From the NCBI GenBank assembly GCA_022646745.1, contig CP060262.1, positions 270,001-302,000 of the forward strand: a stretch of DNA of 32,000 nt, given 5' to 3'. Below, piece by piece: positions 1 to 32,000 of this stretch; position 1 is the first letter of the stretch, and every line of letters starts with the position of its first letter. Source of the stretch: Planctomycetales bacterium (GTDB lineage: Bacteria > 4484-113 > JAFGCY01). The position numbers and the translations under genes are program-made. The notes beneath the pieces were generated by a model. That model saw nothing but the letters and a program-made list of their open reading frames with translations. It was not told the DNA's origin and did not search any database.

Positions 1-1
1 C

Positions 2-742
2 GTCGGCAAGAGCACGGTCAGCGTCAACCTGGCGCTGGCGCTGGCGGACATCGGTTATAGGGTGGGCCTGCTGGACGTGGATGTGTACGGCCCATCCATC
101 CCGCTGATGCTGGGCGTGGACGGCCATCCACTGATCAACGCCAAGCAGAAGCTCGTCCCCAATGAGAAGCACAACCTGAAGATCATGAGCATGGGCTTCC
201 TTCTGAAGCCCAACCAGGCCGTCGTGTGGCGCGGTCCGATGGTGCATGGCGTCGTCAAGCAGTTCCTGCAGGACGTGGACTGGGGCGAACTGGACTTCCT
301 GATCGTGGACCTGCCGCCGGGCACCGGTGACGCCCCGCTGTCGCTGACGCAGTCCCTGCCGCTGACCGCCACGGTGCTGGTCACCACGCCACAGGAGGTC
401 GCCGCCAGCGTGGCTGCCAAGGCGATGACGATGTTCGAGCGGATGGGCATCCGCACCCTGGGCGTAATCGAGAACATGAGCTACTTCATCTGCCCGAGCT
501 GCGAGACCGCGACTGACATCTTCGACCGTGGCGGTGGCAAGCTCCTGGCCAGTGATGCCGGCGTACCCTTCCTCGGGGAGATTCCGCTGGATGTGCGCAT
601 GCGCAAGGGCAGCGATGTGGGCGAGCCGCTGATGGCGCAGTTCCCGGAAAGTGAGCTGGCTGAGCGCTTCAGGGAGATTGCGCTCCGGCTGGCGGGTGTA
701 TTGGGCGCACAGGTCGGGACCACGGAAGCCGGCGAGGGCTAA
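2..742 (+). CDS. apbC: Mrp/ApbC/NBP35-family Fe-S cluster carrier ATPase (5' end cut by window edge)
   Basis: Frame 2 is open from nt 2 (VGKSTVSVNLALALAD = tail of the GKGGVGKS P-loop). Also has the DLPPGTGD motif, a C-terminal CPSC cluster-ligand motif and a TAA stop at 740-742. Confidence 0.85.
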   Translation, partial: VGKSTVSVNLALALADIGYRVGLLDVDVYGPSIPLMLGVDGHPLINAKQKLVPNEKHNLKIMSMGFLLKPNQAVVWRGPMVHGVVKQFLQDVDWGELDFLIVDLPPGTGDAPLSLTQSLPLTATVLVTTPQEVAASVAAKAMTMFERMGIRTLGVIENMSYFICPSCETATDIFDRGGGKLLASDAGVPFLGEIPLDVRMRKGSDVGEPLMAQFPESELAERFREIALRLAGVLGAQVGTTEAGEG

Positions 743-746
743 TGCG

Positions 747-1079
747 CTACTTCTTCAGCTGCAGTACCTGCTCGAGCCGGTCCGTCAGCTTCTCCTTGGT
801 GAGTGCGCCAATGAAGCGGTCCACCACGCGGCCATTGCGGAAGTAAAGGTAGGTCGGGATCGACAGCACGCCGTAGTGGTTCAGCGAATTGCGCGAACTG
901 TCCGCATCCACGAGTGCGAACTCCACCACGCTGTCATACTGCCGTGCCAGCTCCTCCAGCACGGGGTACATCGCACGTGAGGGCTTGGACCAGGCGGCGG
1001 TGAAGGCCACCAGCGCAGGCGTGCGAGACTTCTGCAGGAAGTCTGGCAGGCTGCGATCGTTGAGTTCAGTCAGCTTCAT
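747..1079 (-). CDS. Thioredoxin-fold protein lacking the CxxC active site (WSKPS instead of WCGPC), cysteine-free
   Basis: Aligns by eye to TrxA along its whole length (ALVAFTAAWSKPSRAMYPVLEEL vs [23 protein letters not shown]; cis-Pro region SIPTYLYFRNG). The ATG at 1079 gives a canonical Trx N-terminus. The ORF could extend to 1139. Confidence 0.75.
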   Translation of the reverse strand: MKLTELNDRSLPDFLQKSRTPALVAFTAAWSKPSRAMYPVLEELARQYDSVVEFALVDADSSRNSLNHYGVLSIPTYLYFRNGRVVDRFIGALTKEKLTDRLEQVLQLKK

Positions 1080-1327
1080 GGGAAGGAAGAACGTGCCCCC
1101 GGAATACCGTTGTACCACTCGCGAAGAGAACCTTCGCATAGGTGGGAAGCTCGCTGAGCGCTGGGGTTACAGCCTCTGGACTCTGCCTCCCGAAAGAGAC
1201 TTACGGTTCGACGCAATATGGCCTTGTCGCATACCCCCGGGGCACGTACAAGCATTTTACCCGAGGATGCGGCTTACTGTTCCGGGATGCCGGTCAAGGC
1301 TGGGTCAGCCGGTCCAGGACCAATCAT

Positions 1328-2998
1328 TCAGTCCAGCGTCGGGTTCGAAATGCCGAATGCGCTGGAGGAGCTGGATTCAGCTGGACCGAGCAGCCTGTCC
1401 TCCATCTCGTCCAGGGTTGCGAGAGCGCCAGCCTGCCGCTTCGTCCTGGCGACCACCTGCCTGTAGCAAGCGAAGGAACCGCCGGCAATCAGTGCCGCAC
1501 TCAGGAATGGATGCAATACACCAGGCCCGACATCAATGTAGGGCAGCATGCAAACAAATCCCAGGAGCAGCAGCGCGGCAAGCACGGCGATCGGAATTTG
1601 AATCCTGACTGAACTGCCCTCCCCCTTCAGGAACCAGTCCAGGTTCCACATCATCAGCCAGGCATTGCGGCCCAGTTCGTGTTCCAGCCCGGGCGGTGCA
1701 AATGGAACATACAACAGCCCGCGCAGCCATACCGGTGAAGCCTCCTGCAGCTCACTGACTGGCAATGTGCCGGACAGCCACTGTTCAACCAGTCCACGCT
1801 GCCGGATCCGTTGCCTGTATTTTTCCGTGTAGGATTCCAGCTTCCCATGCACATCCGATGCCCAGATGATGCCAGCCAGTAATGCGGTGACGCCAATCAT
1901 GATCACGGCAATATTGGCAGCAATCGAAAGTGAGTAATTCATGCCAAGCAGCGGTACGCCAACGCAGAGAGCAATTCCGATCACCATACGCGCCATTCCT
2001 GCCGAATTCGGGTCACTTTCAAGGCCGTTGACATGCCGGCGGATTTCAGCGCAGAGCGCTTCCATGTTCAGGTGCAGCCTCGAGCCGATGATCTCCGCGG
2101 GGGCGGCCTCCCGCACATACTCCGGCTGGTCCAGGCTGCCATGCAGCTCGTAGTAATCCATCGCGTTGTCAAGGTAATCCTCGAAGTAAAGCAGGCCGAC
2201 ACGCCAGTTATTGCGCTTGCCAATCCAGATCGCTGTGGCAATGACCGCGCCAATGATTGCCAACAGCACCACATGCGCGAAACCTATCTGGAAGGCAAAG
2301 TAGAAGCCTGGCACCAGCAGAATCAAAACGGATGTCCATCCAGTTTCCGCAATCACGGGTCCGTGTAAGCCACGCGCAGGTACCGACCGGCATGAGCCAA
2401 ACAGGCTTTTCAGCTGCTCCCGCACATTGCCGGTCTTGCTGTTGACCTGCAGGCCGGTCTTCCTGCTGAGGGCATCGCTCAGCCTGCCGTTTCCCAACGC
2501 ATCTGCCAGGAATTCCTCGGCCAGCCCGCTGCCATCCAGGTTGCGAATGCGGTACAGGTGGAATTCCTCCTGCTTCTTCTGCCGTTGTTCCTCAAGCTGC
2601 CTGCCGGTATGGAAGCTGCGGTCCAGGAACACGGAGATGAAAGTCCAGGGCAACAAGGTCGCGCCCCAGATGGCAACGGCAAGGGACATAATGGTCGGTT
2701 CAAAGTTCCCGCTCGGGATGCCAAGCAATTCCAGGCTGCCCGGTGAAAATGCGGGGATTGTCAGCAATGCAAGCATCGCAATCAGCAGGACAAGCTGCCA
2801 GGCGACACGTGAGCCATTGCGTTCGCTGTCTTCACGCAGTTCAGCGAGTGCGGTCCGGATCTCCTTGATCCTTGCCGTCATGGAGGGTTTGCAGCCACTT
2901 GCACTGCCGGCGGTGTTCACAGCAATGCCGTCAGTCAGCGCATCCCTGCCCAGCCTGGCCTGACTGTCCGATCCCCCGGCTTGTCCCTGCATCTCCAT
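1328..2998 (-). CDS. Multi-pass membrane protein of unknown function (556 aa)
   Basis: Long ORF with high GC3 and several hydrophobic segments separated by charged loops. No motif I recognise. TGA stop. Start codon uncertain. Confidence 0.6.
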   Translation of the reverse strand: MEMQGQAGGSDSQARLGRDALTDGIAVNTAGSASGCKPSMTARIKEIRTALAELREDSERNGSRVAWQLVLLIAMLALLTIPAFSPGSLELLGIPSGNFEPTIMSLAVAIWGATLLPWTFISVFLDRSFHTGRQLEEQRQKKQEEFHLYRIRNLDGSGLAEEFLADALGNGRLSDALSRKTGLQVNSKTGNVREQLKSLFGSCRSVPARGLHGPVIAETGWTSVLILLVPGFYFAFQIGFAHVVLLAIIGAVIATAIWIGKRNNWRVGLLYFEDYLDNAMDYYELHGSLDQPEYVREAAPAEIIGSRLHLNMEALCAEIRRHVNGLESDPNSAGMARMVIGIALCVGVPLLGMNYSLSIAANIAVIMIGVTALLAGIIWASDVHGKLESYTEKYRQRIRQRGLVEQWLSGTLPVSELQEASPVWLRGLLYVPFAPPGLEHELGRNAWLMMWNLDWFLKGEGSSVRIQIPIAVLAALLLLGFVCMLPYIDVGPGVLHPFLSAALIAGGSFACYRQVVARTKRQAGALATLDEMEDRLLGPAESSSSSAFGISNPTLD

Positions 2999-3096
2999 AA
3001 GTACTGCTGTCTAACTCCCGCTTCCATTGTATGCCAGCGCATCCGTCCACCAGCGAGCGCCCGCTACAATTTCCGCAGCACGAGCAGGAGGAAGTC

Positions 3097-3639
3097 ATGG
3101 CGCGCATCAAGGGACCGGACATCGACAAGCTGGACACTCGCCTGAAGAAGATATTCGAGGCGCAGGCCGGGCAGTACGGCCAGCCGCTTACAGGCCAGTT
3201 CATCGCCGCCCACAGCCCGGAGATCTTCAACGGGATGCGTGGCATGTTCGGTGCACTGCACAAGAGCGGCCTCTTGGAGCCCGCGCTGCGCAACCTGCTG
3301 AACCGGCATGTGGCGCTGATCAACCACTGCCCATATTGAGCCGACCTGAATGCTGCAGGTGGCAGCAAGAACGGCCTCAGCTACGAACAGCTAACGCAAC
3401 TTGACAACTGGCGTGGCAACGCGATTTACACCTTCCGCCAGCAACTCGCGCTGGAGTATGCCGAAGCCATGACCTATACCGACCAGGATGTCAGCGACGA
3501 ACTTTTCTCACGGATCTGCGGGGAGTTCAGTGTGCCGGAAATCGTGGAACTGACAATGACCATCGCCTGGGAAAACGCCAGCGCGAAATTCAACCATGCT
3601 TTCTTAATCGAATCGCTGGAGACGTGGAAGCCTGAATAG
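3097..3639 (+). CDS. AhpD-like / carboxymuconolactone decarboxylase family protein, probable selenoprotein (Sec encoded by TGA 3337-3339, motif CPYU)
   Basis: AGGAGG at 3086-3091 lies 5 nt before ATG 3097. There are 80 codons up to an in-frame TGA that occupies the second Cys position of the family CxxC motif. The same frame stays open for 99 more codons to TAG 3637-3639, and a hairpin follows the TGA. Confidence 0.7.
3340..3367 (+). promoter_or_regulatory. SECIS-like hairpin immediately 3' of the in-frame TGA
   Basis: A 6-bp stem (3351-3356 / 3362-3367) closes an AGGUG loop (3357-3361). An alternative stem (3340-3348 / 3356-3363, with one bulge) is also possible. The loop lies about 20 nt from the UGA. 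Confidence 0.5.
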
Positions 3640-3681
3640 AGTGTAGGAGCTGGTGAGTAGGGCGTAGCGGAGGTCAGGCTC

Positions 3682-3712
3682 GGAGGCGCGCAACTTGCTT
3701 GCGCGCAATCTT
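3682..3712. repeat. REP hairpin element, copy 1 (GGAGGCGCGCAACTTGCTTGCGCGCAATCTT)
   Basis: 8-bp stem GCGCGCAA/TTGCGCGC (3686-3693 / 3699-3706) with a 5-nt loop. It is an inverted copy of 4375-4405. Confidence 0.85.
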
Positions 3713-4335
3713 CATTCCGCATCATACCAATCTTCAGGCAACTTCAATCTGGCAGCTGTCGCTATTGGGTCAAAAGTGTGACAACTGCTGAACTGCCAAT
3801 CCCGCGGACAGCACACCAATCCGGCCTTCACTGGGTTCCTGTGTATGTAGGTAACCGTTTTAAGCAGATGCTCCGGACTCCGTATCATTCTGTCAAAGTA
3901 TCCACGCTGCCAGATTGCTTCGCTTGTCTGTCGGAGTCTGCGGATATTGTGGGTTGATCCGGCCTTTATCAGCTTGACAATGCTTCCCAGTCGATTGTCC
4001 TTCTTCTGCGTCAGGAGTAAATGGACATGGTTGGGCATGATTACCCAGGCGAGTGTTTCGTGGGAGTATCCGTCGTTAAGCAAAATTGATCGAAGAACAA
4101 TATTGGCAATGGAAGGACTTCCAAGAATGCAGGTCCCTTTTCCCTGGTCCAGGATCCGGTCGTTCAGGATGGATTCCTCTCTGCTTCGCATTCCAATACC
4201 CAGAGAATTCCTTTTCATTTGAAATCTAGGTGCGGCATCAGCAAGAACGAACGTAACGAATTGGATCGCATCCGCTGTATCAAGGTGCGGTAGATTGCCA
4301 TGCTTGTAGAATCCCAGATTCCCTCTCTGGATCAT
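3712..4335 (-). CDS. rayT: REP-associated tyrosine transposase (RAYT; IS200/IS605-like Y1 HUH transposase)
   Basis: N-terminal GNLPHLD...VTFVLAD, HUH motif PNHVHLL and catalytic Tyr region TYIHRNPVKAGL. Flanked by inverted REPs. GC content is clearly lower than in neighbouring genes. Confidence 0.85.
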   Translation of the reverse strand: MIQRGNLGFYKHGNLPHLDTADAIQFVTFVLADAAPRFQMKRNSLGIGMRSREESILNDRILDQGKGTCILGSPSIANIVLRSILLNDGYSHETLAWVIMPNHVHLLLTQKKDNRLGSIVKLIKAGSTHNIRRLRQTSEAIWQRGYFDRMIRSPEHLLKTVTYIHRNPVKAGLVCCPRDWQFSSCHTFDPIATAARLKLPEDWYDAE

Positions 4336-4374
4336 GGCAAAATAATACCTGTTAAGTCATTTCATGTCAATCCA

Positions 4375-4405
4375 AAGATTGCGCGCAAACAAGTTGCGCG
4401 CCTCC
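4375..4405. repeat. REP hairpin element, copy 2 (inverted relative to copy 1)
   Basis: AAGATTGCGCGCAAACAAGTTGCGCGCCTCC. Its reverse complement equals copy 1 except for 1 nt in the loop. Confidence 0.85.
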
Positions 4406-4430
4406 GATACTACAAACCAGATCCCATGTC

Positions 4431-5303
4431 CTAAAGCCCCAGCAACTCACCCGCCGCGCGCAGGTCCTGCACTGCTATCAGGTTGCCCTCCAGTTCCGCC
4501 AGCCGGATGGCGTCGTCAACCGTGGCAACCCCGGTCAGCACGAGGATGCCCGGCAGGCCATGCTGGCTGGCCATTGCCATGTCCGTCTCCAGCCGGTCGC
4601 CGATGATCAGCATCCGCTCGCGCTGCACCCCGGTCGCCGCCTCGATCTCATCCAGCAGGTGCACGCTCGGCTTGCCGAGGATCTCCGGCTGCACTCCGGT
4701 AAGGCGCGCCAGCATGTCGGCGATCCCGCCACTGTCCGGCAGCCAGGTGCCGGCCTCCGTCGGGAAGCCGTAGTCCGCATTGCAGCAGTAGAACTTCGCA
4801 CCGGCCGACAGCGCTGCGCTGGCAACGCCGATCTTGCGATAGCTGCCCAGCCTGTCAATCCCGACCAGCAGTGCGTCAAACGGGTCGGCCTTCAGCGCAT
4901 CCACGATCTGCACATGGATGTGGTTGTCAGCCAGCCCGAGCGAGTCCAACCAGTTGTCAATGCTGACCGCGCCGGGGATGCGCTCCTCTATGTAGCCCGC
5001 GATCTCCGCCGACATGTGCAGCAGGATGCGCCCGGAGCCATGGTGATGTTCAAGGTAGGCCGCGCTCACCAGTCCAGCGCTGAACAGCTCATGCGGCTTG
5101 AGGTCATAACCCATCCGCTCGCAGCGCGCGAGGTAGTGCTCGTGCAGGTAGACGGAGTTGTTGCTGATCAGTGCGCGCTGGATCCCGCTGCGTGACAGCA
5201 AATGCAGGAACTCGCGTGCCCCGTCAATGCTGTGCTCACCGGTCCACAGCACGCCGTCTGCGTCCAGCAGCACCAGTTCCGGCTTGAATCCGGGCCAGCT
5301 CAT
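4431..5303 (-). CDS. HAD-superfamily hydrolase, subfamily IIA (NagD-like sugar-phosphatase family)
   Basis: Motif I LLDADGVLW, ISNNS, and C-terminal GDRLETDM plus LVLTG. The start at ATG 5303 (MSWPGF) is preceded by GAGGAAG. Confidence 0.75.
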   Translation of the reverse strand: MSWPGFKPELVLLDADGVLWTGEHSIDGAREFLHLLSRSGIQRALISNNSVYLHEHYLARCERMGYDLKPHELFSAGLVSAAYLEHHHGSGRILLHMSAEIAGYIEERIPGAVSIDNWLDSLGLADNHIHVQIVDALKADPFDALLVGIDRLGSYRKIGVASAALSAGAKFYCCNADYGFPTEAGTWLPDSGGIADMLARLTGVQPEILGKPSVHLLDEIEAATGVQRERMLIIGDRLETDMAMASQHGLPGILVLTGVATVDDAIRLAELEGNLIAVQDLRAAGELLGL

Positions 5304-5341
5304 GTTCTCTTCCTCATCGGCACGAAGGATAGGGTACCCGA

Positions 5342-5369
5342 GGGATGGGGGATGTGGGACGGGGTATGC
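5342..5369 (+). repeat. Heptanucleotide array gggatgg/gggatgt/gggacgg/ggtatgc (G-quadruplex-type G-tracts)
   Basis: Four consecutive 7-nt units. The G3-N2-G5-N4-G3-N2-G4 pattern spans 5342-5364. Confidence 0.7.
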
Positions 5370-5437
5370 GCAGATGTGAATACAGGTATGAGGGAAGAAG
5401 GATGCCAATCCCACATCTTACATTCACACTGATCCCC

Positions 5438-5493
5438 GGTCCCTGGTCCCAGGTCCCTGTTTTGCCCATCCCGCATACCGCATACCGCATCCC
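5438..5493. repeat. Eight-unit heptanucleotide array abutting the aspS stop codon
   Basis: Units ggtccct ggtccca ggtccct gttttgc ccatccc gcatacc gcatacc gcatccc, all in one 7-nt phase. The complement carries G-tracts. Confidence 0.8.
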
Positions 5494-7268
5494 TACTTGA
5501 GCGGCTGCAGGCGCAGTTCCCACCACTGCTCCTGTTCGATCGTGGCCGGTGCGCCGGTCAGCGGGCACTGCGCGCTGGCGGTCTTCGGGAAGGCGATCAC
5601 CTCGCGGATGTTGTCAACCTGCAGCAGGCTCATCACCAGGCGGTCGATGCCCTGGCCGTAGCCACGGTGCGGCGGCGCGCCATAGCGGTAGGCCTCGAGG
5701 AACCAGCCGAAGCGGTGCTCGATCTGCTCGTCGCTCAGGCCCATGTTGCGCAGGATACGCATCTGCAGCGCCGGGTCGAACACCCGCAGGCTGCCCGATG
5801 CCATCTCCACGCCGTTCAATACCATGTCATAGTTGTCAGCGCGGATCGACAGCAGCTCGTCAATGTCCGTACTGTCCAGCTTGTGCATGTCGGCTGCCAG
5901 CGGATTGGTGAAGGCGTGGTGCGCAGCCGTCACCCCGCCGGTCTCGTCATTGATCTCATACAGCGGGAAGTCCACCACCCACATCGGTGCCCACTTCGAC
6001 CTGTCAATCAGGCCCTGGGCATCGCCAAGCCGCAGGCGCAGCTCGCCGAGCACCTTGAGGTTCTTGGCCTTCGGCCCGAGCACCATGCACCAGGTGCCGG
6101 CATTCGTGCCCTCTGCTTCAGTGGCAAGCTTGGCAAAAGCCGCGATGTCCGGCGCGAACTTCGCCACGCTGCCCTTCGGCTCATCGCCGCCGGTCTCGAC
6201 CGTCATCAGGCCGTTGGCACCGAGCTTCTTCGCCACGTCCGTCCAGTTGTCAAGTTCCTTGCGGCTCAGGCTCAGGCCCGGGATGAAGATCCCGTGCACC
6301 ACGCCGCCCTCCTCAAGCCCGGCCGTCACGAAAGCCGCCTCCGTGCCCTGCCACAGCGCTGTCACCTCGCGGATCTCGCTGCCGAAGCGTGCATCCGGCT
6401 TGTCGGAGCCCCAGCGCTCGATCGCCTCGTTGTAGGGCACGCGCGGGAAGGGCACCGGCAGCTCCTCGCCGATGCACTCCGCCCAGATGCGCTTCATGTA
6501 GCCTTCGCCCATCGTGAACAGCTCCTCCCGCGTGGTGAAGCTCATCTCAAGGTCGAGCTGCGTATGCTCCGGCTGGCGGTTGCCACGCAGGTCCTCGTCA
6601 CGCAGGCACTTGGCAATCTGGAAGTAGCGGTCCATCCCCGAGCACATCAGCACCTGCTTGAACAGCTGCGGGCTCTGGGGCAGGGCGTAGAACTGGCCGG
6701 GATGCACGCGGCTGGGCACGACGTAGTCACGCGCGCCCTCGGGCGTGGTGTTGGCCAAAAGCGGGGTCTCGATCTCGAGGAAGCCCAGCTCGCTCAGGTA
6801 GTCACGGATGATGCGCACCACCTGGTGGCGGATCGCGATGTTGCGCACCATCGTGCGCCGGCGCAGGTCGATGTAGCGGTGCTTGAGGCGCAGTTCCTCG
6901 GAAGCCTTGACTTCCTCCTCAATCACGAAGGGCGTGGTCTCGGCGCGGCTGAGGATCTCAGCTGACTGCACGATGAACTCACGGTCGCCGCCCGGGCCCT
7001 CGCGCTGCTCCTTCTCGGGACGGGCGCGCGTCACGCCGGTGAAGGCCACTACGAACTCGCCGCGGCACTCAGAGGCCACGGCGTGCGACTCGGGGCTCTC
7101 CTCCGGGTCGAGGGTGCACTGCAGCTCACCCCAGCGGTCACGGAGGGTGATGAAGATCAGCTGCCCAAGGTCACGGCGACGGGCCACCCAGCCCATCAGT
7201 GTGGCTGCGGTGCCGATCGGCGCCGCGATGATTTCTTCGATGTTATGTGTGCGCGTGAGTTCAGCCAT
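5493..7268 (-). CDS. aspS: Aspartate--tRNA ligase (bacterial type)
   Basis: 591 aa. N-terminal OB-fold (GWVARRRDLGQLIFITLRDRWG), class II motifs (FRDEDLR-like CLRDEDLRGNRQPEHTQLD, GGVTAAHHAFT, GLDRLVM-like GIDRLVMSL) and the bacterial insertion domain. Confidence 0.95.
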   Translation of the reverse strand: MAELTRTHNIEEIIAAPIGTAATLMGWVARRRDLGQLIFITLRDRWGELQCTLDPEESPESHAVASECRGEFVVAFTGVTRARPEKEQREGPGGDREFIVQSAEILSRAETTPFVIEEEVKASEELRLKHRYIDLRRRTMVRNIAIRHQVVRIIRDYLSELGFLEIETPLLANTTPEGARDYVVPSRVHPGQFYALPQSPQLFKQVLMCSGMDRYFQIAKCLRDEDLRGNRQPEHTQLDLEMSFTTREELFTMGEGYMKRIWAECIGEELPVPFPRVPYNEAIERWGSDKPDARFGSEIREVTALWQGTEAAFVTAGLEEGGVVHGIFIPGLSLSRKELDNWTDVAKKLGANGLMTVETGGDEPKGSVAKFAPDIAAFAKLATEAEGTNAGTWCMVLGPKAKNLKVLGELRLRLGDAQGLIDRSKWAPMWVVDFPLYEINDETGGVTAAHHAFTNPLAADMHKLDSTDIDELLSIRADNYDMVLNGVEMASGSLRVFDPALQMRILRNMGLSDEQIEHRFGWFLEAYRYGAPPHRGYGQGIDRLVMSLLQVDNIREVIAFPKTASAQCPLTGAPATIEQEQWWELRLQPLK

Positions 7269-7290
7269 AGCGCAGGAATTGTATCGTGCC

Positions 7291-7309
7291 GCGAGGCCTG
7301 TGGCCTCGC
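7291..7309. other. Perfect 8-bp hairpin GCGAGGCC-TGT-GGCCTCGC between CDS 7323-8108 and aspS
   Basis: Seen directly in the sequence. No U-tract follows, so a terminator function is uncertain. Confidence 0.4.
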
Positions 7310-7311
7310 TT

Positions 7312-7380
7312 GAGGTTGGAGGTTAGAGGTTGGAGTTTGGAAAGAATGGAGATATCGCTAACTCCCCACTCCAAACTCCA
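7312..7380. repeat. Inverted pair of heptamer arrays (gaggttg x4 at 7312-7339; aactccc/cactcca/aactcca at 7360-7380)
   Basis: 7-nt phasing is visible. TGGAGTTTGG (7331-7340) is the exact reverse complement of 7371-7380. The arrays overlap the last ~19 codons and the stop of CDS 7323-8108. Confidence 0.75.
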
Positions 7381-8108
7381 GCCTTTGCCTCGGGGATTCC
7401 TGTCCCGGTAAAGGTTTCCTTCAGTACTGACCCATTTGACTTGCCGTAGATCCTTACCCAGAGCCTGTCCCAGGGGGCGAGGGTATGCCAGATACAAACA
7501 TCATTGTCCATGTCTGGCTGCATGCGGATTCCCAAGCCCGGAAAATCATGATGCATCTCGAGATTGATTGCCAGGCTGTTCCAGTCTGGATTGTCAAAAC
7601 TGTCGATGTACTTCCCGGTTGCCGGATTGAAGGCCAGCAGGGCCGGGATTGCAGGGTCGCCCGGTTCAAGATTGCGCAGCTGCTCCAGTGCATCCAGCAT
7701 CTCATCAGGTTCAGGTTCAATACCAAGGACCAGTTTGAGTCCATTACGGGGCAGGCAGTGATGGACTGCGTAGTAATATCCTGCCTCCTTGACCAACAGG
7801 TTTGGCCAGTTGTCTGTGTACCACTTGATTGTCAACACGCTGTCAACGAGCAATTCCTCACGGGATGCTGAGGAGTTTGGAGTGTTGCCACTTCCGGGGC
7901 CGTACGTGTTTGGACTTCGCGGGCCAGCATGACCATGCAAAGCATTCCACTCAAACCAGTCTGAGAGATCCAGTTCGCGGAACTGCTGCTCAATATCCGT
8001 TGCTTCAGTCGCGCTCGCTGTCGACGGGGCTGCGGCCAGGAAGCACACGAAGCAGAATATTCCCGCCAGAAATCGAAGTTCTGAGCTTTGGAAACTTGCA
8101 GTGCACAT
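7323..8108 (-). CDS. Secreted protein of unknown function (signal peptide), lower GC than surroundings
   Basis: N-terminal hydrophobic segment FLAGIFCFVCFLAAAPSTASA followed by a hydrophilic body. No recognisable motif. GC is about 47-55% in the 60-nt lines I hand-counted. Confidence 0.6.
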   Translation of the reverse strand: MCTASFQSSELRFLAGIFCFVCFLAAAPSTASATEATDIEQQFRELDLSDWFEWNALHGHAGPRSPNTYGPGSGNTPNSSASREELLVDSVLTIKWYTDNWPNLLVKEAGYYYAVHHCLPRNGLKLVLGIEPEPDEMLDALEQLRNLEPGDPAIPALLAFNPATGKYIDSFDNPDWNSLAINLEMHHDFPGLGIRMQPDMDNDVCIWHTLAPWDRLWVRIYGKSNGSVLKETFTGTGIPEAKAGVWSGELAISPFFPNSNL

Positions 8109-8231
8109 GATCTTTTCCCATCCAGAAGCGCAAGGAGATCACTTTTGTTTTACCCAAGCTCAAAGGTGGTAAGCAAGCACGTGCGTTCTACGTGTACAAG
8201 ACAAGTGCGCAGGTCGGAACAGGGCTTGGCC

Positions 8232-8263
8232 ACTCCAAACTCCCCACTCCAACCGCCAAACTC
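8232..8263. repeat. Heptamer array actccaa/actcccc/actccaa/ccgccaa/actc
   Basis: 7-nt phase. Shares the exact 15-mer AACTCCCCACTCCAA (8238-8252) with 7360-7374. Confidence 0.75.
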
Positions 8264-8264
8264 A

Positions 8265-8305
8265 TTGCCAGGCTTACAGCCTGGCCGCCGTTACTCCCTA
8301 CACCC
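8265..8305. repeat. 3'-end hairpin module, copy 1 (TTGCCAGGCTTACAGCCTGGCC...CTCCCTACACCC)
   Basis: The first 22 nt are identical, except for 1 loop nt, to 12733-12754, and the TCCC(C)TACACCC tail is shared. Lies just 3' of the BI-1 gene (minus strand). Confidence 0.7.
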
Positions 8306-8311
8306 GAGCTC

Positions 8312-9043
8312 CTAGTTCCTGTTCAGCTTGCTCAAAAGGCGCAGCACTTCGATGTACAGCCAGACGAGCGTGACAACCAGGCCCATCGCTCCGTACCACT
8401 CGAAGTAGCCCGGCAGGCCGTAGCTTTCGCCGCGCTCGATGAAGTCGAAGTCCAGCAGCAGGTTGAAGGCCGCAAGACCGATCACGAACAGGCTGAAGGC
8501 GATGCCGATCGGGCCGCCGTCGTGGATGTAGGGCACCATGATGCCAAAGAAGCTCAAAACGAAGGTCAGCAGGTAGACCGCCATCACGCCGAATGTGGCG
8601 ATGATCACGATGCTGCGCAGCTTGTCAGTCACCTGAATGATGCGGCCGGTGTACAGGCCGAGCATCACCATCAGGATCGCAATCGTGATAACCACGGCCT
8701 GCGGCACCATCTGCGCATATGCGCCGGGCACCATCGTGGCCATCACCAGGCTGAATGCGCCGACGAACACGCCTTCCACCAGCGCGTAGATCGGCGCCAG
8801 GATCGGGGAGGCCTGCGGCTGGAAGTAGGACCAGAACACCATGATCACACCGGCGATCATCGAGCCGATCAACAGCGGGAAGCCGATGGCCGGGTTGGCC
8901 GCCACGGCGCTCCAGGACCAGACGGCGGTGAACAACAGCAGGAGCAGCAGCAGGCCGGTCTTGAGCACCGTGCCCTGCACGGACATGCGCCCGGAACCGC
9001 TCAGTTCCTGTACACGATCTTCGTTGAACATCGGATTCGCCAT
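8312..9043 (-). CDS. Bax inhibitor-1/YccA family membrane protein
   Basis: About 7 TM segments. N-terminal MSVQGTVLKTGLLLLLLL and C-terminal LVWLYIEVLRLLSKL are typical of the family. GAGGT lies before the ATG at 9043. Confidence 0.75.
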   Translation of the reverse strand: MANPMFNEDRVQELSGSGRMSVQGTVLKTGLLLLLLLFTAVWSWSAVAANPAIGFPLLIGSMIAGVIMVFWSYFQPQASPILAPIYALVEGVFVGAFSLVMATMVPGAYAQMVPQAVVITIAILMVMLGLYTGRIIQVTDKLRSIVIIATFGVMAVYLLTFVLSFFGIMVPYIHDGGPIGIAFSLFVIGLAAFNLLLDFDFIERGESYGLPGYFEWYGAMGLVVTLVWLYIEVLRLLSKLNRN

Positions 9044-9109
9044 TGCTTACCTCACTGCCATTAATGACTGTTCCACAGGCCCTCTGTTCAGGCCTGATAC
9101 TCAGTATAT

Positions 9110-9871
9110 ATGCATGGCGTGTCTATAATGTTTCCCGTGAGGAAGGCAATCACAGTACTGCTGGCACTGTGCCTGGTGCTTGGCACCCGGCTACCGGTAT
9201 ATGCGGGCATCCTCGATGAGGTGCAGCTGGAGTTCATCAGCGGTGATGTGACCGGCGACCAGCGCGGCCAGGGCACGGCCACGGTCAGCGCGCGGATCAC
9301 CAACATCGGCGACCGCAATCTCAACGGCGTGCGCATCGCCGCCTACTACTCCCCCTACGACACCTTCCCGGATGAGTTCGCTGAATGGAAGCTGCATGAG
9401 TTCCTGCTGGAGCCACCGCTCAAGCCCGGCAAGAGCGTGGTGCTGGAATTCCAGGATGACAAGGCCTTCGAGTACATCCAGCTTGAGCTGCGGCGGGCCA
9501 ACTTCGACCTGCGCATCGTCGTGAACGGCAAGCAGCTCGCCAGCGAGGGGCTGGTACGCATCGAGGACGGTGCGGCCTACATGCAGAGCCGCGACCTCGT
9601 GGGCATCATCGGTGGCGACCTGAAATATGACGCAGAGGCGGACCGCGTGGAACTCAAGCGCGGGGAGCGCGTGCTGCTCTACAAGGAGGGCCGCCGCAGC
9701 ATCGACGTCAACGAGGAACGCCGCGCGCTGAGCCATCCGGTGATCACCATCGAAGGCCGCACCTGGGTGCCGATCGAAAGCATCTGCAGGGAACTGGAGA
9801 TCGAATGCGAGATCGACCACAGCCTCAATGTGCTGACCCTGACCTTTGAGCCGCTGCCTGAGGAGAACTGA
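9110..9871 (+). CDS. Secreted protein: CARDB-like N-terminal domain plus copper-amine-oxidase-N-terminal-like (stalk) domain
   Basis: Signal peptide RKAITVLLALCLVLGTRLPVYA; VSARITNIGDRNLNGVRIAAYY...LKPGKSVVLEF; VVNGKQL...ITIEGRTWVPIESICRELEIE. The start is ambiguous (ATG 9110, ATG 9128 or GTG 9137). Confidence 0.55.
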   Translation: MHGVSIMFPVRKAITVLLALCLVLGTRLPVYAGILDEVQLEFISGDVTGDQRGQGTATVSARITNIGDRNLNGVRIAAYYSPYDTFPDEFAEWKLHEFLLEPPLKPGKSVVLEFQDDKAFEYIQLELRRANFDLRIVVNGKQLASEGLVRIEDGAAYMQSRDLVGIIGGDLKYDAEADRVELKRGERVLLYKEGRRSIDVNEERRALSHPVITIEGRTWVPIESICRELEIECEIDHSLNVLTLTFEPLPEEN

Positions 9872-10603
9872 TCAGACCTTCTGCGCACAGCGCAGCTCGG
9901 CCAGCATCTTCGTTCCGGTGCCCAGGGCATCAGGTGCTGTCATCAGCACTTCACCACCATTCTCAATGGTCCAGATGGCGGCCTGGTTGGCCATGTCCAC
10001 ACCAGCGAAATTCAGGCGCATCTCGTCGTTGAGCCCCTTGCCGGTTCCGCTGATGCGGCAGTCCCGGCTGATGAACAGCAGTTCCACCTCACCGTTCTGT
10101 GCTGCATCCAAAACGTCCTGCAATTCGAGGGCGATATCCTCCGGAGCGGCTTCCGCCTCCGGATCAATTCTCTCCTGCAGTGCCGCCAGCCGGCTGTTCG
10201 TCTCTTCCGCCAGTACTTCTTCCTCGTCCACCCGCTCCAGTAGGGGCCGGATGTGGAACACTGTCTTGACCGAAACCTGCTCCATCGGCGCACTGCCCAG
10301 GATGAAGCGCGCACTGTAGCCGGGGCTGGCAAACAGCCCCATCCCCGGGGCATTCTTGCCGAAAGAAGCCAGGCTGGTCAGCCGGGATATGCTCTTCAGG
10401 AGTTTTTCCGCTTGCTTTTCACTTAATCCGCGGCTTGAAAGCAGGCGCATCGCCATGCCGAGCATGCTTTCCAGACGTTCTGCGGGAGTGGATCCGGTTC
10501 CGTCCTCTTCAAGGCTCAGGTATATGGATACGCAGGGATCGCCAGCGTGTGAAACAAGGTCCCTGATGGCACTGGTATCTATTGGGATCGAGTATTTGTC
10601 CAT
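9872..10603 (-). CDS. baeRF-family protein (bacterial homolog of archaeo-eukaryotic release factor eRF1/Pelota fold)
   Basis: N-terminal IRDLVSHAGDPCVSIYLSL, GMGLFASPG, FHIRPLLE, and C-terminal DAAQNGEVELLFIS...ENGGEVLM...AELR. These match my recollection of baeRF family signatures. ATG at 10603. Confidence 0.55.
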   Translation of the reverse strand: MDKYSIPIDTSAIRDLVSHAGDPCVSIYLSLEEDGTGSTPAERLESMLGMAMRLLSSRGLSEKQAEKLLKSISRLTSLASFGKNAPGMGLFASPGYSARFILGSAPMEQVSVKTVFHIRPLLERVDEEEVLAEETNSRLAALQERIDPEAEAAPEDIALELQDVLDAAQNGEVELLFISRDCRISGTGKGLNDEMRLNFAGVDMANQAAIWTIENGGEVLMTAPDALGTGTKMLAELRCAQKV

Positions 10604-10664
10604 ATTATATTTTAACGTCTCGACACTCGGAGCATGTGAAACACCCAGGACAGGGTCGTCCCGG

Positions 10665-11519
10665 CTAGCTGTCCGGGCTGTCCGGGGCATGTCCAGCGAG
10701 GCCTCGGTTCACCTCCAGCTCGCCGTCCTGCGGGATGTCCGCCCCCAGCTCATGCATCATTTCACCGCAGTGGTTGATGAACACGTCGCGTGTGCGCCGT
10801 ACGTTGCTGCCGAGCTCCGTGGTGACCAGCGACAGGAACAGCAGGCCAAGCACGATCTTGACCGGGATGCCGACGAAGAACACGTTCAGCTGCGGCATCA
10901 CGCGGGCCAGGATGCCGAGCGCGAGGTCGATCAGGATCAGGAATGCAATCAGCGGCAGGGAGATCCTGAGCGCGATGGTGAACAGGCTGGTACAGATCGC
11001 GACCATCGTCTGGGTGTCGAAATGCTCGATCATCCAGGTGCCGGGCGGCAGCAGTTCGTAGCTGGCGATCCACAGCCTGAGCAGCTCGAGGTGCATCCCG
11101 GTACCGACGAACACGAGCATCGCGGCGGTGAACAGGAACTGCCCGATGATGCTGGCCTGGGTATGGGTGCTCGGGTCGAATACATTCACGACCGCGAAAC
11201 CCATCTGGTAGCCGATGAACTGGCCGGCGAACTGGAAGGCGACGAACACCAGCGCCATGATGAATCCCAGCAGCATACCAAGCGCTAGCTCCTGCACGGC
11301 GGAGGCGAGGAACATCGAGTCGTCCAGCAGCCTGAGCTGCGCGGTCGGCACGTAGAAGGTGTAGACGATGTTGGAGAGCAGGAAAGCCAGCACCACGCGC
11401 AGCATCACGGGCACGCCCTGGGCACTGAATATCGGCGCCAGGAACACGAATCCCATCGTACGCAGCAGTATCAATAACCAGAGCAGGCCAAGCTGCCCCA
11501 GGTAGTCAGTCAGTTCCAC
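10665..11519 (-). CDS. fliR: Flagellar/type III export apparatus protein FliR (SctT family), orphan
   Basis: GQFIGYQMGFAVVNVFDP and LALGILARVMPQLNVFFVGIPV align with E. coli FliR. The GTG start at 11519 is preceded by GGAGAG. The 544-aa ORF in the track is an upstream over-extension. Confidence 0.85.
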   Translation of the reverse strand: MELTDYLGQLGLLWLLILLRTMGFVFLAPIFSAQGVPVMLRVVLAFLLSNIVYTFYVPTAQLRLLDDSMFLASAVQELALGMLLGFIMALVFVAFQFAGQFIGYQMGFAVVNVFDPSTHTQASIIGQFLFTAAMLVFVGTGMHLELLRLWIASYELLPPGTWMIEHFDTQTMVAICTSLFTIALRISLPLIAFLILIDLALGILARVMPQLNVFFVGIPVKIVLGLLFLSLVTTELGSNVRRTRDVFINHCGEMMHELGADIPQDGELEVNRGLAGHAPDSPDS

Positions 11520-11702
11520 TTCTCTCTCCACAGAGATGATATTGGGTCTGCGGTCGAAACTGAACCAAATCCAGGTCAAGCCTGCCGGCTGAACCTTGAT
11601 TTCATGCTGCAGCGTAGGGATAGCGGGGGTATATTGTGTTGCCCGCAAGGGCAGCGGCCGGGCTGCGAGCGTCCGGGAACGTGCTAATATCCAGAGTTTC
11701 CG

Positions 11703-12335
11703 ATGAGCGAGACCTCCAGCCTGAGCATTTCCGCACGCACTCCGATCGAGGAGGTGCGCTTCAGCGTGCTGGATCTCGAGACCACCGGCGGGGCACCGCC
11801 CGAGCACAAGATCACGGAAATCGCCGCCTACCACGTGGACGGCCTGCAGATCACCGACGAGTTCGTGACCCTCGTCAACCCCGAGCGCAACATCCCCGCC
11901 TTCATCACCGGCCTGACCGGCATCAACGAGAAGATGGTGAAGGACAAGCCACCCAGCCGCGACGTGCTGCCGGAGCTGCAGGTGTTCCTCGGCGACAGCA
12001 TCCTCGTGGCGCACCACAGCCAGTTCGACCGCCGCTTCCTCGAGAACGAGCTGGAGCTGATGGGCGAGCGCACACTGCACAACGGCGACCTCTGCACCTC
12101 GCGTCTGGCGCGCCGCATCGTGCCCTGGCTGCCCTCGAAGAGCCTTGGCAACCTGGCGGCCTTCTTCGGGATCAGCATCCCGGACCGCCACCGCGCGGCG
12201 GGCGATGCCTACGCCACGAGCGAACTGCTGATCATCTTCCTGAAGTACCTCAAGAGCCGCGGACTGGACACCATCGACCAGGTGATGGAGTTCCAGCACG
12301 GCGAGATGCCCTACCCGACCGACGGCGACGACTAG
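11703..12335 (+). CDS. DEDDh 3'-5' exonuclease (DnaQ / DNA pol III epsilon-like)
   Basis: ExoI VLDLETTG, ExoII VAHHSQFD, ExoIII HRAAGDAYAT. Confidence 0.85.
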   Translation: MSETSSLSISARTPIEEVRFSVLDLETTGGAPPEHKITEIAAYHVDGLQITDEFVTLVNPERNIPAFITGLTGINEKMVKDKPPSRDVLPELQVFLGDSILVAHHSQFDRRFLENELELMGERTLHNGDLCTSRLARRIVPWLPSKSLGNLAAFFGISIPDRHRAAGDAYATSELLIIFLKYLKSRGLDTIDQVMEFQHGEMPYPTDGDD

Positions 12336-12362
12336 GAGGTGCGCAATTTACTTGCGCACAAT
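12335..12362. repeat. REP hairpin element, copy 3 (GGAGGTGCGCAATTTACTTGCGCACAAT)
   Basis: Same architecture as 3682-3712. A C>T change in the left arm is matched by a G>A change in the right arm (compensatory). Confidence 0.8.
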
Positions 12363-12384
12363 GGGGTGCAGCGATTGAAAGAGG

Positions 12385-12419
12385 TAGTTAGTTGTTAGTA
12401 CTTAGTTCTTAGTTCTTGT
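12385..12419. repeat. Heptamer array tagttag/ttgttag/tacttag/ttcttag/ttcttgt (TAG every 7 nt)
   Basis: TAG at 12389, 12396, 12403 and 12410, which covers all three plus frames. The complement carries TAA in each unit. Confidence 0.8.
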
Positions 12420-12477
12420 TGGCAGCGGCACGCTGACTGATTGACTCCTTGTCTGTTTGGCAACTGATCGGTAGAAC

Positions 12478-12512
12478 CACTAATCACTAATAACTAACAA
12501 CTAAGAACTTCC
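12478..12512. repeat. Heptamer array cactaat/cactaat/aactaac/aactaag/aacttcc (TAA every 7 nt)
   Basis: TAA at 12481, 12488, 12495 and 12502. Imperfect inverted repeat of 12385-12419 (12-nt exact core TTAGTTGTTAGT). Confidence 0.8.
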
Positions 12513-12533
12513 CCTATGTAGCTTGCCAATGAT

Positions 12534-12582
12534 GTAGGGTGGCGGTAACACCGCCACCGGGATGGGGTGTTACCCCATCCCT
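12534..12582 (+). repeat. 49-nt GTAG-double-hairpin element, copy A
   Basis: GTAG, then stem GGTGGCGG/CCGCCACC (loop TAACA), then stem GGGATGGGG/CCCCATCCC (loop TGTTA). Identical to 16761-16809 except for 1 nt. Confidence 0.85.
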
Positions 12583-12665
12583 GCTTCCGCAAAAGAAGTC
12601 TTCGCAGGATTTTGCGGCAGCAAGTGCCGCTCCTGCCGGCTGCTGGAAGCAGCCGCTACAGTCTT

Positions 12666-12705
12666 CTGCTTCTGATTCTGCTTCTGATTCTGCTTCTGAT
12701 TCTGC
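12666..12705. repeat. Tandem 12-mer CTGCTTCTGATT x3.3
   Basis: Three perfect copies plus a partial copy, read directly from the sequence. Confidence 0.9.
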
Positions 12706-12708
12706 CCA

Positions 12709-12732
12709 CTGCCTACTGCCTACTGCCTACTG
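12709..12732. repeat. Tandem heptamer CTGCCTA x3.4
   Basis: Perfect copies. On the minus strand this gives TAG every 7 nt, immediately 3' of the gene ending at 12759. Confidence 0.9.
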
Positions 12733-12766
12733 TTGCCAGGCTGACAGCCTGGCCTCCCCTACACCC
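12733..12766. repeat. 3'-end hairpin module, copy 2 (TTGCCAGGCTGACAGCCTGGCC TCCCCTACACCC)
   Basis: Hairpin 12735-12753. The tail contains the TAG stop (12759-12761) and the last codons of the presenilin-like gene. Confidence 0.7.
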
Positions 12767-13682
12767 TCGCCACCGCCATGAGCCACTTGCCTGCCATCAG
12801 CGCGATGAATAATGCGGCCACCGCGAATGTGAGCATCACTTCCTGGCGGTCGATGTTGCGCATGCGCGGCTCGCGGAACCACAGTACGAAGATCGTGCCG
12901 AAGGCAATGCTCACCAGTGCCGGCAGGGCCAGGTTGAAGACCTGCGAAGCGGCCAGTGCGACGATTGCCATCACAAGCGTCGTGCCGTAGATCAGGCGCT
13001 TGTCCAGCCCGTGCACCCAGGCCGCGCGGAACAGGAAGGCCAGGATCACGAAGTCGCCAACCCCCATCACAGGGGCGGCCTCGTGGATCGGCAGTGGCAT
13101 GTGCACGAACAGGTAGTTCACCCATGGCACCTTTACCGAGTGGGCCGCGGCCGCAGCGGCAGTGGCGGCTTCCTCCGGCGGTGCATTCTTTATCGCTTCC
13201 GCCATCGCCTCCGCCACCTTCTGCTGGTGCTCCTCCATCCCTTCCACGATCTTCTTCGATGGCCCCTGGAACACGCTGTAGATGTCGGCGAAGGCCATTG
13301 CCACCGCCAGTGGCACGAGGTTCGTGACCTTTTCCATCCGGTCGCCGACCCAGTAGCCGACGGGCACCGCGATCAGGATAAGCCCGAGCGTTGACAGCGC
13401 ACGCAGCGGCAGTGAATTGTCAGCCAGCGCCACCGGCAGGACGATGCTGGCAACACCCCCGGCGAACATCGTGTAACGGCTCCAGGCCGGCCAGTCCGTT
13501 GATTCACCGGCGAGGATCACCATGAACAGGAGCCCGATGCCGATCACGATTGCCGCCACCTGCAGCAGGAGCGAGGCCATGTCCGGGAACTCCTGCACGC
13601 TTGGCAGGTTCACCGTGATCGCGAAGAATCCCAGCCAGGCCAGCGCTCCGACGAGCGTCCACAGCTTGCCGGCGCGGTTCAT
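12759..13682 (-). CDS. Presenilin/signal-peptide-peptidase-like intramembrane aspartyl protease (GxGD type, peptidase A22-like)
   Basis: About 9 TM segments. Asp in TM (AMAFADIYSVF, D133), an Ala/Glu-rich loop, GVGD in the next TM (D210), and a PAL motif 44 residues later (LALPALVSIAF). The ATGA overlap with the upstream gene indicates translational coupling. Confidence 0.6.
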   Translation of the reverse strand: MNRAGKLWTLVGALAWLGFFAITVNLPSVQEFPDMASLLLQVAAIVIGIGLLFMVILAGESTDWPAWSRYTMFAGGVASIVLPVALADNSLPLRALSTLGLILIAVPVGYWVGDRMEKVTNLVPLAVAMAFADIYSVFQGPSKKIVEGMEEHQQKVAEAMAEAIKNAPPEEAATAAAAAAHSVKVPWVNYLFVHMPLPIHEAAPVMGVGDFVILAFLFRAAWVHGLDKRLIYGTTLVMAIVALAASQVFNLALPALVSIAFGTIFVLWFREPRMRNIDRQEVMLTFAVAALFIALMAGKWLMAVARV

Positions 13683-14461
13683 GACAGCTCCAGCACGCGG
13701 CTGTGCTCATGCTGGGCGAGGATCGTATGCGGAATGTTGCCAACCTCCACGCGCGAGAAGGCCTCGCTCGCGGCACGCGGTGTATTGCTGTTCTCCGAGA
13801 GGTGCCCGAGCAGCAGGTGCTGCGGCATACTGGCCAGCCCGGTGGACAGCTCCACCGCCTGCTGGTTGCTCAGGTGGCCGTGGTTGCTGCGGATGCGGCT
13901 CTTGAGGTACTCCGGATACATGTTGCCACGCAGGATCTCCGGGCAGTGGTTGCTTTCCAGCACCAGGAGCTCGCAGTCGCCGAACACCGCCACCTGCTGG
14001 CTGCCGTAGGTGCCGAGGTCGGTCAGGATCCCCATCCGGTGCCCGTTGCAGAACAGCTTGAACATGCAGGTCGGGTCGGCATCGTGGCTCACCGCGCAGG
14101 GCAGGATGTCAATATCGCGGTGCGGGAAGCCGTGTTCGGAGTCGTAGGTCTGGATGTTGTCATAATCACAGCCACGCTTGAGGCGGATGCTCCGCGCCAG
14201 CTCATTCCTGACCTGCTCGTGGCAGTAGACCACCGGGCTTGCGTGCTTGAGCAGCACCCCGAGCCCGCTGATGTGGTCGCTGTGGGTATGGCTGACGACG
14301 ATGGCGTCGATTTCCGCCAGCTGCACGCCGGCCTCGGCCAGGGCGGCCTGCACGCGGCGGATGCCGATCCCGCAGTCCACCAGCATGCGCGAGTGTTCAC
14401 TCTCGACGTAGTAGCAGTTTCCCTTGCTGCCGCTGGCAATGCTCATGAAGCGCACGCTCAT
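13679..14461 (-). CDS. MBL-fold metallo-hydrolase (YycJ/WalJ-like)
   Basis: SGSKGNCYYVE and HTHSDH motifs, plus a later HLS...GHLS. Start and stop overlap the neighbouring genes by 4 nt at both ends. Confidence 0.8.
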   Translation of the reverse strand: MSVRFMSIASGSKGNCYYVESEHSRMLVDCGIGIRRVQAALAEAGVQLAEIDAIVVSHTHSDHISGLGVLLKHASPVVYCHEQVRNELARSIRLKRGCDYDNIQTYDSEHGFPHRDIDILPCAVSHDADPTCMFKLFCNGHRMGILTDLGTYGSQQVAVFGDCELLVLESNHCPEILRGNMYPEYLKSRIRSNHGHLSNQQAVELSTGLASMPQHLLLGHLSENSNTPRAASEAFSRVEVGNIPHTILAQHEHSRVLELS

Positions 14462-16557
14462 ACCTGCTGCCTCTCCTTCAGCTGCGTGATGCGCCCCTGC
14501 CAGAGGTCCGCTTCCTCGATCAGCGGCTCCAGCGACCCGAACACCTCGTCCCGTTCATTGCCAAGTTCATCGATCTGCAGCTGCAGCGTGGCGATCCGTT
14601 CGTAATCTGATGCCGCGTCAACACTGTGCTGCTCGTCCGCGAGCTGCCGGATGCGCCGCTCCAGCTCCTCGATCGTCAGTTCCACCTGGGCGATCCTCTG
14701 CTCAACCTTTTCCTGCTGGCGGCGGCAGTAGCCCTCCACATTCGTGCGGGCTTCCTTCGCCGCCTGCTCAAGCATCGTCCATTCGTCATCTTCAGCGTTG
14801 CCATTTCCGCTGTCCCGCGCGGCCTGTGCATTCTGTTCGGCGAGCATCGCCTCACGGAATCGGCGGTACTCGCTGTAATGCCCGCGGAAGAATGACGAGC
14901 TGAAGTTGTCAGCCTCCCCCTCGCGCTCGAACACCACCAGCCGGTTGCAGATCCGCTCCAATAGCGCGCGGTCATGGGTCACCATGATCAGCGAACCCTC
15001 GTAGGCCAGCAGGAACTGCTCCAGCGCTTCACGCGCCCAGATGTCGAGGTGGTTCGTCGGCTCATCCAGCAGCAGTACGTTCGGGCGGCGGCGGAAGATC
15101 TTTGCCAGCGTCAGGCGGCTGCGTTCGCCACCACTGAGCTGCTTGACGTCCTTGAACACCTCGTCGCCACTGAAGCCGAACACCGCGAGGTAACTGCGCA
15201 CCTCGCCATCCGTCAGGTTGCCATCCACGCTGCGCAGTTCCGCCATCAGGTCGCGCCCGTCCTGCAGGTCAGCGCTGTCCTGTGAGAACACGCCGACATC
15301 GGCATTGCTGCCCCAGGCCACCATCCCGCGCAGGGGCGCCAGCCGGCGGGCCAGCAGCTTCAAAAGCGTACTCTTGCCGCAGCCATTGCTGCCGACGATG
15401 CCCATCCGTTCGCCGCGGTACAACTGGAAATCCACGTCATCCAGCAGCAGGCCGTCGCCAACCGGGCCGCGCGCCATTTCCATCGGCGGGTTGAGCGCCA
15501 GGCCGGAATGCCCGACCTTCTCATATACCTTTTCCTCGGAGCGCTCCAGCCCGCTGTAGCTGAAGCAGAGCTGCTCCACGATCAGCAGCTGTTCGCCCGA
15601 CAAAAGCGCGGGCTTCAGCACGAAGCTCATCTGCGGGTCGTCCGCCGGCCGGTCCACGCGCTCCATCCGCCCGAGCAGCTTGCGCCGGCCCTGGGCCTGC
15701 TTGGTGTTCTGCCCGGCGATGTTGCGGCGGATGTACTCCTCGGTCTTGGCGATATGCTCCTGCTGCTTCTGGAACTGGTCCAGCTCGGCACGCCGCCTGA
15801 GGTCACGCTGCGGACGGTACTTCGTGTAGTTGCCGGGATAGCGGAACAGGCCCTGGTTGTCAACTTCCCAGATATGTGTGCAGACGCTGTCCAAGAGCCA
15901 GCGGTCGTGGCTGACGAGGATCACGCCTGCCCGGCCGCGCAGGCTCTTCAAGTAGTCCGCGAAGAATTCCTGGGCTTCGATGTCCAGGTGGTTGGTCGGC
16001 TCGTCGAAGATCAGGCAGTTGGCATCGCTGATCAGCGCGCGGGCCAGGCAGGCCTTCTGGCGCTGTCCGCCGCTCATGCTGCCCAGCGTCTGGTTGTGCT
16101 GCTCGTCGGTGAAAGACAGGCCGCTGATGATACGGTCGATGTCAGTCTCCCAGCGGTGCCCGTCCAGCACGGCGAAGCGCTCCTGTACGCTGCCGAGCTC
16201 AGCCTGCAGCGCTTCGTCCTCAGGCCTGTGCTCCAGCTCGCGCACGAGCTTGCCCATCCGTTCCTGCAGTTCGACGAGGTCCGCCCGGCCGCCGCGCACG
16301 AATTCACGCAGGGTGTCCGTGTCGGTGCCACCGGAGGACTGGGTGACGATCGTGATCTGCGTGCCGCGGCTGACCTGGATATTGCCCGCCTCAGGGGTGA
16401 GCCGGCCCTCGATCAGCTTCAGGAGCGTGGTCTTGCCACCGCCGTTCTGGCCCACGAGCCCGATCACATTGCCCGGCTGCAGCTGGCCGCTGGCATCGCG
16501 GATGATGTATTCATCGGTGTAACCGAAGCTCAGGTTTGAGAATTCAAGCAGGGACAC
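14458..16557 (-). CDS. ABC-F family ATPase (two ABC cassettes, no TM domain, C-terminal coiled coil; Uup-like)
   Basis: Walker A GQNGGGKTT and GSNGCGKST, signatures LSGGQRQK and LSGGERSR, inter-domain linker, C-terminal heptad-rich tail. GTG start at 16557. Confidence 0.9.
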   Translation of the reverse strand: MSLLEFSNLSFGYTDEYIIRDASGQLQPGNVIGLVGQNGGGKTTLLKLIEGRLTPEAGNIQVSRGTQITIVTQSSGGTDTDTLREFVRGGRADLVELQERMGKLVRELEHRPEDEALQAELGSVQERFAVLDGHRWETDIDRIISGLSFTDEQHNQTLGSMSGGQRQKACLARALISDANCLIFDEPTNHLDIEAQEFFADYLKSLRGRAGVILVSHDRWLLDSVCTHIWEVDNQGLFRYPGNYTKYRPQRDLRRRAELDQFQKQQEHIAKTEEYIRRNIAGQNTKQAQGRRKLLGRMERVDRPADDPQMSFVLKPALLSGEQLLIVEQLCFSYSGLERSEEKVYEKVGHSGLALNPPMEMARGPVGDGLLLDDVDFQLYRGERMGIVGSNGCGKSTLLKLLARRLAPLRGMVAWGSNADVGVFSQDSADLQDGRDLMAELRSVDGNLTDGEVRSYLAVFGFSGDEVFKDVKQLSGGERSRLTLAKIFRRRPNVLLLDEPTNHLDIWAREALEQFLLAYEGSLIMVTHDRALLERICNRLVVFEREGEADNFSSSFFRGHYSEYRRFREAMLAEQNAQAARDSGNGNAEDDEWTMLEQAAKEARTNVEGYCRRQQEKVEQRIAQVELTIEELERRIRQLADEQHSVDAASDYERIATLQLQIDELGNERDEVFGSLEPLIEEADLWQGRITQLKERQQV

Positions 16558-16693
16558 GGCAGCGTGCCTATTCTAACAGGGCAGCCAGCCACGCGCCGGA
16601 TATGCAGTGTTAAAGGGGAGCTGCTGCGAAGTTGCACCATCGGAGGTGCGGCGCAAGCCGGACATGGAGGTAGAGCGCAATCTTGGCGCTGAA

Positions 16694-16728
16694 GCAATGA
16701 GCAGTGAAGACTGAGCAATGAGCCAATC
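16694..16728. repeat. Heptamer array gcaatga/gcagtga/agactga/gcaatga/gccaatc (TGA every 7 nt)
   Basis: TGA at 16698, 16705, 16712 and 16719, one per unit, which covers all three plus frames. Confidence 0.8.
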
Positions 16729-16760
16729 CACAGAAGCGCAGTTTCGGCGCAAACGATGAC

Positions 16761-16809
16761 GTAGGGTGGCGGTAATACCGCCACCGGGATGGGGTGTTAC
16801 CCCATCCCT
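16761..16809 (+). repeat. 49-nt GTAG-double-hairpin element, copy B
   Basis: Same sequence as 12534-12582 with C>T in loop 1. Weaker similarity continues for about 35 nt downstream (…TGCGRCAGCAAGTGSCGC…). Confidence 0.85.
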
Positions 16810-16891
16810 ACTTCATGCTACGAATGAGCCGCATTATTGTGCGACAGCAAGTGGCGCACCACCGTAACCTGTTTGGTCCGGGCTGCCTCCC

Positions 16892-17749
16892 CTACTCCTG
16901 CTTTCCCTCCAGCCTGTCCAGCCGCTCATTGATCTCATCGAGCTTGCAGATCAACTTGTGGCTCAGGCGCTCCAGCTTCACGTCGATTTCCTCGACCTCC
17001 TCGCTGATCTCCTCCACCTCGTCCTCTGTGCGCGCCGCGATGTCATGCGACATCTCGTCCACGAACACGGCGTTTAAGAGCGAGAGGATCACGATCCCGC
17101 CGAAACTGACCGCGAAAATGAAGTACAGCCGGATCAGGTGCGCCTTGATGCCGGTGCTGTGGGCAGCGATGTTGTCACTCATCTCGTACCAGCCCTCGAT
17201 CGTGAAGATCTTGAACATGGTGTACATGCTCAAAAGCGGGTCGGAGAACTCCGGGTAGAGCCTGACAACCGCGCCGCTGGCATCGACCGTGGTCTGGTAG
17301 CCGAACATGTAATGTGCGCTCAGCCCGAAGATGAACAGGTAGCAGAACACCAGCATGAAGATCCCGACGCTGGCCTTCAGCGCACGCTTGCCGCCGATCA
17401 TCAGGCGCTCGATGTTCGGGATGAAGCGCATCAAGCGCAGGAAGCGCAGCAGGCGCAGCAGCCTGAGCAGCGTGAACAGCGCGGGCGCCCCGGTGAACAG
17501 CGAAGGCAGGCTGACGACGACGATGCCAAGGTCGAACAGGTTCCAGGGGTCGCCGAAGTAGCCCTTGATCCCCTGGAAGCGCATCTTGAGCACCGCTTCC
17601 AGGATGAAGTAGACTACACATAATGAGTCAATCGCCAGCAGTGCCGGGCCGGCGGACAGCCTGAGCGTGGGGAAGGCCTCAAGGAACAGCACGAGCGCAT
17701 TGAGCAGGATCACGAACAGGATCACTCTCTCGCTGATCAGCCTGCGCAC
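16892..17749 (-). CDS. Single-domain (6-TM) voltage-gated cation channel, BacNaV/NaChBac-like, with C-terminal coiled coil
   Basis: S4 segment LLRLLRLLRFLRLMRF (5 Arg at every third position), pore FKIFTIEGWYEMSD, S6, then an acidic neck plus heptad coiled coil. GTG start preceded by GGAGG. Confidence 0.85.
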   Translation of the reverse strand: MRRLISERVILFVILLNALVLFLEAFPTLRLSAGPALLAIDSLCVVYFILEAVLKMRFQGIKGYFGDPWNLFDLGIVVVSLPSLFTGAPALFTLLRLLRLLRFLRLMRFIPNIERLMIGGKRALKASVGIFMLVFCYLFIFGLSAHYMFGYQTTVDASGAVVRLYPEFSDPLLSMYTMFKIFTIEGWYEMSDNIAAHSTGIKAHLIRLYFIFAVSFGGIVILSLLNAVFVDEMSHDIAARTEDEVEEISEEVEEIDVKLERLSHKLICKLDEINERLDRLEGKQE

Positions 17750-17839
17750 CGCGTGCCTCCACCATCATGCATGCCGCTTATCCTACAGCAGGCCGTGCCC
17801 GGCGCAGCGTTGCCAAAAAAATTCCGCTGGTAATCCAGC

Positions 17840-17867
17840 TTGAAACTTCGCTTAACATATGTATAAT
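17840..17867 (+). promoter_or_regulatory. Near-consensus sigma70-type promoter TTGAAA-16 nt-TATAAT
   Basis: -35 at 17840-17845 and -10 at 17862-17867. Lies in a 500-nt AT-rich non-coding region about 390 nt upstream of dnaB. Confidence 0.5.
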
Positions 17868-18150
17868 CCATTCTTGTGGGACAGTCCATCCGCAAAATTT
17901 CCGTTCTTATTTTGGGACGTTATTTGAGACAAACTGTTTCCCATGCGGATTGATTTTCATATTTTCCGGCAAGTGGGCACAGCTCGGCAGTTCTATCAAC
18001 TTGAATTGGGTTGATAAGTTGACAGTTTTGCGGATATCCGCATTTCACGTCGCGTGAAAGTGCGGAGACGGTTGAAAGCTGGCAACAGCCTGTTTGGCAA
18101 CGTGCCCGCTGTTGATTGCCGTGCACGCTGCAGTCAAGCTGCATGCGGGT

Positions 18151-18178
18151 TTACCATGGATTTAATTTGCGATATGAT
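18151..18178 (+). promoter_or_regulatory. Possible dnaB-proximal promoter TTACCA-16 nt-TATGAT
   Basis: Hexamers read directly from the sequence, about 78 nt upstream of the dnaB start. Confidence 0.3.
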
Positions 18179-18255
18179 CGCTCTCCAGAAGCAGCTGGGG
18201 CACGTGGTGGGGCCTCATTTCTGGGTGGATCAACATCGGAAACAGGAGCAAGGCT

Positions 18256-19704
18256 TTGGCTGTTTACAGGGATGACAACATTCAGGAGCACGTGCATGAC
18301 CGCACGCCGCCGCAGAATGTTGACCTCGAGATGTGCGTGCTGGGCGCGATCATGCTCGAACCCAAGGAGGCATTCCCACTCGCGCAGGACTACCTCAACC
18401 GGGATTCCTTCTACCTCGACGGACACGGGATCATCTTCGAACTGATGGGGGAGCTGTTCAACCGCGGCATCCCGCCTGACAGCGTGGCCGTGCTTGATGA
18501 GCTGCGCAGCCGTGGCCAGATGGAGCGCGTCGGCGGCAGCGCGGTGGTGATGGGAATGCTCAACTCCGTGCCGACCGCTGCCAACGTGGAGTACCACGCC
18601 CGCAAGGTAGCCGAGAAGGGCCACCTGCGCAAGCTGATCCGCACCTGCACGGAGATCGTTGACGAATGCTACCGCCAGGAGCTGTCCCTCGAGCAGGTGG
18701 TGGACCGCGCGGAATCCGGCATCCTCAAGATGAGCACCAACACCGGCAGGAACCGGATGGACAGCATCAGCGAGGTGCTGCGCGAATACTGGGAGAAGCT
18801 CAGCACGCGCGATGAGGAGCTGCGCCAGCGCCGCAATGCCGGTGAGCCGAACCCGAAGATCTCCGCCGGACTGCCAACCGGCTTCCGCGACCTAGACCAG
18901 ATGATCGGCGGCCTGCGCGAAAGTGAGCTCCTGATCCTCGCCGCCCGTCCTTCGATGGGTAAGTCCGCGCTGGCACTGAACTTCATGCACAACGTGTCCG
19001 TGCTGAACTCGATCCCGACGGCGATCTTCAGCCTTGAGATGGGTGCCGACCAGATGGCGGAGCGCCTGATGACCCAGGGCACGATGTACACACGGCACAA
19101 CCGCATCCAGGGTGTCTCCAGCGGCCGGCTGCAGAATCCGGACCTCTCGGACCTCGAATGGAACGTGCTGACCCAGAGCTACAACAAGCTGGTGTCAGCC
19201 CCGATATATATTGACGACAGCAGCGTGCTGACGATCGGCATGCTCAAGAGCAAGGCGCGCCGCCTCTACACGCAGTACGGCATCCGCTGCATCATCGTGG
19301 ACTACCTGCAGCTGATGAGCGGCCCCAACAGCGGCGGTGACAACCGCGTGCAGGAGGTCAGCGAGATCAGCCGCGGCCTGAAGCAGATCGCGCGTGAGCT
19401 GCGCATCCCGGTGATCGCGCTGTCCCAGCTCAGCCGCCAGGTGGAAAGCCGCACGAGCAAGAAGCCGCAGCTGTCCGACCTGCGTGAATCCGGCGCGATC
19501 GAGCAGGACGCGGACATCGTGATGTTCATCCACCGCGAGGACTACTACCAGGAGAAGACGCAGGACTTCAGTGTCGATGCGGACTACGACCGCCACACGC
19601 TGCCGGATGCGGACCTGATCGTCGCCAAGAACCGTAACGGCCCGACCGGCCTCGTCAAGATGCGCTTCTTCAAGGAGATCACCAGGTTCCTGGAGCCGAT
19701 GTAG
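18256..19704 (+). CDS. dnaB: Replicative DNA helicase DnaB
   Basis: N-terminal PPQNVDLEMCVLGAIML, Walker A AARPSMGKSA, SLEM, DYLQLM and SQLSR motifs. TTG start at 18256 lies 7 nt after AGGAG. No intein. Confidence 0.95.
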   Translation: MAVYRDDNIQEHVHDRTPPQNVDLEMCVLGAIMLEPKEAFPLAQDYLNRDSFYLDGHGIIFELMGELFNRGIPPDSVAVLDELRSRGQMERVGGSAVVMGMLNSVPTAANVEYHARKVAEKGHLRKLIRTCTEIVDECYRQELSLEQVVDRAESGILKMSTNTGRNRMDSISEVLREYWEKLSTRDEELRQRRNAGEPNPKISAGLPTGFRDLDQMIGGLRESELLILAARPSMGKSALALNFMHNVSVLNSIPTAIFSLEMGADQMAERLMTQGTMYTRHNRIQGVSSGRLQNPDLSDLEWNVLTQSYNKLVSAPIYIDDSSVLTIGMLKSKARRLYTQYGIRCIIVDYLQLMSGPNSGGDNRVQEVSEISRGLKQIARELRIPVIALSQLSRQVESRTSKKPQLSDLRESGAIEQDADIVMFIHREDYYQEKTQDFSVDADYDRHTLPDADLIVAKNRNGPTGLVKMRFFKEITRFLEPM

Positions 19705-19709
19705 GGAAG

Positions 19710-21089
19710 ATGGCAATGGACTACCCGAAGAGAATCCTGATCGTCGGCAACGGCGGCCGTGAGAATGCGATCGGCAATGCGCTTTTGCTCAGCGAGCAGC
19801 TGGAGGGCCTGTGGATCACCCCCGCCAACTGGGGCCTGGTGGACCACCACGCCTTCGGCCGCGTGCACACGCTTGCTGTCAAGCCGACCGACCTCGCCGG
19901 GATTGTCAACGCGGCGCTTGAGATAGCGGCGGAGCTCGTGGTGGTCGGTCCGGAGGATCCGCTCTGTGCCGGCCTGGCGGACAGGCTGCGCGAGGCCGGC
20001 ATCCCGGCCGTCGGTCCGGGGGCGGATGCCGCGCAGCTGGAAGGCAGCAAGCGCTTTGCCAAGCAGTTCATGGCGCGCCATGGGATACCGACCGCGGAGT
20101 TCGCCGAGTTCAGCGAACTAGATGCCCTGCTCACATACATCGCGTCCGGCGAGGGGCCGCTGGTGCTGAAGGCCGATGGCCTGGCGGCCGGCAAGGGCGT
20201 GATCGTCGCTGCCAACCGCGCGGAGGCTGCCGAGGGAGCGCGAGTACTGCTGGAGGAAAAGCGCTTCGGTGCCGCCGGCAGCACAGTGCTGGCCGAGGAA
20301 TGCCTGTTCGGCCGTGAAATCAGCTTCACCGTGCTGATCAGTGGTGGCCGGGCCGAGGTGCTGCCACCCTCTAGTGACTACAAGCGCCTGCAGGATGACG
20401 ACTTCGGCCCCAACACAGGCGGGATGGGCAACATCTGCCCGACCCCCTGGGCCACGGACGAGGTGATCGTCGAATTCAGCCGTGACATCCTTGCGCCATT
20501 CATGCGCGGACTGCGCGCGGACGGGCTGGACTACCGCGGTTTCCTGTTCGTGGGCACGATGCTCACGGAGAGTGGCCTGAAGGTGATTGAATTCAACACC
20601 CGCTTCGGCGATCCCGAGGCCGAGGTAGTGATCCCGCTGTGCAGCGCGGACTGGCCGCTCCTACTGGCACACATGGCCGCCGGTGAGCTGCCGCAGGATG
20701 CGGTTGTGCTGCGCGATGGCGCCTGCGTGGCGGTCGTGCTGGCCAGTGGCAACTACCCCTATGGCAAGAGTGAGCCGGCTGCGATCAGCGGCATTGAACG
20801 CCTGCAGGGCCAGGGCCTGCTGGAACTTCGCCGTGACGGGGATGCGGTGCTGCCGCCGCAGGTCAGCCTGCATTTCGCCGGCGTGAGCCGGGAGGGTGAT
20901 CCTGGAGTGTACGAGAACCACTTCAGCAAGTCTGATGATTCCGCTTTCCTTGCCAGCGGCGGGCGCGTGCTGGCGCTAAGTGCCATGGGTGCTGACCTCA
21001 GCGCCGCCCGCCGCCTGGCTTATGAAGCCGTCGGCAACCTGCATTTCGAAGGCATGCAGTTCCGCACGGACATCGGCAAGCTGCGCTGA
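19710..21089 (+). CDS. purD: Phosphoribosylamine--glycine ligase
   Basis: ILIVGNGGRENAI, ATP-grasp core (LVLKADGLAAGKGV, VIEFNTRFGDPE) and C-terminal domain. The start is ATG 19710 or 19716. Confidence 0.9.
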   Translation: MAMDYPKRILIVGNGGRENAIGNALLLSEQLEGLWITPANWGLVDHHAFGRVHTLAVKPTDLAGIVNAALEIAAELVVVGPEDPLCAGLADRLREAGIPAVGPGADAAQLEGSKRFAKQFMARHGIPTAEFAEFSELDALLTYIASGEGPLVLKADGLAAGKGVIVAANRAEAAEGARVLLEEKRFGAAGSTVLAEECLFGREISFTVLISGGRAEVLPPSSDYKRLQDDDFGPNTGGMGNICPTPWATDEVIVEFSRDILAPFMRGLRADGLDYRGFLFVGTMLTESGLKVIEFNTRFGDPEAEVVIPLCSADWPLLLAHMAAGELPQDAVVLRDGACVAVVLASGNYPYGKSEPAAISGIERLQGQGLLELRRDGDAVLPPQVSLHFAGVSREGDPGVYENHFSKSDDSAFLASGGRVLALSAMGADLSAARRLAYEAVGNLHFEGMQFRTDIGKLR

Positions 21090-21150
21090 TCTTCACCGGG
21101 ATTGCACCTCGTTTTAGCACCACGGGTCAGCAGTGCGGTTAGCATTTCAC

Positions 21151-21468
21151 ATGACACTGCCGAATGCTGACCTGCTCTGCTTCATTGCCGCCGGGACCTG
21201 TGTGCTGCTCGGCCTGTTCTGCCTGATGATGCTTGCGCTCAAGCGCATCCGCAGCGAATTCACCTCCACCATGCGCGCCATCGCCGGATTCAACTTCCTC
21301 GTCGCCGTCGGCATGCTGCTGCTCGGGATGCGCGTGGAAGCCAGCGCGGCCGGCTTCAGCCAGCTGCGCATCGAGGAGGCGCAGCACAGCGCATCCACAC
21401 CGCGGCAGGCCGATTACGGCCATGACATCCTCGGTAACCTGCGGGACAGCACGGCGGAAACTCCTTAG
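21151..21468 (+). CDS. Small two-TM membrane protein, unknown function
   Basis: High-GC3 ORF with two hydrophobic segments, followed by an intrinsic terminator. No homology recognised. Confidence 0.45.
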   Translation: MTLPNADLLCFIAAGTCVLLGLFCLMMLALKRIRSEFTSTMRAIAGFNFLVAVGMLLLGMRVEASAAGFSQLRIEEAQHSASTPRQADYGHDILGNLRDSTAETP

Positions 21469-21497
21469 CCTGAGCGGCTCAGATCACCTGAATCACC

Positions 21498-21528
21498 GGA
21501 CGCGGGGTGAAACCTGCGCCCGTTTTTT
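21498..21528 (+). terminator. Rho-independent terminator after the purD/small-ORF unit
   Basis: Stem GGACGCGG / CTGCGCCC (7 of 8 positions pair) with an 8-nt loop, followed by G-TTTTTT (21523-21528). Confidence 0.65.
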
Positions 21529-21735
21529 CGCATAAAGCTCCCTATCATGACGTTCATGGATTACCTCAACGAGTTGTCCCTCAGGCTGAAGCAGTCCTTC
21601 ACCAGGCTGCGCCGCAGCATGCTTGGACGGCTGGTCGCGGCCCTGTTCAACAGGATCGCCGGAAATACCCGCTGAATTCAGCGGAGCCATCGAACAGGGC
21701 CGGGATTTACCCTGTCCTTATAAGGAGCTGCAACC

Positions 21736-22626
21736 ATGGCCAACAGGCTCATGCAGGAGGCACTGCGAGCTTCCAGCAGGTTCATTGTCGCCACCCTGGC
21801 CGCACTTTCCGTCACGGGATGCAATAACCAGGCAGTCGGCAATGGTAAGGAACTAGAGGCTGTCCCGAGTGGACAGACGGGGGCAATCGAGAAGGAGGAT
21901 TTCGGCATGATGCTGGAAAGAACTGAGCTCGAAGTGTCCGACGAGACCGTCGGCTCGCGCGAGTTCAACGGTATCTCCGAAGTGGAGCTGCGGATCAACA
22001 ACGGAGAAGTCACCATCAACCAGGATGACAGCCTGGCTCCCGGCACCGTGAAGATCGGCTGGGAAATCCGGCGCAACGGCCGCAAGGTGCGTGGCAAGCG
22101 CAGCGGCCTCGAGATCTACTTCAACCATGAGGATGACACCCTCGGCGTCGAGGATGAACGCATCGGCAACGGCACCCGCGTGCCGGACCTGCACCTGAAG
22201 GTTTCCATGGCCCCCGGCATCAGTGTCGAGACAAGCCTCGGCAACGGCGAGATCAAGGCCAGCGCTGACTTCATCGACGGCCTGGACCTCGGCAACGGCA
22301 ACATCAGCTTCCACGGCTCGCTGCGCAAGGGCGCGGACATCCACCTCGGCAACGGCATGCTGACCGGTGACCTGATGGGCGTGTCCGGCCGCCACAGCAT
22401 CTACGTCGGGAACGGCAATGTCGACATCGACGTGGCTGACGGCGTGAACTGCAACCTGAACGGCAGCGTGGCGATCGGCAGCATCGACTTCCACGGCAAG
22501 CTCAAGGGCAGCGTGGCCCGCCAGGGCTACATCGGTGCCACCGCCACCGCGCAGATCGGCGAGGAAGCCGGCAACCTGCTGAGTGTGGACATCGGCAACG
22601 GCGAGCTGCAGATCGGCAGCAACTGA
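21736..22626 (+). CDS. Lipoprotein with GNG-repeat beta-helix region (DUF4097 / putative-adhesin-like)
   Basis: Lipobox LSVTGC, AAGGAG at 21721-21726, repeated LGNGEI / LGNGNI / LGNGML / VGNGNV / IGNGEL units. Confidence 0.55.
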   Translation: MANRLMQEALRASSRFIVATLAALSVTGCNNQAVGNGKELEAVPSGQTGAIEKEDFGMMLERTELEVSDETVGSREFNGISEVELRINNGEVTINQDDSLAPGTVKIGWEIRRNGRKVRGKRSGLEIYFNHEDDTLGVEDERIGNGTRVPDLHLKVSMAPGISVETSLGNGEIKASADFIDGLDLGNGNISFHGSLRKGADIHLGNGMLTGDLMGVSGRHSIYVGNGNVDIDVADGVNCNLNGSVAIGSIDFHGKLKGSVARQGYIGATATAQIGEEAGNLLSVDIGNGELQIGSN

Positions 22627-22662
22627 GCCGTCCCAACTTCACTTGAAATAAGCAATGTAAAT

Positions 22663-22705
22663 GGTCGGTACTCCTAAGACCATGACCGGATCAGGAGTAC
22701 CGACC
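22663..22705 (+). promoter_or_regulatory. Perfect 13-bp inverted repeat sequestering the RBS of the first FMN reductase gene
   Basis: GGTCGGTACTCCT (22663-22675) and AGGAGTACCGACC (22693-22705) with a 17-nt loop. The right arm contains the SD AGGAG and ends 1 nt before ATG 22706. Confidence 0.6.
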
Positions 22706-23263
22706 ATGCGCATCCTCGCCTTCTCCGCTTCCCTGCGAAAGGATTCCCTCAACGGCAAGCTGATTGAAATCGCTGCCCGCCTTGCCCGTGAACATGGCGC
22801 TGAGGTGGACCTGGCTGACTTCTCCGAACTCGTGATGCCCAACTACAACTTCGATGTGGAGAAGCAGGGCTTCCCGCAGGAGTGCATCGCGCTGGGTAAG
22901 CGTGTGGAAGGCGTGCAGGGCATCATGGTCTCCACCCCGGAGTACAACCATTCCTTCCCCGGCACCCTGAAGAACTCCCTCGACTGGCTGTCCCGCCTGC
23001 GTCCGATGCCGCTGCGCGGCAAGTGCGTGCAGATCCTCAGTGCTGCCCCATCGCTTGTTGGCGGCAACCGGGCCGCCGAAGCGCTGAGCACCCCGCTGGA
23101 AGTGCTCGGGATGCATGTGATGCCAGACCGCTTCTCCCTCAACACCGCCAATGAGGCCTTTGATGAGCAGGGCGAACTGCTTGACCCGAAGCGACTGGAA
23201 CGGCTTGACGGAGCAATCCAGTACTTCCTGCGCGTGGTAAAGAGCATGCAGCTGATGGACTAG
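22706..23263 (+). CDS. NAD(P)H-dependent FMN reductase family flavoprotein, paralog 1
   Basis: MRILAFSASLRKDSLN, VSTPEYNHSFPGTLKNSLDW. Confidence 0.8.
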   Translation: MRILAFSASLRKDSLNGKLIEIAARLAREHGAEVDLADFSELVMPNYNFDVEKQGFPQECIALGKRVEGVQGIMVSTPEYNHSFPGTLKNSLDWLSRLRPMPLRGKCVQILSAAPSLVGGNRAAEALSTPLEVLGMHVMPDRFSLNTANEAFDEQGELLDPKRLERLDGAIQYFLRVVKSMQLMD

Positions 23264-23368
23264 GATAGGCCGCAGGGCTCTGGCCGGGGGCCTGCCAGTG
23301 TTACGGCGCTGTCTCATCAAATCACCCACTAGGCCATCACCAGCGGCCAGCGGACTTGAACCAGGCCT

Positions 23369-23389
23369 CTGGGCTCAGGGCTCGGGCCT
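23369..23389. repeat. Heptamer array ctgggct/cagggct/cgggcct
   Basis: Three 7-nt units in phase within the intergenic spacer. Confidence 0.5.
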
Positions 23390-23516
23390 TCGCTCCTAAC
23401 GGTCTTATCTCATCGATTCACTCTCAAAGCCCCAACCCTGAGGCCAGAGTACTTTTTCATACCAATAGTACAAAATGTCCATATATGGCCGAATATTTAG
23501 ATCTTTTGTCAATAAG

Positions 23517-23545
23517 TTGCAATTTATGCAATATATAACTATGAT
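23517..23545 (+). promoter_or_regulatory. Sigma70-type promoter TTGCAA-17 nt-TATGAT for FMN reductase paralog 2
   Basis: Located in an AT-rich stretch. The -10 element ends 41 nt before ATG 23587. The 10-bp palindrome CCATATATGG (23479-23488) lies upstream. Confidence 0.5.
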
Positions 23546-23548
23546 TTA

Positions 23549-23577
23549 CCCGGTGCACAACAATCCCGTGCACTGGG
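23549..23577 (+). promoter_or_regulatory. 5'-UTR hairpin overlapping the RBS of FMN reductase paralog 2
   Basis: CCCGGTGCAC (23549-23558) pairs with GTGCACTGGG (23568-23577), including one G-U pair, around a 9-nt loop. The right arm overlaps the SD GGGGAG (23575-23580). Confidence 0.45.
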
Positions 23578-23586
23578 GAGAATTAC

Positions 23587-24171
23587 ATGAAGATCCTGGT
23601 GTTCACACCCTGTCCCGAGGAAGGCTCGATCAACAGCCGGCTGGCCCGCCTGTGCACCCGTGTGGCGGAGAGCAAGGGAGTCGAGGTGGACTACGCCCCC
23701 TTTGCAGAGTTCGAGATGCCCTTCTATGACCGGCAGATGGAGGAGAACTACGGGCTGCCCCGCGGGGCACGAGAAATGGTGTCCCGCATCAGCACCGCCG
23801 ACGGGATTGTGATTGTCTCCCCTGAATACAACTGCAGCATGCCCGGCAGTCTGAAGAACGCGATCGACTGGATCAGCAAGTCCAACCCGATGCCGCTGCG
23901 CGGCAAGGTGATCCAGCTGATGAGTGCCGGAGATGACAGCCATGGCGGTCGCCAGGGCCTGTGGTCGCTGCGCATCCCGCTGGAATCACTCAACGCCTTT
24001 GTGCTGCCGCAGATGTACTGCCTGGCGGAAGCCACGCGTGCCATCCGCAAGGACGGAGAACTGAGCGAACGCTCGCAGGCCGAGATGCTCAGCGACATCG
24101 TCGAGGAGTTCCTGCTGACCGTGCGCCGCTTCAAGAAGCATCCGGTCGGCTCCTACATCACCGTTGGCTAG
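23587..24171 (+). CDS. NAD(P)H-dependent FMN reductase family flavoprotein, paralog 2
   Basis: MKILVFTPCPEEGSINS, VSPEYNCSMPGSLKNAIDW. Clearly paralogous to 22706-23263. Confidence 0.8.
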   Translation: MKILVFTPCPEEGSINSRLARLCTRVAESKGVEVDYAPFAEFEMPFYDRQMEENYGLPRGAREMVSRISTADGIVIVSPEYNCSMPGSLKNAIDWISKSNPMPLRGKVIQLMSAGDDSHGGRQGLWSLRIPLESLNAFVLPQMYCLAEATRAIRKDGELSERSQAEMLSDIVEEFLLTVRRFKKHPVGSYITVG

Positions 24172-24173
24172 CG

Positions 24174-25907
24174 CTACTCGCTCTTGAGCGTCGACACGCC
24201 ACCCTTGACGGAGTCAGCGGTCACCGTGAACGGGCCGCTGCCACGCACGATCCAGCGCACGTAGACCGCATCGCCGAAGGACACGCTGCTCAGCTCGACA
24301 TTGCCCGGGTCACGCTGCTGCTCACGCGGGCGGCGGAAGAACATGTCGTTGTCACGCATCGCTGTCAGCACCTTCATCCCGTTGCCACCCTTGAGGCTGA
24401 CGATGTCAGGCCGTACCAGCGAACTGCGCTCGGCCACGCTCAACCTGGTCGGGATCAGGTGGTCGTTGACGATCACCGCGGTGACCTCGGTCATGCCGTG
24501 GTCCAGCTGCTTCACGCTCACGCTGTCAACGCGGATGCGCGGCAGCTGCGAGGCGTGGTAGACAGTGAAGGCCATGTTGCGGTGCAGCTCCTCCTGCAGG
24601 AGGAAGCTCGGTGGCTGGCGGCCGTAGCTCTTCTTGTAGCCGCCGACCTCGACCGTGCCGTAGTCTGGGTGCTCCACTTCATGCCAGGGCACGAAGGCTT
24701 CGCCGAACAGCAGCTGGTCGTTGAAGCGCGCCTGGTCGGTGCGGTCCCCCTGCCAGCTGCCGTCATTGGCGGTGCGGAAGTAGTTGAAGGAGGTCCACAT
24801 CTCATTGGTGTAGGCCAGCGCGCCGATGCTGGCGTACCACCAGTCCAGCTCGCCACCATGCACCGTGTAGAGGTCCTCCCAGGTGATCATGTACTTGTAG
24901 CCCGGCAGCATCTCCTCGCCGCGCTTGCCGATCGCGTCATAGACCTGGCGGTCCGAGCGGCTGTAGGTGTTCTCCTCGGCGCCGGGTCCACTGAGGATCA
25001 TGCCGCCGGCGTTGTGGAAGGACTGCGCGCCACCGATGTTCGGGTGCGCCAGCGCGAAGTCAGCCACGGCCCGGTTCTCCTGCAGCGAGAAGGGGTAGCG
25101 GTAGGCGCCCCACTGGATGTGCCCGGGCTGCCAGTCGTAGCCCCAGTCGCGGTTCGGGTCGTAGCCGCCGGCGCCGTCCTCGTTCACCATCCCGTCGCCG
25201 TCGTTGTCATACCCTTCCTCACCGAGCATCGTCCAGCCGCCGATCTCGTCCTGCTCGGCGCGCACCATCATCCAGGGGTACTCATCGTCCTCCTTCCAGC
25301 GGCCATTCGGGTCCTTCACGCGCATCGAGACGATGTGGCCGTCGCCATCGAGGTCGTCGTCGTCATCCTCGTCAAACAGGCCGTCACGGTCGTTGTCAAT
25401 CGGTCGCTGGCCTGTGCGCGGGCCATTAGTGTTGGCGGCCTCGTGCAGGTGCACGTCACGGCTGTCCGGGCTCATCATCGGCAGGATGTAGAACACCTGG
25501 CTGTCGACGATCTCCCTGATCTGCTTCATCTGCGAGTAGCCCTCGATCAGGAACCACGCCGTGTACAGCGCGCCGTCACTGCCCTGGATCTCGTTGGCAT
25601 GGATGCCGCCGTCCAGCCAGAAGGCCGGCTTGCGGGCCTCGTCCCCCGTGCTGAAGTTGGTTATCGTCATCACCCACATCTCGCGGCCCTGCCAGCTCGT
25701 GCCGATGCTGTCCAGCCGGCAGATGTCCGGGTGCGCCGCCGCCAGGTCCTGCAGCAGCTTGGTCTGTGCGTCGTAGTCACGGTAGAAGTCCCAGGCCGCG
25801 GGGACCTTCGGGTCCACCGGGCGGCCGATCAACGGGTAGCCGTCATCAGCGAATGCGCTGCCCAGCAGGCAGGCTCCGGCAAGGATCATTGCAATCAGTT
25901 TCTTCAT
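24174..25907 (-). CDS. Secreted M14-family zinc carboxypeptidase (catalytically intact) with Asp-rich Ca-binding-like inserts
   Basis: Signal peptide MKKLIAMILAGACLLGSAFA. Zn and catalytic residues are present: HANE, DPNRDW, SFHNAG, YTNEMW. DxDxDG-like runs are present. The AGGAGG SD overlaps the upstream gene's TAG stop. Confidence 0.8.
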   Translation of the reverse strand: MKKLIAMILAGACLLGSAFADDGYPLIGRPVDPKVPAAWDFYRDYDAQTKLLQDLAAAHPDICRLDSIGTSWQGREMWVMTITNFSTGDEARKPAFWLDGGIHANEIQGSDGALYTAWFLIEGYSQMKQIREIVDSQVFYILPMMSPDSRDVHLHEAANTNGPRTGQRPIDNDRDGLFDEDDDDDLDGDGHIVSMRVKDPNGRWKEDDEYPWMMVRAEQDEIGGWTMLGEEGYDNDGDGMVNEDGAGGYDPNRDWGYDWQPGHIQWGAYRYPFSLQENRAVADFALAHPNIGGAQSFHNAGGMILSGPGAEENTYSRSDRQVYDAIGKRGEEMLPGYKYMITWEDLYTVHGGELDWWYASIGALAYTNEMWTSFNYFRTANDGSWQGDRTDQARFNDQLLFGEAFVPWHEVEHPDYGTVEVGGYKKSYGRQPPSFLLQEELHRNMAFTVYHASQLPRIRVDSVSVKQLDHGMTEVTAVIVNDHLIPTRLSVAERSSLVRPDIVSLKGGNGMKVLTAMRDNDMFFRRPREQQRDPGNVELSSVSFGDAVYVRWIVRGSGPFTVTADSVKGGVSTLKSE

Positions 25908-25916
25908 CACTTCCTC

Positions 25917-27632
25917 CTAGCTACCCAGCTCTGCGCTGCCGCGCGCCATGCCGACACTCGGGCTGGCAACCACCAGCCTGATCGCGCCACCCTGCGGTGC
26001 CACCACCAGCCAGCTGAACTCCGTCTGTGCCCCGAGGCCCTCGATCCTATCGAGCCGGCCGCGCAGCGCGCCGTTGAGCAGGCTGGCTCCGGCCGGCAGC
26101 TCGAGCGCGATGTTGAGCGGGTAGTCCTGGCGGATGCTCGCCGCCTTGCGGGTGCTGGTCGGCAGGTAGCCGCTGTTCGTCACATGGGCCGTCACGCGGT
26201 ACAGGCCCTCGCCGAGGTCGTCAACCTCCACTTCACTGATCGCCACTGCCGGCACGAGCCCGGTCAGCATGCGCAGGAAGTCGAAGTGCTTCGTTGCCAG
26301 TGCGGCGATCTCGGAAGCCGGCGGGTTCGTGCGCAGGTAGGGGCGGAAGCCGCCGACCTGCACGGTGCGGCCCGGGAAGTCCGCGTTGGCAACATCGGTC
26401 CAGTCCACAAAGCCGTCAATGCCCTGGGACTCGAACCACTTCAGGGCATTGATCTCATCCGCCCCGCGCTTCTCGTCACTCTTCTTCGGTTTCTCGGCTT
26501 CCTTGCCCTCCTCGGCCGCCTCGCCTTCGGCTGGTGCTTCCGGCTTGAACTCCGGCACCCACCAGGCGCGGGTGCTGATGCTCCAGGCACCGTAGTGGAA
26601 GTAGGCCCAGTCGGCGAAGCTGCCGCGCGGGTTGGCACTGCCCGGGAAGTTTTCCTTGCCAAGCAGCTCAACGCCCTGCTTGGCAAGCCAGTCAAGGTTG
26701 CCGATGTCACTGCCTTCGGCGGACTCATGGCGCAGCTTGCCGTGGTCATCCTTCCAGGGCTGGCGGATGTTGTCCTCCGGCCCGAAGCTCAGCACGATGC
26801 TGATCTGCTGGTTGTTGAACAGCCAGTCGATCACGCTGCGGGTCTCGGGTTCGCTCACCGGCCAGGGCCCGCTGCCCTCCGCACGGTCGTCATAGTTGAA
26901 CGTTGTGTTGCGGTTGAAGTCCACGCCACCGCTGCGGTCCTCGTTCCACTGCTCGTCGTCATCATTGTCGCGACCCTCGCTGTATAGGCGCCAGCTGCCC
27001 TGCTCGTTGTCATCGCGCTTGGCACGGATCAGCACCCGCGGGTCATCCGGATGCTCCATCCACTCGCCGGCCGGATCGCTCACGCGCATCATGGTCAGCA
27101 TGCCGTCACCATTCAGGTCCTCACCGGGGTCCTCGTCCACCCGCCCGTCGCGGTCGTCATCTGATGGAGTGCCGTTGGTCTCACGCTCGTAGTCTCCATT
27201 CGTGAAGAAGTACTCCGTCGCATCCGGCGTCGGGCTGGGCAGGAAGTAGAAGTCATGCTGCTCCAGGAAGGCCAGCAGCTCCGTGTCGTCATCGAGGCTG
27301 TCCAGCACGCGCTGCGCCAGCTCGAGGCAGATCTCACGCCCCGCCAGGTCACTTGCCTGGGTATTGCCGATCACCGCGATCGCCGGCCGCGCCATCGTGT
27401 CACCGACGGCGTTCAAGAGCTCAGTCGAGCCGCCGATGCGCAGCACGAGGATGTCGCGGCCCTCAGCTGTCTTGCCGATGCTCATCAGCTCGCATTCGGG
27501 CGCTTGCGCCATCCGTTCCATTTCCGCCCTGAGCGCAGCATGGTTACGGTAGCCCTCCAGCGGAGCGGCGGCGGCAGGTGGTGGCAGCAGGTACAGGATG
27601 CTCAGCAGGCATGTACAGATGAGAGTTCTCAT
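25917..27632 (-). CDS. M14-like paralog lacking Zn ligands and catalytic Glu (probable pseudopeptidase), secreted
   Basis: Same architecture and Asp-rich inserts as 24174-25907, but HxxE becomes NTQA, SFH becomes SFG and TNEMW becomes STRAWW. NR is retained (DFNRNT). Signal peptide MRTLICTCLLSILYLLPPPAAAAP. Confidence 0.7.
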   Translation of the reverse strand: MRTLICTCLLSILYLLPPPAAAAPLEGYRNHAALRAEMERMAQAPECELMSIGKTAEGRDILVLRIGGSTELLNAVGDTMARPAIAVIGNTQASDLAGREICLELAQRVLDSLDDDTELLAFLEQHDFYFLPSPTPDATEYFFTNGDYERETNGTPSDDDRDGRVDEDPGEDLNGDGMLTMMRVSDPAGEWMEHPDDPRVLIRAKRDDNEQGSWRLYSEGRDNDDDEQWNEDRSGGVDFNRNTTFNYDDRAEGSGPWPVSEPETRSVIDWLFNNQQISIVLSFGPEDNIRQPWKDDHGKLRHESAEGSDIGNLDWLAKQGVELLGKENFPGSANPRGSFADWAYFHYGAWSISTRAWWVPEFKPEAPAEGEAAEEGKEAEKPKKSDEKRGADEINALKWFESQGIDGFVDWTDVANADFPGRTVQVGGFRPYLRTNPPASEIAALATKHFDFLRMLTGLVPAVAISEVEVDDLGEGLYRVTAHVTNSGYLPTSTRKAASIRQDYPLNIALELPAGASLLNGALRGRLDRIEGLGAQTEFSWLVVAPQGGAIRLVVASPSVGMARGSAELGS

Positions 27633-27721
27633 GAAGTGGATCTCCCGCAGGATATGGCCCAATATAAGTGGCACCAATTGTAACGCGGAGTACAAATTCC
27701 GTACAGCATGACGCGCGGACC

Positions 27722-27727
27722 TATAAT
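27722..27727 (+). promoter_or_regulatory. TATAAT box 6 nt upstream of the M42 peptidase ATG (possible leaderless transcript)
   Basis: TATAAT-CGGTCC-ATG(27734). No SD and no convincing -35 element. Confidence 0.3.
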
Positions 27728-27733
27728 CGGTCC

Positions 27734-28795
27734 ATGGCAGACCGAACGCGGATTGCAGAGACGCTGGAGCAGCTTGTACTCACCGCCGCCGTCAGCGGCA
27801 GCGAGCATCGCCTGCGGGCGGTGATCGAACGGCAGCTCGCCGGACTGGGCATCGACCGGTCCCGGATCGGGCATGACCGGATGGGCAACCTCTGGCTTCA
27901 CTGCGGGCCTGACGGTGAACCGCAGCGCCTGCTGGTGGCCCACATGGACGAGATCGGCTGGCGCATCAGCTCAATCAGGCCGGACGGGCATTGCCACCTC
28001 ACCCCGCTGGGCGGCAATGATGCCCAGCTCTACGAAGGCACGCGCGTGCATGTGCACACCGAGAACGGCAGCCTGCCGGCCGCGATCGCCCCGGTCAGCC
28101 TGCACATCACCGACCGCCAGGGCCTCGGCCCGAAGCACCGGCTCGGTCCGAATGAACTGCTGCTGGATGTCGGCGCAGACAGCGCTGAAGCAGTAGCCAG
28201 GCTGGGCATCAGCCTGCTGGACAGCGTGACCTGGCCCAAGAGCTTTGAGCTGGTTGGCGAGGACTGGGTGCAGGCCCGCAGCCTGGATGACCGCTTCGGC
28301 TGTGCCGCGCTCGTTGAGCTGGCTGCAGAGCTTGAGAAGAATCCCCCTGCCGTCCCGACCATCCTGGCCTGGGCGGTGCAGGAGGAACTCGGCTTGCGCG
28401 GTGCCCGTGCCCTGGCGCAGCGCTTTGGCAACTGCTCGGAAGTGATCGCAATCGACAGCATGACCGTCGGCAGCGGCCCACGGGACAACCGCCAGTTCAA
28501 TGCGGTGCAGCCCGGAAGTGGTCCTGCGCTGCGCAGCTTCGATTCCACCGTGATAGTCGGCGAGCCGGACCGGCAGGCCATCATCGCCCGGGCCAGTGAG
28601 CTGGGCCATGCCTTGCAGGTCGGCTTCATGCCAGGCGGCAATGACGCCTCCGTGTTCCAGGATGGCAATGCGCTTTGCTTCGCCTTTGGCGTGGCCCTGC
28701 AATACAGCCACAGCATGGTGGAACGGATCCGGCTGGCTGACCTCGTTACTTTGTGCAGCCTGCTCGAGGACTGGTGCGGCGCGGACTGCATCTGA
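27734..28795 (+). CDS. M42-family metallo-aminopeptidase (FrvX / glutamyl aminopeptidase-like)
   Basis: VAHMDEIGW, SLDDRFGC, VQEELGLRGA, AIDS, PGGNDAS and YSHSMVE metal-ligand motifs, in the canonical order. Confidence 0.8.
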   Translation: MADRTRIAETLEQLVLTAAVSGSEHRLRAVIERQLAGLGIDRSRIGHDRMGNLWLHCGPDGEPQRLLVAHMDEIGWRISSIRPDGHCHLTPLGGNDAQLYEGTRVHVHTENGSLPAAIAPVSLHITDRQGLGPKHRLGPNELLLDVGADSAEAVARLGISLLDSVTWPKSFELVGEDWVQARSLDDRFGCAALVELAAELEKNPPAVPTILAWAVQEELGLRGARALAQRFGNCSEVIAIDSMTVGSGPRDNRQFNAVQPGSGPALRSFDSTVIVGEPDRQAIIARASELGHALQVGFMPGGNDASVFQDGNALCFAFGVALQYSHSMVERIRLADLVTLCSLLEDWCGADCI

Positions 28796-28905
28796 TTCTT
28801 CACCACCTGCTTAACAGATTGCCGCAACACCTGATTATTTACATGAACCGGGTTATGACCCGACCTGAGGCACCACCCCTGGACCAGGTGCCGGGAGGAC
28901 CAGAC

Positions 28906-31900
28906 ATGAAAATGTACCTGAAGATTTGCTGTGCTTTACTGCTGCTCCTGTGTCTCACCGCCTGTTCCGGCGGTGGTTCCGGCCTGCAGGATCAAGCCAG
29001 CAGTGCACGCCTGGACAGCACTCCGGCAGGCAGCGCACCTGGGCTGCCGGGCCTTGCCGGACTTGACCAGCTTTCCGCGGGCAGCCGTGAGGCCAGCATC
29101 CTCGGGCCGGGCTGGTATGAGCTGTGGCATGAGGACATCATTGACTCCGCGTCCATGACCGAAGACCTCGGCAACGGGATCATCCTGTCTCCCGGAGCAG
29201 GCAATGCCTATGCGCTCTACTGCCTGCGCGGCTTCAATTCCGACTTCAGCCCGACCTCCCTGAGGGTCATGCCGGATGCCGGAGGTCCGTCCTACATGCT
29301 GTTGTTTGCCGATTTCGTCAGCGGCCGCTGGACCAGTACCGGTCCGCATACCGGCAACGTTGAGATAGAAGTGCCAGGCACGGAAAACGGCACGCGGCAT
29401 CCGCTGGACTTCGTTTCGCCTGCCGGACGGGTCTACGTGGCAGTACTGACGGATGGCTCCGGCAGCGACCTGAAGATTGACAACATTGAGCTAGGCATAC
29501 ACGGTGGCCTGCTTGCACCGCGCCCTCCGAGCTCGGTGTTTGCATCGCTGTACACGAACGGCAGCGTCGCCAACTGGGAGCACAGCCCTGACTACAACAA
29601 ACCGGATTTCGCCGGTTACGTCGTTGAGCGCAAGGACCTGCTGACGAATGAATGGGGGACCGTGGCGAATACCACGCCGCTGGACACTTCCGTCCTGCTC
29701 CCCGGCCCTCGCCAGGTTACCGGCTACCGCGTAGCAGCGCTGGATGTCGCCGGCAACCAGAGCAGCTGGACCTTCACAAATGACGGGGGCGGCATCCTCA
29801 CAGCTTCAGAGGTGATGCAAGTTGATGTGGTGATGCCACGTGGCCCGTTGCATGGACCGGTCGAGGTGGACTTTGACCTCAGCGGGTCGAGCTCGCCGAC
29901 CGATCCGATCATGGAATACCAGGTCGACTTTGAGGACAACTCCCTCGACTACGTTGGCGCCAGCCCGACCATCTCGCGCGTCCTGCAGCCCGGCTGTTAC
30001 TACATCCGCTTCGCCGTCAACGACGGCAGCGGTTTCGGTGCGGACTTCGGCGAGACCTCGCGAACCCTGGTAGTCTACCCACAATGGGAGCCAAGCCCGC
30101 TGCTTGTGCAGGAAGCAGACCTGTTCTCCCCAGTCGGACGCTTCACTACCGTGAATGGCATTGCGATGCAGGGGACAGACGACCTGCTGGTGGTTTCCGA
30201 TGACCTGACCCTGCCCGGCACGGTGATCAGGCGTGGCCGCCCCGGCAGTTTCAGCTTTGACAGCCTGCCTTTCATCGGTGATGCACCACACCAGTACAGT
30301 GACCCTGCACTACTCGGTGATACTGCCTATCTCGGTGTCAAGGCCGGCAGCGGTCAAAACTACATCATTGCCTGTTCTCCAGGGGGCAGCCACATCATTG
30401 AAGGCAGCTTCAGCTTCACGAGGCTCGTGCCTGTCAGCAACGGCGAGTCCCTGTTCCTGATCATCACGACCGCGACCGCAGTCGGCTTTGCCGACCTGAC
30501 AGGCGGAAGCAGCCTTGTGCCGATCGCTACCGGGCTGACCGGCAACAACTACATGGATGCCTGCTGGAACCCGGTCACCGCGACGGTTGACATCATGCTT
30601 GACGACGGAGGCTCGCTGAGCTACTTATCCTGGGATCCCGCAGCGATGATCATCACTGACGACGATTCCGCCCTGCTGTCCCCCGTGGAGGGCGGCATTG
30701 ACGTGGAAGCTGACCCCACCACCGGCGAGCTCTGTGTTGTCAGCCGCAGCGTGGCGAAGAATGTCTTCCTGCGTAAGCCTGCCGGTGGTGCCTTCGCTGC
30801 GCCACAGGAGATAGACAGCCCGATCATCAATTACTGGCCCGCTGACCAGGCATGGCATGGCGGCGTACCCTATGCGACCTTCGCCGGCGGCGGCGGGGAA
30901 ACCCGCACCTACCGGCTGGATGCCGCCGGGGCCACGACCTACAACACGGCTGACTACACCGTGGACGGCTTCTACACGGGCTGCCTGCTGGATGACCCCG
31001 CCAGCGGCAAGCTGCTGGTCTGCGACCGGGACAGCAGCGCCAGCCTGTACATCGCCGAGCTCAATGATGACGACAGCGAAACCATCCTCGAGACCCTGCT
31101 GAGTGACCGCGGCTGGGGCCGCTGGCTGGACAGCGCGGTCGGGGCGGACGGATACCACCTCATCATGGGCAATGCATTCCTGAACGGCGTCAGCCACATG
31201 GTCAGCGCTGACGGCGCTGGCTGGACCACCATGGGAAGCGCAACCACCGACGGTTATGTGGACCTGTTTGACAACAGGGCAGGTGAGGTGTTCATGACCC
31301 TGCGTGACGCAAGCGGCTATGACGTCTCATACTGGGATGGCGCTGCCTGGAGCAATCGCTGGATCGTACCGGGTGCCCAGACCCGCGAGGCCGTCTCGGC
31401 AGGCAACCGCGCGTCCAATACCACGGCCTGGGTGCTGGAGGACACTGTCGCTGCCAACCTGCTGCGCTCACAGGGCAACGCCGGCGGCTTCACCACATCG
31501 ACGACGGCATTCCCGGAAACCACGCACATCCACAAGGGCCGCCTGGTGTATGACAGCATTGGCGGGATCAGCCCGGCCTTCGTGCTCTATTCAAAGCCGG
31601 CGGTGTTCCAGTCATTCGGACTGCTCAATGCCTACAGCGGTGATGTGCAGGACATCACCTGGTTCAGTGACGGATCGACGCTGATCAGCGACCTTGCCTC
31701 ATTTGACGACAGAGAGACAGCGGCGCGCACAATGGAGATGCTGCCATTCCGCAGCGGCACGACCCGTTACAACGCAACCCAGATCGCATGCTGGAGCGTC
31801 GGCGGGTACAACGGTTCCGCCTTCCGCTACACCTTCAGGAATGACAGCGGGGTCGCGAAGGACATCGCCATGAACACGCTGCCTTTCCGCAACGTGGACT

Positions 31901-32000
31901 GGCGCAGCGAGGACATGCGTCGCACCGTCAGTGCTGCCCAGGCGAACGGACTGACGGCTGTTTCCGTCATGAGCAGCCTCGATGGCAAGCACAGCCGGAT
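28906..32000 (+). CDS. Large surface lipoprotein (>1031 aa, 3' end beyond window) with FN3-like and PKD-like domains
   Basis: I checked frame 1 codon by codon and it is open from ATG 28906 to the window end. GGGAGG at 28893-28898; lipobox LLCLTAC; FN3-like FAGYVVERKD...GYRVAALDVAGNQSSW; PKD-like VEVDFDLSGSS...YIRFAVNDGSG. Not present in the supplied ORF track (no stop within the window). Confidence 0.8.
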   Translation, partial: MKMYLKICCALLLLLCLTACSGGGSGLQDQASSARLDSTPAGSAPGLPGLAGLDQLSAGSREASILGPGWYELWHEDIIDSASMTEDLGNGIILSPGAGNAYALYCLRGFNSDFSPTSLRVMPDAGGPSYMLLFADFVSGRWTSTGPHTGNVEIEVPGTENGTRHPLDFVSPAGRVYVAVLTDGSGSDLKIDNIELGIHGGLLAPRPPSSVFASLYTNGSVANWEHSPDYNKPDFAGYVVERKDLLTNEWGTVANTTPLDTSVLLPGPRQVTGYRVAALDVAGNQSSWTFTNDGGGILTASEVMQVDVVMPRGPLHGPVEVDFDLSGSSSPTDPIMEYQVDFEDNSLDYVGASPTISRVLQPGCYYIRFAVNDGSGFGADFGETSRTLVVYPQWEPSPLLVQEADLFSPVGRFTTVNGIAMQGTDDLLVVSDDLTLPGTVIRRGRPGSFSFDSLPFIGDAPHQYSDPALLGDTAYLGVKAGSGQNYIIACSPGGSHIIEGSFSFTRLVPVSNGESLFLIITTATAVGFADLTGGSSLVPIATGLTGNNYMDACWNPVTATVDIMLDDGGSLSYLSWDPAAMIITDDDSALLSPVEGGIDVEADPTTGELCVVSRSVAKNVFLRKPAGGAFAAPQEIDSPIINYWPADQAWHGGVPYATFAGGGGETRTYRLDAAGATTYNTADYTVDGFYTGCLLDDPASGKLLVCDRDSSASLYIAELNDDDSETILETLLSDRGWGRWLDSAVGADGYHLIMGNAFLNGVSHMVSADGAGWTTMGSATTDGYVDLFDNRAGEVFMTLRDASGYDVSYWDGAAWSNRWIVPGAQTREAVSAGNRASNTTAWVLEDTVAANLLRSQGNAGGFTTSTTAFPETTHIHKGRLVYDSIGGISPAFVLYSKPAVFQSFGLLNAYSGDVQDITWFSDGSTLISDLASFDDRETAARTMEMLPFRSGTTRYNATQIACWSVGGYNGSAFRYTFRNDSGVAKDIAMNTLPFRNVDWRSEDMRRTVSAAQANGLTAVSVMSSLDGKHSR

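Follow-up and report, generated by a model that had tools for sequence, protein, structure and literature searches.

An in-frame UGA in an AhpD-like gene of a UBP7-labelled lineage is very probably a selenocysteine codon followed by a conserved SECIS hairpin

A gene at positions 3097-3639 (plus strand) of the 32-kb stretch of DNA analyzed here (called the window below) is interrupted by one in-frame TGA. This codon is very probably read as selenocysteine (Sec), inserted as residue 81 in a SelB/SECIS-dependent way, so that an oxidoreductase of the AhpD fold acquires the centre C78-x-x-U81. The region would then be one gene for a 180-residue thiol/selenol oxidoreductase of the CMD superfamily, related to YciW, with the active site Cys78-Pro-Tyr-Sec81. 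The gene is a single open reading frame in which the TGA occupies a Sec/Cys column of the homologs. A conserved, covarying hairpin follows the TGA, and the half of the gene downstream of it is under selection. The features of the locus are as follows.

3086-3091, plus strand: Shine-Dalgarno sequence AGGAGG, read from the sequence, 5 nt ahead of the start codon
3097-3639, plus strand: coding sequence of the putative 180-residue AhpD-like / YciW-related selenoprotein, based on translation, PF02627, NF053654 and purifying selection on both halves
3328-3339, plus strand: redox motif C-P-Y-U (TGC CCA TAT TGA), aligned to the CxxC of Cys homologs and to CAFC / CAYC of 2gmy / 2ijc
3337-3339, plus strand: in-frame UGA, the putative Sec codon (residue 81), based on a column that reads TGA in 20 or more distinct orthologs and TGC/TGT in ~40 others
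3337-3379, plus strand: extended SECIS stem-loop, predicted, with a lower helix of UGAGCCG with CGG.CUCA around the upper hairpin (MFE fold)
3351-3367, plus strand: putative SECIS upper hairpin, 6-bp stem UGCUGC/GCAGCA and loop AGGUG, based on pairing over 16 orthologs and comparison with fdhF
3686-3706, plus strand: GC-rich hairpin, the only terminator-like site after the TAG, also part of the left REP-like repeat of a RAYT gene

The reading frame 3097-3639 consists of 80 sense codons ending in ...ALINHCPY, the TGA at 3337-3339, 99 more sense codons and a TAG at 3637-3639. Its sole interruption is the TGA, which stands at the second Cys position of a CxxC motif. The coordinates, the division into 80 and 99 codons and the total of 180 codons had been proposed earlier by a reader who saw only the letters; they were re-derived here from the sequence and its translation. 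The same sequence-only reading placed the TGA at the second Cys of CxxC, and the column indeed aligns to Cys in homologs. The MARI... N-termini of orthologs correspond to a start at ATG 3097. Minus-strand ORFs that overlap 3097-3639 were deemed spurious, as homology and selection sit in the plus-strand frame. In the assemblies examined, public gene calls divide the gene into an 80-aa piece and a 35- or 56-aa piece, much as the earlier reader had expected in predicting that gene callers would report an 80-aa fragment.

The codon TGA serves as the stop of 10 of the 26 other window ORFs taken as genes (12 end in TAG and 4 in TAA), including the genes for PurD, an ABC-F protein and an MBL-fold hydrolase. 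None of these 26 ORFs has an internal stop. A genome-wide reassignment of TGA is ruled out by the ten TGA-terminated ORFs. The sequence-only reading, which argued for local recoding because TGA is a genuine stop for "at least eight" window genes, was therefore correct and somewhat conservative on this point.

Similarity to known protein families extends across the TGA. The joined product matches PF02627 (CMD) over profile positions 1-83/84 with E = 2.5e-7 and 31 bits against a cutoff of 23. Scored separately, the 80-aa piece reaches 13.8 bits and the 99-aa piece obtains no score, so that the threshold is passed by the joined product only. The model NF053654, named "YciW-related (seleno)protein", aligns with the window protein end to end (1-178/179, E = 3.9e-55). 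The score of 186.4 bits is below the equivalog cutoff of 310 bits, and we therefore regard the window protein as a member of a sister group and not as the NF053654 equivalog itself. This alignment is the closest proxy for membership in COG2128. The classical AhpD core model TIGR00778 gives the window protein 19.0 bits and its cutoff of 27.8 is missed; the protein is also below the cutoff of TIGR01926.

Residues 37-166 of the window protein match structures in PDB with E-values from 1.6e-12 for Atu0492 (2gmy) to 2.6e-11, PA0269 (2o4d/2ijc) being matched with E = 2e-11. The CxxC motifs are aligned in these matches, and both CAFC of 2gmy and CAYC of 2ijc line up with C78-P-Y-[TGA]. The CxxU motif of the AhpD-like 1 family is thus present as C78-P-Y-U81, if the TGA is read as Sec. 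The Cys-type AhpD-fold structures (2gmy; 2o4d and 2ijc; 7xw1; the M. tuberculosis-type AhpD) differ from the window protein in having Cys instead of Sec and in reading CxxC-V-(D/N)-M-H. The window protein carries Asn85 at the His position of the classical CxxCxxxH (His in 2gmy and 2ijc), and it has an extra N-terminal segment of 36 residues. Since the classical His is replaced by Asn85, AhpD-like chemistry is ascribed to the window protein by analogy.

A protein search with the window product gave 20 relatives. The TGA column holds Cys in every full-length relative with a CxxC motif; P0020, also full-length, is without the motif. Five fragments of ~108 aa among the relatives begin exactly one residue past the TGA column, and each time their contigs contain an 80-84-aa gene, a TGA and then a ~105-aa gene in the same frame. 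In all, at least seven metagenome loci other than that of the window's lineage have this split architecture. The motifs in the split loci are CPF-TGA-VD(I/L)NAAGGS or CPH-TGA-IDIGVAVGG.

A scan of species-representative genomes yielded 68 loci; the column reads TGA in no fewer than 20 distinct orthologs and TGC/TGT in ~40. An alignment to CMD/AhpD homologs had been suggested in the sequence-only reading as a check of this column, and these are the counts that it returned. The TGA carriers are MAGs labelled UBP7, Thermomicrobiales, Chloroflexia, Pyrinomonadaceae, Blastocatellia, Terriglobales, Polyangia, Deltaproteobacteria, Burkholderiales, Planctomycetaceae, Acidimicrobiaceae and Microthrix, i.e., the TGA forms span the UBP7 lineage, Chloroflexota, Acidobacteriota, Myxococcota, Burkholderiales, Planctomycetota and Actinomycetota. 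Gordonia, Actinomadura, Solirubrobacterales, Rubrivivax and Rhodocyclaceae are examples of TGC/TGT carriers. Judged from the codons, this distribution is the classical pattern of Sec and Cys forms.

In a rough neighbor-joining tree without bootstrap, the Sec forms fall into at least three clades, and the window protein lies within an all-Sec clade that also includes the Pyrinomonadaceae/Blastocatellia group. The nearest relative outside UBP7 is from a Thermomicrobiales MAG (47% identity). Because taxa are mixed in the tree, it suggests that the Sec-form gene has spread horizontally. One Pyrinomonadaceae member of the clade (L015) passes NF053654 at 333.8 bits, and the other Sec clades score 71-231 bits. 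NF053654, which also bears the name "GroundWater_YciW", shares with the window protein the end-to-end alignment and the all-Sec clade of its Pyrinomonadaceae/Blastocatellia members. It differs in the motif, which is CEFU-QDINAAV(C/S)S, compared to CPYU-ADLNAAGGS in the window. Proteins with the NAAGGS motif come from UBP7, Thermomicrobiales, Chloroflexia and Burkholderiales and are outside the curated NF053654 model.

Two side observations concern the homologs. Many of them, Cys and Sec forms alike, are extended at the C-terminus by a segment that contains a conserved Cys (...GF(S/C)...C-x-x-P) and is absent from the window protein and from the Chloroflexia-type NAAGGS forms. Next to the Polyangia-type Sec ortholog, a tRNA-Leu(CAA) gene is located on the opposite strand ~20 nt past the selenoprotein stop (L024, 3607-3691; L006, 5334-5418).

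We compared pN/pS between the window and three related species-level lineages, represented by L011/L007/L009, by L012 and by L013. For the 99 codons after the TGA the ratio is 0.06, 0.05 and 0.14, respectively, with pS of 0.42-0.59; L012 differs from the window in this part by 37.7 synonymous and 6.3 non-synonymous changes. The first 80 codons have pN/pS of 0-0.22, and the downstream half is equally constrained. The TGA is kept in relatives from the UBP7 lineage that have diverged to pS of 0.16-0.59. The position of the terminal stop is kept in the relatives as well, except in L013, where it is two codons earlier. The substitution pattern indicates that the half after the TGA is translated and is under strong purifying selection.

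The sequence-only reading also described a 6-bp stem with an AGGUG loop just after the TGA, and this hairpin is confirmed by folding: the ensemble probability of each of its six pairs is 0.97-0.995. Its strands are at 3351-3356 and 3362-3367, and the loop is at 3357-3361. The spacer between the TGA and the stem is 11 nt, the stem beginning at the 12th nucleotide. The loop contains G23 and U24 (3359-3360), which we take to be the bases contacted by SelB. A 60-nt segment folds with -19.6 kcal/mol (z = -2.2 against dinucleotide shuffles), and the upper hairpin taken by itself amounts to about -9 kcal/mol. The MFE fold also includes a lower helix that takes in the UGA, giving a 45-nt element of -17.7 kcal/mol. 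Lower helices can be drawn in many orthologs, their register is not fixed, and we treat the lower helix of the SECIS as predicted only.

The hairpin is conserved among the TGA forms. A perfectly paired hairpin of 6-8 bp is present in each of the 20 distinct TGA forms, and its 5' base is 14-16 nt from the U of UGA. Their loops are 3-5 nt long and contain GG or GU (AGGUG, GGN, CGUGU, GUG, GGUCA, AGUG, GGC). In the 22 Cys forms, hairpins are scattered, with varying positions and none of them fixed. When the register is fixed, 84% of the cells are paired in Sec forms vs 42% in Cys forms. When 16 orthologs are aligned without gaps, 95.8% of the cells of the six pairs are paired, and all four unpaired cells belong to a single sequence whose hairpin is shifted by half a position. 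Compensatory changes on both sides (for example, U-A to C-G or G-C to U-A) are seen in four of the six pairs. For each of five measures, all 500 shuffles stayed short of the observed value, and pairing falls to 20-40% when the 3' partner is displaced by one or two columns.

The position-specific hairpin is the only fold feature that separates Sec from Cys forms. Total folding energy was tried as a discriminator and rejected: the means are -16.0 kcal/mol for Sec and -19.0 kcal/mol for Cys forms, which is uninformative in such a GC-rich family. The competing stem that the sequence-only reading placed at 3340-3348/3356-3363 can be drawn (-11.1 kcal/mol alone), but its ensemble probability is about zero and it is not conserved. 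With 52% of cells paired, the same as in shuffles, we rejected it as a functional alternative.

The segment 3351-3367 also encodes the N-A-A-G-G-S motif. In the NAAGGS group the first Ala is encoded by GCU in all ten sequences and the Ser by AGC, also in ten of ten; the codon of the second Gly always ends in a pyrimidine, which pairs with G19. The wobble positions in the loop are variable, with A or C at one of them and all four bases at the other. AAGGS does not occur in Cys forms. As the synonymous sites of the stem are frozen and the loop wobbles vary, it is largely the hairpin that imposes the AAGGS peptide.

The E. coli fdhF SECIS (MG1655, codon 140) has the same 11-nt spacer and the same bases at positions 18-24 (UGCAGGU), with G23/U24 in the apical loop. 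The likeness of the GGU-containing loop to that of fdhF, pointed out in the sequence-only reading, thus extends to a heptamer that matches position for position. The two elements differ in that fdhF has a bulged U, while the window has a perfect 6-bp stem with a 5-nt loop. The protein encoded by fdhF is unrelated to the window protein.

An Rfam scan of the window for SECIS and other RNA families found nothing at threshold, and the hits of a permissive scan were at chance level (E = 1.5 and 7.9). One of these chance-level hits joins window positions 3334-3375 to RF02917, "Burkholderiales-2 RNA" (12.1 bits, E = 7.9). The RF02917 consensus, uAUUGaGCCGGaC.GAAcgCCcCacaGGuGgGGcgAGCAACAUCGGC, resembles coding sequence for Tyr-UGA-Ala ahead of a hairpin whose loop is GGUG (UAU-UGA-GCC...CAGGUG). 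Going by this resemblance, the "cis-regulatory" motif might itself be the SECIS of a related selenoprotein gene. RF02917 gave no match at threshold to the Sec loci of Burkholderiales (L021 and L022), and our literature search on RF02917 found no paper.

Several other explanations of the TGA have to be weighed against Sec insertion. The gene might be a dead Cys-type AhpD-like gene, in which a nonsense mutation of TGC/TGT to TGA left nothing but an 80-aa fragment. Such a mutation needs one base change, and the 80-aa fragment is present in gene calls. A dead gene does not account for a TGA that 20 or more distinct orthologs of many phyla share, for 99 downstream codons that stay open with pN/pS of 0.05-0.14 over pS of up to 0.59, or for a position-fixed, covarying hairpin that accompanies TGA forms only. 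We consider this explanation highly improbable; conservation appears to have effectively refuted it. The TGA might also be a sequencing or assembly error for TGC/TGT, in favor of which one can cite only that some errors are to be expected in MAG assemblies. Independent samples (ENA, NCBI and Logan) contain the 80-aa product up to the TGA in identical form, in at least 22 contigs and 33 index blocks. The DNA of the whole gene is identical in the window, in L008 (GCA_020440665.1) and in L010, and the TGA is also present in L011-L013, relatives with 90-97% identity. The chance of such an error is negligible.

The UGA could be read through without selenium, either by a SelB/SECIS-dependent tRNA that inserts Cys, as described for a few bacteria, or by hairpin-stimulated near-cognate suppression with Trp or Cys. 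SelB-dependent Cys insertion would likewise keep both the hairpin and the UGA, and neither the 32-kb window nor ~190 kb of related loci encodes Sec machinery. Against this, a lineage that needs Cys would simply fix TGC, as ~40 homologs have done. The standard signature of true selenoproteins in the AhpD-like family, as seen here, combines a Sec/Cys pattern with a CxxU motif and an fdhF-like loop (PMC1088965, PMC2398784, PMC9312934). We regard selenium-free readthrough as improbable, if less so than the other alternatives. It is highly unlikely, in turn, that the locus makes two polypeptides that assemble into a split AhpD fold, the N-terminal one having 80 aa and the C-terminal one a start of its own. 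A GTG does follow the TGA in several orthologs, and gene callers took it as a start. In the window, though, the TGA is followed by GCC, and an ATG, GTG or TTG in frame does not come until 43 codons further on, where it has no ribosome-binding site (Shine-Dalgarno sequence). L006/L024 have ATC after the TGA, and other orthologs have CAG, ATT or CTG. Such a split would also cut through the four-residue active-site motif.

Sec insertion by SelB, the preferred reading, requires a set of genes that we looked for around the locus. No tRNA-Sec was found in the 32-kb window by ARAGORN or Rfam, and the window has no tRNA at all. SelA, SelB and SelD were not found in the window either (Pfam on 29 ORFs, NCBIfam on eight). 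ARAGORN detected tRNA-Leu only and no tRNA-Sec in 26 related loci. None of selA, selB, selD and the tRNA-Sec gene lies within the 32-kb window or ~190 kb of related loci. The other window genes are housekeeping ones: Mrp/ParA-like ATPase, thioredoxin, AspRS, FliR, ABC-F protein, DnaB, PurD, FMN reductases and M14/M42 peptidases. We infer that the organism has Sec machinery because the TGA and the SECIS are kept under purifying selection across diverged relatives. A search of the literature on UBP7 and selenocysteine found nothing relevant.

The surroundings of the gene have several features of their own. The convergent downstream gene (3712-4335, minus strand) encodes a REP-associated tyrosine transposase, or RAYT (NF047646, 104.9 bits, cutoff 80). 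Inverted repeats of 33 nt, 97% complementary to each other, lie on either side of it (3680-3712 and 4375-4407). Each repeat holds a GC-rich hairpin, GCGCGCAA-CTTG(C/T)-TTGCGCGC, of which there are just two copies in the window. The position of the RAYT gene is kept in the related contigs L007, L008 and L010. On the other side, the minus-strand region 747-2998 contains genes for a thioredoxin (130 aa, 747-1139), ~2 kb from the selenoprotein gene, and for a multi-pass membrane-looking protein of 556 aa that has no Pfam or NCBIfam match. Both are divergent from the selenoprotein gene and are kept in contigs L007-L010 of the UBP7 lineage, with two extra genes inserted in this arrangement in L007 and L009. 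A functional link between the thioredoxin and the selenoprotein is a matter of speculation. Farther away, the window contains two tandem paralogous genes for M14 zinc-carboxypeptidases of 592 aa and 578 aa (24174-27695, minus strand), which are in the same frame and are parted by only a TAG stop and two codons. Two tandem genes for NADPH-dependent FMN reductases (PF03358) are at 22661-24171 (plus strand).

The mechanism that we propose is as follows. The UGA at 3337-3339 would be decoded as Sec, with the hairpin 3351-3367, optionally together with the lower helix, acting as a bacterial SECIS. This element would recruit the complex of SelB, GTP and Sec-tRNA(Sec) to the ribosome while the UGA is in the A site, and the complex would outcompete release factor 2. 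The protein would then reduce peroxides or disulfides, its selenol/thiol pair being converted to a selenenylsulfide and back in each cycle. Both the SelB-dependent insertion and the redox chemistry are deduced from the sequence. In AhpD of M. tuberculosis, the second Cys of CxxC is the attacking nucleophile; a Sec at the second position of the motif fits this role.

Selenoproteins of this kind have been known for a long time. AhpD-like selenoproteins with CxxU were described in 2005 from 27 Sargasso Sea sequences (PMC1088965). GOS data then gave 299 sequences of the AhpD-like 1 family (COG2128) and 70 of AhpD-like 2 (PF02627), both with CxxU (PMC2398784). A later review counts AhpD-like proteins among prominent marine selenoproteins (PMC9312934), and the AhpD-like family (COG2128/YciW, CxxU) is listed in later reviews and in BSepDB (PMC2398784, PMC9312934, PMC13326102). 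The opinion of the sequence-only reading that the family is not new is borne out by these sources and by NCBIfam NF053654. With this family the window gene shares the AhpD/CMD fold, the putative Sec as the second of the CxxC pair, widespread Cys homologs, and a bacterial SECIS right after the UGA with a small G-containing apical loop. It differs in that its copy comes from an uncultured UBP7-labelled lineage and not from a marine sample.

NCBI curates a (seleno)protein model for the sister clade, and the window gene is an unannotated member of a known family. Since AhpD-like proteins with CxxU rank with the most abundant selenoprotein families known from bacteria, what is known of selenoproteins is unchanged by this gene. 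Two points are mildly new: the place of the protein outside the curated equivalog, and its host lineage, which consists of UBP7-labelled MAGs and includes one relative with 90% identity that bears the label Planctomycetales. A more far-reaching view can be offered only tentatively, and we think it rather less probable than its opposite: the gene may be the first sign of Sec decoding in UBP7, and the NAAGGS group may form a distinct, all-Sec, horizontally spreading sub-family of YciW-related proteins with a peptide dictated by the SECIS.

The practical value of the result lies in annotation, with one 180-residue selenoprotein in place of two stubs, one of 80 aa and the other of 35 or 56 aa. With its AAGGS motif and its frozen synonymous sites, this gene would also be a clean case of a bacterial SECIS constraining the peptide that it encodes. 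For the uncultured candidate lineage UBP7, the gene would imply the use of selenium.

Follow-up and report, generated by a model that had tools for sequence, protein, structure and literature searches.

Heptanucleotide tandem arrays and REP-like hairpins in the 3' spacers of a 32-kb bacterial DNA window

Results

Genes and repeat elements

The window (the whole stretch of DNA analysed, 32,000 nt) carried a gene for a RAYT (REP-associated tyrosine transposase), which matched NF047646 with 104.9 bits (cut-off 80) and was flanked by inverted 33-nt REP hairpins at 3680-3712 and 4375-4407. Tandem arrays and further hairpins are listed in Table 1.

Table 1. Repeat arrays, hairpins and the RAYT element in the window. 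TRF period-7 calls are given in brackets.
Feature	Coordinates	Strand or position	Basis
Degenerate TAG-N4 pattern	3637-3667	adjoins REP flanking RAYT gene	
RAYT gene	3712-4335 (element 3680-4407)	-	NF047646
GGGATGG x3.9	5342-5368	C-rich on sense (-) strand	TRF (5342-5368), sequence
CTGGTCC x4.4	5429-5459	34 nt past AspRS stop codon	TRF (5429-5459)
CATACCG x3.4	5467-5490	sense strand G-rich; 3 nt past AspRS stop codon	TRF (5467-5490)
GAGGTTG x4.3	7312-7341	left hairpin arm, pairs with 7360-7383	TRF (7312-7341), folding
ACTCCAA/ACTCCCC, 14-nt super-period	7360-7383	right arm of 7312 hairpin	
ACTCCAA/ACTCCCC	8232-8263	3' of BaxI-like gene; after hairpin 8265-8290 in sense orientation	
TTAGTTC x4.3 to 5	12385-12419	left arm of long hairpin	TRF (12388-12417), folding
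AACNACT x5	12475-12512	right arm, hairpin with 12385-12419	TRF (12475-12509); z -3.9
Double-hairpin REP doublet, ends GTAGGG ... CCCTAC	12529-12587; second copy 16756-16814		
REP-like GC hairpin CGGCTGCTggaAGCAGCCG, then CTAC	12637-12659	+; tandem arrays start directly after	
12-nt (2 x 6) array TTCTGCTTCTGA x3.5, non-heptamer	12663-12705	same spacer as 12702-12732	TRF
CTGCCTA x4.4	12702-12732	sense strand CAGTAGG; 27 nt past stop codon	TRF (12702-12732)
GGAGG-stem-loop-stem-CAA hairpin GGAGGCCAGGCTgtcAGCCTGGCAA	12733-12758	-; directly past stop codon at 12759	
AGCAATG x4.4 to 5	16693-16728		TRF (16693-16723)
CAGGGCT x3.9, weak	23362-23389		TRF (23362-23387)

The array at 5342 was a partial complement of 5467-5490 and contained a G-quadruplex motif on the + strand. 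On the sense (-) strand the array at 5429 reads GGGACCN, a G3N4 repeat that could form G-quadruplexes. As noted in the first-pass annotation, some arrays were reverse-complement pairs, for example the two hairpin arms at 7312-7341 and 7360-7383 (folding z -4.4 / -5.8), and the 15-mer shared by 7360-7374 and 8238-8252 was exact. The left of these arms was also complementary to 8234-8264; the right arm overlapped the final codons of a 261-aa ORF (7323-8108). The 12385/12475 stem was interrupted by 2x2 internal loops spaced at about one 7-nt unit. Inverted array pairs folded at z = -3 to -8, and single arrays folded no better than shuffles. By hand count, ~14 of ~18 intergenic GC-hairpin sites with a CTAC foot led straight into an array. 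Other arrays came after GGAGG-hairpin-CAA elements (the hairpin at 12733 belongs to a family with covarying stems), and many had no adjoining hairpin.

Period-7 signal

TRF recovered period-7 arrays at the main coordinates of the first-pass annotation; those at 7360-7380 and 8232-8263 were under the TRF score, yet legible as 7/14-nt repeats. Autocorrelation, which that annotation had proposed for the whole genome, gave a clear lag-7 excess in the window spacers: exact 4-mers recurred 103 times at lag 7, but 20 times at lag 6 and 15 times at lag 8. When window spacers were pooled with those of a conspecific MAG (10.1 kb of intergenic DNA in all), exact 5-mer recurrences numbered 198 at lag 7 (9.8 in shuffles), 141 at lag 14 and 78 at lag 21. 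The MAG loci L005-L009 were found via a REP pattern and are thus enriched for repeat-rich spacers; their gene calls are rough and GC3-based. The lag-7 signal was also present in L010, L011 and L030, loci obtained via AspRS. A period scan returned four period-7 arrays with score >=12, versus 0.00 in dinucleotide shuffles, and coding DNA contained 3-periodicity only. Within 16.8 kb of intergenic DNA from the lineage, period 7 was found in 34 of 60 arrays (runner-up period 9, seven arrays), at a density of 2.0 per kb versus 0.06 per kb in coding DNA. Period 7, at first called strict, was dominant but not strict; units of 6, 8, 9, 10 and 12 nt were present too (the 12/6-nt array at 12663-12705; 8-, 9- and 10-nt arrays in the MAG).

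Arrays were short (median 4.3 units, ~30 nt, the copy-number peak near 4 being partly a detection-threshold bias) and their copies imperfect. Just 6 of the 14 window spacers >=60 nt contained arrays, not nearly every spacer as first believed, and a presumed eight-unit array at 5438-5493 proved to be two distinct arrays joined in phase through one 7-nt linker.

Position relative to genes

Arrays were located in convergent (17), co-directional (15) and divergent (3) spacers, the last type making up 22% of spacer length; the divergent window spacers 11520-11702 and 17750-18255 had none. Arrays <=120 nt from a stop codon were mostly G-rich on the sense strand (G above C in 16, versus 4). Four G-quadruplex motifs were counted over 10 kb of intergenic sequence and none over 57 kb of coding DNA. 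Intrinsic terminators of the canonical U-tract type showed no excess (12 found, 9.3 expected).

Unit families and comparison of relatives

Units had been described as distinct at each locus; they recurred as families genome-wide (ACTGACC/ACTGCCY, GGAGTTT/GGAGTGG, AGTTCTT, AGCAATG, GGGAAC, TCGGGTT, CTTCTG). At least ten families were distinguished, the majority not G-quadruplex-forming. The GGAGTKK and ACTGACC families occupied many loci, congeners included, and the variant units of the AGCAATG array kept one order in all three of its unlinked copies (window, L005:3036, L009:231), whose flanks are unrelated. Unit variation was confined mostly to 1-2 columns (1/5000), with a 5-nt core and two variable positions.

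Comparison of copy number between related strains, also suggested beforehand, gave whole-unit changes: the window and L004 differed by three heptamers and 1.5 twelve-mers, the latter being the amount by which the L004 counterpart of 12663-12705 is shorter. At the site orthologous to 12702-12732 there were 4.4 units in the window, ~1 in L004 and ~5 in L010, and L004, with the array nearly gone, retained the flanking genes. The 12385/12475 pair was conserved in L004, and the L030 spacer orthologous to 8232-8263 had the identical layout of hairpin and array. Orthologous arrays were present in a MAG and two congeners, and arrays persisted at orthologous sites down to an AspRS identity of 87-88%. 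No arrays were found in the relatives L012 and L013, which have similar GC content.

Discussion

By the account of Mrazek et al. (2007) given in PMC4679880 and PMC4692102, heptanucleotides are the commonest long simple repeats in repeat-rich genomes, those of Burkholderia, Xanthomonas, Actinobacteria and cyanobacteria among them. The first-pass likening of the arrays to cyanobacterial STRR holds. STRR are not the sole bacterial precedent, and high GC is no oddity, since heptanucleotides are on record in high-GC Xanthomonas and Burkholderia as well as in Beggiatoaceae. Rehm et al. (2015) described heptanucleotide LSSRs, GGGAATC in Xanthomonas and GGGGAYT in Nostoc. The Xanthomonas repeat (PMC4692102) has nearly all the positional traits of the arrays here. 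It too forms strictly intergenic 7-nt arrays of ~4 units in a high-GC host, lying 3' of genes and richer in G on the coding strand; it is rare between divergent ORFs, includes some inverted pairs, and its loci are conserved with length and sequence varying among relatives. Its G3N4 form is matched by the subset GGGACCN, AGGGAAC and TCGGGTT. It has essentially one unit consensus, whereas at least ten families occur here, and no link to REP-like hairpins, to which the arrays here are physically joined, is described in the parts of PMC4692102 covered here.

Cyanobacterial STRR share with the arrays here several 7-nt unit families and intergenic location. Small mobile hairpin elements embedded in heptamer arrays were reportedly noted by Elhai et al. 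in 2008. STRR differ in their units and can form long arrays, whereas the arrays here are short and the host, with flagellar genes and a candidate phylum UBP7 label, is not a cyanobacterium. Hairpin formation between genes is possible for STRR (PMC2670836). The REP/BIME system with RAYT (Ton-Hoang et al. 2012; PMC3333891), with which REPINs (Bertels and Rainey 2011, PMC3116915) are grouped as a close system, likewise has inverted REP hairpins flanking the RAYT gene, GTAG/CTAC feet on GC-rich palindromes, a mosaic layout of 3' spacers, elements present in some strains and absent from others, and variable tandem amplification per locus. Classical BIMEs, however, amplify whole REP pairs and not 7-nt units, and heptamer tails on the CTAC foot are absent from the organisation described in the parts of PMC3333891 covered here. 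MacGregor (2015, PMC4679880) described TAACTGA direct repeats in marine Beggiatoaceae. These are also abundant intergenic heptamers (2-6 copies) of an uncultured host, and their phylogenetic distribution is patchy, but they consist of a single unit mostly just upstream of starts, in contrast to many units mostly downstream of stops.

If each array were a plain microsatellite, grown independently by slippage of a chance 7-nt duplication and free of function and of any mobile-element link, then whole-unit strain differences, short imperfect arrays and the suitability of 7 nt for polymerase slippage (proposed in PMC4679880 and PMC4692102) would follow. We regard this as unlikely: it does not fit the single variant-unit order at three unlinked loci, the limited unit vocabulary repeated over loci and species, the column-restricted variation, the coincidence of most CTAC feet with array starts, the strand bias by stop codons or the lack of arrays in L012 and L013. 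A direct enzymatic origin is more doubtful. Here, RAYT or a related HUH enzyme would nick single-stranded DNA at C^T of the inverted-REP CTAC foot and at tail CTs 7 nt apart, and priming and strand transfer would add or remove units, leaving arrays as by-products. E. coli TnpA_REP cuts C^T within CTAC and at linker CT sites, and cleavage, priming and strand transfer form a published model of tandem amplification (both PMC3333891). The RAYT gene in the window, CTAC hairpins leading directly into arrays, differing tails on one hairpin family and a CT on the CTAC strand of every unit in 5/6 tail families (chance ~0.36 per family, six families in all) are consistent with it. Against it, the RAYT-flanking REPs are of the GGAGG type and without arrays, the double-hairpin GTAGGG REPs (14 copies) never have tails, and many arrays are distant from any CTAC hairpin. 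No RAYT is known to amplify units of only 7 nt.

Slightly less credible again are functional cis-elements, that is, periodic binding sites or structures under selection for a regulatory role at the 3' ends of genes, with G-quadruplexes, multimeric RNA- or DNA-binding protein sites, Shine-Dalgarno-like GGAG repeats and Rho-loading control as candidates. The G-rich sense strand right after stop codons, narrow copy number, conserved unit core, intergenic G-quadruplex motifs, retention at orthologous sites and lack of terminator excess speak for them; yet unit diversity is too great for one binding protein, G-quadruplex-capable or GGAG-rich arrays are a minority, L004 has almost lost an array between retained genes, and experiments on the analogous Xanthomonas and Nostoc repeats revealed no function (PMC4692102). 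An assembly artefact or decayed coding sequence has practically no probability left. Short-read contigs often break within these spacers (L017, L019-L021), but array-spanning spacers are identical among independent assemblies and thus stable within the population, those of the window recurring in contigs from several samples and in one contig of >4 Mb, and arrays are orthologous in the MAG and two congeners. The identical spacers rule out an artefact; period 7 is incompatible with codons, as already pointed out in the first-pass annotation.

The heptamer arrays belong to the repeat class known from cyanobacteria, Xanthomonas and others. Our preferred reading (probability about 0.55) is that they are STRR-like heptanucleotide repeats and one module class of a REP/BIME-like mosaic in 3' spacers. 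Arrays would be resized through strand slippage at replication, the literature's account of the 7-nt preference, spread or shuffled jointly with small hairpin elements, and persist where harmless, in 3' spacers and not in promoter spacers. Slippage alone does not explain the choice of 7 nt, the patchiness among lineages or the peak near 4 copies. Function of any kind is entirely inferred. Because inverted pairs form long stems, any role they have is probably structural, as for REPs, and exerted at the 3' end of transcripts, where it might provide stabilisation or insulation in a genome with no excess of canonical terminators.

Many of the units here end in AGT. The same ending is found in the STRR units CCCCAGT and CAACAGT, and the reverse complement of TAACTGA also contains CAGT.

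Period-7 arrays in the spacers

The spacers of the window hold short head-to-tail arrays dominated by 7-nt units, and this periodicity is real and statistically strong. The period-7 arrays returned by TRF agree with the main array coordinates of the first-pass annotation, and those at 7360-7380 and 8232-8263, which fall under the TRF threshold, were confirmed by direct reading of the sequence, as was the exact 15-mer AACTCCCCACTCCAA common to 7360-7374 and 8238-8252. TRF entries of period 6, 9 and 12 in the window lie nearly all within ORFs. In a simple period scan, 4 period-7 arrays scored at least 12 (0.00 in dinucleotide-preserving shuffles), and exact 4-mers in the window spacers recurred 103 times at lag 7, 20 times at lag 6 and 15 times at lag 8. 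The first-pass annotation had proposed comparing period 7 with periods 6 and 8. With about 110 kb sampled, lag 7 exceeded both: in 10.1 kb of intergenic DNA pooled from the window and the conspecific MAG, exact 5-mers recurred 198 times at lag 7 (9.8 in shuffles), 25 times at lag 6 and 34 times at lag 8, with harmonics at lags 14 (141) and 21 (78). Coding DNA (57 kb) contained 3-nt periodicity alone.

Array density was 2.0 per kb of intergenic and 0.06 per kb of coding DNA. Copy number had a median of 4.3 units (about 30 nt), a clustering that is partly due to the detection threshold. The lineage sample comprised 60 intergenic arrays, of which 34 had period 7; the runner-up was period 9 with 7 arrays. 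Seven is thus the dominant period and not, as originally described, a strict one: the window also contains a 12/6-nt array, and 8-, 9- and 10-nt arrays occur elsewhere in the genome. Arrays had moreover been placed in nearly every spacer, but of the 14 spacers in the window that reach 60 nt, 6 carry them. The stretch at 5438-5493, read earlier as 8 units, does keep its phase, but comprises two distinct arrays with one 7-nt linker between them. The TAG pattern at 3637-3667 is too degenerate for a call.

Across the repeat-bearing spacers, the window and contigs from several activated-sludge samples, each assembled independently, were 100% identical. It follows that the arrays are real and that their copy number is stable in this population; assembly artefacts and decayed coding sequence are excluded as explanations. 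An AspRS identical to that of the window is present on a 4.1 Mb contig. Many short-read metagenome contigs of the same organism (L015-L029) stop within repeat-bearing spacers, which indicates that arrays and hairpins fragment assemblies and would be under-represented in MAGs. The practical effect is that short-read assemblies of this organism break at these spacers.

The genome nearest to the window is 'MAG: bacterium isolate UBP7 HKST-UBA01'. UBP7 is an unclassified candidate phylum, and a literature search for 'UBP7' found nothing relevant. Besides housekeeping genes, the window encodes FliR, with a function in flagellar export; the congeners encode FliG, FliH, FliI, FliJ and FliF in their syntenic neighbourhood.

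Arrays, hairpin elements and associated features (window coordinates unless a contig is named)
Feature	Position	Strand	Remarks
Period-7 array (TRF)	5342-5368		overlaps G-quadruplex motif
Period-7 array (TRF)	5429-5459		overlaps G-quadruplex motif
Period-7 array (TRF)	5467-5490
Period-7 array (TRF)	7312-7341
Period-7 array (TRF)	12388-12417
Period-7 array (TRF)	12475-12509
Period-7 array (TRF)	12702-12732
Period-7 array (TRF)	16693-16723
Period-7 array (TRF)	23362-23387
12/6-nt array	12663-12705
RAYT gene	3712-4335	minus	NCBIfam NF047646, 104.9 bits (cut-off 80); Pfam Y1_Tnp
Inverted hairpins flanking RAYT gene	3680-3712, 4375-4407		33-nt arms, 97% complementary, each itself a hairpin; GGAGGCGCGCAACTTGCTTGCGCGCAAT
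GGAGG-stem-loop-stem-CAA hairpins	12335-12364, 12733-12758, 8265-8290; many sites in congeners L010, L030		stem 6-8 bp, loop 3-4 nt
GC-rich single hairpin + CTAC	many loci		CGGCGGCN-loop-NGCCGCCG+CTAC
GTAGGG...CCCTAC double hairpin	12529-12587, 16756-16814		59 nt, REPIN-like
GGAGG-type hairpin insertions	L004:1196-1300, L004:5570-5625		105 nt, 53 nt; absent at window ~12342 and ~16645
ORF between BaxI-like gene and AspRS	7323-8108		261 aa
baeRF-family gene in same slot	L010:8580-9725, L030:8740-9885
51-nt direct repeat family	25135-27162		5 copies, 61-73% identical to reference copy

Position, strand and folding

Among 40 arrays outside genes, 35 have a called gene on each flank. Convergent spacers hold 17 of these, co-directional spacers 15 and divergent spacers 3, the last making up 22% of spacer length. 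Close to stop codons (within 120 nt), 16 arrays are G-rich and 4 C-rich on the sense strand. Inverted pairs of arrays form long stems interrupted by 2x2 internal loops at intervals of about one 7-nt unit, with folding z values of -4.4 and -5.8 at 7300-7392, -3.9 at 12375-12520 and -8.0 at L006:4430-4555 (a MAG locus picked through the REP pattern, hence repeat-rich); single arrays folded no better than shuffles. G-quadruplex motifs (regex) numbered 4 in 10 kb of intergenic and 0 in 57 kb of coding DNA and overlap 4 arrays, two of them in the window and the others at L008:4926 and L008:5253. Four G3-4 tracts were seen by eye at L009:2998; G3N4 arrays are a minority, and G3 tracts are absent from most arrays.

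Canonical intrinsic terminators (GC hairpin followed by a T-run) were not enriched in window 3000-18500 (12 against 9.3 expected), and in the same scan none was found at the 3' ends that hold arrays or hairpins. The absence of enrichment indicates that the arrays are not ordinary U-tract terminators. Rfam, at both gathering and E<=1 thresholds, gave zero matches at any array or hairpin.

Hairpin elements and the RAYT gene

Small hairpin elements of at least three kinds crowd the spacers, and the arrays are best read as modules of this mosaic rather than as stand-alone microsatellites. Those hairpins that flank the gene for the REP-associated tyrosine transposase (RAYT, a Y1 HUH enzyme) carry GGAGG, not GTAG, and belong to the GGAGG-stem-loop-stem-CAA type; the same hairpin recurs at 12335-12364 and at several MAG and congener loci. 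Stems of this family vary among copies with complementarity retained, although a hairpin was a search requirement and the covariation is thus no independent test. Many copies start 0-10 nt past a stop codon, for example TAG followed by GAGG at 12333-12339. The conserved GGAGG is Shine-Dalgarno-like.

In the GC-rich single hairpins, the terminal CTAC is the complement of GTAG, the foot that defines REPs. The 23-nt core of the GTAGGG double hairpin was found at 7 sites on 6 contigs, in 1 species genome (the UBP7 MAG) among 185,579. Three elements of a REP/BIME-RAYT system were found: a RAYT gene, inverted REP hairpins flanking it and dispersed palindromes with a GTAG foot. The insertions in L004, a contig of a closely related UBP7 MAG, are specific to that contig, and the 53-nt insertion has a GAGGT direct repeat at both ends. 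As judged from this comparison, the L004-specific insertions suggest that the small hairpin elements were recently mobile.

Counted by hand, intergenic GC hairpins with a CTAC foot number about 18, and about 14 of them are directly followed by a tandem array, with units that differ by site (ACTGACC, CTGCTT, ACTATYCAA, TCTGATG, TAAGAAC); array tails were seen on 0 of 14 copies of the GTAGGG double hairpin. Other arrays follow GGAGG hairpins, in the window (8232-8290, 12702-12758) and in L030 at the orthologous site. At the MAG locus L008:4926-5033, a TCGGGTT array is split by a hairpin element of about 47 nt and resumes beyond it. In 2008, Elhai reportedly described small mobile elements embedded within cyanobacterial heptamer arrays, which the L008 locus resembles. 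Footprints left by recurrent 7-bp target-site duplication were considered as a source of the arrays and dropped, because at least 3 units stand on each side of the hairpin inserted in L008 and because Y1 transposases are not known to produce target-site duplications of that kind.

Unit families and change between relatives

Units recur from a limited vocabulary (TRF, MAG loci: ACTGACC/ACTGCCY, GGAGTTT/GGAGTGG, AGTTCTT, AGCAATG, GGGAAC, TCGGGTT, CTTCTG). The AGCAATG array is present at three unlinked loci with unrelated flanks, all sharing the variant-unit order GAGCAAT GAGCAAT GAAGACT GAGCAAT GAGCC, which points to copying of whole arrays between loci. Variation within arrays is concentrated in 1-2 unit columns; this bias could come from duplicated 14-nt double units and was not counted as evidence of selection.

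Of about 17 unit families in the window, L005-L010 and L030, about 7 fit the form N4-AGT (GGTCAGT, GGGCAGT, TTGGAGT, TCTTAGT, CTGGAGT; also 9-mers ending in AATAGT), against a chance expectation of about 20% of families. The STRR units CCCCAGT and CAACAGT of cyanobacteria fit as well, and so does the reverse complement of TAACTGA from Beggiatoaceae. The common form may hint at a shared sequence preference. A purpose in providing stops in all three frames was rejected, GGTCAGT, GGAGTTT and others being without a stop triplet; so were HutP-like UAG-N4 binding sites, TAG being present in few families.

L004 matches window 11147-19024, its orthologous segment, at 95-97% identity. The L004 counterpart of 12663-12732 is shorter by three CTGCCTA units and by one and a half 12-mers; the inverted array pair at 12385-12512 is kept. 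The congeners L010/L011 and L030 (AspRS 88% and 87% identical) are syntenic and have arrays in the corresponding spacers; their units have drifted and their copy numbers differ. In the spacer 3' of a 307-aa gene, CAGTRGG is present in about 5 units in L010, 4.4 in the window and 1 in L004, so that the copy-number comparison between relatives that had been advised does reveal whole-unit differences. Of the more distant relatives, L014 (AspRS 69%) has a single inverted pair, GGTCGAT/TTCGACT, and L012 and L013 (70% and 67%) have no arrays in about 3 kb of spacer each. Taken together, the strain and congener comparisons indicate that arrays persist long at a locus, change by whole units and are limited to some lineages. 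A metagenome scan with the RAYT protein added no sequence of the lineage, as its matches were distant relatives alone (at most 46% identity) in which heptamer arrays were absent.

Comparison with known heptamer repeats

Knowledge of heptanucleotide repeats goes back to 1990 (STRR), with CCCCAGT, TTGGTCA and CAACAGT as canonical units. The units found here (GGTCAGT, GGGCAGT, GGAGTTT, TTAGTTC, AGCAATG and others) have the -AGT ending alone in common with them, and the host is a UBP7 bacterium, not a heterocystous cyanobacterium, which sets the arrays apart from STRR in the strict sense. In the broad, STRR-like sense they have the properties of heptanucleotide LSSRs (Mrazek-type): 7-nt units in at least 3 copies, a period-7 excess and a non-coding location, over about 110 kb sampled. 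STRR had been named as the sole bacterial precedent, but heptamers of Xanthomonas, Burkholderia, Actinobacteria and Beggiatoaceae have been published, and with these precedents the window arrays belong to an already described class. As relayed in PMC4679880 and PMC4692102, Mrazek et al. 2007 found that heptanucleotides ranked first in abundance among long simple repeats in most genomes examined, Burkholderia, Xanthomonas, Actinobacteria and cyanobacteria being among the richest, and proposed that about 7 nt corresponds to the DNA segment in the polymerase, favouring slippage. Cyanobacterial STRR hairpins lie between genes and are suspected transcript stabilisers (PMC2670836). The Xanthomonas GGGAATC repeats, in the account that PMC4692102 gives of them, have about four units, lie 3' of genes on the coding strand, are rare between divergent ORFs and form some inverted pairs; their loci are conserved and their length is variable, and a search for function came up empty.

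The Xanthomonas type has a G3 tract in each 7-nt unit and at least 4 units; here G3N4 arrays are a minority. TAACTGA of Beggiatoaceae stands just upstream of start codons; the present arrays have other units and follow stop codons. Contingency repeats have hypervariable copy number within a population and occupy the ORF or promoter of genes for surface or virulence factors. Phase variation was rejected: copy number was identical in every independent assembly spanning the arrays, which lie 3' of the housekeeping genes AspRS, BaxI and ABC-F. What distinguishes the present arrays from known heptamer repeats is how varied their units are and how visibly they are joined to REP-like hairpins. The value of the finding lies in that junction and in the remoteness of the lineage, a high-GC example with unusually varied arrays and a RAYT gene nearby.

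Origin of the arrays

The best supported account (probability about 0.55) is a joint one, in which arrays would be resized through slippage, spread or shuffled along with REP-type elements and tolerated within 3' spacers; paired arrays would probably be REP-like, forming structures at transcript 3' ends. Independent slippage at each array, acting alone, is an unlikely origin given the dispersal of identical arrays at unlinked loci and the positional biases. A dedicated regulatory function is improbable in view of the diversity of units and of the near loss of an array in L004.

The junction with REP hairpins and RAYT makes the question of why seven testable and provides a concrete idea of how arrays might be generated. 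RAYT itself might make and resize the array tails: it would nick at C^T, both within an inverted REP's CTAC foot and at CT sites that recur in phase every 7 nt, after which priming and strand transfer would gain or drop 7-nt units. According to PMC3333891, ssDNA cleavage by E. coli TnpA_REP occurs at C^T, also within the CTAC of an inverted-REP foot, and tandem-unit addition by cleavage, priming and strand transfer has been modelled. Array starts that coincide exactly with the CTAC foot, and a CT in every unit on the CTAC strand in 5 of 6 tail families, are consistent with such an activity. Because many arrays are without CTAC hairpins and the cleavage specificity is that of the E. coli enzyme, we regard it as improbable. 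If it is true, 7-nt dominance in cyanobacteria, Xanthomonas and the UBP7 lineage would for the first time have an enzymatic reason instead of generic polymerase slippage.

Other features of the window

The slot between the BaxI-like gene and AspRS is variable in content and is bracketed by inverted GGAGTTT/ACTCCAA arrays in the window and the congeners, the window arms being 31 nt long and 81% complementary. The window ORF in this slot has a signal-peptide-like start and an atypically low GC3 (0.59 against about 0.85 in its neighbours). The 51-nt direct repeats sit inside the minus-strand ORFs 24174-25910 and 25917-27695, both without Pfam or NCBIfam matches, and probably encode a repeated protein motif.
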